From Amoebophrya sp. A120 (lineage: Eukaryota; Protista; Dinoflagellata), in assembly GCA_905178155.1 (NCBI GenBank), contig CAJINV010000009.1, positions 2,953,373 to 3,017,372 of the forward strand: 64,000 bases of DNA, read 5' to 3'. The translations under genes were made by a program, and so were the position numbers. Under the pieces are notes generated by a model. That model was not told the origin of the DNA, did no database searches, and saw only the letters and a program-made list of their open reading frames with translations. This document shows, one piece after another, positions 1 through 64,000 of the stretch (positions are counted from its first letter, which is position 1; the number at the start of each line of letters is the position of its first letter).

Positions 1-77
1 AGCACTTGTGGCCTCCTCATGATACGCCACCCAGCATCACAAGTTTATTCCAGATCCAGACATATTTGCAATGCATA
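1..77. mobile_element. Introner, family A (partial, right end only)
   Basis: Right TIR ttccagatccagacatatttgcaatgcata ends at 77. Confidence 0.8.
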
Positions 78-3000
78 CTCCGGGCGGACAAACTCCCCGA
101 TGTACTCGTCCATGTGCATTTCGTATCCAACAAAAAAACGTTGTTAGTGTAAACTTGTGATGCGCAACATGCAAATTGATTGCGCCTGTTATGCTGTGTC
201 TGCATAGTAGGGTTCATTCAAGGGCGTTTTCGCGTACTAACTGCGCATGACAGGTTTTTGCTGTCATGCGAGAGATATTTGTCATGCTAATCCTCCAAGA
301 AAGTTACATCTACAATCTTTTTTTCGTGGATATTTCGGGTAGCATCTCCAGCTCTCTGGAGCTATCCACAATAAGTCTCCCGTACAACACGTACAATTTC
401 AATGAGTATACAAATGCGGTCTCTGCATGACAAAACTTGGCTCCGATCCTAGTTTAGCATGACAAGGGTTGCACTCCAAATTGGTGAAATTTATTGTGAT
501 GCATCTTGTACATGTAGTACGGGTGGAAATTTGTATTGCATAGGAGCCGCGGTGCTGCAGCACATTTTGCTCCGTTAAGGGCATTTGCTTGTGTGTACCA
601 TCTCGATCCCCCCCTGCCCCAGGAGGCGATACGAAAACGTGGTCCCCGGGAGTTGTAGAAGACGCCGCCGTGTACGGTCCGCTTTGCGCTAGATGCTCTA
701 CATGATTCTGTTGTTTCTCGAGGAGTTGAGGACCACCAGAGGAACTGCCAGCGCTGCTACCCGCTCTGGCTGCGAGCTGCAGCAGATTGCTCACACCCAC
801 TCCAGCCCTGGTTGTGCTCGAGCTCAACCTTGGGCTCGCCGAGGTGCTACCGCTCACTTGCCGACTGTACTCGACTTGCTTCTGCAGCTCTTCCAATCTT
901 TGCTGCCCAAATTCTGTCGTCGAGACGTTCATCAGGTCTGTGTTGCGATGAACAATCCAAGTCGGATCAACCTGCTGCACGAGCACACACGGGTCTTCCT
1001 GTCCCGGCTGGCGGTGGTGGTTCATCCCCGACGAGCCAGAAGGTCCGCCGCACCCCGCCGCGTTCCTGGAAAAGCGGGCTTTATCCCCGTGCGGTCCACC
1101 AGCACCAGCGCCGGTTGTCTCCGCCGGGCTGTGCGCAGAGCCAGACGCGGAACTCGATGCCACCGAGCTAGACTGGATCTGGAAATTCGCACAATCGAGC
1201 CCGTTCATGTTCATGCTCATGGTGTCGAAAACGCCTGCCTGCGGCTATCAACTGTAAAAGTGTCCGGGTCTGGAACATTCTGACGCTTGTCATGCACGTT
1301 TTGCATGAGCCCGGATGTCTGTGATGCATGCCCTAGCATCACAGATTTTTTCAGAGCTTCTTGATGCCTATGCCGAGTGACAAATGCCCTCTCCGCGTAG
1401 CAAAAGTTACACTCCTTTTGGTACTCATGCAGTACAGATTTTTCTGGAATCCAAATGCAGCATGACAAGTTCGCACTCTTCCAGACCCAGACATTTTTAC
1501 ATTTGATAGCGGCCCACCCTGCGCAAGTAGCTGCCCGTTCCAAAGCCAGTCCTGGTTCGGTCTGCTCGTCCCCTGGCCGCCGGCGCCCCCACTCTGGCAG
1601 CTCATGCCCCTCGACGGCCCGCTAGTACTCATTTTTGCACTGACCGCCTCGGCGGAAATGAGAGAAGAGCTCACCTGCGAGAGCGTGCAGACACTCCCAG
1701 GGTCGCGTGTCGGGGCTTGGTCCGTTATGCATTGCAAATATGTCTGGGTCTGGAAGAGTCGGGGTTTGCCATGCACATTTTGCATGACCAGTGTTGTCTC
1801 TGATGCTGATGCTAGCATCACAGATTTTTTGAGAGCTTCTTGATGCTGATTACGCATGAGAAATGCCCTCTCCGCGTGCCAAAAACTGCACTCCTCTTGC
1901 TGTTCATGCAACACAGATGTTTTCAGAATCCGCAGACAACATTACAAGTTCCACTCTTCCAGACCCCGACATATTTGCACCTGTTATCCGTCGTAGTCGT
2001 GCAATACGCCTCGTCAAAAGACTGGGCTGTGTCACATCTACTTTTCAACATCTTGCCACCGTGTGCTTTATCTGAACTATCGCCAAACGCTTTCGGTCGT
2101 CCTGCGGCGCCAGCCGCGTGGTCCTGATTCATCCCTTCCGACGTCTGCTCCGATGAGCCTTCTATGCAATGCAAAAGTATCGTACTCGTACTAATTGCAG
2201 TTATGCATTCCAAATCCAGATGTTACGGTAAATCCGCATTACAAATTGCATTTCTAGTGCTGAGAAAATTTGTATTGCAATCACTACTAGTACGATGCTT
2301 TTGCAGTTCATATCTTCTTGATGACTACTATTCTCCGGAGAAGGGCAACAAGAATCGTCGGGAACAGCAGGTGGACCACAAGCCGGGGAGGATCTAGTAC
2401 AAGCCTCGCCGACATCAGCACTGCCTTGCTTCCGCTCTTGCTGATCCACCACGTTAAGACCCTGCTCGGACACACTGTACAAGCCCGACAGGATGGTTGC
2501 TGTACTAGGATCCACCACTCCCGGCGGAACAAGGTTCTTCTTGCTCACCGCCACGGTTTGATCATGTGCACTTGAAGAGTTCGTAGTTCCGTTCTTTGAT
2601 GTCGCTTGCTCCGAACCGACGTCAGCGCCGTCCTTCATCTCTTGGTCCTCGGCCGCATGTAGTTCGCTCGTCAGAACACGACTGCGGTCTTGTTCTTCCG
2701 GGGGCCCGGCGGCCTTTTTAGGTGCACGAGCCATTCGTGCAGCCGCGGCGCCCTCCCGGTTGTTGTAACCAGCACATTTATCCGAGGAAAAAAACTATGT
2801 TTAGTGGACTAGGTGTCTTGTAGTGACAGCATGACAAATTTGTTCTGCATGAAAGAGAAAAGCTGTCGTGCGCTGCTAGGATGTGGAAACGCATAATATG
2901 AAAAGCTGAGAACTTCTCTTGATGGCTGCCCAGCATGAGAAATGTAACTGTGTTGCGTGCTTTGCATTACAGACGAGTACTCTATACACTTACACAGTTT

Positions 3001-6000
3001 TTTCTTGCATAACGTTCCCGAGCCATGCACTGCTGCAAGCGCGCAAGAATCTCGAGGCGTCGCTCCTCGCCCTCCGCATCTTCTTCTGTGTCAGGCTGGT
3101 TCAAACGGGTTTGTCCAAACACAAGGGATTGCATTTGCAGCGGTTGTTCGGACAAGCTCTCGACATCAAAAACCGCACCTGCGCGTGGTCCACCCCCATG
3201 ATCTCCATGAAAGGAGGATCGTAAGGAAAAATCCCCCCTCCCCATATCGAAAACGTATCCGTCTGAAAATTTGTGATGCGCATTTGTGGCCTCAAATCCT
3301 GTCTGTCTTGCAAGAAGGCAAGTCCAGAAAGCGCTCCGCATTTCGCAGGCGGTTTGTGATGCTGTTGGGCTTAGAGCATACACGTTTGTCATGCTAGGGG
3401 CCTACGTCAAAACCTCTCGACTGAGGCTTGGCATATGCCTGCAGTCCTCTACTGCAAGACAAATCTGATGTGTGTACGAAAATCCAGCATCAGAAACTTC
3501 GTTTCGATATGGGGAGGGGGGATTTTTCCTTGCAATAAGGAGGATCCCACCGACTCGGTTACCGAGGTCTGATCAGAGGTACAACGGCCACCGTTTGCGA
3601 CGACCGGCGGGCCGCCCTGGTGGCTGACAGCGATCATTCCGACCTGAGAGGACGAACCACTGGCACTGCACTGCTCGCTGAACCCGCTGTCCACCCGGGT
3701 GTTGCTTGCCTTGCTGCTTTTGCTCGAGACCCGCTTGTTGGTCGAAGGGGATGGGGCGGCCGTCGTTCCCGTTCTGGATGAGTCTGATTTCATTTCGATA
3801 TCGTGGTTCGACATTTTTGCTGTAGCACTTGCACTTGCACTCTTTGATACAACTACCTGCTCTTCTGGAAAAATCTTGGTGAAAGAGGTCTGCTTTTTCG
3901 AAGTCGACGATGAAGATGCTCCTGCACCAGTAGCACTCATATCCCGCCTGGAGCTTCGAACTGGCGAATTCCCGCTTCTGTTTGAGGAAGCACTGCCGGA
4001 GGATGCAACGATGTCCGATGCGTGGGTCGCACTTCTGGGCCCCTCCAACGCGCTCTGCTCCGGTAAAAACAAGCTGCTGGTGCAGGCGTGGTCTTCTGGT
4101 GCACCAGGAGGGATCATTTTCTCCTCGTCAGTGCCCATACCCTCGAGAACTTCCTGAAGGCACTTTTGCGAAACGTAAATGTTGAACAGTTCTTTCTTGT
4201 CCTCGAGGTTGTCGTGCTCTTCTGCTGCATTGGTGTAGTTCCGGCTATAATTACCGTTTTGCAATGGAGGTTGACCACCGTCCAAAGCTGCGCCTGCCCT
4301 GGAAGCAGGAGCTCCATAGACCGTAGGAGTAACACTAGTACTACCCCCAGCGGCAGGAGCATCTTGCTGATTATACAACGAAGCTCCAGCGTACGTCGCA
4401 GACTTTCTCTTCTGCTTATTACTTTGCTCCACCCCACCGGCACCTGCTCTGACCTTCGAATCATCTGTCCTCCGCAACTGCAAAGCAGTTTCATTTTCAA
4501 AGCCTGGCTCTACAACTCCACCAGATTGATGTCCATCTCCTGGAACGACCGGACTACAGGGTAGAAAATCTTCGGACCAGGCCCGATTTGCGCAAAAGGG
4601 CTTCGTAAGATTCTGGGCACTCGTGTTAATCGGAGAGACTTGTTTTTTTGTCAATCTGGAAGCTGAGCCACCAGAAGACGAACTAGCACTTCCGCCATTG
4701 TTCAAGAGTAGAGAAGTGGGTCGTTGTAGTAGTGCCATCGCGTATTTTTTCGGCAGCTTTAGCTGGATCAACTTGCTTATCAAAAGGAAAAATCCCCCCT
4801 CCCCCTACTTGAAAGGCATGCTTCTCAAAGTTTACGCCGCTGATTTGTGGCCACAAATCCTGTCATCTCTCCTGCAAGAGGGCAAACTCAGAGGCTCCGC
4901 CGCGATTATATGCGGGCGACTTGCAATGCTGCAAGGCCTATAGGGCAGACGTCTGCCATGCTAGGCCCCTATACCGGGAGGCCCTCCCTTAGGCTTACGA
5001 TCTGCGTGCATTCCTTTACTGCAAGAGAAATGTGATTTGTGTACTCAAATACAGCAACACGACAAATTTCGTTTTCGATATGGGGAGAAGGGATTTTTCG
5101 TGCTGATATTGCTCCCACTTCCACTCGACGAGGCGGATGAATCTATTTGGGATAAAAATTGTGCCTGATTTGCTGCCCATTCATGCTGCTCGTACTGTTC
5201 TACATCCATGGCGAGTAGCTTGTCAATGTTTTGCTCTTCGTCTACTTCTTCAACAGAATCTCTATCACCACGACCACCACCATGATGCTGCGGCGCAAGA
5301 GGATCCTCTTCGTTTTGAGCAATTTGAAGCAAACTGCACTCGCCTGACTGCGTGCGGTGCTTCGAACCGCTGCTGCCCGACGTCGAGGAGTGATCTTGCA
5401 ATTGCGAGTAAGGATTGATGTTGGTGCCTGCTGCAGGAGTGTGGCCGTTGTTGCGACTAGTTGTAATATCGCATGAAGATGATGATCTTCCCATTTCGAC
5501 ATCTTGCTCACCATCCTCGCAAGAAGAACCCTTACGCGCAGTGCAGCCGCGCTGCTGGTGCTTATTTGTCCTGCGAGTAGAGGTTTTCTTGCGTCCTCCT
5601 GCTCTGTGTGTATCTTTGTCGTGATGTTCTTCTTGCTCCTCATCGTCCTCATCATGCTCCGAACAAGACTTGGAACGATTTCCCGCGGCAGCGGCCCGGG
5701 CAGCCGCAGTAGAACTACTTTTCGACCGCGAAAAACTTGTTGTCCTTTTGGGGCAACAGGAGTAGTACCCCCGGCGGAGCAGCGACATCCTTTCATCAGC
5801 ACGACCTCCTCCCGCAGCTGCAATCGCGCTGGGGGATGAAGCAGCAACTACCCCTTGTTCATCGTTCGCCCCCATTTCAAGATCTTCAACGCCCCCAGCA
5901 TTTTCGTGCGCCTTCTTTTTGAAAAACGCCCCGATCTCCTTTGCCACACAAAAGTGACACCCTCGACACAGAGCGAAGAACACCGGAAACACCAGGGCCA

Positions 6001-9000
6001 CGGAGGCGAGCGTTGCATGCTGTGTAAAAACGTCCCCACCCCAGAGTTGCATCCGTATGCAAATCTGCATGCCAAAAAAGTTTTCTTGCGGAGCCCCATG
6101 AGAAGCATTTTCTAGGCGCGTGCAGGCGTCTGTGGCGCTAGATTCAGCATGATATGCTAGATTTGTGACGCTGCTGAACTAGCTGAACCAGATTACTACA
6201 CCATGAGGGCAAATAACTTATCATACGAATAAACAACCAAAGCTGGTGGATTTGTCTAGCAGATTTTATCCCATCTTGACTATGGGGTGTCGTGGGCCCC
6301 GTTTTTACACAGGATACGTTGCGATTTGTCGTTTGTAAAGGTGTGCGTCGATCTGTTTCATGATGGTCTCCCGCGAGTTGACCAGATTCGAGCGCCAAGA
6401 GTAGATTTTTAGGTTCAACAGCTGGGGAGAGTTGCAGGTCTGCATCTCCAGGGTCGATTCCTTCTTGCAGTCCTGCAACAGCGGCAAAATTTCGTCTTGA
6501 AACCAGTGCCGAAGAAACTCGTCCGCCCGTTGCGCACTCTCTTCGGATAAAAGCCAGTCGCAGGAACATAAACCCTTGTGCTTGTTGTTCATCTCGCGCC
6601 GGCGGGCAGCTCTGTCGTGGTCTGCCGGGGGTGTATCGATTTGATGGTTGCTGCTCTCGCTCAAACCGACGACGAGAGGGCCAGTAGTTCCCGAGGATGC
6701 GTCGCCACTGGACGTGGAAGCTATGGCGTTCTCAACTGTTACATTCTCAACTGTTGCATGGATTTGTCATGCAAAATTGCCATAAGCAACCGCACGACCA
6801 AGCGGCTGCGCATGACAAATCTCCGAAGGGCTAAACAGCATGGAAATCTGTGCCAAACTTGTGATGCTAGAGTTGCAAGGTCCTCCTTTTCACTTTCGCT
6901 TTTCTTGCATCACAAATTCATGTGACAGTTGAGAATGTAACGTTTGAGAATCCCATAGAAGCACTTCCGGAGGTCGGGCGGGGGTTCCCGCCTCGCAAAT
7001 GACTGTGATTCATTTCGCTAGTACCAGGATCATCTTGGTCAGCATCGGCACTCACAGCTTCTCCGCCGGAAGAAGACGAGGACGAAGTAGAAGTTCTGCC
7101 CGACGGGGGTAAAGTGGACAGCATCACCCCGGGTATGCATTGCAAATATGTCTGGGTCTGGAAGAATGCGACATTTGTCATGCTAGTCTGGCATGTCGAC
7201 ACTAAGCTCTGTATTGCGTCGCGACGAAGAGCTCCTCTTTTGTGTCACGCAAAGTGGCTGCATCTCATGCCGAATACGCAACACAAAGCTGCGGAAAAAT
7301 CTGTCATGCTTGGCGGTGCATATACAGTGTGCTTACTTTTCACTTACATGCATCACAAGTTTCCAGACCCAGACCACATATTTGCAGTTGATACCGGGTG
7401 GTGGAATGCTCTTGAGGACTTGCTCCAGGAGCGTGGTCCCCTCCTCCGAAAGAGCGCCAAGCGGGGAATTCTGGAACGTCGGAATAATTTTGGATTTGAT
7501 TATCCCCAGGAACAAAAAACCAATCTGTCATGCAAGGACCAACGAATTTGTTTTTGTAGGGTGTCGATGTCGTGTTGTTATTTTAATTTTTGTGATGCAA
7601 AATAATTATAATAATACAAAATCTGGTCCGGGCCTCCGTATAAATATAATCTATAGGAGGCCTCTACTAAAATAATTCTAAACGAATGTGCTTAGAAGGT
7701 CTCGTCTAGAAGCTTCGTGTAACAGATTCAGCGCCTCCCCTGTATCTGTACGCCATACCGTCGCGCCGAATGTTATGCTGCACGCCCTGGCGAGCCGCAG
7801 AACAAAGCCGCGCATCCGCTTCAGTGGGATTTTGATACAGAAAGCGTCGACAAGCCCGACTGCCCCTGTTTTCCTGCCCGAAAACAGGGATCAACTCCTC
7901 GGCCATCACTCTCCGGCATGGCAAAGGGGATGGCCAAGAGCTCCCTGGCCATCCCTTTGCCTTCGCTCGGGCAAAAGTGATGGCCGGGAGCTCCTTGGCC
8001 ATCACTTTTTGCCCTTGCTTTTCGCTCGGGCAAAAGTGGTGGCCAGAAGCTCCTCGGCCATCACTTTTTACTCGGGCATGGGACACGGGCTCCTTGGCCG
8101 TCACTTTCGTTCCGGCCGGGCCAAAGTGGTGGCCAAGAGCGCCTCCTGGGTGGCCCATCGTTTCCGGTCGGGCAAAGCGATGGCCCAGGGGTCCTTGGCC
8201 ATCACTTCGCGGCCGGGCTGGGCAAAAGTGACGGCCGCGAGCTCCTTGGCCATCATTTTTGGCCATCATTTTGCCGGTCCAGCAAAAGTAATGGCCCGGC
8301 GCTCAACATCCGGGGCCATCATTTTTCGGCCCGCCGGGCCAAAGCGATGGCCAAAAGCCTCCCCTGGGCCATCACTTCCCGATCGGGCAAAAGTGATGGC
8401 TGGCCAAGAGTTCCATGGCCATCAGTTTTCGCTCGCTCGGGAAAAATTGGTGGCCAAGAAGAGCTCCTTGGATGGGCGCCGCTTTTGGACATCACTCTCC
8501 GGTCGGGCAAAACTGACGGCAGGGAGCCCCTTGGCCATCAATTTCCGCTCGGGCAATCAAAAGCGACGGCGTGGCCAGGAGCCCCTTGGCCGCCACTTTT
8601 CACTCGGGCAAAAGTGAGGGCTGCGAGCTCCTTGGCCATCACTTTCCGGTCGGGCAAGAGTGAGGGCCAGGAGCCCCCTGGCCATCGCTTTCCGGCCGAG
8701 CAAACGTTATCCCCCGTCTCCCGTCCCCGGGCAAAAATGGCGGCCAGGAGCTCCGTGGCCGTCCATGACATTCCGCCCGGGCAAGCAAGGCGATGGCCAC
8801 CCAACAGCAGCTCCATCCTCGGCCACTACTTTTGGCGGCCATCGCTTTGCTTCCGGTCGGGCAAAAGTGAGGGACGAAAGCTCCTTGGCCATCACTTTCC
8901 GATCGGGCAAAAGTGGTGGCCGAGAGCTCCTTGGCCATAACTTTTGGCCATCGCTTTTCGCCCGGGCAAAAGTGATGGGCAAGAGCCCCCCGGCCCTCAT

Positions 9001-12000
9001 GTCCCGGCCAAGCAAAAGTTGTGGCCAAGAACTTCGCAGCGGTCACGTTTGGCCACCACTTTCCGGGCGGGCAAAAGTGATGGCCAGAAGCTCCTTGCCC
9101 AGCCGGGCGGGGCAAAAGTGAAGACGGCGAAGGGCTCCTTGGCCATCACCTCCGGTCGAGCAAAGTTGAAACTTTTGGCCATCACTTTCCGGCCGGGCAA
9201 AAGTGGTGGCCAAGAGCTTGGCCCTCACTTCCCGGTGGGCCCGCCGTGCAAAAGGGGAGGCCAAGAGCACTTTCGGGACGGACAAAAGTGATGGGCCGGG
9301 GCTCCTTCCTTGGCCATAACTTTTGGCCATCGCTTTCCGGCCGGGGCCGGGCGGGCAAAAGTGGTGGCCAAGAACTCCGTGGCGATCACTTTTTGCCACC
9401 AGTTTCCGGGCGGGCAAAAGTGATGGCCAAAGGCTCTTTGCCCGGCCGGGCTGGGCAAAAGTGACGGCGAAGGGCTCCTTGGCCACCACCTCCGATCGGG
9501 CAAAAGTGAAACTTTTGGCCATCACTTTCCGGCCGGGCAAAAGTGGTGGCCAGGAGTCGGGCGAAACTGATGGCCAGGAGCTGCTCGGGCATGCATCGCT
9601 TTCCTTTCGGGCAAAAGTGGCCACTTTTCGCTCGGGCCAAAGTAATGGCCAAGAGCTCCCTGGCCACCGATCACTTTTGGCCACCACTTTCCCGTCGGGC
9701 AAAAGGGATGGCCAAGAGCTCCCTGGCCACCCATCGCTTTCCGGCCTGGCAAAAGTGATGGCGAAGAACTCTCTGGGTGTCGCCTTTCGGCCGGGCACAC
9801 GTGATGGCCAAGAGCTCGCTGGCCGTCAAAGTGGCCAGCGATCGCAGCTTCTCGGCCGGGCAAAGGTGATGGCCAAGAGCCCCGCGGCCATCGCTTTTCG
9901 CTCGAGCAAAAGCGATTTTGGCCATCGCTTTCCGGTCGGGCAAGAGTGGTGGCCAAGAACTCCGCGGCCATCACTTTTTGCCATCGGGCCGGGAAAATGA
10001 ATGGCCAGAAGCTCCCTGCCCATCACTTTTCGGCCGGGCAAAGAAAAACGATGGCGACAACTCCTTGGCCATCACTTTAACTTTTGCCCACCACTTTCCG
10101 GAGGGACGGGCAAAAGTGGTGGCCAAGGGCTCCTTCCTTGGTTGGCCATTACTTTTGCCCAGCGCTTTCCTGTCGGGCAAAAGTGATGGCCAGTAGCTCC
10201 GCTGCCACCGCTTTTCGCCCGGGCATGCGAAAGTCCTCGGCCATCACTTCTGGCCATCGCTTTCCGGTCGGACGGGCAAAAGTGATGGCCAAGAGCCCCC
10301 TGCCCATGCATCCATTTCCGGTCGGGCAAAAATGATGGCCAAGAGCTCCGTGGCCAGCCATCGACTTGCGCTCGTTGGCCATCATTTTCGTTCCGGGCGG
10401 GCAAAAGTGGTGGCCAACCGCTCCTTGCCCGGGCCATCACTTTCGGCCATCGCCTTCCGGTACGGTCGGGCAAAAGCGATGGCCAAGAGCTCCCTGGCCG
10501 TCATTTTCGACCATCAGCCACTTTCTGCCCGCGCGGGCAAAAGTGTTGGCCAAGAGCTCCGCGGCCACCACTTTCGGGCCGCGCAAAAGTGTTGGCCAAG
10601 TGCTCCATGGCCATCATTTTTGCCCATCATTTTCCGGTCGGGCAACCGGGCTGCAAGAGTGGTGGCCCAGAGCTTCCAGGCAGTCACCTTTTGCCGCCTC
10701 TTTCGTTCCGGCCGGGCACGCTTTTGCTTTCCGCCTTCCTTCACTTTTCTCGCGCACGCTTTTGCCTCTCGGCTTCTGGGGCATGGCATGGGCGGGGGTG
10801 CGCGAGGCAAAACCGCGCGAACAGGCCCCCGGAAGCGTGGGGCTCATCCTCATCAAGGGGGGGGCGGGGGTTTTGTTTGCGCCGGCCGCCGAAGCCGCCC
10901 CAGAATAAACTTCGCAACCGGCCCCCTTCGCTTTGCTTGCCGCGTGCGGCTAAAGGGTTGACGGCGGGCCGGCGTCCTGGACGCCGGACCGCAAAAGGCG
11001 TTAAAGCGGCGATGCCGCTAGGGCAAGCGCAAGCGCGGCAACGCGGCTAAAGGGCTGACGGCGGGCCGGCGTCCTGGACGCCGGACCGCAAAAGGCGTCG
11101 AAGCGGCGAGGCCGCTAGGGCAAGCGCAGCCAGGCGCGGCAACGATCTTCCTCGGGGCAGGCAGCGTCATACTTTTCAACCTTCTAGCCGCATTCTACTC
11201 GACTCCAAGCCAAACCTTCTAAACGCATTCCCATGATCTTTAGAATTATTTTTAAATCTACTAGCCCAGCGGGCGTCCTGGACGCCCGCGTCCAGAGGCT
11301 AGTAATAATAAGCAAACTGTGATGGGTTTTATTTTCTGTGGATATCAATCTCGCGGATGACCGCCCGCCTCAGCGTTTCTCTCCACGACGCAGATATCAA
11401 ATGCAAAAGTGTCTGGGTTTGTCATGCATATTTTGCATGACCCAGAATTATGTCTGTAATGCATGACCAAGCATCACAGATTCTGAGAGGCCTTCCTGAT
11501 GCCTATTCCGCATGACAAATGCCCTCCCCGCGTAGCACAAACTGGACTCCTCGTCTTGCTGGTCATGCAATACAGATTTTTTTACAGTCCAGAGTTAGCA
11601 TCACAAGTTCCAACCTTCCAGACCCAGACATTTTTGCAATCCATAGCAGAAGCGTTTTGCAGGTTTTCTTCTGCTTTCTCCCGGTCGTGGCTATCATTAT
11701 AAGTGGGCTGCGCGTCGTGCTCAGGGTCGTGAAGGTTCCCCGCTGGAGCTGGTGCTGGTGCACTACTGGCATTTATTCCGGCGGCCGCGCCAGGAGAAAC
11801 GGTCCCGTGACTATCGCCAGCAGCAGCTGCAGGTCCTGAAGTAGAAGTACTCATCGAATTAGCAGAATTATCACTACTTCCGATCATATTAAACTTCTCG
11901 TCGGCAACCTCTTCCGCCAGCACTTCCATCTCGTGCGACAAAGCAGACAGACACCCATACGCCTCCCGAGATTGGGTGACCAGACCCGTGTTGCCGTCCA

Positions 12001-15000
12001 AAACGGCTTGACAGGTGTAGGCGAGACCCACACAGGCGGGGAGGAAGAACAGGAGGTTGAGTGCGTTTTTGTACACCGAGTTTTTAATCGAGGTTTTTCC
12101 ACCACCACCAGCTAAAGCCGTCGAGCTGCAAGATGAGAAGGGTGCGAAAAATCGCCCCGGAGCCCGCTGTCCGCGACGCGCCTCCGGGAGATGAGGTTCC
12201 ACCTCTGATATGAGAATGCAAAACTCCCCCTGCTCCCCCTTATTTGTAAGTATGGCATGTGCAGCAATGCAGACACCAGCTCAAATGGAGCTTATGCATG
12301 TTGACAAGTTGATGCCCGTAACGTAGTACTATTTGGGCTTCCGAGATTTGTCATGCAAAGCGTGCCACGACGCAATGATAGGCCTTTGGCTTTTGCATAT
12401 ACAAATGCGCGGGAGGTGGAGTTGTGCACTGTCATATCTGATGTCGAGTTGTTTGAAGTCGTGGTCTCGCCGACTGAAGCCGAATTCATATCGTTCGACG
12501 TCGATATCAAAAGGAAAAATCCCCCCTCCCCATACTGAAAGGGTATGCTTCTGAGAATTTGCGATGCTAATTTGTGGCCACAAATCCTCTCTCTCTTGCA
12601 AGAGGGCAAACTCAGAGACCCCGCCACGATATGCAGGCAATTTGTAAAGCTGGAAGGCCTATAGGGCAGACGCCTGCCATGCTAGGCCCCTACACTAAGC
12701 GGCCCCCCTTAGGCTTACGATCTGCGCGCAGTCCTTTACTGCAAGACAAATGTGGTCTGTGTACTCAAATACAGCAACACAGATTTCCGCTTTGATATGG
12801 GGAGGGGGGATTTTTCCTTATGATAGACGACCCGCGGTCTTCATGATCCCCATCATCCGTGCCAGACTCGTCGTCGGAGGTCGAGGTGGCAGTCCCTCTA
12901 TTCGTGCACATCTTTTGACGTTGTACTCCACCGGCTGATGAGGCTCCAAAATTTGTCCTACCCTGCATCGCATTTACATCCGGATCATCATGAGCCTGAC
13001 CTGCATCACGATGAGAAGAACGTCGTGCAGATTCTCTTGTGCTGCTGCTGCCTTGATTCTCAACATCATGATTCGCTTCCGCTCTAGAACCAGCACTGCG
13101 ATGTCCCGTAGTAGAAGAAGCTCCCCGCCGGCGACGGGGCCGCTGCACCTGCCCAACGTGTTGAACCTCCTCTTGGGGTCGTCCGTGAGAAGTACCGCTG
13201 ACGTCGTGGGGGTCGTTCTTACGGCCACTGTCCAAAAATCTTCCACTCCCCGCAGCTCTATTTATTCCATCGTTCGTTGTACTGGAAGATGATTCTTGCC
13301 GGGAGAAGAGCGACGAGGTCAAGGCGGAGATGAACATTTTTCTACTAGTACAACCCGAAGGCACTTTGATATTCTTGCCATTGTCTTTCTGTTATCAAAT
13401 GCAAAAATGTCTGGGTCTGGAAGAATACAAACTTGTGATGCGCATTTCAGCACACAGAAAAATCTCTGATGCATAGGTAGCAAAAGCTGCCCACTTTCTG
13501 TCACCAAAGGGGGGGATTTGTCATGCGGATTCGGCATTGCGGAAGCTTTTCGAAACCTGTGATGCTAGAGCTTCCATGCCAGACCTTCTGTGTCATGCAA
13601 AAACAGCATGACTCTTCCAGACCCAGACATTTTTACATTTGATATCTGTGGTCCACTGGTTGATGCACCACTGTGCTCGGCCTCCGACCCGAAAAAACTG
13701 GTCTTCTCGTCCGAGTCTGAATTGTCAGCGTCATCATGCTTTCCTTGTTCATCGCCAGCAGGGGCTATCGTGGAAAAAAAATCCTCTCGTCCCCGTACTC
13801 CAAGTGGAAGGGTCGTGTCTACCTACTAGCCGCAATGCCTTACTGCAACACAGAGCGCGGCACTGGTGTATGCAAATCCAGCGTCAGAAACTTCGTTTTT
13901 ACATGGCGAGGGGTGATTTTTCCATTTGATAGCAGTTCCAGTTCCTCCACGTACGGCGGCTTTGCTGGATCTATTTTCTCGGTGGTTCTTCTGTCTTTTC
14001 TGCCGTAGCTCGACATGTTCTTGCATGTTCACTCCATTTGTTTCACTTCGCGGGTCAGCAGCACGAATACTAACGCTAGTAGATTTACGTGCGGCTGCAG
14101 GTCCTGGTTGTGGAGAGCCAGTCGCGGTCTCAACTATAGCTGCCGCTGCGAGGGGCTTCGGCAGTTCCGATCGCAGGGTGTGGACGTAGCGGGTTATGTA
14201 TGGGAGTGTCAGGATCGAAATCGACAAAATCGAAATAATCTGTAATGCATAAAATGCTACGCAAAAAGCGACTCTATTGCAGAGGATGCAAGGAAGGCGG
14301 GTTGTAGTCCTGGTAAGGGTTAGGTGTTGGGCTGCTGTCTAGCATGACAGAAGGCAGCTCTTTCTCCGTAAACCGCATGACAGATTCACTTCCAGGTGAC
14401 GGGGAGAATTTGTCATGCGCCGACTACAAACTGTGGGTCTAACTGGCATCGATTTTGTGCATCACAAGTTTTTCGATTTTGCCAATTTCGATTCTGACAC
14501 TTCCATATTATGAAAACGTAGAATATCGCCCATCCTTATCTTTGCCTTTCAAAAAAAATTTGGTCTTGTTGTGCTAGGACATGCAGGATCAGGAACGTCG
14601 TGCAACATCAAATTAAGCACATCCACATCCTTATACAATACAGTCAGGCGTCGTCGATCTGCCATGTAATGCAAGGGCGGTGCGCCACAGATATTATACA
14701 GTCTGTAATGCAAGGCTGCACTACAGATATACAGTTTTTTGGGATGGGATGGGATGGGATGGGATGGGATGGGACGGATAGCGCGGGTAGTATCAAAAGC
14801 AAAAATCCCCCCTCCCCATATTGAAAACGCATCCGTCTGAAAATTTGTGACGCAGATTTGTGGCTACAAATCCTGACTGTCTTGCAAGAAGGCAAAGCCA
14901 GAGAGTCCGCCGCATTATGCAGGCGGTTTGTGATGCTGTTGGACCTACAGCGCGGATATTTTTCATGCTAAGCGCCTAGGCCAAAGCCTCTCTGTTCACA

Positions 15001-18000
15001 CTTAGTATGGGCCTGCAGTGCTCTCCAGAAAGACATCTAGGATTTGTGTACACAAATCCAGCATCAGAAATTCCGTTTTGATATGGGGAGGGGGGATTTT
15101 TCCTTTCGATAGGTAGTGTTCAAAGGCCGGCATGGATCTGTTTTCTCTTGCTCGGTAGACTCGGTGCTACTCTGCTTATAGAATTATGGAAGTGCTGTCA
15201 GGACCGAAATCGTTAAAGTTGAAAAAATAATTTGCGATGCACAAAATCGATGCCAGTTGGGCACACAGTTTTTCTAGCCTCTGCAGCAAGTCTGTCGTGT
15301 TGTTTAGGGCAAGAGGGCTCCCCTTTGTCATGCTAATCAGAAGCCCAATTCTTCACGACCCTTAAGAGCACTACAATCTGCCTCCCTTACGCGCTCTGCA
15401 ACCGAGGCGGTCTTTGCGTGTGCGTCGCACTTTATGCATGGCAAATTATTTCAACTTTGTCGATTTCGCTCCTGATGCTTCATAACAATGGTATGTCTGG
15501 TAGTCTGGACAATTCGTCCTCAGAAGATGTTGTTGGATCACGATGATTAGGGCAACTTCTCATGATCCCCTTTGAAGATATCATGCTGGCGTTCCTCATC
15601 TGTCCACCAGAACCAGAAAACAACGCGGGCGCAGCTCCGGACGGTGGAGAAGGTGGCAGTTGCAGATCATGTTGAGCTAGGAAAGAACCTCCACCGCTGC
15701 TCGCTTGGAATAAGAAGTTCTGCTTGGTACTTTTCTGATAGTCGTGGTACAACGACCCGGCGCTCGACGTCCCGCGCGTTGTCTTTTTGTGCAGCGGGGA
15801 CGATGTCGTGCCTGAACTGGATAAAGCAGCTGTGCCTGCTGTGGGCGGCAGATCTGCTCCTTGGATCAGCCCCTGCTGGCCATCCATGATCTGTTCTTGG
15901 CCCCCGTGATTTACTAGTGGTGTGTTCCCGGCCGCGATTACCCTCGCTATGGGACTGGCACTGTCATTTCGCGGCTGTTGTTCAATGTGCGAGGGTGCGT
16001 CCTTTTGTTCCATCCTGTCGGAACTGCGCAACTGGAGCTGTTGATCATGCTGTTCTTGTTGCCCATGTGGATAAACAATCTTATCCTGCTGGTCTTGTGG
16101 AAATGAGAAACTAGGTTCACCGCCGGGGATCATATCAAATGTAGTTGGCTTAGGTTGTTGTAGAACACGTTCTTGATCATCTTGAGTTGATGTCCTCGCT
16201 GGGTCCTCAAGCACGGCTCTACCGCTCTCTTGTTCGCCTCTTGTGATACGATCATGCTGTTGAACATCAAAAGGTTCATCTTCACCTTTCCCAGGAGTGC
16301 GGCCGGGGGCCAACACGACCGGGGTGCTGGGCGGCTGGCGGTGTTGCACCAAATGCGACGATGCGAAAGACGGCCTACTACTAGAGCTGCTGGCGTCGGC
16401 ATTTGACCCTGCGGCGGCGTTGCTGTGTCGGGAGTGTCGCTCGCCGGCCCGAAGAAGTTCTTCATCTCCCTCGTGGCTCCGTTGGTGTAAGTGGGAGGTA
16501 GAACTAGAAGACGTTTCTTCTAGACCTCGTGGACTATGACGATCTTGAAGATCATTTGTGTCCCCGACGTGCGGAAGATCCTGAGACTCCACCTCCCGCT
16601 TCATCTTCCGCAGTTGGCGCTTCACATTTGATGCAGTCGCTTGTTCGCCTTGGTCATTTTTTACATTCTTGGAGGTAGGAGGAGCAGTGGAAAAGGCCTG
16701 CATGCGTTCGTCTTCCGAGAGTTGCTGGCGAATCACCTCGATATCCAGGTCCCGTTGTGACGGCTGAGAAGTAGAGCTTGTAGTATTCTTTTCGGTCATC
16801 TGGTGATCATGATGCTTTCTGCGACGCCGCCGGCCACGAGGACCACTAGTAGTACCTCCCTGATCGACTTGCGACAGAGCCAGAGTAGCAGCAGACTCCT
16901 CCGTTTTGCTGGTGCTGCAACAGGGCAGCTCCTCAGGTGGGGCGGTTGGTTCTTTTCCCAAGAAGATCTCCTGCGTTGTTCCGGCAGCGGGGAGAGCTAC
17001 AGGAGAGGTCGCATAATGATAAATATCCGAAGGTAGCTCTGCTTGTTCTTCTGGCGAACCAACAGAGCGTTCTGCCCGACGTTCTCGTGCTGTCGTAGAT
17101 GATGACGTTAAACTCCTGTTAATATCCTGTGCCGAAGAAGTAATGTTAACATCTTCACCCTGTTGAGATGAGGAAACGCCACCTTCTTGGCCACCCGGCG
17201 AAGAGGGCCTTGATGCACCAGTCCTAGACAGCTGTAGCTTTTTTCGCCGACCGAGCTTGGTCGCTGAGACTCCTACGGGTAAGAAGAGTTGTTGCTCTAG
17301 GGGTCGTGAATCAAACCCAATAAAGCTCGACGAAAAAGTTCCAGAGCAGACTTCTACATCTTCACCAGCATGATCTACTTCGCCATCTGGAAGATGAAAA
17401 TGATCTTCGGGGTTGTAAACGTAACACAGGTCGTCCTCGCCAGCCGTCGAAGTTGTCGCAGAAGTTGTTCTGCTCCACCAGTAGAAGCAGGAGTTGTCGT
17501 CCTGGAAGACGATTTTCGAGATCGAGATGGCGAACAAGAGCAGTTTTAGGACAAGAACTTCGTAAAATAACTTTGTTCCTGGGTAGAAACGTCCAGATAA
17601 AAATCTGCCCGCTTGCAGAAGTAGGACGTTCCTCCCTCCTTGTCGTGCAGCTCTAGTACCTCTAGTGCGGGGTCGTGCAAAGGCTCCTAATCCTTGTGCA
17701 TTGCTCTTGCTTGTAGTTTTTGTTTTTCGACCTGTAGTTGCATAATTTTTTCCAGACCGCGTAGGGGTCGTTTGTCCCCTTGCCGGCGCGCCGGGTAGGG
17801 CTACACTAAATGGCACGCATTGTGCGGCCGTCGTCGAAGAGGTTAGTTTTTCCAGCGAAGCGGCCATCGGATTCGTGGTCGTCGTAGCTTTTTTCACCCA
17901 GCTCGTAAGATTATAGCGCGAACTGGACCAAGTCCGTCCGTGGAAGCAGGACGAAAGAGAACCAGAACCCCAATTTCCCTGATATTTTTCCACCATTGAA

Positions 18001-18065
18001 TTCTCTTCTTCATCCAAGCTGAAAAAAACAAGCAGCACTGCGGCTTCCAGAGAATCAGAAAGCAT
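78..18065 (-). CDS. Very large low-complexity (Ser/Thr/Gly/Gln-rich) hypothetical protein of about 2,950 aa or more, with a few hydrophobic segments; split by at least 20 introner-type introns; 3' end runs off the window
   Basis: Manually removing each TIR element plus one 5-bp TSD joins the ORFs 15480-18065, 13826-14227, 12765-13364, 12292-12627, 11582-12202, 7333-7515, 6918-7202, 6305-6664, 5045-6070, 3449-4783, 2982-3392, 2201-2734, 1923-2213, 1351-1914 and 399-1220 in frame (e.g. QGGP|QAGVFDTMSMN, QIAT|LASVALV, NASA|SWRETL). Start codon and the 14195-14790 junction are uncertain. Confidence 0.75.
124..332. mobile_element. Introner (TIR intron)
   Basis: tatccaacaaaaaaacg...ttttttcgtggata; TSD tttcg/tttcg; frame restored. 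Confidence 0.85.
363..542. mobile_element. Introner (TIR intron)
   Basis: tatccacaat...ttgtattgcata; TSD ggagc/ggagc; frame restored. Confidence 0.85.
1246..1508. mobile_element. Introner, family A (CTGGGTCTGGAA TIR)
   Basis: tatcaactgtaaaagtgtccgggtctggaa...ttccagacccagacatttttacatttgata; TSD gcggc/gcggc. Confidence 0.92.
1726..1986. mobile_element. Introner, family A
   Basis: tatgcattgcaaatatgtctgggtctggaa...ttccagaccccgacatatttgcacctgtta; TSD tccgt/tccgt. Confidence 0.9.
2163..2312. mobile_element. Introner (short, GTAC-rich TIR)
   Basis: tatgcaatgcaaaagtatcgtac...gtacgatgcttttgcagttcata; TSD ccttc/tcttc; frame restored. Confidence 0.85.
2779..3011. mobile_element. Introner (TIR intron)
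   Basis: tatccgaggaaaaaaact...agttttttcttgcata; TSD acatt/acgtt; joins MARER|AGYNNREG to MARAP in frame. Confidence 0.8.
3217..3537. mobile_element. Introner, family D (GGAAAAATCCCCCCTCCCCATA TIR)
   Basis: gatcgtaaggaaaaatcccccctccccatatc...gatatggggaggggggatttttccttgcaata; TSD aggag/aggag. Confidence 0.9.
4778..5108. mobile_element. Introner, family D
   Basis: tatcaaaaggaaaaatccccc...ggatttttcgtgctgata; TSD ttgct/ttgct. Confidence 0.9.
6016..6316. mobile_element. Introner, family E (GTAAAAACG TIR)
   Basis: catgctgtgtaaaaacg...cgtttttacacaggata; TSD cgttg/cgttg. Confidence 0.87.
6722..6957. mobile_element. Introner (TTCTCAACTGT TIR)
   Basis: tatggcgttctcaactgttacattctcaactgt...acagttgagaatgtaacgtttgagaatcccata; TSD gaagc/gaagc. 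Confidence 0.88.
7134..7393. mobile_element. Introner, family A
   Basis: tatgcattgcaaatatgtctgggtctggaa...catatttgcagttgata; TSD ccggg/ccggg. Confidence 0.92.
7895..10700. repeat. GC-rich degenerate tandem array of self-complementary units of about 45 bp
   Basis: Dozens of copies of ggccaagagctccttggcc-atcactttt-cggtcggg-caaaagtgat; both halves of the unit are palindromic. Confidence 0.92.
10945..11143. repeat. Two tandem copies of about 98 bp, each carrying the hairpin ccggcgtcctggacgccgg
   Basis: gcggctaaaggg(t/c)tgacggcgggccggcgtcctggacgccggaccgcaaaaggcgt occurs twice. Confidence 0.85.
11395..11645. mobile_element. Introner, family A
   Basis: tatcaaatgcaaaagtgtctggg...cccagacatttttgcaatccata; TSD gcaga/gcaga. 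Confidence 0.92.
12209..12436. mobile_element. Introner (TIR intron)
   Basis: tatgagaatgcaaaactcc...ggagttgtgcactgtcata; TSD tctga/tctga. Confidence 0.87.
12505..12825. mobile_element. Introner, family D
   Basis: tatcaaaaggaaaaatccccc...gggatttttccttatgata; TSD gtcga/gacga. Confidence 0.9.
13393..13644. mobile_element. Introner, family A (body in opposite orientation to 1246-1508)
   Basis: tatcaaatgcaaaaatgtctgggtctggaa...catttttacatttgata; TSD tctgt/tctgt. Confidence 0.92.
13766..13931. mobile_element. Introner, degenerate and internally deleted family D
   Basis: tatcgtggaaaaaaaatcctctcg...cgaggggtgatttttccatttgata; TSD eroded (ggggc/gcagt) but frame restored with a 5-bp offset. Confidence 0.7.
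14195..14510. mobile_element. Introner, family F (TCAGGATCGAAATCG TIR); part of a composite intron extending to about 14783
   Basis: tatgtatgggagtgtcaggatcgaaatcgacaaaatcgaaa...tttcgattttgccaatttcgattctgacacttccatatta; left flank cgggt recurs only at 14784-14788. Confidence 0.7.
14741..14773. repeat. (GGGAT)n microsatellite
   Basis: About 6.5 copies of gggat. Confidence 0.9.
14791..15111. mobile_element. Introner, family D
   Basis: tatcaaaagcaaaaatcccccctccccata...gatttttcctttcgata; TSD ggtag/ggtag. Confidence 0.92.
15185..15484. mobile_element. Introner, family F (opposite orientation to 14195-14510)
   Basis: tatggaagtgctgtcaggaccgaaatcg...cgatttcgctcctgatgcttcata; TSD agaat/acaat; frame continues PDIPL|YKQSSTE. 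Confidence 0.8.
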
Positions 18066-21000
18066 ACGCTTCTCAAATCAACCCGACAATCGTTGACAAC
18101 AACTGGTGCTAAAGGGTCGTCCTCGTCGTGTACATTATCAACTACCCTTGGAAGTAAAAACCAAAGCTGCGACAAACAGGAAAAAGTGTACCTTGAAAAC
18201 TCAGGAACTCGGTTCGGGTCCAGGGCACCAAGATGTGCTGGAAAAGCTGCAGGATTTCCTTTCTGTGAAGAAGGCCAGAACCAGCACGAGCGGTTTCCTC
18301 ACTGAATCGGCAGATCGCCGAAACAAGTTGATGTACTTCGCGTAGGAGCTGCACCTCCGCTGGAAATGGTAAAGCAATCACTTATATTCTTGACGGTAAA
18401 AATTATTACGCCGCTCCAGCACAGCTACTTCCGTATAGTTTTTATCGTAGTCGCTTGTCGTGATCAGGTTGAAGCAGGCGAGACAAGACTCGACTGATTG
18501 TAGTTCTGGTGTCGCTTGATAGAAGATAACTTTGTTTTTATGTCGCTTTATATTCTTTGTCGCTTTGTTTTTAGTTCGAATTCTAAAACAAGACCTGATA
18601 TAATCTTTATTCTCCTGAAGTTGTTGTTTACTTGTGTCAACGGTGTTGACAAAGAGTTAGTGCATTCGTATGCGTATTGCTGTGTTCTCTGTCGTCGGAT
18701 GGTGATGTTTTCTTTCGGCGGGTTGCAGGTGTGGCTGTGGCTGTGGTTGTGTGAATCTGGGTCGCTAATAAGTTAGTAATTCAAGGCCGCTGGTGTTTTC
18801 ACTCAAGTAGTCTACTCCTGTTTTCCTTGTTTCCTTTGCGGAGGACGAGGTGGACTCAATGAGCTGGTGGCAAAGACTCCTTCCTCGTCGTCGCCTTTAT
18901 TCCGCAATCAAAACTACGTACGGATGTGAAGAAGATGTTGAAGAGGGACAAGGAAGCAATCCCTCCAAAAAAGCACTTCTACACACACCGAAAACAACTC
19001 GTTCAGGTGGCGCCGTTCGGTCTGGTACAGGAAAAAAGAAAAAGTGTAGTCGCCGCTCCGGTGCACCAAATACAATCCAAGTCGAGCAGCTCTGTGCAGC
19101 AATAAAGTATTTAGAGAGAACAACGAGTAGCCCCGAGGACCCCGGTCGTTTTAGCTGTTAGCTTTTTCTCGTCTCCCCTGGAAAACTACAGCCGGAAGCA
19201 CTGGAAAAGTTAACCCGCTGCACACTGTGGTCGGTGATACTGTGGTCGGTGTCCACCGGGAGGACCTTCGCGATCTAGAGGGAACAAAAGCAAAATCATT
19301 TTTGGTAAATGGTACTAAAGGCGTAATGGTATAATTAATTTGTAGTGGATGAGATTTCAACTTAAGAGTAAGAAATCGAAACAAGAATTATATCGATACA
19401 ACAAGAAATTTTTATCGAACTTTATTTCAATAGGGTACTTTTTAGTACGTAGCCCGCCTCCGCAACGATTTACTTTATACCCCATACATTCAAGTATTTT
19501 ACTTATTTCGCAGAGATGTTGTACTTCAAAATCAGATACCGCCTCCTCAAACAATGAATATCGTGTCGTACATCAAAAGAAATCAATAAAAGTGTCTTTT
19601 CTTCTTTACCTTCCCCATTGACTCAAGAAATACCCTATTAGATTCGGATTGGTTGAAATTCAGTAGAAGAATCGACCCGTGTGGAATCTTCATTGGTTTC
19701 AAATATTGAAATATCTTCTCGGCAAAGAAAAAGAACTTCAGGTAGCATGCGAGATAACTTGTCGACAAAATATAAAATTAGTCCAGCTAGCGGCAAAAGT
19801 CAGAGGGTATTGTGGTACTTCAAGTAGTTCTCGCACCATTTGCATTTCATTGAGTATCTATTGGTCGGCGGGCAAGTTTTCATTTTGAGTTCGGCAACGC
19901 GGGGGCAAGAAATCGCAAATAAGTTGCAAACTACTATCCAAAAGGAACGAGATCCGGCTTGGGAAAAAAACATGCAAGATCTTGGGAGAGAGAGAAGATG
20001 AAGATGAAACAGCAACTCAATATAGAGCAGACAGCTTTCTTTCTTTACTTATCCAGTGTAGATGAAGAATTCGTCCGTTGTACGTGAATACTAGTGCTTA
20101 ATTATACTTGTTTCAGGCACTGAAAAAACAGCCAGAAAAAGACAAAAGGAATACTTAGCAGCAAGAGTCAAAAAAAACAAAGTTGCTTACTTTACGTTGC
20201 ATGTGTATGTGTTGAAAATTCGCGCTCGCACTGCTATGTAACGCAAGACTCTTATGGGCAAAAGTCTTTCTTTCATACCTAGACGCACACGCAGTTACTA
20301 AAGCTATGGAATAAGTACATCTACGCTGCACGCACGCGGATCTTCACCAGGGTCCATCTTTTTTCTCAACATGGGGATCGACATCATTTTCGACTGACTC
20401 ATCGTATATATAAGCAGGAGGCTCGGCACCGTCAGAACATCGATTGAATATGAGTGACTGATGCACACTGAAATACAACTCTTCTGCAGAAGCAAGGAGA
20501 GGAAGGCCATCAATTCGAAAAGGCCCTTCTTGTTGACTTCCTTGCGGTTGTTAGTTGTTTGTAATTTTTGGCCGCTGCGCCAAGATTACGAAGAACCAGA
20601 TCAGCATGGTCTACTCTGACCTCCACTCTACTGCCGCTTCAACTTTTATTCCCCTCGGACTAGGTAGTAGCAGTGTACAAAAACGGTCTAGCCAAGACCA
20701 CAGAGCTGCACCGCAACCCAGCACAACGCTTTTATTGCTCATTGCAAGTGCAAGAACAGTAGCAGAATAGGACTGAACAAGCAACTAGTGTCCTGGATTG
20801 CAGTTCCATCCAAGCTGCTTCTCGCTGATGATGACGCTCTTTTCCATATATGAAAAATCCGAATCGTACAAGCTGGCGCTAATACAGCAAGCTCCTAAAG
20901 AAACTGAAGTTACTGTACAGTGGTAAATGTAAGTAACCACAAGCTAATTTTAAGTATCAACAATCAAAGTCGATACAACCTTGAAACCCAAACTATACGT

Positions 21001-21187
21001 GAGGTACTATCGAACTTGGTTCATTGCCCCAGTTTATTTCAATGAAAAGGTTACCAAGAGGCTGTGTCCGCATCACAAAATTTTCCTCTTCTTCCCAACC
21101 TAGAAGCTAGAAACGAGCTTCTGCTGTTTTCATCCCGTCCACCTTTGGCTCCCCCGCACTATCATTGCAATCGCTTCTTGCACCGTC

Positions 21188-24100
21188 CTACAATTCCGCT
21201 TCGTTCACCCATTTCATCGGCCCGGTTATTCTGCTGATCCTTCTCTGCGCCGGCCGGGGGTTGTATCCTGAGTAAAAACGTTCCCACACCAGAGTCAGGA
21301 TGTGGATTTTGCAACACAAACCTAGGAGTTTTGGGAGTCACGCATGACAAGTTGCACTCCGCAGTGTAGTGCAGCTTAGCAAGTGCAGCCGCATCACAGA
21401 TTCATCTGCTCATCCTGTTCACAGCGTCACAAATTCCAATACACGATTGGCAATGGCTCTCATGGGGATGCGCATTACAAGTCTTCCTGTCTTTGCCAAT
21501 CTGCATTACAACTCTGCTGTGGGTACGTTTTTACTCAGGATAGGTTGAGCTCGTTCATCAGCTCTAGTTTCTTCGCGTACAGGTGCCGGCAGGTCGCGTC
21601 TTTATCAAACGGAAAAATCCCCCTTCCCCAGCATATCAAAACGAGGCTTCTGATGCTGGATTTGGGTACACAAATCAGATTTGTCTTGCTGGAGAGGACT
21701 GTAGGCCCATGTCAAGACTGAGTAGAGACGTTTTGGGCTAGGCGCTGAGCATGGCAAACGTCTAGTCTGTAGGGCCGCCAGCATCACAAACCGCCTGCAG
21801 AATGCGGCGGAGACTGTGGAGCTGCGTTCTTGCAAGACAGAGACGATTTGAGGTCACAAATCAGCATCTACCTTTTCCGGCTACGATTTTCTGAGATCTA
21901 CCTTTTCGATATGGGGAGGGGAGATTTTCCCTTACAATAGTCTTTCGGGGTGACTTTTGATGCCCGGTGGGAGGCTGTGAGGGGAAGATGAAGAGGTTGT
22001 TCCGGATAGTCAGTATCAGCAGGACAATACCGGGATGCTGAACTACGTGGGGAAGCTGCTACCATGTCTACTGCGGCCGAAGATGGACGAATTTGTGTTG
22101 CTGTTGCTGAACTTCCACTGGATGTAGTTGCTTCAGCATTTTCAACTGTGTTTTCGTTCTTTTTCTGTTCTACCAACATCTCCGGACTTATCTTTGCCAG
22201 TTGCTCGATCCGTTTCCGCAGTTGATACGAAATTCGCCCGGTTTTTACCAACGTATCTAACTGCTGCAAATCTTCCATTTTGTTTTTACTCTGCTGTTCC
22301 TCGGGCCGCAGCGGTTCATCTTCCTCCACTTCCTCACAGCCTTCTTGCTCCGGAGTCGGTCCAAAAACGATTCCCTTATTTGTGAAAGACAGCAAAGACA
22401 CAGCGATCGGGATAATGAGAACCGGAACTTGTCTTGCGTACACCCGAACCGTCATCACCACCTCGTTGTCGTTAAAACCTAATGGGTGCCTATGCACTGC
22501 AAATATCCACGATCTGGGTCTCGGTCTTGGAGTACATGTACAATTGTGCTGCTGATAAATATTAAGTACTCGCGCCACAGAATAGCCGGTTGCACCCCGG
22601 CGTAACAGCATCAGAAGTTTATTTTCAGGCTTCTTTCACTCGTAAATCACATCACAAACTCCAAGTGAGTTTCACAGCATGGCAAAAAAGATAGAGTAGA
22701 GCTAGCGACTCGTATTCCTGCATCACAGATCATGTTGTGCTTGAAATTTTGCACGACAAATTCAGTGGCCCAGACATGATGCTATTTGCAATGCATAGTG
22801 CATCGCGTCGTACATCTTTTCCGGAAAATTCGCCCACGACGGGAGAATTTTACTTTGTGTTGCGGAAGGTAGTAGAGAGTGCGGATTTGTCATGCTGGTA
22901 CTAGAGGTATTAGTTGATGCGAAAAATTTTTCCACCTTTTCTCGCTTGCGGACGTAGAGTTGCGACGGGAAAATGTAGGCCTCGCACTTTTCCATCGCGT
23001 GCAAAGCCCCTTTCGGCCCGTAAAACGCTGTCGATGCGGCCTGTAATGCTGCAAGCCTTGCTCGTTTCTTGACAGGAACTTGCTCCGCTTGATCCCCTCC
23101 TCCTCCGAAAATTGTTGTTCGGTTCCAATCTCTATCAAATGCAAAAATGTCTGGGTCTGGAAACTTGTGATGCTAGAATGTGGACGATGGAAAGAGTTCC
23201 GAATGCAACCCAGCATGACAACTTTCCAGAACGCTCTCTCATAGGCAATCCGCATGAGAAATTGCGTTTTTGCATATACAAAAGAGGTTGCGACTTTTGT
23301 TGGTTATGCAATACAGATTTTCGAGGTATGGACAGCTAGCATTACAAGTTCCAACCTTCCAGACCCAGACACTTTTGCAATCCATAATCTCTCACAAAGT
23401 AGTCGCAGCTTTGCCGGACCCCCTCCTGCCACCCCAGCATTTTTCTGCGGCCATCACGCGGATTCGGGAACAGCAAGGGAATAAAGGGATCAGTTTTATT
23501 GTTGTTGGCGTTGTCTACAACTTGTTCGCGCTGTTCAACATTTGCCTCTGACTCAGCCGTTGAAAGAGAAGAGGTAGATGATGAAACCGCTCGCGCAATC
23601 AAGAAATTCGGGGAATGAAGTTGACGACCCGGTTGCTCTACTGCCGTAGTTCCCAGCTCCTCTGGGTGGATCATGGCTTCGAATGTCAATTTGATGAAAA
23701 GATTCTGGCCACTATTTTCACCTTCGCCGACCGCCATTACGATGATATTAGTTCTTTTCCAATTATTTCGTGTCGTCCTCGTCGTTATCTTGCCAGCAGG
23801 AAGATGGGCAGCGTCGTGCACGTCGACCTTCGATGTAGTTGACATAATTATCTCCTGCTTCACCATTTTCCACTTCGTTCGCAAACTTGGGTTCGCGACC
23901 GCGTCCGTTCCCCCTTTTTTAACGAAGTGCTCGTACTCCTGTTCCAGCAACCGAAGAAATCCCTTTTTGAACGGCGCGGCTTTCCGAAAACGCTTGCCAT
24001 ACTCCGTTTTCGGATTGTTCACGGATTTGAACCAGGAAACGTAGTTGTTGAGTTCATTGGGGTTGTCTTGATGGTTGCTTTTGTTCTGCTGCTGGCCTAT

Positions 24101-26941
24101 TGCATCTACTTCACTGATCTTCTTCGCAGATGCAACGACACTGCTGCTGCCGCTGCCTTGATTTTTCATTTCCCGTACTGAAAAATCCGTCCACGCCTTG
24201 TCACTACGACCGTCGAGGAAAACCACGTCAGCAAGGATCTCGGGAACAATAATTGCTTGGTCGTCCAATCCGGCACACATGGGCACGTCGACTTCCCGCA
24301 AGTATTCGCGAAAATTCTGCAAAATCGCGTCCGTGGTTTTCAGTTGGGGACCAGGGTCATCTCCAACAGGAAGATCCTCGTCTGATGAGACCACTGCGCT
24401 GCTGTTCTTTATTGTCATGCTGGAGGTCTTCAGGACGGCATTTGATATACTATCAGCTCCCGGATGAAGCCCGAACATCGTCTCATCAAATTCCCGCTCC
24501 TTTCTCCCGTAGGTCCGGTTGAAAAATCTTGGCGTGCGGCACTGGTATTCGTCCCCAAGGTTTTGCGCCCGCTCGTCCGGACAGAACTGTCTCCGCATCA
24601 TGGGCGTCGCGTCCTCGAAGAGCGCCGGCGTGGTTGACACAACGTTCACGGCGCGCATGGCCACGCGAGTTTCCGGGAAAAGCGTCAGGATCGGAAAGTC
24701 ATCGTACAGGAGAAGGTCGGGCCGCAAGCGGACGAAGTAGGTGAAGCGCAGTTTATTCTTGGAGGTGGAGAAGTTTATTTTGCTGTGATGGTCAACATCT
24801 GGCTGATGTTGATGATCTTTTTCTTCATGCACATCAAGCGCGTAATTGCTGTCCCTATACAGCTCCTGAAACTGCCTCACCCCACGGAAACACGCGTCCA
24901 AGTGCTCAAACTGTCCGGTGAAGGTGGTTAGAGTAGTCGACTCTTTCAACGCTTGCAGTGTCGGCGGTAGCACGACTGGAGATGATGCAGAAGAAGGCCT
25001 CGTTATTTGAACGCCACTTTTTGATGATGCTGGTGAAATTTTCTCCACCAAATCCCCGTAATTTCGCCAGCCCCCCCGGAGAAACCGAACCAAAGTCACC
25101 TTGAAGTCTGGAGTTTTTGCAGCGTGGTCAGCAGCTGGGTTCACCTTTTCTTGCGGTTCTTGCGCCTTCGGGGGTGCTAGAAAGTGTCGGGCCCAGTACC
25201 TAAAAGTTCTTGAATTTTGCTGCGCATCCTACTCATCGTCATACACGAGACGAGTGAGAAAGTACTACAGCACTTGCACATGCAAGGAAAATCGCTACAA
25301 CGAAATACTTACCGCATCTCCTCGTTCGATGCTGACACAACGCGGAGCGACTTCTTCATTCCCCCAGTTGTGGTCTTAGTCGACGTCGCAGCATCACGAT
25401 TTTCACTGTCGTCACTTCTCAGCCCGGTCCTCTCCCCGACTACTTCCAGGTCGGGCCATCCGCACAAGAAAACGTATATCAAAAGGAAAAATCTCCCCTC
25501 CCCATATCGAGAACGAAGTTTGTAGTGCTGTATTTGAGTACACAAATCGACTTGTATTGCTAGAAGGCCAAGAGACGCAGTGGCTCCCTCCTCTGCAGGC
25601 AATTTGTCATGCTGTTTCCCGTTTCCATTTGCCTCCTGTCATGCTGAAGACGGAAGGCTCTCCTAAGCCTCCCAGCACTACAGTCCACTTTTGTTGCCTT
25701 CTAGCATGACAACATGATTTGTGGTCTCAAATCATGCTACACAAATCTCCGCTTCAGTATGGGGAGGGTGGATTTTTCCTTTTGATAACGTAGAAATGAA
25801 ACTCGGTACTAGTCTTCGGATCCGCGCTTCTCACGTTCGGCTCCATCAGAAACCGCCTCATCCGGCCGGCGACCGACCAGATCTTTTCGTAATCCACGAC
25901 CCGCGTTCCCCAAACGTTGAAATACCGTTTTTCTGCGCTGCCGCAGATCACCAGAGCGATATTTAAGATTTTTTTTGCACCTCTTGTGGACGTTCGTCGT
26001 GGCGCAACATCAGCGTCCTCCTTGGTGGTGACATTTTCCCCAGTACCAAAGGGCCCCCAATACCGCAGCTTTTGCTCCGCCGCCCGTTTCAGACTCCTGC
26101 CCGGAAATGAAGATGATGTTCTTGACGCTGAAGATGAATACGTCGACGTCGTCCCGTGGGTAGTTGTAGAACTAGAAGAAGCGCTCGATATAATTATTTC
26201 CCGCATAGGCTTCTGCCCGAAATGGTACTCGTGCCGGTACTCTCGCGGGTTTTCTTCCTGATACAGGTCGTAGTTTTCATCTTGCTCGTCATCAGCAGGT
26301 AGGTGTGTCGAAGTAGAAGTAGATTCATCCAGGTCGTAGTTTTCATCTTGCTCGTCACCAGCAGGTAGGTGTGTCGAAGTAGATGCGTGTGCACTTCCAC
26401 CTACTCGACTAGTACCTCCCCGTCGTGAAGTAGTACTGGTCCACACCAGCTCTTTTTCAAATCTCTGGTCGTAAAAGTAGAAGAGCGGAAGCTCCTCCTT
26501 TTCCGCGATGGTGTGCCCTTCCCCGTAGATGAAAGCGGTTTGTTCCGGATCGGCTTCATCGGGACGTTCAGCTGGGTGGGTTAGTCCCTGTTGCGCGTGC
26601 GCTTGGGTTGGAGAACTCGCGTCTCCTCCTCCTGCTGCTTCGAGAACTACATCCGAAGATGTTGACTCCACAAGTTCATCTCCCGTTTTGTTTCCTCGTG
26701 CGACAAGCAGGAATTGTGGAAAACACAAGGCAGACACAAACACGCGGCGCAACAAGTGTGTACGTCGTACACACAGCAAACACGACGACAGGAAACCGAA
26801 ACCCTCAGACACCGCAAATAAACTCCGCGACGAAGCCGGACTGGTAAAGGCGGGCATTCTTTTTTCTCGTCCCTCAAATGAGAAGAGAAGGGATAGAGAA
26901 CCACTCTTGCAAGAGCAAAAATAAAAAAACGTCTCAATCAC
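21188..26941 (-). CDS. Putative GT-A-like glycosyltransferase (DUF7796/WavE-like), multi-exon
   Basis: Spliced frame carries, in order, NIALVICGS, FHFYVFL, GQFEHLDACF, FTYFVRLRPDL and GLDDQAIIV, the motif series of the '...RxRPD...DQ' putative glycosyltransferases, plus an N-terminal hydrophobic stretch. Five introners and one probable GT-AG intron (25200-25312). Ends ...MKWVNEAEL-stop at 21188. Family call is by eye. Confidence 0.65.
21264..21542. mobile_element. Introner, family E
   Basis: tatcctgagtaaaaacgt...acgtttttactcaggata; TSD ggttg/ggttg. Confidence 0.92.
21603..21939. mobile_element. Introner, family D (opposite orientation to 3217-3537)
   Basis: tatcaaacggaaaaatccccc...ggagattttcccttacaata; TSD gtctt/gtctt. 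Confidence 0.9.
22491..22797. mobile_element. Introner, degenerate family A
   Basis: tatgcactgcaaata...tatttgcaatgcata; TSD gtgcc/gtgca; joins YDAMH|PLGFND. Confidence 0.82.
23133..23386. mobile_element. Introner, family A
   Basis: tatcaaatgcaaaaatgtctgggtctggaa...cacttttgcaatccata; TSD atctc/atctc. Confidence 0.92.
25200..25312 (-). other. Probable canonical GT-AG spliceosomal intron
   Basis: Minus strand atgcg|GTAAGT...cttttAG|gtactgg removes an in-frame stop and joins NEEMR to YWARHFL; the acceptor choice is inferred. Confidence 0.6.
25477..25787. mobile_element. Introner, family D
   Basis: tatcaaaaggaaaaatc...gatttttccttttgata; TSD acgta/acgta; joins FHFYV|FLCGWP. Confidence 0.92.
26264..26383. 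repeat. In-frame tandem duplication with a 66-bp period, encoding STSTHLPA(G/D)DEQDENYDL twice
   Basis: caggtcgtagttttcatcttgctcgtca(t/c)cagcaggtaggtgtgtcgaagtaga at 26264 and 26330. Confidence 0.85.
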
Positions 26942-27563
26942 AAGAACATCGAATCATGGATCTAAAACATAGGGAACAGGCCCATCACAAAAGCGGAGTG
27001 ACACCAGTGGCGAACGACGGCTTCTTCGGTTTTGATTTTCTTATGCAATTCGCAAGAACAATACAAAGGAACACCCCTTCTAAACCCTACACCCGCCGGA
27101 GTCAGAGGTGACCAAAGTTACTACTACCAGGGAGGCGTCCGTTTACACTTCAAATCATACACATTTCATAAGTACATTCGAAATTGTTTTTGACTGTATC
27201 ACGAAGTAAAAATCGCATTTGCACCTGGTGCATTGACGTGCACGTGCTTCTTCATCGCCTTTAATATTTGCTTGAATTTATTGTTGTCTCGGATTATTTC
27301 ATTCTTCATTGGTTGACGAGCATCTTCTGACGCAAGATTCAAAATAATTCGTCCTCGCAAAAAGTTAAAGTTCTTCCTTTGTACCAAAATCTTTACCACC
27401 TAGCCATGATAGTTCTACAAGCACAGAGTCGAAGTTTCGCTTCAACTCATCATGGAAATTGATGATCTTTGTTGATTTCCATTTTCTAGCTCCAGATCTG
27501 AAGATCACTACAGAAAGTTCTGCTAGTCAGTGTCCCTTTTTTTTTCTTCGTAGAATTGTTCAT

Positions 27564-30500
27564 TCACTTCTTTTTCTTCATCCTGGCCACCTCCTCCTTC
27601 GCTTCCCGATTGTGTCCGTCCCCATCTTCCTCCTTAGCCTCCCCGCCGCCTTCTTGCGGCGCAAAACGATGTTGACCTCCTTCCTCCTCACTGTCCTCCC
27701 CTCCTTTCTTATCCCACGAAAAAAGTGTTACAGTTTACACATTTGTTGTCAATTCAGCAACACAAATTTCTCTGCATGAGAGAAAAAACTTGCAATGCAG
27801 AGATCCTACGGGAAAACGCCTATGAAATGAAGCTCGGAAGCATTTCTGGCATAACAGAAGTTGTCTGTCTTGCTTGGCCTGCAACACAATCAATGTGTAA
27901 CTGTAACACTTTTTTCTCGTGATATTTCTCCACACTCATAAAATCCGACATGTGCCAGGGACTGTCGGGATTCCGGTTTTGGAACCGTTTTTTTCTCCGC
28001 GCGCGCTCCGAAGACATGAAATCCGACAAATTGATCGAGTATCAAATGCAAATACGTCTGGGTCTGGAATGTAGCCGGTTTTGTCATGCATATTTTGCAT
28101 GACCCGGCATGTCTGTAATGCATGACCTAGCATCATAGATTTTTCCAGGGCTTCCTGATGCCTATTCCGCATGACAAATGCCCTTTCCGCGTAGCACAAA
28201 GACAAACTAGACTCCTCTTGCTGATCATGCAATACATTTTTTTAAAGTCCACAGTTAGCATCACAAACTCCAACCTTCCAGACCCAGACATTTTTGCATT
28301 TGATATCGAGGGTGTCCGGCTGTCGCACTTGATGTCCTCCAAATCTATCTCCCGATTCCAGAAAATGACGACGTTCTTTCTACCATTGTTCCTCGGCGTT
28401 GTTATCGCCGGCTGCTGTTCTGCTAACAACGCAGCATCTGCATCATTTTGATTTGTTCCCAAGTGGCTGGTGCTCGTCGCGCAACTTGGTCCCACGACGA
28501 AGCTGCTGCTGCTGCTGCTGCCCTGTCGTGCATACGGTCGCCGTGGAACCGCTGGGTCATGGTACTGCTGCTGTTGCTGCTGCTGTTCTTCAAACTGGTC
28601 CTGAGAAAATGCTGCTTCGTGTTGCGATAATTGCGAAGACGAGTGATGAAACCCTCCAAACTGCGAAGATTGCGAATTGCGATTGTAGTAGCCCTCGTGT
28701 TCTTCTGCATAAAACCCCCCGCCATCGGAAGACAAAATCGCCATCTGATTCGGTAGTGGCAAATGGACGGAAGGTTGGTGGGAGATGAAAGAGTGTTGTG
28801 AACATAAATCGTAATCGACTTGGTGGTCGTAGTGGTTGTAATTGGTGTTGTAGGATGGGAAAAGTTCCGGCCTGAAATCGTGGTCAGACATCCGGTCGTG
28901 CATCTCTGGCGGCGGACCACCGAGGACGTTACGAGGGTAGAAATTGTTGACAAAGTTCAAGTCTTCAAAATGGTCTGGCACTTGTCCTGCACGACCTGGG
29001 CCAAAATCTCCATCGATCTCCGCGCGAGGACCTGTGAGCCTGTTGTTACTTCCGTGGTCCTCGTCTTCGCCTACTTCAGAGTAGCTGCCCCTGCCGCGGC
29101 GAGAAGGTTTTTCTTCTTGCTGCTGTAGCTGACTACCACTACCCTGTCGCTCCGCATCTCCCACGTTGACTTCGGACAAGACCAACATGTGCTCCATCAT
29201 TTCGTCTTCTACTTCGCCGGTTTTGACGATCCCAGTCTCTTCCTCGAAGGACGAGCCGTGTTGATCCCCGTCTACTTTCGATCGGTTTAAATTCATTTTC
29301 TCTTCCTGTTCCCCTTGCTCGGATAAATTCTTCTTCATCGGGTAGTTCTTCACTTTGTCATTGTTGTAGCTTTGGTGCTCGTCGCGGACCACGTTATTAC
29401 TTTTTCCTTCCTCAACTAGCACAATGCTGTTCTCCACCTGGGCCTCGGTATCAACATGATGTTGCTGCATTTTGTTTATGCCATCCGTCGTGCTTTTCTT
29501 ACCAACGTCCGCACCGCTCCGTCGCTGCTGCTCTGGTTCTTGGCTGGTACCCGCAGAGCAGGCTGCTTGTTCCTCACAGGTCGACTGCTTGTTCTTCTGA
29601 CTCGATAAAAAATTTTCGGGCGCAGCTTGTAGTTGTTCCTGGCCGGTGCGATCGTTGTGATCATCGTCCATCGGCATCATCATCGGGTCCTTGTTACGGA
29701 ATTCGTCAACCCTCGTAATCTCGTCCGCGTGTGGTTTTACTGCAGACGGACTGTGCCCGAACGTATCTTGCAGTAGCATCGGTTCGTCCAGTTGCATCGG
29801 ATTTCCGAACTCGTCCACCATGGGCTCCATTGGTACTATCGGATTGCCGAACTCGTCTACCATCGGTTCCATCATCGGATTCCCGAACTCGTCTAACATG
29901 GACTCCATTATCGGATTTCCGAACTCGTCTATCATCGACTCCATAGGTACTATCGGATTTCCGAACTCATCTAGTACCATCGGTTCGATAATCGGATTGC
30001 CGAACTCGTCTACCAAAAACTCCGTCCCGAACGCCATCCCCTGTAGTTGCTCAGGCGGTAAAAACCCCGGCCCTCCCGGTGCTGGTGGAGCTGCCGGTGG
30101 CGGCATCATCATGTTGCCCCCTGGAGGTGGTACTAGTACCATCTGCTGCTGTAAAAACGGCGGTCCGTTTGGTGGCGGTGGCAACATCCCATCATCCTGC
30201 GGAGGGACCGCGCCAAATCCTCCGTACAAATCCTGCGACCCGTACTGTTGATTCAAATAGGCTTCGTAATTCGCGTCTACCGGTGCACTCCTGCTCGGGT
30301 CGTAGAAAATCATATTGCCAGAGGGGGGTGGGGGTGGCGGAGGGAGAAAATTGAAGCTGCAAGAGCCCGCAGGTGGGGGAACCACCCCGGGATGCATCGG
30401 CATCCTGTCGTGCGGCATGGCATAGTTCGGGTCCGCGACATCCATCGGTCCGTAGTGAAGCTGGTGGTCGTTTCGAAAGTAGCCCACCTGCTGCTGGGAC

Positions 30501-31333
30501 ATCATCATCTCTCCATTTGCATCATGTTGATGGTAAAACCCCTGCATGGGAGGTGGCAGTGGGCCCCCAGTCGAGGACGTCGCGTCGTCGTACATGACAA
30601 GGTCGTAACACTGATCTTGTTGGTCACGAAAATCGTTTCGCTCTCCTCCAAAAATCTCCCCTTCCTGGTCATTTTCACCAGCATCAACGACCGACTGTTT
30701 CTTGTTCCGCTTGCTGTTTTTCATCTTGTCGCCGCCTTTCTTGTTATTGCGCTTGTTCAACACGACATTTGCATCTTGTTGACGCTGCGAGGCTTTCTTC
30801 GCAGCTTTAGAACCACCTCCACCTGTGCCGCTTGTTTGCTTATTTCTATTCCGGTTGTTGTTCATTTTCATCCCGTTCAGCAGAACCTCCTCATCATCCC
30901 CATAATCTTCCGGCGGTCCGGTCGAATCTCCGTGGACACACCGCAAGTGCGGGACTAATTTCTTAAACTTGTGTTCTACCGCCGATTGCAGCCGAATCGA
31001 CTGCAATTCCAACATCTTCTGTTCCGCGTTTTCAATCTTGCTTTTTCGAATGTCGAACTTTTTTCCGTTATTTCCACGACCTGCCCCAGGGGCGATCTCG
31101 ATCTCGGGCACTTCCAAAATGTCGAGCGCTTTCTGCTGGTTTTTCCGTCGCGTGGTGATGGAGATGAGAGAGTCGGTGAGACTCTGAAAGCGGGTGAAGA
31201 GTTGCTGGTTCTGGGTTTGTTCCACATTCACCTCGTCGTTCGCTTCCTGGAGGAGCTCACGGAGGAAATCCATTTTGATGTTACGTTTTGCTTTATACTT
31301 AAATTCTTCAATAAACGACGAGCGAATGTACAC
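27564..31333 (-). CDS. Pro/Gln-rich, largely disordered hypothetical protein with an N-terminal coiled coil and VDEFGNP repeats
   Basis: 1066-aa ORF (first ATG at 31273) continued through two introners (RTPS|INLSDF; SVEK|GGEDSEE) to a stop at 27564; further 5' exons are possible. Confidence 0.75.
27710..27924. mobile_element. Introner (GAAAAAAGTGTTACAGT TIR)
   Basis: tatcccacgaaaaaagtgttacagtt...aactgtaacacttttttctcgtgata; TSD tttct/tttct. Confidence 0.9.
28040..28305. mobile_element. Introner, family A
   Basis: tatcaaatgcaaatacgtctgggtctggaa...catttttgcatttgata; TSD tcgag/tcgag. Confidence 0.92.
29795..30020 (-). repeat. Coding tandem repeat, about 6 copies of (V/L/I)DEFGNP(I/M)xxxM
   Basis: Visible in the translation of ORF 28133-31333. 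Confidence 0.9.
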
Positions 31334-31809
31334 TCAAGAGAGTCGCTCTCCTTTTCTTGAAGCAATACCAAAAACTAAAACTTGCTTGCAGCAAGACTTT
31401 GAAACAGCAAAGAAGAGGAAGAACTTCAGGCGGTTTGTGCGACGAAGTAAGTACCCAATGCATTCTCGGATCCATTCCTCGTCTCGCAAGCGCACTTACA
31501 ATTTCACCCAGTTTGATGAAGATCACGGCCTCATCTACTTCATTATCATTTCGCTCTGTCTCTTGACGACAAAAGGTCCGAAGTAGATCTCTCAACCACG
31601 ATAGGCGACGAAGCCATAGAACTACGACAACGATGATAAGGATAACACAGCTGCAACTTGAAAATAAGAAGCAATCTAGCCAACGGCAGAGCAGCCAATA
31701 ACCCTACTTTTTATACAGTAAAATATGTGCGTCGTCGTGTGCGTGATCGTGAAGAACTTGTTATGGCATAAACCATTTCTGAGAGAAAAAGCGTGGAGCC
31801 ACCAGATAC

Positions 31810-33394
31810 TCATTTTTCTATCAGCGACAATTTCGTCAGACTACAATTTCGAATGTCGAATTGCCGCACAAAGACCTGTCTTTCCGGCTCCTTTACCGAT
31901 AAATCCGGAGAAACAAAATCCCTCCAGATCCGATCCCCATACCGTTCCTTCCGCAACAGGCTGTACTTGTTTGTCTTCGTCTTCCTATAGAACAAGGAAT
32001 TCGAGTTCAGATTTATTTGCATCTTGTGCGAAGAAGTTGTAGTAGTTTCGACGTCCTCCGGATTTTCATTCTCTTCCTCCTCGTCCACCACCACTGCCGT
32101 GCTCGCGAGTTCCCCGTAACTGGCCGCTTTCAACTCCTGCAACTTCGGGTCTGAACCCAACAATGCCCAGTTTTTGCAAAACGTGTTCCCAAACGCGTTC
32201 ACGTAGCCCCAGTGGGTCACGCAGAAGGTCAGGGAGATGATAGTGTTTACTTCTTCCGTGGCTGTCGTGGTCTTGTCGACGTGTTTGTTATTTTCGATTT
32301 CTCTACTTCTAGAGAAGTAATTCCTTATCCGCGCCTCGCTGTTTTTCAACCTGTCAGCGTCGATCATGTGCTTCTCGTCCCTTGCGAGCATGCGCCAATT
32401 CTTCATTGCGGTAGTGGCTATGGGCTGAAAGAAGGGGGATTCTCTATTCTCGGCTGCAGCGTCCTGCAGGGTTTCGTGTTGTCCACTTGCTGCCGGTCGT
32501 GCGATTTCAGTTTCACCAGCTGCTGCAACTCGCGCTGCCTCTTTCCGCTGCGCTTCCTCGACGTCGTCGAACAGAGTGATGGTGACTTTGTTTTCGGGTG
32601 AAGATGTTGATGCTTCAGATGACAAAATCACTTTCGGACAAACCCCGACGTTGGACGCTCTCGGATGCACTTCCCGCATGTCCGGGTCGATTGCGAATTC
32701 GAGAGAGCATAACCTCTCCTTCTCTATCGCAAGAAAAAACTACTTCACTGTGAACTTGTAATGCAGAAAATGCATCTGAGAAGTGTTTGTCTTGCTACAC
32801 ATGCAAGGCAATGGATTTTTAGCTGTCTTTTCCCTTAGGAATCTCGCATGGCAAATTTTCTCTGTGATGTAGACCAAAGTTGTGATGCAGAACTTGCAAA
32901 ATCCTTACAGCGAAACACTTTTTTCGTACGGTATTCTCCTCCAACGCTTTGATCGCTTCTCCAAACACCAGCTCCGCGGTGGCGAGCGTGCGGCGCAACG
33001 GGGAAACGATTAGGCGGAGGGCAATTTTTGTCTTTTTACTTGCGTCAGGGGAAGTAGAACCTGCGGTGGTACAACTAGATGCGTCAGCATTGTCTCCCGC
33101 GCCGACCGTTTCCAGCAATTTCGCCCGCATATACCGTCCGATTTCCTTCGCTTCTTCCCTCCCGGCGTCACTCAGCCCCGCGTCTTCAATCGTGTTCGTT
33201 CCCCCGGCGTAGTCGACGACGTTTGCCAAAGATTCCGCGTGCCGGAGAAAATAGACACCACCATCGCGGAAATCCCACTCGGAAGGAGAGGGGAAGGAAA
33301 AATTGTAGGGATAGCAGGAGGACGAGCTTAGCGGGGTTTTTTCGTTCATTTTTGTGGAAGCAGCGAAGTCGTTGTCGTCATTTGCAAGCGTCAT
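31810..33394 (-). CDS. Histidine phosphatase superfamily (phosphoglycerate mutase-like, branch 1) protein
   Basis: YFLRHAES, VSPLRRTLATA, DPDMRE (formed after removing introner 32725-32933) and CVTHWG motifs. Confidence 0.88.
32725..32933. mobile_element. Introner (TIR intron)
   Basis: tatcgcaagaaaaaac...ttttttcgtacggta; TSD ttctc/ttctc; joins KALEE|KERLCSLEFAIDPDMRE. Confidence 0.85.
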
Positions 33395-33949
33395 CTTGTA
33401 ATAATTTGGGTGCTCAAAATTTTTGAAGAGTTGGCTTTGGTTTATTTGATAGCGGTACTAAAAGCTTGTTCCTTGGCACTTTCTACAATACATTAGGTGC
33501 ATTTGTCATCTTCATCTCTGTGTCGTCGTATTGATATGGGATTCCGATCTTCCTGGCAGTGCAGTCGTCGTGAAGCAGGTGTTGAAAAAAAAAACTCAAT
33601 AAACTCAAAGATTCCGTCCCCGATTGTATCTGAACCAAAACTTCTTCATTTGAAATGATTGGGACCGGACCGACAGAACACTTTTTGCGTTCGGTCTGTT
33701 CGTCCATTTTTCGACATATGGTCCCAGAGTCTTCACATCTGCATTTTTCAGCTAGACTACGGCAACTTCGATGTTGATTTCCATTGACGGCGTTTGTTGC
33801 GAAATAAACATCCACTTTCGGTCTATGATAGCATTTTTTTTCTTATTCTTTTGGTTTTGCTTTTGCGTTCGACTAGCTCTTCCAAAATAAACTGAAACTC
33901 ATATCAGGCGGACAGGAAAAATGATACAGGAAGTGGGTGATCGAGCAGA

Positions 33950-36049
33950 CTATGACTTTTTCATCCCACTATTGCCACTACCACGCGTCGACGAAGAAGT
34001 ACTACTGTTTGTATGGCAGCGAAACGTGATGCTGATCCGCCTGTAGTCCTTCCCTTTTACCCGATTATTTTCCGGAACAGGGGCAACACAGTGCTCGAAT
34101 TCTTCTTGAAATTTCCCATGGAAAAGCGTGAAGGACCCGTGCGGCAATAGTATTTCACCCGATTTGTCATGCAGCTTTTCCATGACCCATGAGGTCTGGA
34201 ATGCAGGACATAGCATGACAGATTCTGCGCGATCTTTCCCATGCCTGTCCTGCATGAGAAACTGCCTCCCGACTTGGTCAAAACAGGACGACTTTTGGTA
34301 ATCATGCAACACAGATTTTTGCATGCTTCAGATTTAGCATGACAAGTGGGATTCTTCCAGACCCAGACATTTTTACAGTTGATATGGAAAAAATCTTCCG
34401 GCACGAGCTTTTGGCGGAAGTGGTACATGACTGTTCCCTATGCATTGCAAATATGTCTGGGCCCTCCTCCTCTGGAAGGTTGGAACTTGTCATGCTAAAT
34501 CTGAATCATGTCAAAATCATTGTTGCACAATTGCCAAATAAAGCTGTCCAGTTGTGACCTAATCGCGATGCACTTTCTCATGCAGAATAGGCATCATAGG
34601 ACTATCACAGAATCTGTCATGCTATGTCCTGCATACCAGACCTCATGGGTCGTGGAAAACCTGCATGACAAGTCTTGTATTCTTCCAGACCCAGACACAG
34701 TGCTCGAATTCTTCCTGAAATTTCCCATGAAAAAGCGTGAAGGACCCGTGCGGCAATAGTATTTCGCCCGCTTTTGCGGTGAGACCACCGATTATACCGT
34801 TCTTCCCATCTTGTTCCTCACGGTGCATTTTCGCACTAACAGTCGCTGCTTTACCATCTGGGGCTTTTTTCCTTCTTTTTGCGGCCGAGGACTCTCCACC
34901 TGCATCCATTTCTCCATCGGGCGCAGCCGGTGCGGTTTCATTTTCCCTCTTCGCAGCTTGTCCTCCGGAGGTAGTAGTAGAAACGGGCTTCCACTTGAAT
35001 TTCCTGTCGCAATTGCCCAAACTGAGCATGACCACAGGGAAACGACAGTCGTGTCCGGTTCCCTTGTCCGAATGGAAATTGATGGAGTCTTGCGGGTCTT
35101 CGTAGAAATTCACTAAAGCGACGTTGTAGAAGGGTCTGGTCCCGTCTGGGGAATAGACCATCACCTGTTCTAGGGAGTTGACCATCGTGAATAGGCCCTT
35201 TAGCAGGGAGGAGGTATTTTTCGTGCCACAAGGCGATCCAGTGAATTCGTCACGCGATGATGAGTCGCTGTCTTCCACCTCTTCCCCGACTAGGCCTAAG
35301 GAGGAAGATGTTCTCGGGCCATAATCTTCCGGCCTTTTAGTTTCTTGCGCAACTATTGGTGGTGCTGACCGTGACCCTCTGTTTTTGCCGTTGTCTAAGC
35401 CCCTATAATTGTTGGCGTCACCTACTGCAAATCCTGCTTCATCGTCTTCTCTATCCTCCAGGTCGAAAATTGATTCGCTCACGAGGTTGTTCGACCCGAT
35501 CTTCAGCTTCCACGGTTCCATACAGTGTCTTAGTAGATTATGTTCCGAGTCATCTTCATCTGCCGGACATCGCATTGCCACGCACGTCTCATAGTAGTGC
35601 AAGAACCGGATTTTCCGTTTCAACTCGTGCTTTTTCCCGTACAGTGTGACCTCTTGCCGCTTCTCCGGGAGCAACTGTCGCCATAGAAACTCGAAGAGGT
35701 CTCTCACGTAAAGCTGGTCAAACAGGTCGCCACTTTCAGCGTCGGAAGCATCAAATTCCTCTTGCAAAAGAGGGCGCCGGAGATTCTCGAGTAGCTCAGG
35801 TACGCGAAATTGCTCTCGATATACACCATGCTGCAAAGAATCCGTTTTCAGCTTGTTCAGGAAGTGCAAAAATGGGGTGATCAGAATGCCGGAATTCTGC
35901 GAGAGGCGCATGTAGATCTCGGAGTCGTCTAAAGCGTCATTGCCGTCTTCGTGGAGTTTCTGTTCGATTTCTTGAACCAGACTTGAGTTGGAAGAAAATT
36001 GTCGGGTGTCTACGAATTCGTCCTCGCCGGAGGACGAGGATGCTGACAT
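33950..36049 (-). CDS. AlkB-family (ALKBH2/3-like) 2OG-Fe(II) dioxygenase
   Basis: VNFYEDPQDSINFHSD (HxD), VVMLSLG, LLPHGSFTLF...FEHCV (distal His) and RRISITFR (RxxxxxR); interrupted by a composite insertion flanked by a 76-bp exon duplication. Confidence 0.88.
34162..34694. mobile_element. Composite insertion: two truncated family A introners flanking a 54-bp foreign exon fragment
   Basis: Left element lacks its left TIR and ends ...acagttgata at 34384; right element starts tatgcattgc at 34439 and is cut inside its right TIR; flanked by direct repeats 34086-34161 and 34695-34770. Confidence 0.8.
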
Positions 36050-36644
36050 TTTCGTTTGAGTTTGTGGTCGTGTTCGTGCTGAGTGCAACTTGATGTGTAG
36101 GTGTACGAAAAAAAAGGGCCAGTTGCCGTAATCGTACTGGAGAAAAAAATCAGCTGAAGAGCAAGATGAAGATGCTTATCTGCTCAAAATGCTTTCTTGG
36201 ATGCTTCTCTATCAGTCATCTTTTGTTTTTGTCTGTTTGTCACAACCGTCCTGAAGAGACACAACATCATGCAAATCGCAGCTAGTACAGTGCCATCATT
36301 CTAATTGATCTTTTCTCGACACCTCATCGTGATCTCCCTTGTGGCTCCAGCCACAAGTAAAAAGGAGCACCTCAAGGATCTTTCTGACGTGAAAGCAAGG
36401 AACTTCTAAAGTGGCTACTTCAGACTCAAGCGTCTTTGGCTGAAACCAGGACTATTCATTGCTATTCATGGCCGTTAGAGATAGAGATAGAGTGTGATAG
36501 GACGTATAGTAAGCGCGCAACAGCCAGATCCTCCTGCGTCGGCGGTCTGAAATTGGTATATCCACCACGAACACGACACGCGCTGACAAATTGAATTGTG
36601 AACATTTCTTTTGCCAGCAACGATCGTCTGCTTGTTCCTTATCC

Positions 36645-38153
36645 TTAGGTAGCTAATGCTGGTGGTTCGGAAGCTGTGATGTAGTTCGCATCAAGCTCAC
36701 TAGCGTCATCCGGAGACTTTGGACTGGGCCGGTACTCTGAAAAAATTCGCTTTGCTTTCGCGACATTTTCTTCCGGGTTTGCATTTGATGAAAAATCGAG
36801 GAAAAACCTCTGCTGGTCTTCTTTTTTTCGCCCGACTTCTCGCCAAGTAGGCCGAAACCAGGGAGGATACACGTAAATTGATGTTCTTCCAGTGTAGTCA
36901 AATTTGCGCAGGTAGTGCGCCTGCAAGTACGCGCGTGGAAAGATAAAAACTCCGTCGAAACATGAAGTAGCTTCTTCTGCTTCTGAGTTTTCGGGACTGC
37001 CGGTAGAAAAATCGCCACCGTCAGCCGCAGCTCCTTGTTCAACGTCGTCCCGTCTTGCAATTGCGAACAGAAAGTCTGGCAAACGTGCGGAGACAATGCG
37101 ATGTGAATCCTCAGGAACTGCGTCATTTCGGCAGAGTCCGAGATCCAGCCGGACGTACGATTGATGTCCGTCATTTTCGCAACTCCGGGCCATTATTGGC
37201 ATGCCCTCTATCAGAAAATGCGCGTCAAGTGATCGCGATCGAGCTGAAGGCCGCTGGACGTTGAGGCCGCACCGATTCCGCAAAAATAAAACGATCTGCA
37301 GTAGCGTCTTCTGCAGCAGGATGTCGCAGTTCGAGGAGTAAAGGCGGCTAACAAACTCGTCCTCGCTGAGTAACTGGGAACGCTGCAAGTTTTCGGTCAG
37401 AAGCGCTTGCATCGCGTCTGAACTGCGAATTTCGTACACTCCTGCTCGGTCGAGTTTAATACGCAGCGGAGCGCCGGGCTTCGTGCCGGGCAGCCGAACG
37501 GAATCCAAAAACTCAAAAGGAAAGAAGAAGAGCTGCCGCGACGATGTGACCACAAAGACAACTCCGATCCCGAGTCGCTGCTTCGGCATAGGGAAAACCA
37601 GGGAGTTGTTTCGAATTTCTTTGACCGAACGCAGCACCAGCGGGCACCATTTTGTTTTTTCGAATACGCTGCTGCCGGGTGCGACGGCAGAGTTCTCGTT
37701 CTGACGGTAAACAACTTGCGCAATGCTGCGGTGCGGTAGTGTTTGAAACTGGAAAAAGTTTCCTGCCTGCTCCAAAAAAACCGCTTTACCCGCGATGCTC
37801 TGCTTCGTTGTTGTCTGCAGACGGCCTGTCACGTCCTTTTCGCTGCGGCGTAATGCACGCTTTGCTCGTGAAGACAGTCCAGGTCCACCATGCGGGTGCC
37901 ACTCGTAGCCGAGCCAATCCGGGAAACCGTTCCAACCGGTGCTTCGGTAGAAAGTCCTCGGGTCGCTGGGAATACCGGCCGGTCTGCTTCCGGACTTAAT
38001 CCACTCCAGCCATTCGCGCCAAGACTTGAGCTGCAAAGAGCGAACAACTTCGCGGGCGTCCTCGAAGCAAAGAAAATCCGTCTGTCTGCTTCTTCGCGGT
38101 GCGCGGGAGCTGGTCGCAGCACTGCTCTTCAACAGCAAGGAGCGGGAAAACAT
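36645..38153 (-). CDS. Integrase-repeat (INT_rpt-like) plus MepB-like domain protein, paralog A1
   Basis: 502-aa intronless ORF; FEDAREVVRSLQLKSWREW...IPSDPRTFY...GW.GFPDWLG repeat unit; C-terminal GVFIFPRAYL...GRTSIYVYPPW; Arg/Ser-rich N-terminus. Confidence 0.8.
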   Translation of the reverse strand: MFSRSLLLKSSAATSSRAPRRSRQTDFLCFEDAREVVRSLQLKSWREWLEWIKSGSRPAGIPSDPRTFYRSTGWNGFPDWLGYEWHPHGGPGLSSRAKRALRRSEKDVTGRLQTTTKQSIAGKAVFLEQAGNFFQFQTLPHRSIAQVVYRQNENSAVAPGSSVFEKTKWCPLVLRSVKEIRNNSLVFPMPKQRLGIGVVFVVTSSRQLFFFPFEFLDSVRLPGTKPGAPLRIKLDRAGVYEIRSSDAMQALLTENLQRSQLLSEDEFVSRLYSSNCDILLQKTLLQIVLFLRNRCGLNVQRPSARSRSLDAHFLIEGMPIMARSCENDGHQSYVRLDLGLCRNDAVPEDSHRIVSARLPDFLFAIARRDDVEQGAAADGGDFSTGSPENSEAEEATSCFDGVFIFPRAYLQAHYLRKFDYTGRTSIYVYPPWFRPTWREVGRKKEDQQRFFLDFSSNANPEENVAKAKRIFSEYRPSPKSPDDASELDANYITASEPPALAT

Positions 38154-38251
38154 GATGCTACATTCAGCAAGGAATTCATCCTACGCATGCTACATCGAAA
38201 AACTCTCGCTTCTTCGCCCGTGCTTCTCGATGCCGAATCTCCACTCTCGCT

Positions 38252-39763
38252 CTATCGCCTCGCCCTCCAAATAGATACAAGAGAAGACCACACCGACAGC
38301 TGAAGACAGATTCGACACTTATCTATATCAAATTTGAACAACTTTCCAGCGTGCATTACCACCAATCGGGCGTTCATTCCGAGATGTTGGAAAAGCAAAA
38401 ATTGCAAAAGCTGCAGGCGAGCTTCTTCTTGATTATGCTCACTAGGTGGCGCGTTTTGTTTGTTGCGCGCGACAGAAAAGACGTTTTGCACTTTCTGGAC
38501 TGATTTTTGTGCCCCCTCTACGGTGGATAGATCCACAAAGAACTTCTCTTGCTCGACCTGATGTTTCTTGGAATCTGATCTATTGCTCGTGAACCATGGC
38601 GGGTAGACGTAAAACGCGGACTTTCCCGAGTGTTCATCTTCCAACGATGCTAGCTGGCCGTGATCCTGCAGATACTTTCGCGGAAAAATGAAGAACCCCC
38701 TCACTTTCTGGTCGGTTTTGTCGTCGCGCCAGATCGCCAGAAGATAATCGGGACACCGCTCGGACGCACACTTCTTGGATCTGGTGACGTTTCGGGCGAT
38801 ATCTCGGCCTAAACCAAGATCTACACGGCGACCCGTACGCTTCTCGCTGTCCACGTCAACAGTACAAAATCTTGCACACAAGGTCCTCCCGTCCGCAAGC
38901 TCGTAGTGGGCTGTGCTACTGGTTTCAGCAGATCGCGGTCTCTGAACTGCAACGCCACACTCGCTTCGTAGGAACTCTATAGCCTGGTGTAAGATCTGCT
39001 GCAGCCCGATATCCGTTTCCGGAAAGAGAACGGTGCAGAACTCCTCTTCGCGCAACAACTGCGATTTTTGGCGGTGCTCTTCCAAGCACTTCGTCAGCCC
39101 CTTCTGGTCAAAAATTTCACACCGGTCCGCAAAACTTCTAGGAATCCGGAGCATGCGGCGTGCATTCTTTTGAAGTCTTTGGTTCTGTTCGCACTGGACC
39201 AGTAAATCTCCTGGGAAGTAAAAAAATCTTCCTTCCGAAGCCACCAGGAAGATCACGCCGGCGCAACCGGCGAGCCGCGGCCTTTGAAGAAAAAAGGAGG
39301 CCGAAGGTGAGTAAACATCTCTCATGGAGCGTAAGATGAGCGGACACCAAACGGCGTTGCCGCGTTCACCCTTGGGACGGAAGACAAGTTGACAGACTGC
39401 CCGCTTTGGTAGAATCTCGAAGTCGTATGATCCAGCCGCAAAGGACAGAAAGGTCTCTAGAGGTAGTTGTCTTTCTTGCATGTAGGACTTCCGCTGCTTC
39501 TTCTCGCAAGTTTTCCCGTAACCAAGAAAATCCGGAAACCCACGCCACCCACAAGCTCGATACGAAATATGAGGCGCACGGGGAATCATATGTTTCTGAC
39601 GCATCCCTGCTGCACACCACGCCGTCCATTCCCGCCACGACTGCAATCCGAGACTGTGCATCACTGTGCGAGCTTTGTGAAATGGCAGAAATCGATGAGG
39701 CATCGAGGGCTGCGTGGACGTTACTTCGGAAAGCAAGCGGCGGGAAGCAGACAGTATCCTCAT
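38252..39763 (-). CDS. Integrase-repeat plus MepB-like domain protein, paralog B1
   Basis: 503-aa ORF; FLPFHKAR...GWRGFPDFLG; GFFIFPRKYL...GKSAFYVYPPW. Confidence 0.8.
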   Translation of the reverse strand: MRILSASRRLLSEVTSTQPSMPHRFLPFHKARTVMHSLGLQSWREWTAWCAAGMRQKHMIPRAPHISYRACGWRGFPDFLGYGKTCEKKQRKSYMQERQLPLETFLSFAAGSYDFEILPKRAVCQLVFRPKGERGNAVWCPLILRSMRDVYSPSASFFLQRPRLAGCAGVIFLVASEGRFFYFPGDLLVQCEQNQRLQKNARRMLRIPRSFADRCEIFDQKGLTKCLEEHRQKSQLLREEEFCTVLFPETDIGLQQILHQAIEFLRSECGVAVQRPRSAETSSTAHYELADGRTLCARFCTVDVDSEKRTGRRVDLGLGRDIARNVTRSKKCASERCPDYLLAIWRDDKTDQKVRGFFIFPRKYLQDHGQLASLEDEHSGKSAFYVYPPWFTSNRSDSKKHQVEQEKFFVDLSTVEGAQKSVQKVQNVFSVARNKQNAPPSEHNQEEARLQLLQFLLFQHLGMNARLVVMHAGKLFKFDIDKCRICLQLSVWSSLVSIWRARR

Positions 39764-39972
39764 ATTTCCTCGTGGTCGTGCGGTTGAATCAATTCTAGTT
39801 TTACGAAGGTACGTACACTAGACCTAGCTACTTAATGAAGCACAATTCCCGCATGATTTGTGCTGTTTATCGGAATCGAAAAGTCGTATACTCTCTCGCG
39901 CTTTAGTTCTTAAAAGAACACCTTACCAAGATAGTACTCAAATCCTGTACTCAGAAGTTGGGTACGCCTAGG

Positions 39973-40203
39973 TCATTCTTCCAACATCTCGTCCCGAAGC
40001 ATCTCCTTGATCTGCTCGATCTTCTGGCTCGCAAAATCCAAATCTAGATTTTTCATCGCATTCACTGAACCTGTAAGGTTCGCTGCACCCGCGAACATGC
40101 CGTCATAAAACGTAGAAGCAGAACCATTTCCTGCGTCAGAGTCCTTCTGTGTCTCCACTCCGTAAATGCTGTCTTCATGGTATTTACAAAGTAGATTCCC
40201 GAC
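39973..40203 (-). pseudogene. Duplicated 3' fragment of the gene at 43781-44986
   Basis: GNLLCKYHEDSIYGVETQKD...ASTFYDGMFAGAANL...LDLDFASQKIEQIKEMLR matches the C-terminus of ORF 43781-44986; no 5' part is present. Confidence 0.82.
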
Positions 40204-40453
40204 GCGTGGTGCCAGAAGCGAAGGTCAAGGTCGTAAACAACTCCAAAGTAAAATGTTTTTTGACTTTGACATACGGAGAGACGTGGACTAGATCTTAATC
40301 TTGTCCTTCAAACAGTGATCTTGAGGATAAACCGCTTGGTTACATAGTCCCAAGAACTGGTTTGAGCCTGACACTGCTGAGATTCGCTAGGTTCACGAAG
40401 CGCTTAGACCGTTCAGTTTAGGTTGTTGTAGGTAGCAGGGTTCTCCTGTCTAT

Positions 40454-41893
40454 TCAGACTTCATCTTCATCCTGTTGCTCAGCATCACTGTCGTTCGGTT
40501 TCGGTTTATACTCCGAAAAAATTCTTTTTGCTCGCGCAACATTTTCTTCGATGTTGGCATCTGGTGCAAAGTCTAAAAAGAACTGCTGTTGCTCCTGCTT
40601 CTTGCGGATCACCTCTTTCCATGTTGGATTGGACCACGGTGGATAGGCGTAGATCGCTGTCTTTCCGGCGTTATTTCCCCTCCTGAGCACGCGCAGCGAC
40701 TTCAAATACGCCCGCGGGAAAATGAAGACACCCCTCAGAAGATTGCCGTCCTGCTCCGCGCGGCCGCCAGCCTCGTGCTGAGCGCTGTCTTGACACTCTG
40801 CAGAAGATCGGTGCCACCTCGCGATCGCAAAGAGAAAGTCCGGGCAGCGCGCCTCGTCGCATTTGCGCATCCGCTCGCCCCCGTTGGCAACGGTACTTCG
40901 ATGCAGCCCCAGATCCAACCGCACGTAGGTTTGGCAACGGTCCGACTCGCAGCTGCGGGCTAACATTCTCATGCCATCGATCAGAAAGTGCGCGTCCAAA
41001 GACGGAAAACTTGGTCGCTCGACGTTGCAGCCGCAGCGGTCGCGCAGGAACTGCACCACCTGGAGCAAGCTCTGCTGCAACGCCCCATCGCCCGCAGTGG
41101 TGTAAAATGCTCTTCCGAACTCTTCTTCGGCCAGAAGCTTCGCGGACTGACAGTGCTCCGCCAGCTGCTTTTGCAGGTCGTCGGAACTCGTGATCTCGTA
41201 GGGTTTTGCTGTCTCGACGTCTATGCGGATTGGCGCGTCGGCTCTCACTGTCGGGCGCCGGAGAGAATCCAAAAATGCGAAAGGAAAAAAGAATACTCGA
41301 TCAGCTGCCGTGATGACGAATATCATTCCGAATCCGGATCTAATTTTGGGCGCGTGGAAAAACAGCCAGCGGTCACGAACCTCTTCAACAGAACGGAGCA
41401 CCAGCGGACACCACTTGTTCTCCTCCCCTTTCGTTTCGTTCTGATTTTGCGTGGTCTGGCGATAGACAAACTGCGCGATGCTCCGATGCGGTAAGATCTG
41501 GAACTCGAACGGCCCACCGGACGTCCGCTCCAAAAACAGCTTCTTCGCGGCGTTGCATTGTCGCGGCGAGTCTTGCAAACGCGCATTTGCTTGGCGCTGC
41601 TTCCGTCGGAGTGCCCGCTCGATCGACGGCTTAGGCCCGGGCCGCTGCCTCGCATACCCGAGCCAGTCGGGATAATCCGTCCAACCGGTGTTCCTGTAGA
41701 ACAGTCTCGGATTACTTGGCACGTCAGAAGGCCGACAGCCACTTCTGTTCCACAACAGCCACTCGCGCCAGGACTTCAATCTCGACGCCCGAACTATGTC
41801 GCGCGCGTCCTGAAAGGGAAGGAACTCTTTCGGCCTTCTACCTCTGCTGACCTTAACAGCGCTGAGCCGGTTGGGAAGCGAAAACGCTAACAT
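40454..41893 (-). CDS. Integrase-repeat plus MepB-like domain protein, paralog A2
   Basis: ORF 40454-42100, first ATG at 41893; FLPFQDAR...GWTDYPDWLG; GVFIFPRAYL...GKTAIYAYPPW; closest to 36645-38153. Confidence 0.8.
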   Translation of the reverse strand: MLAFSLPNRLSAVKVSRGRRPKEFLPFQDARDIVRASRLKSWREWLLWNRSGCRPSDVPSNPRLFYRNTGWTDYPDWLGYARQRPGPKPSIERALRRKQRQANARLQDSPRQCNAAKKLFLERTSGGPFEFQILPHRSIAQFVYRQTTQNQNETKGEENKWCPLVLRSVEEVRDRWLFFHAPKIRSGFGMIFVITAADRVFFFPFAFLDSLRRPTVRADAPIRIDVETAKPYEITSSDDLQKQLAEHCQSAKLLAEEEFGRAFYTTAGDGALQQSLLQVVQFLRDRCGCNVERPSFPSLDAHFLIDGMRMLARSCESDRCQTYVRLDLGLHRSTVANGGERMRKCDEARCPDFLFAIARWHRSSAECQDSAQHEAGGRAEQDGNLLRGVFIFPRAYLKSLRVLRRGNNAGKTAIYAYPPWSNPTWKEVIRKKQEQQQFFLDFAPDANIEENVARAKRIFSEYKPKPNDSDAEQQDEDEV

Positions 41894-42203
41894 TTTGTCG
41901 ACTGACCAATACTCAGTACGAATGGCATTGCTTTGCAGAATGAAACTTCTTCTGATACAAGTACGATGGAGTGTCCGATCTCTCGGGTAGACCAACCTCC
42001 AAAATTCATCGTTTCCCTCGCAATTCGCAAATTCTCCCAGTGAAGTAGCACCTGCCAACGTAGCCAATCTAAGCTGCTCTCCCCTCCGCCTGCTGCACAA
42101 GTGGGCATTGAAGCAACATCCTAGAACACGCTGAGTCCAACTCCAACACAGAATCTACCAAAATCTGAATCTTCAGAATCTCTATGTATACCGTGATGCT
42201 AAC

Positions 42204-43565
42204 TCATGCTGCAACAAGAAGCGATGACGGTCTTTCACCGTGACTGTTCTCGGGAAAATCCTCTGACTCTAAAATTTTGTGCACCTTTGCAACAGATGCG
42301 GCTTTATCTGCTTCTGGAGACAAATCGATACAAAATTGCTCTTGCTCCAGTTTTCGTTGGCGGGAATCGCTTCGCACTGGTGTGGTCCAAGGTGGATAGA
42401 CGTAGAGACTTTGCCTTCCGCTCTGCTTCTCGTTATCTAGTTCAGATAGTCGGCCTTTTTCTTGTAGAAACCGCCGCGGAAAAATAAATAAGGCCCGCAG
42501 ACGAGCTTTCTCAGCTGCAAACGGGACACGAGCTGCAGCACCGTCGTCGTCAAATGCTTGCTCTTCTTCGTCGCGCCACAGAGTTACTATGTAGTCAGGA
42601 CAACGCTCTGCTGCGCAACTGCTGAATCCGTCGCGCGAGCTATTAAGCTCGCGCGGCAATCCAAGTGCCACTTTGCGACCGTTTCGGAAAGCCCGCGCGG
42701 TCGGTAAGCTGTTGCACCGGAAAACCAAAGTCTTTCCGCCAGCAGTTTCGTAGTGTGCGTCGGACGTTACCGAGGTAGGACGCTTGAGAGTCAAACGGCA
42801 CACTGTGCGGAAGAAGGCGACCGCTTGCTGTACGAGGGTGTTCAGCAAAACGTCGACGTGACCGGAGAAGAGAGTCGACGGAAGCTCAGTCTCGTGAAGG
42901 AGAGTCGCGCAGCTGTAGTGCTTTTCCAAACAGTCGTGCAACGCGGCATTGTCGAAGACTTCGTACTCTCGGGCCCGCTCCATCGGAACTCGGTGCAAGG
43001 CCCAGGCATTCTTGTGTTGGAAACACGAGTCCAAAAAATCAAACGGAAAGAAGAAGAAGCGCTTCTCTGCCACCAGGATGAACAGCACTCCTCTACCGAC
43101 GCGGCACCCCGGTGGGCGAACGTACAGATGCGATCTTTCGGTGTACTGGTGCGTCATCGACCTCAAAACCAAAGGGCACCACAAATCCTGCTGCGCATCC
43201 TCCTCCGTCCGATAAGCTACATGTGCGAGTGCGCGGTGGGGAAGCAAGTCAAATTGATACGGTAAATTCGCAGCGTGTGAAAGGAAAAGTTCCTTCGCGG
43301 GCAGTATTGAATTACTGGATCTGATGCTGGCCTCGCCTGTGTCGTGGCCACGAGTGACGGCTGCTCTTTTTCGATATCCCAGCCAGTCGGGAAAGTCACA
43401 CCAGCCACTGTTTTTGTAGTAATGGTTCGGAGCACTGGGAATATTCTTTGGTCGCTTTCCAGCTGCACACCAAGCCCGCCACGTTCGCAAATTCTTGAAA
43501 TTGTAGGCATGTATGATTTCGCGCGCCCTGTCGAAAGGCAGGAACTTTGGACGAGGTGGCCTCAT
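42204..43565 (-). CDS. Integrase-repeat plus MepB-like domain protein, paralog B2
   Basis: 453-aa ORF; FLPFDRAR...GWCDFPDWLG; LFIFPRRFL...GRQSLYVYPPW; closest to 38252-39763. Confidence 0.8.
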   Translation of the reverse strand: MRPPRPKFLPFDRAREIIHAYNFKNLRTWRAWCAAGKRPKNIPSAPNHYYKNSGWCDFPDWLGYRKRAAVTRGHDTGEASIRSSNSILPAKELFLSHAANLPYQFDLLPHRALAHVAYRTEEDAQQDLWCPLVLRSMTHQYTERSHLYVRPPGCRVGRGVLFILVAEKRFFFFPFDFLDSCFQHKNAWALHRVPMERAREYEVFDNAALHDCLEKHYSCATLLHETELPSTLFSGHVDVLLNTLVQQAVAFFRTVCRLTLKRPTSVTSDAHYETAGGKTLVFRCNSLPTARAFRNGRKVALGLPRELNSSRDGFSSCAAERCPDYIVTLWRDEEEQAFDDDGAAARVPFAAEKARLRALFIFPRRFLQEKGRLSELDNEKQSGRQSLYVYPPWTTPVRSDSRQRKLEQEQFCIDLSPEADKAASVAKVHKILESEDFPENSHGERPSSLLVAA

Positions 43566-43780
43566 CTTGTAGGTGCTGCTTTGTTTTTGGCCGTTTTCCG
43601 AATTTTATGTGGTAAAATGGCACGCTTTGTCTCTACTATGGTGTCTCGCTCCCTCTCAGGTTTCTCTCTGGCATGTGCGCTCTAAACTGGAAATGACAGG
43701 AAAACGCCAAGCATTTCGGCCGTCTAAATAGGCGAACAAGACTTTTCACATGGGCGAAGAAATCTCTCCCCTGGGGGCTG

Positions 43781-44986
43781 TCAGGTGCTTGCGCTTGAAG
43801 ATCCTGGTGGTATGATATCTGCTCGAAGAATCTCCTTCATCTGCTCTATTTTTTGACTCGCAGAATCCAAATCCAAGTTTTTCAACGCATTAACAGAATC
43901 TCGTAGATTAGCTGCTCCAGCGACCATCCCGTCATAAAACGTAGAAGCAGAGCTGTTCTCTGTGCCCGCATCTTTCTGTGTTTCCACCCCATAAATGCTG
44001 CCATGGTACTTGCACAGCAGATTCCCCACACTGTCGTCGATGTTCTTAAACTTGCCTTGCTTTATCCCCTTCTCCAGCTCCGGAACCACGTCCTTCGAAA
44101 AAACGTCATCCAACGACCGGAATTCTATTTTCTTCCTCCCCCCGCCATCCGATTGTTCCATCCGGTTCTTCTCCGCCAAAAGTTTTTGCACGTTCACGAC
44201 GTCTAGCGATTCGCAATCCAAAATTCGCTGCAGGATGATCTTCTCCAGGTATTCATTCTCATCACCCTGCCTGACAGATTGCGTCGTGGTCTTCCCTGAT
44301 TGCCGAAGATTCGCCGAATGCACCGCGCGTTTAACCTCCAGCCTCAAGTGCTCCCCCACATCCCGTGGCTCCCAAACGAAAAACGTGTTTTCCGTTTCCG
44401 TGTCGTCCGCACGGTGGTAGGTGAGCGCGGCTATTGCTTCGAAAACGGCGGATAGACACTTGTCGTTGTGGATGATTTGCTCGAAATCTGGTTTCTTGCT
44501 CGCTTTATTTCCTTGTGCTGTGCCGACAGATTTCATCTGTGGTGGTAGTTCTTCTTCCTCCATGTCCTCTTCCAACAGGTCTTCGTGGTACTGAATTTTT
44601 TCCAAAATGTCTTCTTTCGTGTACGTCACAAGTCTCAACTCCATGCTTTTCTGTGAAGAGGACCCCCCGCCGTTTGAAGAAGACCCGGGTAGCAAAAGCA
44701 ATTCTGCGGCGACCTCGGTGATGACCAACTTTTTCAAAATGTTCCGGACCGCCAGCTCCTTGGATTTTTTCAAGCTCTGCGCTTTCTCAAAGTCCCCGCA
44801 ATTTTCAAGCAACGTGCCTATCGTGTCGGTTCGACAGGCGAAGAGGATCTTCATGTTGATGTTGTTTGAAAGACTTTTTTCCTTTTCGCTTTTGATTTCA
44901 CAGGATCGCAGGATTAGAATAGACGAGATGCAACAGAAAAAAAACTGAAGATCATCCTCGAGAAATTGCAATGTGACAAAAGGCAA
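43781..44986 (-). CDS. Hypothetical charged helical protein (probable ATG at 44854, MKILFACR)
   Basis: 401-codon intronless ORF; protein-level conservation with the fragment at 39973-40203. Confidence 0.72.
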   Translation of the reverse strand: MPFVTLQFLEDDLQFFFCCISSILILRSCEIKSEKEKSLSNNINMKILFACRTDTIGTLLENCGDFEKAQSLKKSKELAVRNILKKLVITEVAAELLLLPGSSSNGGGSSSQKSMELRLVTYTKEDILEKIQYHEDLLEEDMEEEELPPQMKSVGTAQGNKASKKPDFEQIIHNDKCLSAVFEAIAALTYHRADDTETENTFFVWEPRDVGEHLRLEVKRAVHSANLRQSGKTTTQSVRQGDENEYLEKIILQRILDCESLDVVNVQKLLAEKNRMEQSDGGGRKKIEFRSLDDVFSKDVVPELEKGIKQGKFKNIDDSVGNLLCKYHGSIYGVETQKDAGTENSSASTFYDGMVAGAANLRDSVNALKNLDLDSASQKIEQMKEILRADIIPPGSSSAST

Positions 44987-45541
44987 ACACGTCTATAACC
45001 GCTACGAGTAGAAGCAGTAGCTGGAAAAAGCGCTCCAAGGAATATTAAAGCAGCTTCGCCGCAAGAACAGAAAATGCCGGACTGAGTACCAGCGACTAAA
45101 ATTTTTCCTGTTTTCATCTGCTGTTGTTGAACTCATTTGTTTAAAACCCAGGCGTGTACTTACAGTGTGCCTTTCAAAGGCGTGGCCGCCGTGTCCAGTA
45201 CGCTCGTCATTGTGATTTTCTTTGAAACTGTCTCTGATGTTCTGAAGATTGTACACGAAGAAAAAGTAGCTAATTGATTGGTTGCAAGGCAACTCTGTTG
45301 TTCCGAACGAAATCGTAAAAGGCCAAGGTCTGAAAACTCTATCACTATCTGTACTTCGTCGATTGCGCCTCCTTGCGTTTCAAAAAAAGTCAATGCGCAG
45401 GCGTCTGTTGTGAAGTAAATTGTTCGAAGTCAGTGTACTGTAAATTGTTCGAAGAAGTTGTGCAAGTACTCGAAATCTTTGAAACCTAAGTAATTTTCTC
45501 TTCATTAACATAGCCCTGAGTCGCCCGTCACAAGAATAAAC

Positions 45542-48500
45542 CTAGGATCCCTCCGCCGGTGCCGGAGCCTCCGCCGCCGCCGCATCTCCCCCGCCACCCT
45601 CTGCGGCTGGAGCCGCCACCGCCACCGCCTCCCCCTCGGCTGGCGCTGCTGCCGCGGGTTCTTCCGCTTTTTTCTCCTCACTTTCTGCTGCAGCTGGTTC
45701 TTCCTTTTTCCCCACTTCCGCTGCGGGTTCGTCTTTCTTTTCCTCATCTGCAGGCTTGTCTTCTTTCTTACCGGCAGCTTCTTTTGCAGGAGGAGCTTTT
45801 CTATCACCTCCATCCTTCTTACTATCCGCAGTCTCACCCTCCGCCCCCTCTTCCAAAGCCTTCTTGTCCGCTTCTGCAGCCATACTTGCCGAGGAGGCTA
45901 AGACCACCACCATCAACACCAATAACCCGATCCCGACACACGCGCCGCCGATGATCGCCATGTTGCCTTTTTTCTTCTTTTCTTCCGCTGTGGTGTTTGT
46001 CGCGTTAGTGGTGTTGGTGGAGGAAGTAGAGTCTGACTCTTGATCTCCACCGCCACCAGCTGCTGCTTTGCCACCGTTCTTGCCGGAACCACCTCCTCCA
46101 CCGCCACCTTTCGGCCCTGGCGACGTGGGCACCACTATGGTATTCGAGTTCACCATGGTGAGTCCATAACTCGTTAAACTCGCAACGTTCGCCACCTCCA
46201 CGGATATATCAACTGTAAAAATGTCTGGGTCTGGAAGATTCTGACACTTGTCATGCACGTTTTGCATGAGCCATGGTGTCTGTGATGCATACCCTAGCAA
46301 TACAGATTTTTTGAGGGCTTCTTGATGCCTATTCCGCATGACAAATGCCTTCTCAGCGTAGCAAAAATTGCATTCCCTTTGGTACTCATGCAATACAAAT
46401 TCTCTTGGGAATCCAAATGCAGCATCACAACTTGCATTCTTCCAGACATTTTTGCACTTGGTAGGATATGTCCGCGAGCAAACTGGTATACGCTGCGCTT
46501 CCTATTACAGTGAAAAATGCCCCCACCCCAGAACTTGCGAGCATTTGTATTGCAAACCTTTCCTATGGAAACACACCCCGTCTTGCATATCTCAGCTATG
46601 GCCCCCTCAAAACGTAAGTTTTCAACTCGTAAGTGCGCTACCCAACTATTTTGCATAAAATTACCACTTTTTTTTTGGTTTTTCATTTTTCGCAAAAATA
46701 GCTATTTTCGATGAAAAATTGCAAAATGTCGACTCCGATGATTTCGCTAAAAGTAGCTACTTTACAAAAATAGCTTGATTCATTTTTAGCATGCTCAGCT
46801 CATCATTAGCTAGGACCCGGGCCGGCGACGGAGAGGTGAGGAGACGGACACACCAGGCTGCTCCGGGAAGCGCGTGTGGGAAATGGAGATCATGTTCTTG
46901 CAGCTGCTCCTTGAAGCGAGTATGGGAAACGGTGATCATTTTTTCGCTCTATGATTTGCAACAAAGTAGCTTTTATTCGGAGCCAGGATCTACAAGTAGT
47001 TTGACGAGCATTCACTTCTTCTACACATTCGCGCACGTGCATGCTGTGAGCCTTTGGCATGGAAAACAGGGCCGCTCGACGCCTTCGCGAATACAAAAAC
47101 AGGCTTCTTTTTGTGCTTGTGGGCGTCTATAAGTGACGCAGAGGTGAGATATTTGGGATGCCCACGCCCCCGCTACGAAGTGAAAGCGTCCAGCTCCGAA
47201 CAAAAGCTGTGGCGCAAGTCATAGACCTCCGGAGCCCGACAAAGCCAGTTTCTTGCTGATTTGGACGGCCTGAACCACAGCGGCAACAGTGGCGCCATCG
47301 TCGAAAAACCTCACAAATGCCCACCAATGGAAGACCGTTTTGCATCGTAAAAAGTGCCCCTTTGCATCTGAAGAAGCTGCTTCTACAGCTTCTGGGCGTC
47401 GGTCGGAAGCTAAAAAAAGGCAAAAAACCTGCCCGCGCATGCACAAAGTAAGGCACTTCATCTGCTGCAGCTGCGCCCGCATCTGCAAGGGATCTAGGAT
47501 CTCGAACCACCTCGCAGGACCAGCCGCAAGGGCCCCGGGTGTCGAAATTGGTCCTCCACAGGCAAGGCGTTTTTGATGCTTTTTTCCAATGATAGCCGTC
47601 CACAACTCGCCTCCTGCCGACCAATGCTGTGCCCTCGCTGTTCGACAAACATTGGGCCGGGCGCATCGCGGCTCGGCGCAACCGGCCCGGCGGCATTGTG
47701 CGCAACACCACCACCGAGCCGGGGCGGGCGCTTGCCGCCCCAATGCGCAACCCCCGGCCGCGCGCCCGGCCCGGGCGCAGCCCGCAGCGCGCCGCCAAGC
47801 CTGTGGCGCCCGCCCGCCCGTGTGCGAGGCGCTTGGCCGGTCTGCCGGGCGAGTGGCCCGAGCTGGCGGCAGGGGGCGACATGTGCCGGCACTGTCCCGC
47901 ACTCGCCGCCCGTTGAGCAGCGGCGGGGCTAGGCAGCCGGCCGAGCAAAGCAAAGGAGGCGAGAACAACCCACGCCCCGTCAATTCATGTCCGCTTCGCG
48001 CAGACAGAGCGCACAAAAAACCAACGGCAGAGCCTGGTGGCCGCCCGGCCCTTTGCAGTGGTTCTGCCTTTGCGGGGGGGGGGGATCGATTCGAGCCGGC
48101 CGGCGGCCGGCGACAAGCGTGCAAGAAGCAAGGCCGGCCGCGCGCACTAGATAGCTTGCTGAATGGCACCAAGTGGCCCCCCCAAGGGCAGGCTGGGAGC
48201 GAGTGAGGCGGGGGCCGGCTGGCCGGGCAACAGGGAAGCGCGCGGGGCCGGGGCAGGCTAGCAGGCCGGCGGGGGGCTGCGCCGGCCGGCTTCGTTCCTT
48301 CCGACACCGACAGACGGGGGGTCGGCTTGCGCGGGAACCTTCGCAGAGACAAGGGCCACCACCAAGCGGGCGCCCGCGCGCCCCGTCTGAAGGCTGGCAA
48401 AAAACCGCCGGCCGCGCGGGGGGGTCGGCCCCTGCTTGCATAGCAATTCGCGGCCCGTGCGTGGCTCCTCCATTATTTGCCAACAAGTGGGGCGCCCGCT

Positions 48501-51500
48501 AACGTCGCAAAGCATTTCCATAGGGAGCGCGCTCGCTATTTGTAAAAAAAAATTTACAACAGGCCGCGCGCTGTTTGTGCGAACACTTTTACCGGGCGCG
48601 CGCTACTTGTAAAATTTTTTTTACAAATAGACCAGCCGGGCCGGAGGGCCCATGGCAAACGGGCCGGCGCCGCGGCCTTTCCCATATACACCCATCGGGC
48701 GGGTGGGGCGGAGGGGGGGCGGCAAGCCGTTGGCCGACCTCTGGCCCGCCCGGGGTGGTGGTAAGGTGGGGGCTAACGCGCTTGGGGAAGGATTTGTAGT
48801 TCCGTGGGCCGAATGCTTGAAGCCGCGCGCTACCTGCGTGCGCCCACATGAGGCCGCCCCCCCTCCATGTGCATGCTGCCCTTCCCCGACTAGACGCGGG
48901 GCCAGAGGGCCCAGTCACGGCCCTCTGCCTGCCGTCGCCCGCGGGCCGTCTGAATGTGCCGCGCGTGTTTGTTTTTCTTTGGCCCGGTTTTTCCGCCTTT
49001 CGCGCCATTTGTTGTGGGGGCGGGCGACATGCGCCGCGCCCACACACAGGTGCCCCACAAGCTACAGGCAGCGGGCCCCGCTCCCCCAACTACAGACGGG
49101 GGCGGGCCCACACGCAGGAGACGATGCACCGGCCCAAGCCTGGCCAGGCTCGCGCCCATGCATCGGCCCCGCGCCCCGCTTCCTAGCTGGGGCGGGCCAG
49201 CAGGGTGCGCCAGCGGCTTCGGCTATGCTTGCTTACGTAGAAGCCGTCCGGGGAAAGCGGGCGAGCTAGCTAGGCGGGCCCGCCGCGTTTCCGGTTGCGG
49301 GCTAGCAAGGCTAGGCAAGCTGGCCCACAAGCAAGCTAGCAGCTGGCGCCCCGACAGGTCTCCGCGCTGCCTGGGCCAGCTGCACGCACCCGCACGCATT
49401 TGGCCCGCCAGCGCCCCTCGGTGAGTCGGTGGGTTGGGCAACTACCGGGGGCGCCCGCCTAGGTGGGTGCGGCCGTCCGTCGGGGCAGCTGCTTTACGGC
49501 CCGCCCCCCCCCGTCGCTCGCCGCCCGGCCAATTGGTTCGCGTAGCTTGCCGGCCCGGCCCGGTAGGTTCACGCGCTCGAGCTCGGCCCGGCTCCGCTGT
49601 GGGCTTTGCCGAAATGCCTGTGGCCCGGCCGCCCAGCCACGCACCAGCGAGGGGGCCTGTCCGAAGCAGTAGCTTGGCGACCAGCTGCGCGGGCTGGGGG
49701 CGGCGCTTTCTATCTTCCCAGCGATGGACGGCCCACAACAACCCGCTGCAGTCGGCCCTGTGTGTCCCATGTTCGTTGCCCGCGCCGGCCCAGCAGCCGC
49801 TTCGCGCGGCCGGTCGGTGCGTGCTTTGGGCGGACCATCATGCGCGCCCGCAGGTAGCTGGCCCAAAATATTATGGAGCGCAGCTAGCAGGCCAGGACCG
49901 GAGTGGGTTCCCCGGCAGGCTGCGCGCATCTTGGTGCTGTGCCAACTGCACGGACCGCCCGCATTTTGCTGCCTCGCAGGCATGCAGCCCGGCGCGGCCA
50001 TTTCCGTGCGGCGCCCGCCCATTGGCCGCGTGGCCCCGATGCGTTGGCTTACAGCCACCCCGCCGGCCGCGCGAAGCGGGCCGGCGAGCTACGGGAGCCA
50101 ACCCCCTTCCGCTAGTATGTTAAAAATAAAAAACCAAACCACAGGTGGCCCACGCGCAGGCCCCCCGTTCCCAAAGAGTTCGCCGGCGCCGCGCTTCGCG
50201 GGCGTGCGTCGCTCCGCTACATGCGGCAAAACCTAGCGGGGCCGCCTTCCAGCTTGCTCTACGCAGCAAGCCGGCCGGCCCGGTAGCCGCTGGCTGCGCG
50301 TAAAATGGAAAGGCGCCAGCGATGGGGGCCGGCTTCGCGCGCCCCCCCCGCGTTCGAGAGCCTGGAGCCGGGAGGCCGCCTGGCTTTTGAACCGGGCTCA
50401 GGGTTCAGGGCTCAGAGGGCGCCGGCGCGCATGCAGATTGATGCTTGGGCCGGCCGCCCGCAGCGGGGTAGTAGCGAGCGCAGCGGCCCCATTTGGCCGG
50501 CAGGCCAGAATGCTTGCCGGTGGCCCAGCTCGGTCCGTGTTTCGCGGCGCTTTTTTTTCCCAGAATGCTCTGCGCCCCACGAGGAATCCGAGGGCCAGCT
50601 TTCGGCGTGCTATTCCTGATCCAAAAGCGGCGGGCCCAGCACCCTTGACGCCCCGCGCAGCAACCTGGCTAGCGGACAAAGAAACGCCAACGATATTGGG
50701 CGGGGGGGGGCTGGCCCACCGCCTGGGCGCCGTGCCTGCCATTACCTGCCGGCCCCCTGGCTGGGGGGGGCCGTATTTTGCCCCGCGGGCTCACGCGCTT
50801 GGCGGTAGCCGCATTCGCCTGCGCGCCTGCTCAAGCTGTTGTGGTTGGCCTGCAGGCTATGTCCGTGCGCGCGCGCGCCGGCGGGGGGGCCGGGTCACTG
50901 ACTTAACTTCACCTCGGACGCGGCGGGCCCACGCCGGCAAGCCCTCGCGCCCCTTGGGCCAGCTTGGCGCGCCCGCATGCCTGCGGCAAGCCGGGCAGCT
51001 ACATGGAGTGGGCCGGCCGGCTGCTCACAATGGGCGGCCAGTTGCTTGGCTGGGCAGGGTAGGTCGGTCCGCCGCGCGGGGCGGTGGCGTGAGTGTGTTG
51101 GGCCCGAATATTGGCGGGCCGCACAACGGAGGTCCCCCGCGCTATGTATTTGGGCCAGGTCCCCGCGCCTGCTGGAGGTCGCTGGCCGCTGTTGCACGGG
51201 GCCCCCACCTGGCCGGCCGCCTCTCAGCCCCCAACCTGCCTGGGTAGGCGGCGGGGCGCGCGCGGGCCGTTCGGGCACATGGGCCGAGTACTCGCGCCCC
51301 ACATGTAGCGGGCCAGGAGGGCGGCGCCGGCCTTGGGGGCATGTGGCCACGAGGGGCGGGGGACAGCGTGCGCCGGCAATTCGGCGACAACAGCTGGCCC
51401 CTTCGCTGTATTTGATGACGGGCCCACCCCTGATCGCAGGGGCCAGCCCTATCCGTCTGGCGGCCCAGCTAAGTGGCCCAGCGCGCCGCATGCGAGCGCC

Positions 51501-54500
51501 ACGCTTTTGGCTGGCCCCGCCATCCAACGCGGCAGCCGCTCCGCCCGCTGCGAGCGAGCGCCCCCCCGGCCCGTTGTGTGCCTGCATGTAGCTGGCCAAC
51601 CGGTTGCACGTAGGTGCCGCGGCCGCGAAGTATTGAAGCGCGGCGCGTGTGTCCAGTTCGCCAATTATGAGGCCACATCCGGGCAGCCGGGTGGCGGGCC
51701 AATAAGAGGGCGCCCGGCCGCTTGGGCTAGCCAAGGAAATGCGGCCCGCCCCAGCATTAGACTACCCGCCAAAGCCCGCCGGCAGATCCCAGCACCGCCT
51801 GGAACAGCTACGCGCCCGCCCCCCCGCATGTAGTTGGTGTGGGCCTCCCTCCCGTCCCAGCAGCGTCCGTCGGCGGGCAAGAAACAAAGAGCAGATGGCA
51901 AATCTGCCAAAGCGAGACCGCCTGCTATGCGGGCCGCCTTGCCTTCATACCGGGCCCGCCCATGATGAAGCCCGCCCGGGCCCCAGCTATGTGCCCAGGG
52001 CCAGGTGCGTGCGCCCACACGTGCGCGGCCCCCCCCCCTCGCAACTGCATGCAGGCAGCTGCGCCGCCAACTAGACGGGCCCGGCTCGCCATCCCTCTTC
52101 GCAGAGTTCGCGCAGCAACCATAGGGGCCCACATGAGGCCGGTCGGAATCGGCCACGCATCGCGTTGCCCGAGCCGACTGCGTGCGACGCATGTTGCTGG
52201 GTCGGCCGTCAGCTATAGGGGGCCGGCGCCCAGCTTGACGCCCGCGATGCGCGCCCGTGTTTCTGCGATTGCGCGCGCGAGCTCAACCGCAGAAGCATCT
52301 CACGGCCGCGATTTCTAATTTTTCGCGAGGTTTATGTTTGTCGTCGACAAACACAAATCTCGGGAAAGTTGGAGGCCCTCAACTCGTAAGTGCGCCCACC
52401 ACTAGAGAAAATTTGTGTGGAGCGCACTTACGAGTTGAGAAAAGTGCAGCACACCATCGGGGGTGCGATTGAAATGCTGCATTTTTCTCAACTCGTAAGT
52501 GCGCTCCACACAAATTGTCGAGAGCGCAGCGAGAAATTTCGCAACTTTTTCCAGAGCAAATCCAGAAAAGGTTGCGAAATTTCTCAGAAATAGAAAAAAA
52601 GGGCGGAAATGGGCGCCGGCGGGCAGGCTCCGCCCGGTTGTGTGTGGTTGCGTGCATGTGGCTCGTCCATGTAGCTCACCCTCCAGACCACACCAGCCAA
52701 GGCTAGGAAGGCGCCGACCTCCTAACTATAGCTGAAGGACGGACCAACAACATGCGGCGCACCGTGGTGGGATCAACGGTTGGGAGGCGCGGCCGGTTCA
52801 AACAGGCTCCATGTGTGCCCCCATAGTAAGCTGCTGCGCGAACTCCGTAAAGAGGGGCGTTGGGGCCCGGTGCCTCTAGTTCGGGGGGCGGCTTGTTGCG
52901 TGCAGCTGCCGGGCCACAACAAGCGAACGGCGCGCGGCCACACCTGCCTGGCTTCGAGCCGAACAAATGGGGGCCGGGCGGTTTTCGTCGTACTTGGGCG
53001 CGCCAGGCCGGGCGGTGCGCGGCCCGTGTGGCAGGCTGGCGCGCTTGGGCAAATTTCTTCACCGAATCGCCTCGCGTTCTTTCTGGCGCTGGTGGCAAAA
53101 TGCACGGGATGGCGCGTAGTTGCTCCAGGCGATTTGGGAAATTGCCGACGGGCCGGGACGGGTAGGTTGGTAGCTACTGCGTGGCTGGGCGGGTTGCGTT
53201 TGGCGGGCCCCCGCGGCCGGGCGCATTGTTATTAGCAGGCCCGCCGCCCGGCTTAACGGATGCATGTGGCCACTATAGTTGGCCAACCGAAGGAACATAC
53301 GCAACGAGCCGCGGCCGGCGGGCATTTCGTACCCGCGGCGCGCCACCTACGTGAGGCCGGCTGGGAAAAGACAACCAGGCGCGCAACGCGCGGGCCGGTC
53401 GCAAGGGGCGGGTGGGGCGGCTGCCAAGCCGGGGGGGCCATCCAAAACAACGCGCGGCGCACGCGGCTGGGCCATGCAACTGGCCCGCCAGGTGCATGCA
53501 GCTGGCCCCTACGATTAGTTGCGGGCCCGTCCAATCCAAACTGTGGACGAGGGGCCAGGCGCTGTCGCCGACATGCAGGCGCATGTTGCTTAGCGTAGCC
53601 CATCACGGTCATGCGCCTATTGAAGCAGGGGCCCTGCTACCTTGGTGCCGCGAGTTAGTCAGGACTGGGCCCTTGTGGCGGGGTGGCCCGCGAGCGCGCC
53701 GCCGCTTGCCCAGGAGAGGGGCCGACTGGGGTGGGGGGCCCATGCTCCGGCAACGCGGCTAGCGACCCCCACCGGGCCGGCGCGGGGGCCTGCGGCAAAC
53801 AGCGCGACAGGCTTTCGCAGCGCGGTCCAGCTATATTAGGACCCCACTCACACCACCGCCCCACGCTATGGGCCTGCCCTGCCCAGCCAACCAGCCGCCC
53901 GCCGTGAGTAGCTGGCCGCCCTGTTGCAGGCGTGCGGGAGCGCCAACCAAGCTGGCCCAAGCGCTGCGCCGCAAGGGCTTGCCGGCTTGGGCAGGCTGCC
54001 TGCGCCGGGGGTAAATTCAGTGAGTCGGGCCCCCCGCCGGCGCGCGCGCGCACGGAGCGGACGCAGCTTGCACGCAGCCCGGCTGCTGCTGCAGCAGCTA
54101 GCTCGCCAGCAGGCGCGCTGGCGCATCCATGCGGCTACTTCAAAGCGCGGGAGCCCGCTGGCCAAATTGCGCCAGCAACAAACATGCGGGCTATGGCCAT
54201 GGGGACTGCAAGCCACGGGATGCTTGCGCCAGAGTGGGCCGGCCCGCCCCGTGCCGCTGGTGTTCGTTGGTGCGCTAGGTTGTTCCATCGATGGAGTCGC
54301 ATTGGCGGCGTGCCCACCGCCTTTGGATAGCTACTCAGGGGGGAGGAACGCCGGCGCAGGGCCAAAAAAATCGCCGCGAAACACGGACCGAGCTGGGCCA
54401 CCGGCAAGCATTCTCGCCTGCCGGCCAAATGGGGCCGCTGCGCTAGCTGCTAACCCGCTGCAGGCGGCCGGCCCAAGCAACAAGCAAGCTGCATGCGCGC

Positions 54501-57500
54501 CGGCGCCCACTTGGGCAAGTTGGGAACCCTGAACCCGGCCCAAAAGCCAGGCGGCCTCTTGGCTCCAGGCTCTGTCTCGAACGCGGGGGGGGGGCGCGCG
54601 AAGCTGGCCCCCATCGCTGGCGCCGTACGTTCCATTTTACGCGCAGCCAGCGGCTACCGGGCCGGCCGGCTTGCTGCGTAGAGCAAGCTGGATGGCGGCC
54701 CCGCTCGGTTTTGCCGCATGCAGCTGAGCGACGCACGCGAAGCGCGGCGCCGGCGGACTCTTTGGGAGCGGAGGGCCTGCGCGTGGGCCGCCTGTGGTTT
54801 GGCCTTTTCTTTTTTATCATACTAGCGGAAGGGGGGTGGCTCCTGTAGCTCGCCGGCCCGCTTCGCGCGGCCGGCGGGGTGGCTATGTGCCAACGCATCG
54901 GGGCCACGCGGCCAATGGGCGGGCGCCGCACGGAAATGGCCGCGCCGGGCTGCATGCCTGCGAGGCAGCAAAATGCTGGCGGTCCGTGCAGTTGGCACAG
55001 CACCAAGATGCGCGCAGCTTGCTTGCAGGGGAACTCACTCCGGGCCTGGCCTGCTAGCTGCGCTCCGTAATATTTTGGGCCAGCTACCTGCGGGCGCGCA
55101 TGATGGTCCGTCCAAAGCATTCACAGACCGGCCGCGCGAAATGGCTGCCGGGCCGGCGCGGGCAACATGGGACAGGGCCGGCTGCAGCGGGTTGTTGTGG
55201 GCCGTCCATCGCCGGGAAGATAGAAAGCGCCGCCCCCTAGCCCGCGCAGCTGGTCGCCAAACTACTTCGGGCAGGCCCCCTCGCTGGTGGTTGGGCGGCC
55301 GGGCCACAGGCATTTCGGCAAAGCCCATAGCGGAGCCGGGCCGGGCTCGAGCGCGTGAACCTACCGGGCCGGGCCGGCAAGCTACGCGAACCAATTGGCC
55401 GGGCGGCGACAGGGGGGCCGGGCCGCAAAGCAGCGGACCCGACGGCCGCACCAACCTAGGCGGGCGCCCCCGGTAGCTGCCCGGCCCGCCGATTCACCGA
55501 GGGGCGCTGGCGGACCAACTGTGTGCGCGCGCGTGCAGCTGGCCCAGGCAACGCGGAGAACTGTCGGGGCGCCAGCTGCTAGCTTGCTTGTGGGCCAGCT
55601 TGCCTAGCCTTGCTAGCCCGCAACCGGAAACGCGGCGGGCCCGCCTAGCCCGCTCGCCCGCTTTCCCCGGGCGGCTTCTATGTAAGCAAGCATAGCCGGT
55701 GGCGCACCTTGCTGGCCCGCCCCAGCTAGGAAGCCAGCGGGGCGCGCGGCCGATGCATGGGCGCGAGCCTGGCCAGGCTTGGGCCGGTGCGTCGTCTACT
55801 GTGTGTGGGCCCGCCCCCGTTTGTAGTTGGGGGAGCGGGGCCCGCAGTGTGTAGCTTGTGGGGCAGCTGTGTGTGGGCGCGGCGCATGTCGCCCGCCCCC
55901 GCAACAAATGGCGCGAAAGGCGGAAAAGCCGGGCCAAAAACAAACACGCGCGGCACTCACATGTAGACGGCCCGCGGGCGACGGCAGGCAGAGGGCCGTA
56001 GTTGGGCCCTCTGGCCCCGCGTCTAGTCGGGGAAGGGCAGCACATAGAGGGGAGGCGGCTTCATGTGGGCGCACGCAGGTAGCAGCTTCAAGCACGTGGG
56101 CCACGCAACTACAAATCCCCAAGCGCGTTGGCCCCCACCTTACCACCACCCCGGACCAGAGGTCGGCCACCGGCTTGCCGCCCCCCCTCCGCCCCACCCG
56201 CCCGATGGGTGTATATGGGAAAGGCCGCGGCGCCGGCCCGTTTCTTTGCCATTGGCCCTCCGGCCCGGCTGGTCTATTTGTAAAAAAAATTTTACAAGTA
56301 GCGCGCGCCCGGTAAAAGTGTTCGCACAAACAGCGCGCGGCCTGTTGTAAAATTTTTTTTACAAATAGCGAGCGCGCTCCCTATGGAAGTGTTTTGCCAC
56401 GTTAGCGGGCGCCCCACTTGTTGGGAAATAATGTATGGAGGAGCCACGCACGGGCCGCGAATTGCTTTGCAAGAAAGTAGGGCCCCGCCCCCCCGCGCGG
56501 CCGGCGTTTGCCAGCCTTCAGACGGGGCGGGCGCCGGCTTGGTGGTGGCCCTTGTCTCTGCGAAGGTTCCCGCGCAAGCCGACCCCCCCTCGTCTGTCGG
56601 TGTCGGAAGGAACGAAGCCGGCCGGCGCAGTCCTCCGCCGGCCTGCTAGCCTGCCCCGGCCCCGCGCGCTTCCTTGCCGCCCAGCCAACCTGCCAGCCGG
56701 CCCCCGCCTCGCCTGCTCCCAGCCTGCCCCGGCCTACAACTTGGGGGGTCCACTTGGTGCCATTCAGCAAACTATCCACCGCGCGCGGCCGGCCCTGCTT
56801 CTTGCTTGTCGCCGGCCGCCGGCCGGCTCGAATCGATCCCACCCCGCAAAGGCAGAACCATTGCCAAGGGCCGGGCGGCCACCAACCTCTGCCGTTTTTT
56901 GCATGCGCGCTCTGTCTGCGCGAAGCGGACACGGATGGACGGGGCGTGGGGTGTTCTCGCCTCCTTTGCTTTGCTTGAGTGATCGGCTAGCTACCTAGCC
57001 CCGCCGGCCGCTGCTCAACGGGCGGCGGGCGCGGGACAATGCCGGCACATGTCGCCCCCCGCCGCCAGCTCGGGCCACTCGCCCGGCAGACCGGCCAAGC
57101 GCCTTGCACACGGGCGGGCGGGCGCCAAAGGCTTGGCGGTGTGCTGCGGGCTGCGCCCGAGCCGGGCGCGCGGCCGGGGGTTGCGCATTGGGGCGGCAAG
57201 CGCCCGCCCCGGCTCGGTGGTGGCGTTGCGCACAATGCCGGCGGGCCGATTGCGCCGAGCCGCGAGGCGCCCGGCCCAATGTTTGCCGCACGTCGAGGGC
57301 ACAACATTGGTCGAAAGGAGGCGAGCTGTGGACGGCTATCAATGGAAAAAAGCATCGCAAATGCCTTGCCTGTGGCGGACCAATTTGGACACCCAGGGCA
57401 CTTGCGCCTGGTCCCGAGGGGTGGCTCTAGATCCTAGATCCCTTGAAGATGCAGACGCAGCTGCAGCGGATGAAGCTCCTTACTTTGTGCATGCGCAGGC

Positions 57501-60500
57501 AGCTTTTTTGCCTTTTTTTAGCTTCCGACCGATGCCAAGAAGCTGGAAAAGCAGCTTCTTCAGATGCAGAGTGGCACTTTTTACGATGCAAAATGGTCTT
57601 CCATTGATGAGCATTTGTGACGTTTTTCGACAGTGGCGCCATTGTTGCCGCTGTGATTCAGGCCGTCCAAACCAACAAGAGGGCGTCTTTGTCGGGCTCC
57701 GGAAGTCTATGACTTGCAATACGGCTTTTGTTCGGGGCTGGATATTTTCACTTCGTAGCGGGGGGGCGGGCATCCCAAATATCTCGCTTTTGCATCACCT
57801 ATAGACACCCAGAAGCCTCTTTCTGTATTCGTGAAGGCGTCGAGCGACCCTATTCCACATGCCAAAGGCACACAGCAGGCACGCACGCGCGCGACTATGT
57901 AGAAGAAGCGAACGCTCAGACTACTTGTAAATCCGGGCGCCGAATGCAAGCTACTTCATTGCAAATCATAGAGCGAGAAAATGATCTCCGTTTCCCATAC
58001 TCGCTTCAAGGAGCAGCTGCAAGAACATGATCTCCATTTCCCACACGCGCTTCCCGGAGCAGCCTGGTGTGTCCGTCTCCTCACCTCTCCGTCGCCGGCC
58101 CGGGTCCTAGCTAATGATGAGCTGAGCATGCTAAAAATGAATCAAGCTATTTTTGTAAAGTAGCTACTTTTAGTGAAATCATCGGAGTCGACGTTTTGCA
58201 ATTTTTCATCGAAAGTAGCTACTTTTGCGAAAAATGAAAAACCAAAAAAAAAGTGGTAATTTTATGCAAAAAAGTTGGGTAGCGCACTTACGAGTTGAAA
58301 ACTTACGTTTTGAGGGGGCCATATCAGCACCACAAATTTTCCAAACTGAATAGCTCAAATTTGTGTTGCAAAGGAGCCCAACAGCAGCCGGATCTCTTAT
58401 GCAAAAGACACCTTGCGCACCTAGATTCTGCACCAGAAAGGCTCGCAATCCTTTCATGCATCAAGACAAAAAGCTTTTATTTGGAAACTTTGCATGAGAA
58501 ACTTTTGTAACTTCCGGGGTGGGGGCATTTTTCATTGCAGTACTACCGTCGTCCAGTTTTGTGACCGCTTGCGACGCGGAGCTCGTCGACATCCAAGCGG
58601 TGTTTAAGGCTGCGGATTGGGCGGACGTGGCCTGGATGCCAAACTCGACGTAGACTCTCGCGTTAGTAGTCGATCCAGATGACTCGGTAGACGATTTGGC
58701 TGTCTTGCGGAGAAGCTGCACGGCAGAGAGAATCGGTCGCTGGTCTTTCGGTCCTCGACGTAGTTCAGCATTGATACTGTTTTGCTTTTGGACGACGTGA
58801 TTTCTACTATTACTTTCTTCCTCATACCGCAGCACCCTGGTGCTTGTGTTTCTTCTCTTCTTTCCCGCCGCTGCGGGTGAACCACGAACATCTTCCCCTT
58901 TTTCCAGAAACGAAGCCGATGACCCTCCGTCCGCGGATATCTCCGAAATAAAAGCCGCTGCGGCGGAAGAACTAGTAGGGCTCCCAACGCTCCACGCTAA
59001 ATTCAATGACACAACTTGATCCTCGGTTAAATCACTAACCCCGCCCTCGTCCTGGAACCACTTCACAATCCCAGTCCGCAGCGCGTTCTTGAACCTATGG
59101 ATTGCAAAAATGTCTGGGTCTGGATCTGGAAGATTGTCATGCTAAATCCGAATCATGCAAAAATCTGTGTTGCATGAGTGCCAAAAGCTGTCCACTTTCG
59201 ACCAAGGAAGTTGGGAGGGAGTTTCTCATGCAGGATAGGCATGAAAGAGACCTCACAGACTCTGTCATGCTAGGTCCTGCATTCCAGACCTCAAGGGTCC
59301 TGGAAAACCTGCATGACAAGTTTACACTCTTCCAGACCCAGACACTTTTGCATTTGATAGAACCCTGCGTCAGACAAAACCGCTTGCAAATCGCCCTGCG
59401 CCGAGCCGGAGCCGCTATTCGCCAAATCCAACCCAAGGTCGACTTTCCGCAACTGGACGTCTTGCCTCGCTTGAGTGTGCTTCTTGATCACTAAGTTCTC
59501 AATACCCGCGGCCGCCACTTCATCCTGCTCGACGTGAACCAAAGCGGAATACTCCCCCTCGTCGTCGTCCACATGCTTCCAAATGTCATCAACCGCCTGC
59601 TTCTGCTCATCCGAGTTCGTTTGGATTTCGAAATGAACATCCAGCGTTTCGTCCTTTTTTGTCGCGTTGTAATCGGTGAGGACGAAAATGAGAACCTGAT
59701 TTTCCTCCAAATGCAGACTATCAAATGCAAAAATGTCTGGGGCTGGGAGATTCTGAGACTTGTCACGCACGTTTTGCATGAGCCATGATGTCTGTGATGC
59801 ATGCCGTAGCATCACAGATTTTTCGGGGGGTTCTTAATGCCTATTTCGCATGACAAATGCCCTATCCGCGTAGCAAAAATTGCATTCCCTTTGCTACTCA
59901 TGCAATACAAATTTTTTTGGAATCCAAATGCAGCATCACAAGTTGCATTCTTCCACCAGACCCAGACATTTTTGCATTTGATACAGACTGTCGTCCGTGA
60001 GTTTCATGTTGGTGTAGTCAACCACGCCCTTTTTGATCGCTTCTTCAAACGTAATGTTGTGCGCCGCAACAGTGACGTTCTCGTCGCTTGGTGCTGTTTC
60101 GAGGAACTGATGATGTTGCAATTTGCCAAGGCGCCTCGATGTTGTTTTCGCCAATAAGCTGCTGAGCGAAGATGAGTCACTTTCCGTCAGTTCCAACTCT
60201 ACCTCGAAGCCCCCGGAAACCTCGGATTTGGTGGGCGACGGACTGGGGGACGGGCTTGGCGATGGGGATGGGGATGCTGGTGTTGGAGATACTGGTGCTG
60301 GTGTTGGCGCCGCTGTTGTAGTCGTCGAGGTTGTACTTGTTGTGGTTGTAGTGGGCAAAACCGGATAGAGCTTCAAGTTCAAACTAGTAATATTCGCCAG
60401 ATCCACTTCGTACTGTTCCAAATCGACCAACGCCCCGTACTCGCTACTACTCAAATCCGCTACCATGTTCCAGATTTCTTCCACTTTCTCCGCCTGCCGC

Positions 60501-63500
60501 ACGGTCAACGACTGTTCATTCATCAGACTGCTGTCGATCTCAAAGGTAACGGTAATTCTCGGCTCAGAAATAGTGCTGGCGTCCGACTCGTTGACGTGTA
60601 AATTCCTGACTTGTTGCTCGGTCAGTTTCAAATCAACTTCTACTATCTTGTCGTTCGTGAAGCTAAAAACGCCTTTCTTCATGGCGTCCTGCAAAGCCGG
60701 GTCGTAGAGAACGTGCTCCGCGATGTGGCCAGGACCGGCGGATACTTTTTGAAAAAACGACGACGATGATGATGTACTAACAACAACCTCCGCCATCAAC
60801 ATCTCGAACTGTTTCATCTGCAACAAATGCACGCAATAGGTTTTGTCACTACTCACTTCGTACGAAGCGTCCACACACGATTCGCACTTCTGCGCGTCTT
60901 GCGCCGGACAATCTACCCCCTTCGCGCCGACCCCGAACCCGCACTGGCAGACGTTTTCGTTGCACCGCCCCTGCGGATCGCTGGTACTCTCGTGATACCC
61001 CGCGTCACAGTTGCCGCAAAGCTCCGTGTTGTGCACCGTGCAATTCTTTCCCGCCGCGGCGATTCCGTGGTTGCAGGTACAGATGTTGACTTCACACACA
61101 TCAACATTCAAGTGGTACCCGGCGAAACACGAGCTGCAGATCTCCGCGTGGTCCCCCGTACACGCGGCGCCGGTCGCGGGCACGCCGTTGGTGCATTGAC
61201 AGATAAGGACGGTGGAAGTCGTGGATGTCGTCGATGTCGTTGTCGAGGTGGTTGTCGTCGCCGTACACACTTTGCTCCCCGCGACCATCTCGTACTCGTC
61301 GGCGCACACGGTGCAGATTTCCATCTGGTCGCCGGTGCAAGAAGTCCCGGTCGCCGGCTGGCCGTGGGCGCACGTACACAGGTTGTTCAAACACTCGCCG
61401 GCAGTTGTGCCCTGTCCTGTTCCTAAATGGAATCCCGCATTATGCATTGCAAATATGTCTGGGTCTGGAAGAATGCAACTTGTGATGCTGCATTTGGATT
61501 CCAAAAAAATCTGTATTGCAGGAAGGGCAAAAGAGGTGGTCTCCTTGCTACGCGGAGGGGGCATTTCTCATGCAGTACGGGCATCAGAAAGCCGTCGCAA
61601 TATCTGTGATGCTAGGGCATGCATCACAGACATCGCCGGTGATGCAAAATGCGCATTACAAACTTCCAGACCCAGACATATTTGTAACCCATACGCATCA
61701 CAGCTTTCGCACTTCTCCGGCGTCGGGCTCGCGTCGCACTCCGTGCCGGTTATCAGGTGCAAAAACGTCTGGGTCTGAATGAATGCAGAACTTTGTCATG
61801 CATCTTTTGGATCGCGCAAATGGTCTCTAATGCACGCAAAAGCATTACAGATTTTGCACAGGCCTCCATTTGATGCCTAATCCGCATGAGAAATTCCCTA
61901 TTTGCGTAGCAACAAATGGCCAGCTCTGGGCGTTCACGCAATACAAGTTTTTGCCTATTCCAGAATCGGCATCACAAGTTGCAACCTTCCAGACCCAGAC
62001 AACATATTTGCATTTGATACCGGTCTTCGGCGTGCCGTTGGCGCAGGCGCAGGAAGCGGAGCTGTCGAGAGCGGGCGGTGTTGTGGTGGTTGTCCCTGCT
62101 GGTGCTGCCGTCGTTGCATAAGCCACGCAATGCGAACTCGCGCTGTCTAGGTAGTGGCCACTGTCACAGTGCACGCACTTCTCCTCCAGGTTGTTCGTAC
62201 ACTCTGTGCCGGCCGCCGGAGTCCCGTAGGCGCAGGTGCAAATTGGTGATGATGCTCCCACTCCGCCAGTCGTGTTACCATTCCCGCTGGTTGAACTACT
62301 AGCAACACACGTCATACCACCCCCAACATCCAGCTCGAACCCGGCGTTGCACTGCGCACACTTTTCCGTGTCAGTATCCCCGCAGTCCGTTCCCGTTGCG
62401 GGTGTGCCGTTGGTGCAAGTGCAGTGATCGGTCTTCAACTCGGTTGAAGATGATTCTCTACTGGAATAAATGGAAGACGACCCCGCATGACCGTCGAGAT
62501 GACTTTCGTTCTCTTCCAAAAGAGACATCGAAGAGACCGCGGCCTGTTGTGCAGCGGGGGTTGTAGTACTCGAGCTGGTGCTAGTCGTCGTTGAGGTTGT
62601 CAACACCGCCTTGTGCTTCTCGTCCTGGGAACAGTCATGCACCACCTCCGCCAAAAGCTCGTGCCGGAAGATTTTTTCCATGCAGGAGTCGTAAAAGGCG
62701 TTCGCGTTTGCGCAACAGGGATCTACTCCCGACGTAGAACTAGTAGTTGTACACTGCCCACCCGTTCCTTTCCCGCTGTTGTACCTCTGCTGGCAGGTCT
62801 CGCATGGAGAGAAAAAAGTTTGCCAAAGTCACTAACTTGCAGGCTTTGCATTACAAATTTTTTCAGCGTCGCAACTTCTCCTTGTATTGCAGAAACACTA
62901 GGGAAGTCCATTATGAAGTTTGGCTGTGATGCATTTTTACGCATGACAGAAAAATTTGTATTGCAAAAATGCGCATGAGTGATCGTGACGCACTTTTTTT
63001 GTTTGATATCTCGACCGGCATGCTCACTCCGTTCCAGTTCTTGGTTTCGTAATCTGCTTCCGGCAAATCGTAACACGTTTCCACGAACTCTTTACACGCG
63101 GCGAGACAGTGGGTCGCGTTGGCGTTTACCGTGGTAGTGTCCCCGCTGAATAAATCCGTCACCGGGTCGATCTGCGACATGTGCCAGCATTTTTCCCAGA
63201 TTTTCTCCTCCCTCCGGAACTCGCAATGCTCGCAGTCGGAGCACTTGAAAAACCCGTGTTCCGGTGTATCCGTCTTGCTCTTGTGGCAGTTCCCCCCCAT
63301 AGCAGTGGTGTCGTCGGCCAGGGTCTTCGGTTTGCACCGGTAGCCCTGGTCGAAACGGGCGGGGTCCATGCGCCCGTCCTCCAGGTAGTCGCAGGGGCTG
63401 GTGGTGGCGGAGGCGGGGGGAGGTGTAGTAGCAGACTGTGCATGATGCGACTGTTCAACAACGGCGGAAGCAGTGGGGACCGTTGCGGTAGCGTTTAGCA

Positions 63501-63678
63501 CTGCAGCTTCCGGTTGCGGCTCCGGTACTTGTTCTGCTGCACGAACCAAGGAAAAAGTGCTTGTGCTGCCCAATAGCAACGCTACCCACAACGGACAGAA
63601 TCGCGGGCGAAATGAAATATCCGGCATTTTGACGAGCTGCAGCCGCAGGAACTTATGCCTCTCTGGGGCCGGAAACAT
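45542..63678 (-). CDS. Cys-rich, mucin-like type I membrane (cell-surface) protein; 7 introner introns including one of 12 kb
   Basis: Signal-like N-terminus (PLWVALLLGSTSTFSLVRA), repeated CxCxxGxxAxGxxC...ExCxxCxxGY units, Thr/Pro linkers, transmembrane segment AIIGGACVGIGLLVLMVVVLA and an acidic tail. All seven junctions are in frame, including KLDDG|SAAYTSLLADIS|VEVANV across 46503-58542. Confidence 0.82.
46207..46463. mobile_element. Introner, family A
   Basis: tatcaactgtaaaaatgtctgggtctggaa...catttttgcacttggta; TSD ggata/ggata. Confidence 0.9.
46597..58323. mobile_element. 11.7-kb GC-rich giant palindromic (foldback) element
   Basis: Ends tatggccccctcaaaacgtaag.../...cttacgttttgagggggccata; perfect TSD tcagc (46592-46596 and 58324-58328); arms clearly align from 46597-50560 to 54362-58323 and more weakly inward; central hairpin at 52410-52516. 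Confidence 0.9.
52410..52516. repeat. Central inverted repeat: 42-bp arms (1 mismatch) and a 23-nt loop
   Basis: aatttgtgtggagcgcacttacgagttgagaaaagtgcagca / tgctgcatttttctcaactcgtaagtgcgctccacacaaatt. Confidence 0.92.
59096..59359. mobile_element. Introner, family A
   Basis: tatggattgcaaaaatgtctgggtctgga...cacttttgcatttgata; TSD gaacc/gaacc. Confidence 0.92.
59719..59983. mobile_element. Introner, family A
   Basis: tatcaaatgcaaaaatgtctggg...cccagacatttttgcatttgata; TSD cagac/cagac. Confidence 0.92.
61441..61693. mobile_element. Introner, family A (opposite orientation to 59719-59983)
   Basis: tatgcattgcaaatatgtctgggtctggaa...catatttgtaacccata; TSD cgcat/cgcat. Confidence 0.92.
61751..62019. 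mobile_element. Introner, family A
   Basis: tatcaggtgcaaaaacgtctgggtctg...catatttgcatttgata; TSD ccggt/ccggt. Confidence 0.92.
62803..63008. mobile_element. Introner (TIR intron)
   Basis: catggagagaaaaaagt...actttttttgtttgata; TSD tctcg/tctcg; joins SMPVE|TCQQRY...YDSCMEKIF. Confidence 0.82.
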
Positions 63679-64000
63679 CTTTTCTGCAGAAATAATTGGA
63701 GATCATTCGGCTCACGGTCCGTAAAGTTTTCGCGGCTCCGCTTTACAACTACAACAGCGGTTTTCTGCAATACAGATTCGTTTAAGTATTCACAGGAACG
63801 ACGAAAGAAACGCACTCGACACCCCGAGCACCAAAGAATTGCCGTTGGAATCGCTTTTCCTATAATACTAAAACCCCCTCTGCCTCTGCTTATAGCTTTT
63901 TTGCATTCTCGCGTACATGAAAGAAGTCTGCAGTCCTTTCCAGTTCCTCATCCCTCCTCTCAAGCCAAGACCCGAGCGGGAGGTTTCTCGGGAACATAAT

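Follow-up and report, generated by a model that had tools for sequence, protein, structure and literature searches.

Amoebophrya removes tens of thousands of non-canonical introns. The locus analysed here (the window, a stretch of 64,000 nt) bears on the route of their removal through a dense series of inserted elements, which the initial annotation had described as about 36 introns sharing one end rule: TAT...ATA termini, a flanking 5-bp direct repeat (TSD) and no GT-AG. The host is established by a window exon matching, at 100% identity, a protein that carries the label Amoebophrya sp. A120. Together with the ends, repeats, families and RNA removal described below, this bears out the assignment to Amoebophrya introners, an element class that is already published.

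The end rule and its elements

The window holds 35 complete TIR elements plus one that is truncated at the left edge (ending at 77), as the initial count implied. Exact TAT/ATA is present at both ends of 28/35 elements, and one end is variant in the other seven (CAT, GAT, TAA or TAC read inward). Of the abutting direct repeats, 27/35 are perfect 5-mers, six match at 4/5 and one at 3/5 (7501); in one element (13766) the repeat is displaced by 3 nt. Perfect abutting repeats of 3, 4, 6, 7 or 8 bp were not found among the 35 elements. In a second assembly 243 of 321 TIR elements have a perfect 5-bp repeat and, as in the window, none has a perfect 6-bp repeat. Over 70 ends, positions 1-3 read T 67, A 70 and T 66 times, positions 11-13 read A 61, 65 and 65 times, and TA starts 67 ends. 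The consensus on both ends is TAT-N4-TG-N-AAAAA, and the TSD is without sequence preference. When TAT...ATA termini, a perfect 5-bp repeat on the flanks, a TIR of at least 12/20 and a length of 100-600 bp were all required, the window returned 21 matches; 200 local shuffles returned none in 181 cases and one in 19. The initial observation is confirmed, with corrections on boundary sliding and on the size of two elements that are given below.

Clustering of 37 pieces gave families of 14, 6, 2, 2 and 2 with 11 singles, and near-full-length relatives of 31 of the 35 elements (short copies and the outer parts of the two giants) occur in the second assembly. Family A occurs in both orientations (9:5 in the window, 11:13 in the second assembly). 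Unless stated otherwise, all features below are on the minus strand. Family-A introners with perfect TSD lie at 1246..1508, 11395..11645, 59719..59983 and 61751..62019, at 1726..1986 and 46207..46463 with one variant end, and in opposite orientation at 7134..7393, 13393..13644 and 61441..61693. Further family-A copies are 23133..23386, 28040..28305 and, in opposite orientation, 59096..59359, and BLAST of family-A copies placed the edge-cut element (1..77, one end only, ATA at 75-77) in the same family. Family B comprises 4778..5108, 14791..15111 and 25477..25787 (perfect TSD), 3217..3537 (perfect TSD, one variant end), 12505..12825 (TSD 4/5) and 21603..21939 (opposite orientation). Related pairs are 124..332 (209 bp, perfect TSD) with 27710..27924, 21264..21542 with 6016..6316 (both with perfect TSD, the latter with one variant end), and 14199..14507 (perfect TSD, upstream of a long gene's first ATG, in its leader or intergenic) with 15185..15484 (TSD 4/5). 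The remaining short introners with perfect TSD are the singleton 363..542 (180 bp), 6722..6957 (236 bp), 12209..12436 (228 bp, complete within one DNA-type contig), 32725..32933 (one variant end, in a histidine-phosphatase gene) and 62803..63008 (206 bp, one variant end); those with TSD 4/5 are 2163..2312 (150 bp), 2779..3011 (233 bp) and 22491..22797, and in 13766..13931 (166 bp) it is a 4/5 repeat that is offset by 3 nt. Seventeen elements interrupt one host gene (78..14026), which is open at the window edge and encodes at least 2019 aa once they are removed; no Pfam match was obtained in the exons scanned. Another host gene (45545..63702, 1523 codons stop to stop) carries seven and, judged by eye from its sequence, looks like a Cys-rich membrane protein.

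Reading frame and transcripts

At 30/35 sites the longest ORF is obtained by cutting out the element together with 5 nt, a test in which +5 is indistinguishable from +2 or +8; it is uninformative at the other five (124, 363, 14199, 21264 and 21603). At 13766 the frame is kept by +5 and by +8 removal alike. To this extent the claim that removing an element with one repeat restores the frame holds. In the second assembly a 972-bp member interrupts the RPB1 motif, which is regained without an extra residue only by +5 removal, in a restored stretch of 25 protein letters. In the same assembly, one stop-codon case requires the upstream TSD copy at base 3. The initial annotation also stated that no GT-AG can be built by sliding the boundary. 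This is true of 31/35 sites, which offer no GT-AG, GC-AG or AT-AC option; four sites do have one (GT-AG at 46503 and 59096, GC-AG at 22491, AT-AC at 14199). Two GT-AG options in 35 equal the chance rate, and among 98 oriented elements seven have one (5.7 +/- 2.1 expected). Downstream exons begin with C29 G27 A22 T20, which indicates no flank preference. An ordinary GT-AG intron of 113 nt is present at 25200..25312 (an RNA-type record breaks at 25196), so canonical splicing coexists with introners.

Transcript evidence was taken from the assembled contigs of one study, labelled 'RNA?', which show exact loss of the element with one TSD copy at 6/35 sites and are consistent with removal at non-canonical borders at seven more; the RNA test thus extends to 13 of the 35 elements, the 3.8-kb one not among them. 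In a 2124-letter RNA-type contig, gaps of exactly 55 letters (the pair sum for 21264 and 21603) and 329 letters (22491 and 23133) match the prediction for four missing elements. The junction of 59096..59359 is directly readable in RNA-type contigs, the length of one is consistent with removal of 28040..28305, and another breaks at the flank of 27710..27924. Only eight reads and one read could be placed from two raw RNA runs. One RNA-type run, X3, contains unspliced element junctions too.

Giant introners and a hairpin that lacks introner ends

Two elements, at 7501 and 46503, measure 3.8 kb and 12.0 kb, unlike the usual short copies; neither was found described in the literature searched. The larger one (46503..58542, 12,040 bp, TSD 4/5) belongs to the second host gene. 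It consists of a 308-bp outer introner (46503-46596 plus 58329-58542) in which an unstranded foldback element of 11,727 bp is nested (46597..58323), with TAT...ATA ends and its own perfect 5-bp TSD. The inverted arms of about 5.3-5.7 kb are 82% identical, rising to 98% in the outer 300 bp; GC is 65%, and there is no Pfam match. Very long non-coding inverted arms are typical of foldback elements, and an intron within an intron is a twintron; the present foldback differs from the known cases in that it has introner ends and sits inside another introner of an expressed gene.

In 4/4 RNA-type runs of the one study, position 46497 is joined exactly to 58543, which removes 12,045 nt, the element with one TSD copy. 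In each of these runs (one sample label) a single contig of 4.8-5.0 kb spans 58543-59095 with no other letters, its loose ends being window positions 46468-46497 and 59365 onward, and no retained-intron contig over 58480-58542 was present in any of the four. The imperfect TSD locates the cut: the upstream copy is retained at least through its third base. A GT-AG slide would retain the other copy, which the contigs lack; the available GT-AG option is therefore not used there, a reading that depends on one base (46500) at one site. This supports the expectation that mRNAs would not turn to GT-AG sites, as do the exact removals at the 6/35 sites.

The smaller giant (7501..11344, 3,844 bp, TSD 3/5) comprises an outer element of about 163 bp and a nested insert, and is predicted from sequence to be removed as one intron; a 2073-aa ORF survives only with +5 or +8 removal. 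The insert (7622..11302, plus strand) starts with TC, ends with CTAG just after a GC hairpin, sits between A and T without TSD and contains a 46-bp satellite. Helitrons are recognised by a TC start, a CTRR end, a hairpin just before the end, insertion between A and T, and no TSD, and by these terminal hallmarks the insert is Helitron-like. Its six ORFs gave no Pfam match, and no copy was found in 551 kb of loci.

A different case is a 531-nt hairpin at 34162..34692, built of two truncated family-A halves facing inward and flanked by a 73-bp exon duplication. It is without outer TAT/ATA, 5-bp TSD or GT-AG. It is excised as an intron in the public model for a 2OG-Fe(II) oxygenase gene, the one source for its removal, and this intron may well be explained by a reverse-transcriptase template switch.

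Route of excision and comparison with known systems

We consider the following account somewhat more probable than not. The elements (A120 introners) are non-autonomous TIR transposons; a single DDE transposase of integrase type likely put them in place, and they are likely excised from pre-mRNA by host machinery that reads the paired ends, not GT-AG. The transposase would insert these MITEs in either orientation with a 5-bp TSD. The 5' cut would fall no more than 2 nt from UAU and the 3' cut 3-5 nt beyond AUA, the simplest geometry being exon|UAU...AUA-NNNNN|exon. The TIR stem would draw the cuts together regardless of what lies between, and an introner could thus be a safe harbour for nested transposons. 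Least certain are the identities of the two enzymes: the machine may be a modified major spliceosome and the mobiliser IS3EU/GingerRoot-like. In Farhat et al. 2021 (PMC7789003), U2, U4, U5 and U6 are reported for A120 and U1 was not found.

The structure-guided aspect of excision, as first proposed, drew no signal from tests of RNA pairing and stays conjectural. There was no sense-strand excess of G-U over A-C (24:27 in the window, 91:84 in the 98 elements of the loci, 147:171 in the giant arms), and 54 nearest-pair contrasts left little of the end-to-end covariation at positions 10 and 14 (p 0.53 and 0.02, six positions tested). Terminal bases pair with their mirror at a mean predicted probability of 0.6-0.85, with a low of 0.42-0.48 at positions 6-7, and positions 4-7 are frequently unpaired. 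Since the TIRs are symmetric, sequence-reading proteins account for orientation independence equally well.

Of the rival routes, we regard as doubtful, though deserving of attention, an end-guided RNA cut made without the spliceosome by an endonuclease and a ligase, with circles or linear RNA as products; this route has been proposed for euglenid nonconventional introns. The disuse of splice-site dinucleotides, the failure to find U1 and the Euglena introns with TIRs and fixed 3-nt and 5-6-nt spacers, reported to leave as circles, would suit such an enzyme; A120 still has canonical introns and U2/U4/U5/U6, however, and in a tunicate the spliceosome is reported to excise non-canonical introns of MITE origin. 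We know of no candidate enzyme. Programmed DNA excision from transcribed nuclei, for which ciliate IES and Tec/TBE elements provide the parallel, would explain why the ends are of transposase type, why removal is exact and leaves one TSD, and why an RNA-strand G-U bias is lacking. It is improbable given the genomic contigs: in a run of unspecified life stage, DNA-type contigs cross element junctions at single-copy depth (41-48) and agree with them letter for letter over 16,239 bp; the 15 joints listed include none of an empty site (379 further joints exist). The unspliced junctions in X3 also speak against it. The genomic check thus disfavours removal at the DNA level.

Skipping of the element by RNA polymerase II is very unlikely, given the same unspliced junctions. 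At the TIRs the template would fold out, and the nascent 3' end would re-anneal at the second TSD copy. Such skipping predicts a retained upstream copy and success in either orientation and at any length, but TSD mismatches are spread over all five positions (8, 5, 3, 3, 5), and to our knowledge no nuclear polymerase skips elements efficiently. Hardly credible is the view that the junctions are reverse-transcriptase template-switch artefacts: a hairpin with short flanking direct repeats is a known substrate of such artefacts, but reading frames demand the removals at 30/35 sites and in the RPB1 core motif, and the 12-kb element left no retained-intron contig in any run.

Returning to the pre-mRNA cut by a host machine, its strongest form is tentative and, in our estimate, would more probably fail than hold: excision blind to length and orientation, its geometry fixed as exon|UAU...AUA-N5|exon, would take precedence over GT-AG even at sites that offer it and would also clear 12-kb nested foldbacks, Helitron-loaded copies and end-less hairpins, so that most 'diverse' A120 introner classes would be one integrase-type family with transposon cargo. 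If true genome-wide, a fixed geometry would offer a defined substrate for finding the excision machine and would explain the harmless pile-up of transposons in coding exons. Natural test cases come from the window itself: 12 kb excised exactly, past the original study's length limit, a GT-AG that is available yet unused (46503), a site that distinguishes a 5-nt ruler from repeat-guided joining (13766), and a hairpin that lacks proper ends (34162..34692).

In Farhat et al. 2021 (PMC7789003), A120 introners have an inverted repeat of TAT, seven variable bases and then As, a length of about 240 nt, direct repeats 3-5 nt long (one example being of 5 bp) and RNA-seq-supported non-canonical borders; the window elements show this pattern (TAT, seven variable bases, at least three A). 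Introns were mapped there up to 10 kb and those of 40-1000 bp analysed, which places the 12,045-nt intron outside that study. In the sections consulted, repeat length and cut position are treated as variable and the cut was not located via imperfect repeats. That study found no transposase in A120. We searched 38 ORFs from the two giants and 10 from two longer copies and obtained no Pfam match. Dataset S2 of Gozashti et al. 2025 (PMC12130899) lists family 38 of A120 with '5-bp TSD, TA/TA termini' and integrase-like homology, alongside 57 other A120 families, most of them TIR DNA of unknown superfamily; the TA/TA note is given for one family only. With TAT starts, a 5-bp repeat example and TA/TA termini in print, the end rule is less new than the initial annotation implied. 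Its proposal of a single integration chemistry is plausible for the window families, given the perfect 5-bp repeats of the second assembly, but does not extend genome-wide, because the dataset contains an A120 Mutator family with 8-9-bp TSD and GG/CC ends (PMC12130899). Typed lengths are mostly 100-340 bp, the sets probably include long members (alignment coordinates reach 23.8 kb), and several A120 families filed as non-LTR or with LTR homology may, in our reading, be nested cargo inside TIR introners; no statement on foldbacks or nesting was found in that paper (PMC12130899).

Spliceosomal introners that carry GT/GC-AG borders or co-opt them from the TSD (Aureococcus, Micromonas type) were rejected as a model, GT-AG being available at 2/35 and 7/98 sites, as by chance, and unused at 46503. 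IS3EU/GingerRoot elements have TA..TA or TAY..RTA termini, TIRs above 30 bp and integrase-related DDE chemistry (PMC10045372, PMC12730594). The window elements resemble them in their TA..TA termini and differ in a TSD of 5 bp, where 6 bp is usual, and in that no transposase was found by Pfam in 48 element ORFs. Euglenid nonconventional introns, which have a fixed spacer to the cuts and a proposed MITE origin (PMC12501133, PMC11282704), have a CAG/CTG core (+4..6, -8..-6), spacers of 3 nt and 5-6 nt and a purine preference at the exon start. The window elements are not of this type: their ends read TAT-N7-AAAAA, their TSD is a full 5 bp, and their flanks show no preference. What both share are TIR-paired ends, frequent direct repeats and the lack of GT-AG, and for the euglenid introns full-length circular products have been shown (PMC12501133, PMC11282704).

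Termini and target-site repeats of the introners

The genes on the minus strand of the window are split by short elements with terminal inverted repeats (TIRs). Our catalogue, compiled from scans and completed manually, holds 35 complete introners and one truncated at the left window edge, in good agreement with the "about 36" TAT...ATA elements with a 5-bp target-site duplication (TSD) of the initial annotation. The abutting 5-bp repeat is perfect in 27/35 elements, and a perfect abutting repeat of 3, 4, 6, 7 or 8 bp was found in none of the 35. A strict rule gave 21 matches versus at most one in each of 200 shuffles. A TIR scan without anchoring suffered from too much noise (4698 matches, mostly satellite and GC-rich arms, versus about 550-660 in shuffles), and a search of viral contigs with two TIR patterns returned 0 matches. 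Read inward, the 70 ends show T (67), A (70) and T (66) at positions 1-3, variable bases at positions 4-7, G at position 9 (51) and A at positions 11-13 (61-65). Internal sequences define families of 14 (two halves counted), 6, 2, 2 and 2 members plus 11 singles; orientation in the largest, family A, is split 9:5. The minus strand carries all long ORFs of the window, in keeping with reports of unidirectional gene clusters in Amoebophrya.

We confirm the feature, which belongs to a class already known from the A120 genome itself; a window exon is 100% identical to a protein labelled Amoebophrya sp. A120. According to the accessible text of Farhat et al. 2021 (PMC7789003), inverted repeats of A120 introners start with TAT + 7 nt + AAA and direct repeats measure 3-5 nt, with one 5-bp example. 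Among the 58 A120 rows of Dataset S2 in Gozashti et al. 2025 (PMC12130899), family 38 is described as "5-bp TSD, TA/TA termini" with integrase-like homology. As far as these portions of the two sources go, the end rule is thus largely published. It is not universal in A120, since one family of the same rows is a Mutator with an 8-9-bp TSD.

With the family-A end pattern, 150 loci (551 kb) were retrieved from metagenome contigs; the 76 loci listed have one common accession prefix. Loci and window may represent the same species; no protein-level overlap was found between the loci and the window genes. Among 321 elements picked by TIR and end motif, without a TSD criterion, the 5-bp repeat is perfect in 243 and matches at 4/5 positions in 44; because TAT is favoured by the end filter, only this TSD result is independent. 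The loci catalogue comprises 344 elements, 98 of them orientable by ORF, and a GT-AG intron can be obtained by sliding in 7/98 (5.7 +/- 2.1 expected). In the loci the codon phases are skewed (18/29/51, p 2e-4), but the window shows the opposite trend (14/9/6); we discarded the skew as probably an artefact of frame calling. Seven longer copies of 457-972 bp (L022:632-1465, L023:5314-5770, L044:571-1051, L045:3862-4492, L067:3317-3820, L069:6024-6995 and L071:8959-9454) have proper ends, a perfect TSD and internal inserts. A scan found no nested TAT...ATA element inside the seven, and a Pfam search of 10 ORFs from two longer copies gave 0 matches.

Reading frames and assembled junctions

Excision of each element plus one 5-nt TSD copy yields ORFs of 2073 and 1499-1523 codons, spanning 17 and 7 elements, respectively. 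This removal gives the longest ORF at 30/35 sites, which bears out the earlier claim that the frame is restored once element and one repeat are taken out. An RPB1 gene (Pfam) in the loci is split by a 972-bp member; removal of element plus 5 nt restores the conserved motif, and removal of element plus 2 nt adds one residue. The element-plus-2-nt unit is ruled out by this motif and by contig arithmetic. Searches for the annotated protein of the first host gene (78..14026, minus strand), whose sequence would have covered five imperfect TSDs, recovered no more than a 52-aa fragment and a single weak match. Three further coding regions may be mentioned here. Five tandem intronless ORFs of 400-570 codons lie at 36648-44992 (minus strand), four with a MepB-like Pfam match, which in one of the four is below the cut-off; this 8.3-kb block holds 0 introners, the neighbour genes about one per kb. 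The gene at 14.6-18.1 kb has a (TGGGA)7 microsatellite (14520-14790) in what is predicted to be its last exon; an intron may have gone unrecognised there. A proline- and glutamine-rich gene contains a 36-bp coding tandem repeat at 29796-30023.

Junctions were examined in contigs labelled "RNA?" from four runs of one study; no run covering the window is recorded as RNA. These runs behave as transcriptomes: in one of them, X3, the region 15869-20537 is uncovered and a break coincides with a canonical GT-AG intron. A 2124-letter contig omits the elements at 21264, 21603, 22491 and 23133, its gaps of 55 and 329 letters being the pair sums predicted for element plus one TSD. At the 12-kb element (46503-58542), RNA-type contigs skip exactly 12,045 nt. 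The initial annotation's proposal of removal with one TSD copy is thereby supported at the mapped junctions. Adjacent to this element, 58543-59095 is covered by one contig in 4/4 runs with 0 other letters, the loose ends corresponding to window 46468-46497 and 59365 onward. If the five other elements of this gene (45545..63702, minus strand) are also removed, the contigs would, by their length, end at 63530-63746 and 45111-45245, compatible with transcript ends. DNA-type contigs of run X1 cross element junctions at a depth of 41-48, and over 16,239 bp they contain 0 other letters. The raw RNA runs X9 and X10 (8 reads and 1 read on the window) were uninformative. In-frame GT-AG pairs occur within about 20 nt at 29/35 sites, but in the contigs they stay unused at the six sites tested.

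Giant elements and an exceptional hairpin

The 12,040-bp element at 46503-58542 is a nested structure. Uninterrupted relatives of its outer 308-bp introner align without a break across the site of insertion (80% over 310 bp), and the nested element of 11,727 bp has TAT...ATA ends and its own perfect 5-bp TSD. The inverted arms of this foldback share 82% identity as a whole and 98% in their outer 300 bp; the foldback may consist of two head-to-head units. A 15-bp motif, possibly a protein-binding site, lies near both outer foldback ends (46624, 58282) and three times (52381, 52422, 52490) in the central hairpin (52407-52519). None of the 32 ORFs tested in the foldback is recognisable by Pfam, and the 38 ORFs of both giants gave 0 matches. 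The two outer TSD copies of the 12-kb element differ (on the sense strand, GGTAG upstream and GGAAG downstream), and a one-base slide would produce a GT-AG intron leaving GGAAG. The earlier statement that no GT-AG can be built by sliding therefore fails at this site, but the contigs read GGTAG, which places the cut 3' of TSD base 3 and means that the canonical option is bypassed. The bypass depends on base 46500 being correct; window and DNA contigs agree without error elsewhere. The same bound on the cut follows from a stop-codon case in the loci. As regards the other imperfect TSDs proposed for locating the cut, the upstream copy seems to be kept at 22491, too, judging from the position at which record 9 is trimmed (22485).

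In the second giant (7501-11344, 3,844 bp), an outer element of about 163 bp surrounds a 3.7-kb insert that bears a satellite and has Helitron-like ends (7622-11302). Removal of this giant is predicted from frame logic, which requires it; an uninterrupted relative of the outer element was not found. The insert contains a degenerate 46-bp GC-rich satellite (7900-10700) and a 97-bp tandem pair (10946-11144). Literature searches on nested Amoebophrya introners, foldback introners in dinoflagellates and Amoebophrya IS3EU found no reports. Farhat et al. 2021, in the accessible text, took intron mapping up to 10 kb and restricted the analysis to introns of 40-1000 bp. Alignment coordinates of 13-24 kb in the A120 rows of Dataset S2 (PMC12130899) indicate that long members probably already belong to those families, which counts against the novelty of the giants.

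A 2OG-Fe(II) oxygenase gene departs from the end rule. There, a hairpin made up of two truncated family-A halves separates the copies of a 73-bp exon duplication, and the public gene model removes 531 nt (34162-34692, slide 2 nt) and retains both copies. The borders have neither TAT/ATA nor a 5-bp TSD nor GT-AG. Public gene models derive from transcript alignments, but this intron is part of a model and was not observed directly; it could possibly be a reverse-transcription skip, and X3 contains the unspliced junction. The halves face inward around a 54-bp spacer within 34089-34770, an arrangement that looks as if an introner-exon-introner piece had been captured from another locus by a templated process. 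In the gene model a 26-residue duplication lies near the active-site histidine.

Mechanism and known systems

The uniform 5-bp TSD and the TA-type ends indicate insertion by one integrase-type DDE enzyme. Such an enzyme would account for the single transposase-like chemistry suggested initially; the Mutator family sets a limit to this claim for A120 as a whole. The accessible text of Farhat et al. 2021 reports that neither U1 snRNA nor a transposase was detected in A120.

End-guided removal from RNA is the reading we favour; the RNA level is probable, and we lean slightly towards the spliceosome as the enzyme. As to the structural guidance proposed in the initial annotation, folding predicts a TIR hairpin, but tests for selection in favour of RNA pairing gave null results: positions 4-7 pair weakly, no block shows a G-U excess over A-C on the sense strand, and TIR covariation was not robust to a control for relatedness. 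Proteins that recognise UAU...AAAAA and UUUUU...AUA instead of pairing would fit as well. To the known class the window adds a 12-kb nested foldback that is excised exactly while a GT-AG option is bypassed, and three sites (13766, 7501 and 34162) that serve as natural test cases; these additions make it easier to test how the elements are excised.

According to the accessible part of PMC12005148, a related Amoebophrya that has U1 carries canonical introns; this agrees with, but does not prove, a connection of U1 loss to the A120 excision system. The simplest cut geometry would be exon|UAU...AUA-N5|exon, which resembles the fixed spacers to the cuts described for Euglena introns in the parts of PMC12501133 and PMC11282704 at hand. 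IS3EU/GingerRoot elements share the TA..TA ends with the A120 introners, whereas their TSD, in the available sections of PMC10045372 and PMC12730594, is usually 6 bp as opposed to 5 bp here; the A120 elements therefore "work like" IS3EU/GingerRoot rather than being members of it.

Follow-up and report, generated by a model that had tools for sequence, protein, structure and literature searches.

A short motif that recurs inside the introns without GT-AG boundaries, of which Amoebophrya sp. A120 has tens of thousands, may bear on how such introns spread and are removed; what that motif serves is the question raised by the 64-kb stretch of the genome analyzed here (the window). The elements in the window are non-coding, have TAT..ATA inverted repeats and 5-nt target site duplications (TSDs), and fit the published A120 introners (Table 1). 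As in the descriptions found in parts of PMC7789003 and PMC12130899, the inverted repeats consist of TAT, seven variable bases and AAA, the direct repeats are 5 nt long, boundaries are non-canonical, genes are co-oriented and family lengths lie near 149, 208, 252-260, 278, 305 and 320 bp. We likewise found TAT, seven variable bases and at least three A's (the A run deviates in families E, G and H and in two single copies), a boundary direct repeat within 3-5 nt, and repetition in families. The positions in a first-pass annotation matched elements with 5-nt duplications, except that 14195-14510 proved to be 14199-14507.

Table 1. Introner elements of the window. Signs give motif orientation; the strand of every element is recorded as '.'. 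Skipped lengths of uninterrupted elements comprise the element and 5 nt.
Element	Position	TSD	Motif sites	Missing from RNA-like contig (nt)
Family A right end, cut by window start	1..76		34(-)	
Family C	124..332	TTTCG	155+, 245-, 279+; exact match also 261+	
Single copy, weak TIR	363..542	GGAGC	direct pair 425-/457- (32 bp); exact match also 494+	
Family A	1246..1508		1287+, 1319+, 1336-, 1429-, 1460-; two direct pairs	
Family A	1726..1986		7 in 1766-1939; three direct pairs	
Family F, 150 bp	2163..2312		2205-, 2236-, 2252+, 2270+	
Family C	2779..3011		2829-, 2933-, 2964-; one orientation	
Family B	3217..3537		three direct pairs: 3271/3303+, 3354/3386+, 3454/3487-	
Family B	4778..5108		direct pair 4921/4953+; four further sites	
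Family D	6016..6316		6130+, 6163+, 6252+	
Family G	6722..6957		alternating 6764+, 6810-, 6859+, 6907-; no 30-33 bp pair	
Family A (reverse)	7134..7393		7175+, 7278-, 7301+, 7350-	
Probable interrupted element, ~3.7 kb satellite-containing insert; boundaries inferred	7501..11343	flanks agree 3/5	7525+, 7590+	
Family A	11395..11645		6 in 11419-11598	
Family H	12209..12436		12264-, 12348+	
Family B	12505..12825		pairs 12642/12674+, 12741/12774-; plus 12559+	
Family A (reverse)	13393..13644		13433+, 13464+, 13518+, 13557+	
Short family B derivative	13766..13931		13845-, 13881-	
Family E	14199..14507	TTATG	14240+, 14342-, 14375-, 14410+, 14459-	
Family B	14791..15111		pair 14928/14960+; plus 14845+, 15061-	
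Family E	15185..15484		15232+, 15325+, 15436-	
Family D	21264..21542	GGTTG	21311, 21342, 21391, 21424, 21472, 21503; all one orientation	284
Family B (reverse)	21603..21939		two direct pairs	342
Single copy	22491..22797		four, one orientation; pair 22720/22751	
Family A	23133..23386		5	259
Family B-like	25477..25787		three direct pairs, 32 bp	
Family C	27710..27924		27757-, 27790+, 27865+	220
Family A	28040..28305		5	271
Family C	32725..32933		pair 32756/32787+; plus 32846-, 32880+	
Two truncated family A copies, inverted	34159..34698 (34159-34384, 34439-34698)		six exact motifs	
Family A	46207..46463		6; two direct pairs	
308-bp element split by 11.7-kb foldback insertion	46503..58542		5	12,045 (46498-58542); loose end 58543
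Family A (reverse)	59096..59359		6	269
Family A (forward)	59719..59983		6	270
Family A (reverse)	61441..61693		6	258
Family A (forward)	61751..62019		5	274
Related to family C	62803..63008	TCTCG	62848-, 62866-, 62882+, 62956+; exact also 62924+, 62941-	211

Together with copies from further loci, where one of 200 candidates (L011) was judged false by eye and dropped, the collection comprised 232 elements in 18 clusters, the largest with 160 members; 50 of the 232 could not be oriented. The ends, which had been selected for likeness to TAT, read TAT in 447 and TAC in 6 of 464 cases, and their positions 4-7 are variable and often unpaired. Family A retains a perfect 5-nt TSD in 139 of 162 copies and one with at most two mismatches in 158, is inserted in both directions relative to transcription (56 vs 73), and clusters at two lengths, 252 and 262 bp, with a difference of roughly one turn located close to the left end that probably reflects a single event. 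Since TSD sequence is free (the last dinucleotide is AG in 10 of 182), the boundaries carry no fixed dinucleotide. The families had been taken as unrelated, which did not hold: in 15 of 78 family pairs the alignment beats every one of 60 shuffles in which motif blocks were held in place, and some of these pairs are collinear over more than 100 nt outside the motif. The families are therefore partly related and the 13 representatives used below are not independent; under strict grouping they form five groups.

The earlier proposal of a motif shared among introners and rare outside them was borne out. The full motif has 14 letters, about RAAWYTGTVATGCW, with six positions at 1.3-2.1 bits. The form first noted, YTGTSATGC, is matched exactly 81 times when both strands of the window are counted, compared with a mean of 2.70 and a maximum of 7 in shuffles. 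The 33 complete TAT..ATA elements (8.6 kb) hold 68 of these matches, while shuffling each element singly gives a mean of 0.86 and a maximum of 4; nine more lie in partial or interrupted elements and only four outside elements. A weight matrix, trained on the same window elements that it then scored, found 167 sites of at least 11 bits within elements (9.6 kb) and 16 in the remaining 54.4 kb. At this threshold all 232 elements carry at least one site and 222 at least three. The outermost site usually lies 30-55 bp from the element end, with sites throughout the short body (150-340 bp). Some ends, those of the TATGCATTGCAAA type, resemble the motif; aligned to it, the TIRs fit best at position 4 on average, with a mean score of -14 bits and positive scores in 2 of 13 families. 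Viral contigs that were searched gave 0 matches. The motif may also resemble ApiAP2 or RBFOX sites.

Neither the motif nor its spacing or phase is mentioned in the parts of the A120 introner text considered here (PMC7789003, PMC12130899; figures aside), which differ from our description in giving only the ends and a generic hairpin. We found no published description of the motif.

Both orientations had been expected within each element, which is true for 26 of the 33 complete window elements; the other seven carry one orientation, as do 26 of all 232. The inverted pair proposed as the unit was replaced by a same-direction pair 30-33 bp, or about three helical turns, apart, present in 10 of 13 families, 197 of the 232 elements and 25 of the 33 window elements, and in four of the five strict groups. 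The 13 representatives, chosen after leaving out 5 of 18 clusters as likely relatives of others, contain 17 such pairs, against a null mean of 2.5 and a maximum of 9 in 20,000 draws; even a null allowed its best window reached a maximum of only 14. This distance is preserved even between sites whose intervening sequence has diverged. A free search over periods of 8-14 bp peaked at 10.40 bp across families (P=0.0003 overall, 0.010 with the 30-33 bp pairs rigid and 0.04 when every link of at most 35 bp is kept rigid), and leaving out one family at a time kept the period at 10.35-10.40. Families F, B and D taken alone peak away from it, at 9.2, 8.25 and 8.05 bp. The orientation offset at the peak is 6.7 bp, where 7.0 would align the GC steps. 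A phase that sets the terminal GC steps of the motif along a single helical face is supported, though less strongly over long distances, and the period points to a protein on double-stranded DNA.

In every one of the 10 aligned families, conservation is higher in motif columns than at the other positions of the body, with 0.847 for the motif and 0.642 for the body in the 160 family A copies. On internal branches of these copies the motif core has accumulated 0.32 changes per site and the body 6.0. Change on tip branches is 2.2% per copy in the core, within the range set by mismatches between TSDs (2.9% per position pair; n=158, after omission of four among the 162 copies because they lack a clear TSD). 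After insertion most motif positions decay at about the TSD rate, among them T2, T4, T7 and the central site, and TGC is lost in at least one strong site in 46 of 160 copies. G8 is invariant at four family A sites (0 changes in about 640 site-copies), and G8 and C9 at five strong sites show 17 tip changes where 23-46 are expected (P from 0.11 to 7e-7). These counts hint at selection after insertion on the terminal GC only; in a tally, strong sites of the other families vary at G8 and C9 in about 1% of copies, which is close to the lower bound expected under neutrality. Conservation does not depend on the transcribed strand: core mismatches number 42 of 1735 where the RNA reads the motif forward and 37 of 1479 where it reads it reversed (p=0.91), correcting for 262 tests leaves no family A column with orientation-specific conservation (best p 0.002), and the TIRs at the 5′ and 3′ ends show no clear difference.

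Removal from RNA was seen in RNA-like contigs of one sample, whose RNA status is presumed and backed by a skipped canonical intron at 25197-25309. Among the sequencing runs listed as containing the sequence, none is recorded as RNA. Each joint omits the element and exactly 5 nt in either element orientation, which indicates removal without fixed GT-AG boundaries. Joints occur for 5 of 15 elements in one region (none are listed for the rest) and for 5 of 5 in another. Three raw RNA runs had 8, 1 and 0 reads on the region, too few to test splicing. Read comparisons were confined to sequence outside the satellite at 7.9-10.6 kb and the inverted repeat at 46.6-58.3 kb. One element is missing from the RNA-like contig even though an 11.7-kb insertion divides its array. 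Given this removal and the decay of motif positions at about the TSD rate, a role of the motif in intron recognition, as the first-pass annotation had suggested, is unproven.

The common signal bound by a factor, as proposed there, is supported and narrowed to the DNA level, since strand-symmetric conservation, direct pairs 30-33 bp apart and a 10.4-bp phase together indicate a DNA-level site. We lean towards the motif being a subterminal-repeat-like site, likely bound by protein on double-stranded DNA and serving a complex that copies these MITE-like introners. One putative multimeric binder, a transposase DNA-binding domain or a host helper, would occupy three to six sites, and the bound array would bring the TAT..ATA ends together and help to assemble the copying complex. 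Copies keeping the array would multiply, preserving the motif while spacers and inner TIRs diverge; splicing would rely mainly on the ends rather than on the internal array. Cooperative binding of transposase to subterminal repeats in both orientations is described, in the sections considered, for Emigrant/Lemi1 (PMC1636448) and Hermes (PMC10368747), where short repeated sites likewise lie inside the ends and their arrangement matters for binding. The A120 elements, too, carry a short motif inside the TIRs in both orientations. In Emigrant and Hermes, however, the binder is known and the Emigrant repeat is half of the TIR, whereas here the binder is putative and the site is common to families with different inner TIRs, fills the body and fits the helical period, in elements that are also introns. 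That the sites span the whole body, beyond the zone near the ends, counts somewhat against the transposition reading, as does the fact that this analysis of the window and related loci yielded neither a binding protein nor a transposase. The 11.7-kb foldback element shares the TAT..ATA ends and the 5-nt TSD but has a single site of at least 11 bits; mobility of such ends therefore does not require the motif, or else a different enzyme moves them. The ORFs listed in it look like GC-rich chance frames. No transposase is reported for A120 in section 16 of PMC7789003, and the part of PMC12130899 considered reports, for A120, a TIR element with an integrase-like ORF.

A less likely explanation is that the phased array is recognized on the gene by a host DNA-binding protein, which flags the element for removal while the gene is transcribed and so replaces a missing U1 step; with recognition at the DNA level, such a site would work whichever way it points. 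One motif common to families with different inner TIRs, the sites kept in 232 (at least one) and 222 (at least three) elements, the invariant G8 and the free TSDs with no fixed boundary dinucleotide are consistent with it, as is the sole same-ended element inside an intron, which lacks the motif, and U1 snRNA is reported missing in the portion of PMC7789003 considered. Against it stand the decay of T2, T4, T7 and the central site, the near-neutral G8 and C9 of other families, the removal of the 12-kb split element and a 32-bp motif pair at 22855/22887 in exon sequence that is kept in the RNA-like contig. Its fuller form, in which the bound protein tells a U1-less splicing machinery where the intron lies by helical geometry in either orientation, we consider slightly less probable still.

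It is doubtful that the motifs are functionless relics of one ancestral repeat-rich element. Similarity outside the motif in 15 of 78 family pairs and the motif-like ends, with position 4 as the best register, would fit such descent, but motif columns are nearly unchanged on internal branches where spacers saturate, and the spacing persists despite spacer divergence.

No more credible is that motif copies pair with one another to build the stems of a common RNA fold, or that they serve a splicing factor as single-stranded RNA sites. Element bodies do fold more stably than shuffles (median z -2.6 in 33 elements), and the close pair a/b is identical at the variable base in 0.67 of cases with 0.49 expected. 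For the other candidate stems, however, there is no such excess (c/d 0.24 with 0.20 expected, e/f 0.26 with 0.24 and a/h 0.27 with 0.43), most pairs in opposite orientation are no more complementary at the variable base than expected, and partner sites do not covary. A preference for G-U over A-C is absent in every motif register; in the TIR stem it is weak and mixed (odds ratio 7.7, p 0.018 at positions 16-30 and p 0.86 at 8-30, among about ten tests). Single-sequence folds pair 48 of 143 motif sites in register, and consensus folds of four families (family A with 60 of 160 rows) retain little beyond the terminal stem. Motif-motif stems were rejected on these grounds, and neither compensatory covariation nor the multi-hairpin fold suggested earlier was recovered. 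Single-orientation elements, including the spliced 21264-21542 with six same-direction sites, the strand independence and a 10.4-bp period unexpected for single-stranded RNA also argue against it. A bending or wrapping signal for chromatin packing or end looping, in which an A/T tract and a GC step share one side of the helix with no base-specific reader, would match the 10.4-bp phase and the family A length modes but is very improbable, as the motif is far more specific than such a code needs and its phase relative to element ends lacks significance (Rayleigh Z about 3).

For the favoured site serving element copying, two further systems offer comparison, each in the parts of the sources considered. 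IS3EU/GingerRoot elements (PMC10045372, PMC12730594) share the TA..TA termini of the window elements, with a TSD usually of 6 bp there and 5 bp here by flanks and RNA joints; kinship is a lead only. Euglenid nonconventional introns (PMC12501133, PMC11282704) are also MITE-like with paired ends, free boundary dinucleotides and an unknown removal machinery, but in them the code lies in a short motif placed a few bases from either boundary, whereas the motif shared here is internal and repeated.

The 14-bp site with its 31-32 bp spacing, common to families, is a ready bait for the missing protein, and the motif offers a way to detect such introns. Whether the binder is a transposase or a host factor would distinguish an ordinary subterminal repeat from a new way of marking introns.

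YTGTSATGC matched 81 times on the two strands of the 64-kb window, against 2.70 expected. Sixty-eight of these matches lay in the 33 catalogued complete elements, defined by a TAT start, an ATA end and a flanking 5-nt duplication (TSD), nine in partial elements and four outside. Shuffling each element separately gave an expectation of 0.86 for the 68. A weight matrix refined by iteration yielded a consensus of about RAAWYTGTVATGCW, in which T2, G8 and C9 are almost invariant. Sites of at least 11 bits numbered 167 in the 9.6 kb of elements and 16 in the remaining 54.4 kb, a small excess outside elements since about 5 were expected there. The gene carrying five of these 16 has a 32-bp direct motif pair at 22855/22887 in retained coding sequence, either chance or an exonised remnant. 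In each of the 10 aligned families, conservation was higher at motif columns than in the rest of the body (0.847 against 0.642 in family A, the largest). The recurrence in introners proposed by the first-pass annotation thus withstood comparison with both shuffled background and neighbouring positions.

Other features of the window
Feature	Position	Strand	Description
Foldback element	46597-58323		11.7 kb; inverted arms of 5.2 kb with 82% identity; TAT..ATA ends; 5-nt TSD TCAGC; nested in an introner; repeated 16-mer of its own near 46620, 52380-52500 and 58290
Quasi-palindromic repeat array	7893-10645		unit ~46-60 bp; ~30 or more copies, dense; within an apparent insertion in introner 7501-11343
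Four tandem paralogous ORFs	36648-43604	-	466-566 aa; MepB-like match at the C-terminus (PF08877; cutoff exceeded in three); Trp-rich N-terminal repeats; block without introners
510-aa ORF	34646-36175	-	2OG-Fe(II) oxygenase domain PF13532, E 3e-11

In ends, repeats and lengths the window elements fit the A120 introners described in the accessible parts of PMC7789003 and PMC12130899. The minus-strand frame is open at 26 of 33 sites once an element and one duplication are excised, compared with 7 of 33 once the element only is; the former yields ORFs as long as 1558 aa. The duplication sequence is unconstrained, with an AG ending in only 10 of 182 cases. RNA evidence came from four contigs of one sample, whose RNA status is a software guess; that they represent spliced RNA is supported because they also skip the canonical intron 25197-25309. 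They omit the element plus exactly 5 nt, with joints listed for 5/15 elements in one set and 5/5 in a second, and skip family A elements in both orientations inside one gene. The TSD copies differ at 46498-46502/58543-58547 and 22486-22490/22798-22802, where the RNA-like contig retains the transcriptionally upstream copy. At the former, at least the first three bases of that copy are retained, and the cut therefore lies 0-2 nt before the element.

A scan of sequence collections found at least 167 loci with 200 element candidates among the matches listed, of which 199 were kept. The 232 elements that include these candidates formed 18 clusters. The families had been called unrelated, which was not fully borne out: 15 of 78 family pairs align better than all 60 shuffles with motif blocks fixed, some collinearly. 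Inter-site distances in family A are often longer by exactly 3 nt, some by 6, which suggests footprints of another element or slippage. Two family A copies, both truncated and in inverted arrangement, lie between ~70-bp direct repeats at 34040-34790 and look like a rearrangement involving element ends.

The array's common unit consists of two sites in the same direction, 30-33 bp apart, and not of the inverted pair first described. This direct pair occurred 17 times in 10 of 13 family representatives (null mean 2.5, maximum 9), and was present in 25/33 window elements and 197/232 overall, among the matches listed. Neighbouring sites in opposite directions recur at 15-17, 33-34 and 46-49 bp. 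A free 8-14 bp search over all within-family distances together gave a best period of 10.40 bp, at which the offset between orientations is 6.7 bp and the terminal GC steps (G8 and C9) nearly align. Because pair counts beat the null, the 31-32 bp spacing is solid. Long-range helical phasing is moderately supported, since P weakens from 0.0003 overall to 0.010 when the direct pairs are kept rigid and to 0.04 when every short link is, and the period is absent in families F, B and D analysed singly.

Changes in 160 family A copies were placed on a tree and split into those on internal and those on tip branches; the motif core carried 0.32 internal changes per site against 6.0 in the body. On tips it changed by 2.2% per copy, inside the 1.5-2.9% implied by TSD mismatch. 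Because the core is nearly unchanged on internal branches and decays at a TSD-like rate on tips, the motif behaves as a signal needed for copying, not for staying. We lean slightly towards a motif that serves a mobilising complex; the array would act in the complex that copies the elements. Several points count against this reading: G8 is unchanged at 4/5 strong family A sites, G8 and C9 together show 17 tip changes where 23-46 were expected, the nested element of 11.7 kb shares the ends but lacks the motif, and the accessible text of PMC7789003 reports no transposase for A120. A host protein might instead mark introns on DNA through the motif, which would fit the constancy of G8. However, the tip rate of the whole core speaks against it, as does the element split by the foldback insertion, still removed whole from the RNA-like contig as a 12,045-nt intron, and we consider a host mark unlikely.

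The suggestion that motif copies form stems of a shared multi-hairpin RNA fold is not supported: the variable fifth base, which should match between pairing partners, showed no excess of matching at site pairs c/d, e/f and a/h and an excess at a/b only (all counts confounded by subfamily structure), sites paired in register in 48/143 cases in single-sequence folds, family consensus folds retained little except the terminal stem, G-U was not preferred over A-C in any motif register, and the spliced element 21264-21542 has six sites, all in one direction. Element bodies do fold more stably than shuffles. Motif core conservation is equal for either transcribed strand.

Under the mobilisation reading, the array would work similarly to the subterminal repeats of Emigrant/Lemi1 (PMC1636448) and Hermes (PMC10368747), as described in the accessible parts of these papers, with membership putative. 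The TA..TA ends suggest an affinity with IS3EU/GingerRoot, whose usual TSD is 6 nt according to the accessible text of PMC10045372 and PMC12730594, whereas that of the elements is 5 nt. Euglenid nonconventional introns offer a splicing analogue, but their code is boundary-proximal in the accessible parts of PMC12501133 and PMC11282704 and the motif here is internal. Full-text searches and the accessible text of PMC7789003, PMC12130899, PMC11282704 and PMC11453091 gave no description of an internal motif or spacing in A120 introners; one may yet exist in figures, in supplement files 13-14 of PMC12130899 or in other papers such as Roy et al. 2023. The elements are already known, and the phased motif common to their families appears to be new. 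Copies with mismatched TSDs can serve to map their splice sites.

Follow-up and report, generated by a model that had tools for sequence, protein, structure and literature searches.

How did a piece of one gene's coding sequence come to lie between two introners inside another gene, and does the host gene still give a product? This question is raised by a 64,000-nucleotide stretch of the Amoebophrya sp. A120 genome (the window), in which 54 bp of a Cys/Thr-rich surface-protein gene recur within a gene for an AlkB-like 2OG-Fe(II) oxygenase, the two loci being 28 kb apart. The features involved are listed below in window coordinates.

33950-36049, minus strand: AlkB-like 2OG-Fe(II) oxygenase gene (Pfam PF13532), the host of the insert
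34086-34161, minus strand: downstream copy of a 76-bp AlkB coding repeat, running on into the normal 3' end of the gene
34162-34384, minus strand: introner A, with its tip at 34384 intact and ~40 nt gone on the AlkB side, as judged by alignment with 12 complete copies
34162-34694, minus strand: composite intron as drawn in the published gene model, with a length of 531 nt and three neighbouring boundary placements, none of them GT-AG
34385-34438, plus strand: 54-bp copy of an exon 2 segment of the surface-protein gene, antisense to AlkB and forming the hairpin loop in the predicted fold
34439-34697, plus strand: introner B, with its tip at 34439 intact and 14 nt gone on the AlkB side
34695-34770, minus strand: upstream member of the 76-bp AlkB repeat pair, at an offset of 609 from the downstream copy
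61694-61750, minus strand: natural 57-bp spacer between two introners of opposite orientation in the surface-protein gene, a precedent for the layout proposed for the donor
62627-62680, minus strand: sequence resembling the source, within exon 2 of the surface-protein gene, with introners absent at both sites

The copied segment and its counterpart in the surface-protein gene

The segment at 34385-34438 agrees with 62627-62680, taken in reverse complement, at 52 of 54 bases (in a BLAST comparison within the 64-kb window, its alignment with the 62.6-kb gene covers 55 bp at 96.4% identity, E 1.9e-20). Both mismatches, at 34419 and 34425, are silent (Glu GAG/GAA and Val GTG/GTA), the 18 encoded residues are identical in the AlkB-locus and 62.6-kb copies, and none of the ~43 non-silent sites has changed, in agreement with the two synonymous differences reported in a preliminary description of this DNA. 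The same description held that the 62.6-kb copy is intronless at the two corresponding positions, and indeed its open frame is continuous across both sites with no introner at either. In a self-comparison of the window, this match and an 80-bp direct repeat at the AlkB locus are the only long pairs of high identity, repeat families and two tandem repeats aside.

The 62.6-kb gene probably encodes a surface protein, judging from its hydrophobic N-terminus and Cys/Thr-rich repeats. A Pfam scan of two of its exons gave no match, a protein search with exon 1 found no relative among 2881 longer candidates, and comparison of exon 1 with representative proteins returned three matches, namely two unrelated repeat proteins and a distant A120 paralog at 30% identity. 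CAD7960422.1, whose gene number differs by nine from that of the AlkB gene on the same scaffold, is a distant (24-30%) paralog of the N-terminal Cys-rich domain of the surface protein, and its annotated end appears to run into an introner. The surface-protein gene also holds an introner of another family (62794-63015), which has a degenerate end (not ATA) and has kept its 5-bp duplication, as well as a pair of inverted introners (61441-62019) that lie 57 bp apart, fold together at -0.48 kcal/mol per nt, nearly the strength of the AlkB composite, and might be spliced as one unit, with the micro-exon between them skipped. Given this pair, a donor with an intron-micro-exon-intron arrangement would be ordinary for this gene.

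At the AlkB locus, the 54 bp does not serve as an exon: the piece is antisense to AlkB, lies inside the annotated intron and is missing from the published protein CAD7960404.1, which rules it out as an AlkB exon.

Introners A and B

The window contains 12 complete copies (251-269 bp) of the family to which A and B belong. All 12 keep their tips and an exact 5-bp target duplication, and 22 of their 24 ends start with TAT; an inverted-repeat family that starts with TAT and has short direct repeats is described for A120 in the available part of Farhat et al. (2021, PMC7789003). Copies in both orientations occur inside one gene, and the summed depth over the family (1e5-1e6, compared with 25) implies very many copies. 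Introners A and B are 58-82% identical to the 12 complete copies (the 82% being that of A to the copy at 59096) and, taken singly, both qualify as A120 introners. They stand back to back and each is without its outer tip. At their inner ends, the terminal 25 nt agree with the best of the 24 family ends at 25/25 and 24/25 positions, and the joins with the 54 bp fall exactly at the intact element tips; B has a 9-bp insertion in the terminal repeat at its intact end. The preliminary description therefore located the introner termini correctly at 34384 and 34439, but, instead of a right and a left end, they represent one element end seen twice. Gene conversion between A and B, considered for the 62/66 match of their outer parts, was rejected because the copy at 59096 matches them at 60/66 and 61/66. 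No further copy of the composite was found in the 64-kb window.

A simple scan of 124-61751 identified 24 elements, belonging to several families, that have terminal repeats and an exact duplication of 5 bp. Nearly all of them start with TAT, and this shared start points to one transposase type that may serve many families. The 11.7-kb element at 46597-58323 is GC-rich (reaching 70%), has TAT...ATA ends and is framed by a target duplication of exactly 5 bp (TCAGC). Its inverted arms of 5.2 kb are 82% identical, and it is a giant foldback element with the end signature of the introners.

The host gene, its internal duplication and the outer joins

The insert, with AlkB sequence on both sides, measures 533 bp. 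Both parts of the host gene match PF13532, the upstream part with E 1.7e-10 (profile positions 94-169) and the downstream part with E 8.2e-8 (profile positions 148-194), so that the profile spans overlap; the upstream part is 100% identical to CAD7960404.1. The repeat responsible for 76 bp of duplicated coding sequence can be extended to 80 bp at the cost of a further mismatch (34162). The two copies differ at 34106, 34121 and 34157, all silent third positions, and share a longest identical run of 35 nt; base 34162 at the A join, if counted as a fourth difference, makes a Ser/Ala change. Microhomologies of 4 nt (judged by the closest family copy) and 3 nt are seen at the outer joins, with chance probabilities of 0.016 and 0.051, a modest excess over chance; both are short and rest on the inferred original ends of the elements. 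Two tandem duplications elsewhere in the window, at 26261-26383 (57 bp, 96%) and 10946-11144 (~100 bp, 91%), possibly reflect the same tendency to local duplication.

Relatives of the AlkB protein in the protein searches were limited to the A120 record itself (one of 7996 and one of 1703 candidates), with no single-copy ortholog. None of the 62 candidate stretches was confirmed in a scan of metagenome contigs with CAD7960404.1, a PDB sequence search with the AlkB protein gave no match, and the single-sequence fold of CAD7960404.1 was uninformative (pLDDT 33.9).

The composite intron and its predicted product

The published gene model treats the composite as a single new intron, and 26 amino acids occur twice as a result. 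Three neighbouring 531-nt cuts reproduce CAD7960404.1 exactly (cuts of this length alone were tried). The published protein has 522 residues and keeps both repeats as a 26-residue tandem duplication, compared with 496 residues for a form with one repeat; the duplicated segment surrounds what we take to be the distal metal-binding His. When the insert is read through unspliced, the frame stops at residue 468, ahead of the final RISITFR strand, which presumably holds the 2-oxoglutarate-binding arginines.

Since A and B form an inverted pair, a single hairpin is expected of the insert. For 34080-34780 the predicted fold is indeed a single long hairpin with the 54 bp as its loop (-347.7 kcal/mol, z -18.7 against 20 shuffles), and the composite reaches -0.57 kcal/mol per nt compared with -0.32 to -0.44 for the 12 single copies. 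The widest hairpin pair lies 25 nt from the intron's annotated 5' end and 4 nt from its 3' end; the 5' boundary is ~22-24 nt outside the stem, and the two boundaries have one letter in common. With its non-GT-AG boundaries and a predicted hairpin joining its ends, the composite resembles the non-canonical introns of Amoebophrya. As one unit, it has neither a TAT inverted repeat at both intron ends nor a direct repeat of 3-5 nt at its boundaries, and TGGAA and TTCCC, which had been interpreted as target-site duplications, find no partner at the outer ends.

According to the available part of Farhat et al. (2021, PMC7789003), the A120 models of non-canonical introns were derived from assembled transcripts (k=51) aligned by BLAT, and the annotation pipeline kept the longest frame per locus. 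Since the repeats share no more than 35 identical nt, a cDNA with the 531-nt junction should have existed; since the longest frame was kept, the 496-residue form could coexist unnoticed. Splicing of the composite intron is likely partial.

Sequencing runs at the AlkB locus

Four of the 11 listed runs were compared over 33600-35400. Run X1 is DNA-like, with even depth (24.8 and 26.1) and exact contigs on either side of the insert and a second haplotype is not visible; X1 may be the source sample and hence not independent. We treat X3-X6 as RNA by a guess supported by zero depth at 33600-33721, compared with 24.8 in X1, while X9 is raw RNA that contributed 211 reads only, all of them partial matches inside introner A. 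Contigs of X1, X3 and X6 begin or finish at the edges of the 35-nt run (34151, 34156, 34731, 34736 and 34760), which we read as both repeat copies being present in the reads. An X3 contig extends across the B/AlkB join at a depth of 36.4, compared with 58-61 for the exons, so intron retention would be substantial in this presumed RNA run. In X6, depth over inner B is 1.1 at 34515-34575; contig gaps as such prove nothing. Among the matches listed for X1, X3, X6 and X9 over 33600-35400 there is no spliced 531-nt joint, and none of the listed contigs covers either inner join or the A/AlkB join.

One contig each in X3 and X6 carries the 54 bp with the flanks of the 62.6-kb gene, so a gene copy intronless at these sites is present there. 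An exact 115-bp piece of B has a depth of 48.7 in X1, compared with 24.8-26.1 for single-copy DNA, and a B-like contig of X3 has one letter unlike B and 10 letters unaligned at the 9-bp insertion of B. There seems to be a second near-identical copy of B, which could be an in-genome donor or just a sibling; the latter may apply, since 97 pairs of identical introners are reported for A120 in the available part of PMC7789003.

Origin of the insert

Missing outer tips, the lack of a 5-bp duplication, joins at microhomology and the 76-bp duplication together argue for a templated insertion and against capture by a transposase. We propose, with a probability of roughly 0.6, that the insert arose by one template-switching event that copied a surface-gene donor. 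DNA synthesis would have left the AlkB gene, copied a clipped introner, the 54 bp and another clipped introner from a copy of the surface-protein gene with two extra introners, and returned to AlkB 76-80 bp behind its point of exit, thereby duplicating a stretch of coding sequence. With the introners inverted, the insert would fold as one long hairpin and be removed as a single non-canonical intron; the spliced protein would carry the 26-residue duplication, and transcripts that retain the insert would end translation at residue 468, ahead of the last conserved strand.

No donor turned up in the window, where the 54 bp alone has a source, and the protein and metagenome-contig searches gave no other allele or close paralog. 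Nevertheless, the earlier suggestion that an intron-exon-intron segment was copied from another copy of the gene still gives the simplest reading of the exact inner tips, the natural 57-bp pair and the silent differences. Counting the 54-bp pair and the AlkB repeats together, all five clear differences are silent transitions; based on these five changes, such an outcome has P = 0.004-0.02 if in each pair one copy was freed by the event, 0.04-0.13 if selection continued on both AlkB repeats and the 54 bp alone was freed, and 0.06-0.15 with a paralog as donor. Another working haplotype of the same chromosome is the most likely donor, otherwise a paralog; the haplotype is favoured because it explains the five silent differences and the two extra introners together. 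This version takes about two thirds of the probability given above to template switching. It would imply intron presence/absence variation among copies of the surface-protein gene, as the preliminary description had suggested. A120 is suggested to be heterothallic, with meiosis genes expressed and zygotes not observed (10.1101/2025.04.10.648098, available part). That two diverged haplotypes took part in a single repair event, and that a working intron was thereby made from two decapitated introners and a scrap of foreign exon, the full account in all its parts, is offered tentatively, at clearly less than even odds.

The introner-linked capture put forward in the preliminary description, taken as a transposase event, would be a composite transposition of the Pack-MULE or Pack-TIR kind, in which the introner-exon-introner unit moved as a whole and its outer ends eroded later. 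The insert is in fact bounded by inverted members of an active terminal-repeat family whose inner tips are intact, but both outer tips are gone and the duplication is of 76 bp instead of the 5 bp kept by 12 of 12 complete copies, so that two separate erosions and a separate duplication would be required; we consider this improbable. Somewhat less improbable, although still unlikely, is a stepwise history with no second allele. The 62.6-kb gene could have lost both introners after the copy was made, or a longer intron-free piece could have been copied, gained both introners and been trimmed by deletions; the silent differences would then reflect age, with the AlkB repeats under selection. Clean intron loss is known in general, and both repeats are in frame in the annotated protein and could both be selected. 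Such a history, however, requires two precise losses or two deletions, and it leaves the non-coding 54 bp unchanged at all ~43 non-silent sites (P 0.04-0.15).

Could the repeats instead have misled the assembly into linking pieces that do not belong together, or two haplotypes from a mixed culture? The introner family is multicopy enough for this, and none of the listed contigs spans the whole stretch. Yet the flanking contigs of X1 (which may be the source sample) have a single even depth and no alternative letters, contigs of three runs end at the shared 35-nt run, the X3 contig crosses the B/AlkB join, the transcript-based gene model requires both repeats, and the assembly was checked with Nanopore reads (PMC7789003, available part); a misassembly is thus very improbable. 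A less remote alternative accepts the proposed DNA event and regards the gene as largely broken, most transcripts stopping early and the 531-nt intron being a rare product or a skip over the hairpin by reverse transcriptase. We do not expect this, but it is a possibility to be taken seriously: B is retained at the AlkB join in RNA-like X3, the hairpin is very stable, and a pipeline keeping the longest frame would favour the 531-nt-spliced form. On the other hand, the annotated boundaries have a single letter in common and the 5' boundary is well beyond the stem, whereas we would expect a skip to use the 76-bp repeats, and X6 is nearly without depth over inner B, with the above reservation on contig gaps.

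Comparison with known systems

The following comparisons refer to the systems as described in the available parts of the respective papers. On the template-switching reading, the AlkB composite behaves like a templated-insertion cycle and like an intron gained by break repair, with a resemblance to gap-filling Pack-TIRs. It shares with the Amoebophrya introners (Farhat et al. 2021, PMC7789003) the TAT inverted repeats of A and B and the non-canonical hairpin intron, but it consists of two clipped back-to-back elements around foreign exon DNA, is without terminal TAT or a 3-5-nt direct repeat, and measures 531 nt compared with a 240-nt average. As in templated-insertion cycles (Li et al. 2020, PMC7025897), a segment would be copied from elsewhere and the return would re-replicate a stretch of the host (here 76 bp); those cycles are known from cancer genomes, whereas this one would be sub-kilobase, heritable and apparently rescued by splicing. 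Single-copy Pack-TIRs that arise through transposition-independent gap filling (Tan et al. 2021, PMC8277862) likewise capture nearby sequence at terminal-repeat elements with breakpoint microhomology, but their filler lies inside one element between its ends, whereas here two elements enclose the gene piece with their intact tips and the microhomologies occur at the outer joins, where the insert meets the host gene. In contrast to Pack-MULEs and multicopy Pack-TIRs, the composite has neither intact outer terminal repeats nor a target duplication of the family length.

Intron gain by double-strand-break repair in Daphnia (PMC4202315) also yields a new intron through a repair-type insertion with flanking direct repeats, and the gapC intron of Euglena agilis (PMC4770533), with 8-nt direct repeats, is likewise repair-type and structure-defined. 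The AlkB composite differs from both in that its repeat is of 76 bp and, in the gene model, stays in place when the intron is taken out, and in that the source of its filler can be identified. Among the papers listed in our literature search, there was no report of an introner-flanked exon capture or of such a composite; the supplementary material of the introner work could hold one.

Implications for intron recognition and genetic exchange

How Amoebophrya recognises non-canonical introns without U1 is presented as an open question in the available part of PMC7789003. The AlkB composite is a natural deletion test in this respect, being an annotated intron that has the hairpin and is without the terminal motif and the short repeat. 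Confirmation that it is spliced would make the question directly testable at one locus; if the proposed account is true, a long hairpin can set Amoebophrya splicing without a terminal motif or a short direct repeat. As this is a single event, its general weight is moderate. Confirmed splicing would also mean that repair insertions, and duplications inside proteins, can be survivable thanks to abundant introners. If the two-haplotype reading is true, the insert preserves an allele with two introns now missing from the strain, and it is a trace, left in the sequence, of genetic exchange in a parasite for which sex is unobserved. Differences confined to silent sites would then offer a way of looking for past exchange between strains.

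What the first reader, a model, noticed from the sequence alone, without database searches (positions are those of the whole stretch)
46597..58323. 11.7-kb giant palindromic element with the same TAT...ATA ends and 5-bp TSD as the small introners
Seen: exact ends tatggccccc.../...gggggccata, a perfect TSD tcagc, and inverted symmetry across essentially the whole length. The geometric midpoint (52460) falls in the loop of the central hairpin. It is about 40 times larger than the introners, far more GC-rich than the host, and inserted in an introner. Inference: a large foldback member of the same mobile system, so the introner mobiliser can move more than 10 kb. Its family is the best lead to the autonomous parent or to a viral or plasmid-like source. 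I cannot see a transposase in this copy.
Basis: partly seen in the sequence, partly recalled or inferred. Interest (0 to 1): 0.9.

Follow-up and report, generated by a model that had tools for sequence, protein, structure and literature searches.

The report
Giant palindromic transposon recording introner excisions
An 11.7-kb non-coding DNA palindrome sits inside a small mobile intron of a single-celled eukaryote and is likely spliced out of the gene's RNA with it; its two arms differ by dozens of 4-letter scars that are likely left by cut-and-paste excision, which would reveal how this genome's mobile introns move.

Summary
46597-58323 is a real, non-coding, GC-rich palindrome with TAT...ATA ends and a perfect 5-bp target duplication, inserted in a 308-bp introner. 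Its arms are 79-98% alike and occur as separate single-copy contigs, so it is not a chimera. A probable RNA contig skips the whole 12,045-nt nest exactly, restoring a 1,302-codon frame. Contigs show a small family, including a deleted sister copy. No protein, viral or plasmid link was found, so it is a poor lead to the transposase. The new point is in the arms: 24 of 40 indels are 4 nt; 21 have the form W-XYZ-n-XYZ-M, and in all 15 imperfect cases n is the complement of W or M. That is the Ac/hAT-type flank-hairpin excision footprint expected for a 5-bp duplication. The same motif is 2.2-2.3-fold enriched through the core. Inference: 5-bp-TSD elements, most likely the TAT introners, move by hairpin-type cut-and-paste; a +4 scar would break exons, trapping exonic copies as introns. 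Giant foldbacks are known; this scar record was not found in the papers searched.

The parts
46597..58323 (.). Giant non-coding palindromic (foldback-type) TIR element, TAT...ATA, 11,727 bp
46592..46596 (+). Left copy of 5-bp target duplication TCAGC
58324..58328 (+). Right copy of 5-bp target duplication TCAGC
46597..46658 (+). Likely functional end (~60 bp) with the motif CAACTCGTAAGTGCGC at 46623 and a half-repeat at 46606-46618; mirror at 58262-58323
   Evidence: motif positions; two other contigs keep only the last 59-62 bp joined to other interiors; function inferred
46961..47900 (.). Stratum II: 89% arm identity, 813 nt gap-free, almost no 4-nt scars; an open frame (47127-47984, minus) without codon signal or homologs
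47901..52300 (.). Left GC-rich core (69-71% GC), dense in W-XYZ-n-XYZ-M scars; 23 4-nt indels per 153 substitutions in 47901-50560
52600..57000 (.). Right GC-rich core, same scar enrichment
48537..48630 (.). AT-rich internal hairpin in each arm (mirror about 56278-56365), also kept with a shorter loop in a diverged relative
   Evidence: joints
52380..52519 (.). Centre: three copies of the terminal motif (52380+, 52422-, 52489+); hairpin 52407-52451/52475-52519
46503..58542 (.). Host introner (308 bp when empty), TAT...GTA, TSD CTTCC/CTACC; with one TSD copy it forms the 12,045-nt intron 46498-58542
45542..62828 (-). Host gene interrupted by six TAT elements; 1,302-codon open frame after removing each element plus one TSD; Cys-rich repeats and a C-terminal hydrophobic stretch, no Pfam hit; true start not determined

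Best explanation
The element is a non-coding 11.7-kb palindrome with TAT...ATA ends and a 5-bp target duplication inside a small introner; it was likely pasted there in one piece by a transposase encoded elsewhere, is likely tolerated because the nest is spliced out whole, and its arms carry many 4-nt scars that are likely flank-hairpin excision footprints of 5-bp-TSD elements such as the introners. Mechanism. (1) Shown: ends, TSD, nesting, layered arm identity, small family. (2) Shown if run X3 is RNA: element plus host introner plus one TSD copy leave the transcript as a 12,045-nt non-canonical intron; inferred: fold-back of the arms keeps the host introner's ends together. (3) Shown: arm indels are mostly W-XYZ-n-XYZ-M with n equal to W, M or their complements. 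Inferred: an element inserted (duplicating WXYZM) and was excised by nicking one base into each flank, hairpin closure, opening and end joining, as for Ac/Ds and Hermes, leaving +4 nt. (4) Inferred: the excising elements are the TAT/5-bp system (about 60%) and the enzyme is a hAT-like or related flank-hairpin DDE transposase (about 40% for hAT5-like). (5) Inferred: in non-coding DNA insertions come and go and leave scars, about 100 recognisable per 4.4-kb core; in exons a +4 scar would be a frameshift, so resident copies persist as introns. (6) Speculative: the palindrome arose as an inverted dimer from a hairpin-capped break, and the strata are arm-to-arm conversions.
For: Both arms exist as separate single-copy contigs (depth 44.6 and 43.8, flank 43.3). 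X3 contig of 5,047 nt skips 46202-46463 and runs from 46499 into 58545, with 0 differences over 1,091 exon bases; removal restores a 1,302-codon frame. 24 of 40 arm indels are 4 nt; 21 of 24 have the duplication form; 15 of 15 imperfect ones have the complement base, 7 of 15 fit a 3-bp-TSD geometry. Nulls: random insertion 4.5% complement class, random deletion 13.4%, perfect duplication plus mutation 7.0% complement against 7.9% forbidden. In the cores, where W=M: complement 28 vs 11.6 and 32 vs 8.8 expected, transition 2 vs 5.5 and 8 vs 5.7. A paralogous contig has one more such insertion at 51232. One AT-rich gene-free kb (20001-21000) shows the same excess. No resident small introner in 11.7 kb against 27-28 in the other 52 kb. 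Ac/Ds footprints are one base deleted plus one exchanged T>A or G>C (PMC2921059, passages), centred on the complement of the base next to the element (PMC5873905, passages).
Against: No transposase was found, and no site was seen with an introner in one copy and a scar in another, so the link of scars to TAT elements rests on the 5-bp length alone. Scars are far rarer between small introner copies: 4 of 35 gap rows per 417 substitutions, 0 of 45 gaps, against 23 per 153; their gaps are more often 3 nt. Stratum II has 1 per 102. The forbidden class is also somewhat raised in the right core (z 2.1 and 2.9) and in 19000-21200 (z 2.6), and 4-mer tandems with inner mismatches are 1.7-1.8-fold enriched. 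Exon bias of introners is weak here: 23 of 28 against 72% of random sites. X3 is only guessed to be RNA; X1/X2 may be the window's own sample and no contig spans the palindrome. A published Amoebophrya family with TA/TA ends and 5-bp TSD was classed as Ginger-like (PMC12130899, supplement row).
Confidence: 0.65

Rival explanations
1. The element is a real foldback transposon, but the 4-nt insertions come from a transposon-independent repair process, such as topoisomerase II breaks filled in and rejoined, or an unknown templated repair active in GC-rich palindromic DNA.
For: Trapped Top2 gives mostly 4-bp duplications by end joining (10.1101/2020.05.03.075358, passages). The scar rate is about 15 times higher in the core than between small introners, which suits a process tied to this DNA. 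6 of 21 duplications are perfect.
Against: Fill-in of a 4-nt overhang gives perfect copies; 15 of 21 are imperfect at the edge and all carry the complement base, which duplication plus mutation does not give.
Confidence: 0.15
2. The TAT/5-bp elements, the giant included, are moved by a Ginger/IS3EU-like integrase-type enzyme, and the hairpin scars come from a different, unseen 5-bp-TSD family.
For: A published Amoebophrya family of 808 bp with TA/TA ends and 5-bp TSD has integrase-like homology (PMC12130899, passages and supplement); IS3EU/GingerRoot have TA..TA ends (PMC10045372, passages).
Against: IS3EU/GingerRoot make 6-bp TSDs; the authors note that family lacks Ginger termini and TSDs; nearly all TIR elements with a 5-bp TSD in the window are of the TAT type (one TGC...GCA exception at 778-979).
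Confidence: 0.15
3. The element is an integrated remnant of a virus, linear plasmid or other foreign replicon (hairpin-ended genome replicated into an inverted dimer).
For: High GC, central symmetry, terminal motif repeated at the centre.
Against: No coding signal or homolog; no match in phage, plasmid, viral or metagenome collections; no Rfam match near a gathering score.
Confidence: 0.04
4. Assembly or amplification artefact (inverted chimera).
For: No short-read contig spans the whole palindrome.
Against: Arms differ by 2-21% and exist as separate single-copy contigs; the flanks carry matching TSDs and are consecutive exons of one spliced frame.
Confidence: 0.01

Closest known systems
Foldback-type non-autonomous TIR elements (Drosophila Galileo copy 112, Tetris)
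   Same: Two very long inverted arms, TSD, no transposase. Galileo copy 112 is 9,021 bp with TIRs of 4,246 and 4,680 bp (PMC4168063, passages); Tetris TIRs reach 1,735 bp (PMC4079207, passages).
   Different: No tandem sub-repeats in the arms, 5-bp rather than 7-10-bp TSD, TAT ends, GC-rich scar-laden arms, and removal by splicing inside an introner.
Amoebophrya introner elements (Farhat et al. 2021; Gozashti et al. 2025)
   Same: TAT start, inverted ends, 3-5-nt direct repeats, non-canonical splice borders (PMC7789003, sections 10-11 and passages).
   Different: About 40 times longer; sequence unrelated to small introners; spliced only as cargo of a host introner. That study capped introns at 10,000 nt in mapping and 1,000 nt in analysis, and argued against general transposase-mediated movement.
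hAT superfamily excision chemistry (Ac/Ds, Hermes); hAT5 subgroup
   Same: Footprint of TSD kept twice, minus one base, with one base changed to its complement; hAT5 makes 5-bp TSDs (PMC12730594, passages).
   Different: No hAT transposase seen; MULE and Transib also form flank hairpins (PMC5499845, passages), so the superfamily is not fixed.
IS3EU/GingerRoot and the Ginger-like Amoebophrya family 38
   Same: TA...TA ends; family 38 also 5-bp TSD.
   Different: IS3EU/GingerRoot TSD is 6 bp; no integrase-like frame here.

Membership tests
Foldback-type element | Very long inverted arms making up most of the element | tested here: met
   about 5.6 kb per arm
Foldback-type element | TSD and no transposase | tested here: met
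Foldback-type element | Modular arms with internal tandem repeats | tested here: not met
   only one 1.9-copy 46-nt repeat; no dispersed direct repeats by self-blastn except the inner hairpin
Amoebophrya-type introner | Inverted ends starting TAT and a 3-5-nt direct repeat | tested here: met
Amoebophrya-type introner | TAT, seven variable bases, then three or more A | tested here: inconclusive
   nine bases precede the A run
Amoebophrya-type introner | Is itself an intron in an exon | tested here: not met
   it lies inside another introner and leaves with it; separate splicing not seen
hAT5 | 5-bp TSD | tested here: met
hAT5 | hAT transposase in an autonomous partner | not testable with these tools
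   no whole genome held; no transposase family among 47 window ORFs outside the element
hAT5 | Excision through flank hairpins | tested here: inconclusive
   scars of that form are abundant but are not tied to a named element
IS3EU/GingerRoot | TA...TA ends | tested here: met
IS3EU/GingerRoot | 6-bp TSD | tested here: not met
   exact duplication is 5 bp here and in the small elements
Virus/plasmid/Polinton-like insert | Replication, capsid or integrase genes | tested here: not met

The most novel reading that the evidence does not exclude
The TAT introners are cut-and-paste transposons that excise through flank hairpins and leave +4-nt scars. In exons the scar is a frameshift, so copies there cannot leave and pile up as introns (an excision ratchet); in non-coding DNA they come and go, and the giant's 9-kb GC-rich core has been grown largely from such scars while riding as a 12-kb fold-back intron.
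Probability: 0.4. Interest if true: 0.87.

Novelty: new variant of a known kind. Interest (0 to 1): 0.7.

Why it matters
How these introners move is open: one study argued against transposase-mediated movement and another lists most families as unknown. A sequence signature that fixes TSD length and excision chemistry narrows the enzyme search to flank-hairpin DDE transposases and can be tested at once by comparing strains. It offers a new reason why transposons end up as introns, and a mutational force (+4 scars) that would shape non-coding DNA.

Tried and rejected
No whole genome was held, so copies could not be collected. Exact-motif scans of metagenome contigs: 0 and 0; viral contigs: 4 chance 17-23-nt hits. 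blastn of the left half against plasmids and phages: no match. Rfam: 6 weak matches, all far below gathering scores. Pfam: 0 of 15 element ORFs (15 of the 48 listed); phmmer of the 284-aa frame: 0; codon-position test negative. The protein atlas gave no answer, so the alternative frame at 47222-47653 has only the Pfam test. No RNA holder was listed on record; X8 raw RNA reads covered only an introner and X4 laid nothing: no evidence either way. Three look-ups of earlier findings returned nothing. Rejected: 3-bp-TSD footprint geometry (7 of 15), fixed terminal bases as n, duplication plus point mutation. PMC5684705 was not held. Figures in the supplement of PMC7789003 and files 13-14 of PMC12130899 were not seen and may bear on TSD lengths and families.
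Full report
1. Observation. The element spans 46597-58323 (11,727 bp), starts TATGGCCCCC, ends GGGGGCCATA and is flanked by TCAGC twice; GC is 65.5% against 50.7%. The ends are perfectly complementary for 51 nt and the midpoint 52460 lies in the loop of a 45-nt hairpin. Arm identity is layered: 98.1, 89.0, 94.1 and 79.3% from outside in. It interrupts a 308-bp TAT...GTA element with TSD CTTCC/CTACC. The window holds 22 small TAY...RTA elements with perfect 5-bp TSDs, against 0 in each of 20 simulations. Their anatomy matches the TAT introners described for Amoebophrya (PMC7789003, sections 10-11), so the host is inferred to be such a dinoflagellate. The giant shares no detectable sequence with the small elements.

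2. It is real, has relatives and is likely spliced. In run X1 the flank has depth 43.3, and the two arms appear as separate contigs of depth 44.6 and 43.8, each with 0 differences from its own arm. X1 and X2 may be the window's own sample, and no contig spans the whole. The sub-terminal region shows only these two arms, so no second full-length close copy is evident. But 52487-53741 is at about twice single depth (75; 34 against 17-18 in X2) while the next 690 bp are single (45.6), and a contig joins 53741 to 58262: a sister copy lacking 4,520 nt of the right arm and keeping the last 62 bp. Another contig joins a different interior to the last 59 bp, 2 contigs continue past the end into other flanking letters, and diverged contigs share islands including the inner AT-rich hairpin. 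Left inner pieces are also duplicated. In X3, guessed to be RNA, one 5,047-nt contig matches 1,091 exon bases exactly, skips the neighbouring introner, and runs from 46499 straight into 58545. Removing six TAT elements with one TSD copy each yields a 1,302-codon frame across the site. The intron is 12,045 nt with non-canonical borders (TA...AG or GT...AA by register). The published pipeline capped introns at 10,000 nt.

3. It encodes nothing detectable. 0 of 15 ORFs tested hit Pfam, the frame open in both arms has no codon signal and 0 relatives among 1.84 billion proteins. No match in plasmids, phages or metagenomes, and only chance 17-23-nt viral hits. None of 47 other window ORFs is a transposase. 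The foreign-replicon idea is unsupported.

4. The arms record 4-nt scars. In the outer 3.96 kb, 24 of 40 indels are 4 nt (21-24 across four gap settings). 21 of 24 read W-XYZ-n-XYZ-M; 6 are perfect duplications, and in 15 of 15 others n is the complement of W or M; 3 have no such form. Null models put 4.5% (random insertion), 13.4% (random deletion) or 7.0% (duplication plus mutation, with 7.9% forbidden) in the complement class. Throughout both cores the motif is 2.2-2.3-fold enriched (z 8.5-11.6). Where W equals M, complements are enriched (28 vs 11.6; 32 vs 8.8) and transitions are not (2 vs 5.5; 8 vs 5.7). The excess amounts to roughly 100 recognisable scars in the 4.4-kb left core (my estimate). 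A paralogous contig adds one more at 51232. Host 11300-46500 as a whole is not enriched, but one gene-free kilobase (20001-21000) is (14 vs 4.8). Against: the forbidden class is mildly raised in the right core and in 19000-21200, inner-mismatch tandems are enriched 1.7-1.8-fold, and the right core also shows 3- and 5-nt classes; ageing of scars would explain part of this.

5. Reading. A 5-bp duplication WXYZM, excised by a nick one base into each flank, hairpin closure, opening and end joining, gives WXYZ-n-XYZM with n in {W, M, their complements}: +4 nt. Ac/Ds footprints are described as one base deleted plus one exchanged T>A or G>C (PMC2921059, passages) and as centred on the complement of the base beside the element (PMC5873905, passages). 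hAT, MULE and Transib use flank hairpins (PMC5499845, passages); hAT5 makes 5-bp TSDs (PMC12730594, passages). The 5-bp-TSD elements in view are the TAT ones, so they are the likely source; this link is inferred from length only. No resident small introner lies in the 11.7 kb, where the density elsewhere predicts about six. A +4 scar in an exon is a frameshift, so exonic copies would be kept and non-coding ones would turn over; the window's own exon bias is too weak to test this (23 of 28 against 72%). Unexplained: scars are about 15 times rarer per substitution between small introner copies, whose gaps are mostly 1 or 3 nt, several of the form XY-n-XY, and rare in stratum II.

6. Origin of the palindrome (speculative). 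The terminal motif recurs three times at the centre; the two that form the hairpin are 51 nt apart, close to the 52 expected for two abutting ends, though those 51 nt do not resemble the termini. An inverted dimer from a hairpin-capped break, later cut out by its two like ends, would fit; hairpin-derived inverted repeats beside Ds were proposed before (PMC1978519, passages). The strata suggest arm-to-arm conversion. That the sister shares both inner arms shows the palindrome predates at least one duplication.

7. Comparison and novelty. A 9-kb two-TIR Galileo copy is known (PMC4168063, passages), so a giant foldback is not new in kind. It fails the modular-repeat feature of classic Foldback, the own-intron feature of introners and the 6-bp TSD of IS3EU/GingerRoot (PMC10045372, passages). 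Gozashti et al. class one TA/TA, 5-bp family as Ginger-like and most others as unknown (main-text passages and all 58 supplement rows for that strain). I found no report of excision footprints for introners: 'footprint' and 'excision' occur 0 times in PMC12130899, PMC7789003, PMC9860276 and the Roy preprint, and library searches listed no such paper; the library lacks most subscription papers, and Huff et al. 2016 was not held. Top2 duplications (10.1101/2020.05.03.075358, passages) are the main rival for the scars.

8. Verdict. Observation confirmed; interpretation partly supported. New variant of a known kind, interest 0.70, carried by the scar signature and the 12-kb spliced nest rather than by size.

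Noticed in passing
window 7900-10700: GC-rich array of at least 35 degenerate ~46-nt units (GGGCAAAAGTGATGGCCAAGAGCTC core), between weak AT-rich inverted ends at about 7669-7721 and 11196-11252; possibly another large repeat-filled element or a centromere-like array.
   Followed up: partly
small introners, e.g. 4865, 4907, 5059, 11449, 11551, 34539: 3-nt gaps between introner copies often read XY-n-XY with n the complement of a flanking base (7 of 11 gap rows, about 10 events), hinting at a second, 4-bp-TSD element with the same excision chemistry.
   Followed up: partly
window 18400-21200: AT-rich gene-free stretch with excess 3- and 4-nt scar-like motifs and no introner.
   Followed up: partly
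window 778-979: 202-bp TIR element with TGC...GCA ends and a 5-bp TSD in an open frame, the one non-TAT example found.
   Followed up: no
window 38255-43604 (minus strand): Three neighbouring ORFs each with a partial MepB-like Pfam match, and an AlkB-type 2OG-Fe(II) oxygenase match at 34646-36175.
   Followed up: no
window 34130-34690: Two related introners in opposite orientation about 45 bp apart, mimicking a 500-bp palindrome.
   Followed up: yes
window 6722-6957: Small introner starting TATGG with TCTCAAC sub-terminal repeats, the closest end resemblance to the giant, but below blastn detection.
   Followed up: no
window 46961-47900 and mirror: 813-nt gap-free, scar-poor stratum with 11% substitutions; constraint or protection unexplained.
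   Followed up: partly

Follow-up and report, generated by a model that had tools for sequence, protein, structure and literature searches.

The 11.7-kb palindrome found in Amoebophrya sp. A120 is, with high confidence, a single non-coding DNA transposon of the terminal-inverted-repeat (foldback) kind, and three further copies of the 17-mer that marks its ends stand at its axis. The window, by which we mean the whole stretch of 64,000 nucleotides analyzed here (contig CAJINV010000009.1, positions 2,953,373 to 3,017,372, forward strand), contains the entire element (Table 1). Its tips match each other at 51 of 51 and at 99 of 100 terminal nucleotides, the terminal 14 of 14 included, and the 5-bp target duplication that surrounds it is perfect; pairs matching at 14/14 arose in none of 100 shuffles. 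Because this duplication and the TAT...ATA termini are found at the outer ends only, the 11.7 kb inserted as one unit. Terminal inverted repeats, a target duplication, and very long repeats without coding capacity, i.e., the hallmarks of foldback transposons, are all present. The tandem repeats that classic FB and Tetris elements carry inside their inverted repeats are not, as the arms hold only two short repeats (periods 13 and 46, ~2 copies each) and no tandem array.

Table 1. Features of the palindromic element, its centre, and its surroundings (window coordinates).
Feature	Position	Strand	Remarks
Host gene	45542..61564	-	five predicted exons; element in predicted third intron
Introner-type MITE split by the element	46503..58542	.	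46503-46596 plus 58329-58542; 308 bp when closed
Target-site duplication, left copy	46592..46596	+	5 bp; same direct copy at 58324-58328
Whole element	46597..58323	.	11,727 bp, TAT...ATA; non-coding, GC-rich foldback
Outer left arm, younger stratum	46597..50557	+	mirrors 54364-58323
Left subterminal 17-mer	46622..46638	+	25 nt from tip
Inner left arm, older stratum	50558..52230	+	mirrors 52710-54363
Hairpin A	52321..52367	.	folds, z -7.1
Central 17-mer 1	52379..52395	+	alternative stem possible with 52422-52438
Central palindrome	52407..52519	.	45-bp arms around a 23-nt spacer, on the element axis
Central 17-mers 2 and 3	52422-52438; 52488-52504	-; +	inside central palindrome, 49 nt apart
Hairpin B	52531..52585	.	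folds, z -8.3
Right arm	52710..58323	-	inner 52710-54363, outer 54364-58323
Right subterminal 17-mer	58282..58298	-	25 nt from tip
Target-site duplication, right copy	58324..58328	+	5 bp; matches left copy

The arms are stratified by age. Identity per column is 96% in the outer 408 bp and 86-91% from there to 50557/54364 (96%, 86%, and 91% in the three outer blocks), and it drops to 64% in the inner arms, where 78% of the aligned pairs match and a shuffled control gives 54%. The inner arms are colinear in 10 of 12 comparison windows starting at 50600-52250 (exceptions listed: 50600, 51950, and 52250). The ~180 bp beside the central stem (52231-52406 against 52520-52709) lie at shuffle level (51% versus 51%), in agreement with an earlier first-pass annotation, made from the letters alone, which had described the neighboring arm sequence as highly diverged. 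Mirror sums of 104921-104956 in the arms and 104926 in the centre place the central block on the axis of the palindrome, which may reasonably be traced to an old inverted duplication of a unit half as long. Smaller repeats were seen within the arms. An AT-rich hairpin of ~93 bp with TAT...ATA ends and no duplication stands at 48537-48629 and again at 56275-56367, mirrored in both arms within a block of 97% identity, and may represent a small insertion of some age or another cis site. A TAC...GTA pair at 48555-56349, considered as an inner element, was rejected as a by-product of an A-tract hairpin mirrored in both arms. Further, the left duplication followed by TAT, eight bases in all, is repeated within the left arm at 52209-52216, with a mirror copy near 52728-52735, probably by chance.

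The element splits a MITE of the introner type, which, once closed, has TAT...GTA ends and a 5-bp duplication with one mismatch; 74 contigs of short-read run X1 with loose ends or foreign flanks at 46503 identify this MITE as a high-copy repeat. An end rule that required TAY...RTA termini, a match at 10 or more of the 14 terminal bases, and a direct repeat of 5 bp returned 24 pairs in the window, including the whole palindrome and 21 short elements of 209-331 bp, against a mean of 2.5 pairs, none of them at 14/14, in 100 shuffles. Rules requiring a duplication of 4, 6, 7, or 8 bp found no short element in the window. The 21 short elements are spread between 124 and 62019, each with an exact 5-bp duplication, and at least four that were tested restore a reading frame when skipped. 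In silico, skipping four TA...TA inserts with one duplication copy each (the MITE/element composite and three other short elements) produces a stop-free frame of 1058 aa from 61564 to 45542; the long frames of the window are all on the minus strand. The 11.7-kb element thus entered a predicted intron through the end chemistry that the short elements use. Raw RNA run X9 held matches to the MITE with foreign flanks only, and the host gene was absent from that run.

Two other features of the window were recorded alongside. A second GC-rich insert of ~3.65 kb (7650-11304) is built of degenerate 46-bp palindromic tandem units. In the manner of a Helitron, it begins A|TC and closes on a GC hairpin and then CTAG|T; it seems to split another small MITE with imperfect ends (7501-11344). 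On the minus strand, 36645-43565 contains four intron-free genes in tandem, whose MepB-like Pfam matches range from weak to passing, and the one of them that was searched had a single distant relative, covering 13% of the gene.

Searches for coding content in the element were negative. Among the 77 frames of at least 90 aa that overlap it, the 75 remaining after two flank frames were left out had no Pfam match, and they include no transposase and no Rep/HUH or polymerase frame. The longest outer frame, of 273 aa, had no homologues, and the synonymous and non-synonymous counts were near neutral in all six frames of the gap-free block 47115-47927, which, given the lack of both Pfam match and homologues and these near-neutral counts, was rejected as a coding remnant. 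A 104-aa frame matched eight proteins with Ig-like AIR9 repeats by chance, through one short motif summed over the repeats. The 12 Rfam matches at E up to 1 were all far below gathering scores. The exact 17-mer was met at 3 viral and 75 metagenome loci, again by chance, as 0 of these 78 align to the element over more than 38 bases, and no relative of the element was found among viral or metagenome contigs. The available text of PMC7789003 describes no such element in Amoebophrya, and the accessible literature on inverted-dimer transposons does not mention an arrangement of this type.

The five exact copies of the 17-mer listed in Table 1 are the only ones in the window; none is expected, and none of 100 shuffles reached five. 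This recurrence was the starting observation of the first-pass annotation, and it holds at every place then given. A degenerate copy of the 17-mer core additionally stands before the left subterminal copy. Of all exact words of 10 bases or more, the first 400 bp and the centre have just one in common, the motif extended by one base, which points to a protein site and not to broad homology. The arms of the central palindrome (52407-52451 and 52475-52519) match at 43 of 45 positions, with mismatches at 52409 and 52444 and a longest perfect run of 34 bp; they had been called near-perfect, correctly, and 42 bp long, a slight undercount. The 291-nt centre folds with a z of -14.6, and the two flanking hairpins that had been proposed fold as well. 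Each 5.8-kb half had also been said to be bounded by its own inverted pair of motifs, and the geometry bears this out, the 49-nt gap between the central motifs being twice the 25-nt motif-to-tip distance minus one. The tips themselves do not. Past the central motifs, the adjoining 25 nt agree with the true tips at 3 of 25 positions and have no TA, and the end-rule scan of the window showed no central block framed by a TA...TA pair and a 5-bp duplication. The halves carry binding-site-like motifs but lack cleavable tips. A nested element at the centre was considered and rejected, since no TA...TA pair with a duplication was present there and the two pairs with one end in 52200-52750 had no terminal similarity.

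Short-read contigs provided a check of the assembly. At 80% likeness or more, 8 contigs from run X1 and 11 from run X2 matched 52040-52920; the two runs represent one sample, possibly the window's own source, and hence are not an independent occurrence, and we take both to be DNA runs because the non-coding element is evenly covered. They reproduce 52249-52436 and 52418-52512 without a difference and 52487-52920 with one, so the centre is not an assembly artefact. At a few places (46747-46932, 52247, and 52594), the contigs disagree with the window where the window's own arms or copies agree, and the repeat may have been homogenized slightly too far in the assembly. At the centre, contigs from X7 and X8 were absent (X8 has scattered short pieces of the left arm). 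The contigs, which were examined on two stretches of the window, contained neither a second insertion site nor an empty site.

Depth in X1, with the reservation that contig depth is a rough guide and not a true copy number, was 75-94 for window-type centre contigs, ~2x that of single-copy pieces (39-45), and amounts to ~3 copies of the core (50300-53740), while the outer arms (46903-47720) are represented by one contig each at single-copy depth (43.8 and 44.6). Terminal depth was 56.2, against ~56-60 expected for two ends, with eight arm differences in the contig. Outer arms at single depth beside a multiple core are not what a simple family of full-length copies would produce, and the other core copies apparently do not share this element's outer arms.

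Three contigs of single depth carry a diverged version of the centre, and from their depth and adjacency we infer that they are one copy, a paralogue rather than a second genotype. This copy departs from the window by 12 substitutions and 5 indel events in 52064-52235, by 8 substitutions and a 13-nt insertion in 52249-52447, and by 8 and 6 in 52490-52597; its left flank is ~88% alike, and past 52597 it is unalignable. The motifs at 52379 and 52422, read directly, are unchanged in it, as is, judging from the contig break points, the motif at 52488. Hairpin A has two changes, hairpin B has a single listed change, in the loop (52556), and the central stem has one change (52417). The left/right asymmetry of the window, with hairpin A to the left of the centre and B to its right, is retained. 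The chance that 16 substitutions over 349 nt would miss the 119 nt formed by motif 1 and 52418-52519 is 0.0013, and that of finding no change in the three 17-mers alone (51 of 349 nt) is 0.08, which is not significant; both values come from one diverged copy, three contigs, and one sample, and the contig builder could hide single changes in 52448-52486. The first-pass annotation had ventured that the centre is a maintained site, and the unchanged motifs of the diverged copy speak for that part of the claim.

On balance, we favor the reading that the three central motif copies are putative internal, non-cleaved sites for the same trans-acting transposase that would act at the ends, with an accessory or enhancer role. 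A history can be proposed along these lines. A half-length ancestor would have been duplicated tail to tail long ago, and the two inner ends would then have fused and lost their cleavable tips while keeping the 17-mer, such that only the outer ends were used. The outer 4 kb of the arms may have been made alike again later, by arm-to-arm conversion, and the 45-bp stem may have been kept near-perfect by template switching over its short spacer. The inner motifs would have persisted because a protein that sits on the axis probably assists in pairing the two distant ends. Precedents exist for some of these steps. Specifically, the available text of PMC8604942 reports that template switching homogenizes arms and can keep close inverted repeats perfect without selection, although such switching can explain the stem and not the match to ends 5.8 kb away; and secondary transposase-binding sites within long repeats are described for Galileo in the accessible part of PMC4079207. 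In phage Mu, according to the portion of PMC10052514 at hand, a strong gyrase site in the middle of a long transposon acts in cis and helps the ends pair. The Mu likeness is a functional analogy only, as the Mu site binds host gyrase and is unrelated to the Mu ends, whereas the centre described here repeats the end motif.

Among the alternatives, the one that fares best, though we consider it unlikely, is that the centre is a passenger, i.e., either a relic evolving neutrally or a small related element that was recently copied into the site, whose motifs would be identical through recent copying or conversion from the ends and whose stems would be due to template switching only. The central 480-bp block does differ in composition (GC of 46% versus 69-70%), with mirror homology confined to the 45-bp arms, its motifs at 52379 and 52422 point inward as they would in a miniature element, and conservation of the motifs alone falls short of significance. 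However, no central block is flanked by a TA...TA pair with a 5-bp duplication; the block sits exactly on the axis of the whole palindrome; and it is common to a copy whose flanks have drifted to ~88% or past alignment.

Rather less probable is that the centre is an origin from which the core is copied outward, either hairpin-primed or by a rolling mode with a nick at the motif hairpins, the terminal-repeat ends integrating some of the products only. The excess of centre and inner arms over the one pair of outer arms would fit such copying, as might the resemblance of the array of three motifs, able to switch between two stems, and its two side hairpins to the replication origins of single-strand elements. 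Against it, the copy numbers are read from contig depth with the reservation given above, the element has no Rep/HUH or polymerase frame, and hairpin-primed copying would equalize the inner arms, yet these are the most diverged.

We hold out little prospect for a role in RNA, in which the central stem would nucleate folding of a 12-kb intron so that its ends meet for splicing. The predicted intron is ~50x the 240-nt mean of A120 non-canonical introns, for which hairpin-guided joining has been proposed (both from the available text of PMC7789003). Yet the arms show no overall G-U strand bias (73 versus 64, p 0.49), two blocks lean opposite ways, and the identity with the terminal motif would be left unexplained.

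Least credible of all is the first-pass reading of the centre as a replicated hairpin-telomere junction, which a resolvase would cut into two hairpin-ended 5.8-kb monomers. The near-perfect central stem with bulges at its apex, the inverted motif pairs bounding the halves, and the relation of the 49-nt gap to the tip distance all agree with it, and in the accounts available, hairpin-telomere replicons (protelomerase TelN/TelA/ResT; poxvirus concatemer junctions) likewise have a palindrome at the axis of an inverted duplication. In protelomerase and poxvirus systems, each passage of a replicon through a hairpin restores exact mirror identity between its arms. In this element, it is the arms closest to the axis that have the lowest identity (64%), and the diverged copy inherits their asymmetry, which means that the centre is not an active telomere junction; moreover, the element is integrated in a host gene, with a target duplication confined to its outer ends, and is not a free linear replicon, and no resolvase-like match was present in the 33, 75, and 57 frames scanned in the window. 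The test that had been proposed, of conservation of the centre and of monomeric or hairpin forms, gave a split answer: the motif is conserved in the diverged copy, and the 8 and 11 contigs, which drop rare forms, contain no monomer or hairpin form, no fold-back joint, and no loose end at the motifs or anywhere between 52065 and 52596, the only loose ends being at 52064 and 52597. The model is thus largely refuted, and with it the idea that the centre is the resolution site of a linear replicon.

As a foldback transposon, the element resembles Tetris, Galileo, and FB, which, according to the accessible part of PMC4079207, are non-autonomous, with very long inverted repeats, a target duplication, inner copies of the end sequence, and few complete copies. 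It differs from them in its 5-bp duplication and in carrying its extra end motifs at the centre of the element and not in the outer domain of the repeats, and from Tetris, with repeats of up to 1,735 bp in that same source, in having arms that run 5.8 kb to the axis. A second comparison is with the introners of A120 itself, whose repeats are described in the available text of PMC7789003, from an analysis of introns of 40-1000 bp only, as starting with TAT, seven variable bases, and an A-run, with direct repeats of 3-5 nt. The repeat of the element also starts with TAT, and its 5-bp direct repeat falls within that range, but the A-run begins two bases further in than in the published pattern. 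The 21 short elements of the window are likewise of this kind and give it the introner signature of A120. Further, it is ~45x longer than these introners and is not itself a short intron, being nested in the 308-bp introner that carries the predicted intron ends. Third, TA...TA termini are shared with IS3EU and GingerRoot in the parts of PMC10045372 and PMC6839031 that we could draw on. We do not assign the element to these groups because the duplication, in it and in 21 of 21 short elements, is of 5 and not 6 bp; it also lacks a transposase, and its repeats are kilobases long, against 100-150 bp in those groups. A candidate partner that might mobilize it is the integrase-like terminal-repeat family that PMC12130899 (available text) reports from A120.

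Taken together, the known part of this element is its kind, a foldback transposon, and what appears to be new is the presence of extra end motifs at its exact middle. As a tentative proposal, which we consider possible rather than probable, it would represent a family of 12-kb foldback cut-and-paste elements of eukaryotes, in which a selected, transposase-bound centre on the axis, composed of three end motifs, a two-state cruciform, and two hairpins, brings the far-apart ends together or initiates copying of the core, following a Mu-like logic that reuses the element's own end motif, within the clan that writes Amoebophrya introns. The accounts available to us differ on the enzyme that mobilizes the numerous short TAT...ATA introners of this lineage: PMC7789003 argues against a general transposase, and PMC12130899 assigns many introners to terminal-repeat transposons. 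In this context, a 12-kb member with a clean 5-bp duplication indicates that the end chemistry of short introners also moves very long DNA, and the five identical 17-mers offer a ready bait for finding the binding protein. For the host, the in silico frame predicts, within a compact genome, an intron of 12 kb that is paired with itself over nearly its whole length. If the centre is indeed a site at which the ends are paired, it would constitute a new way for long eukaryotic transposons to work.
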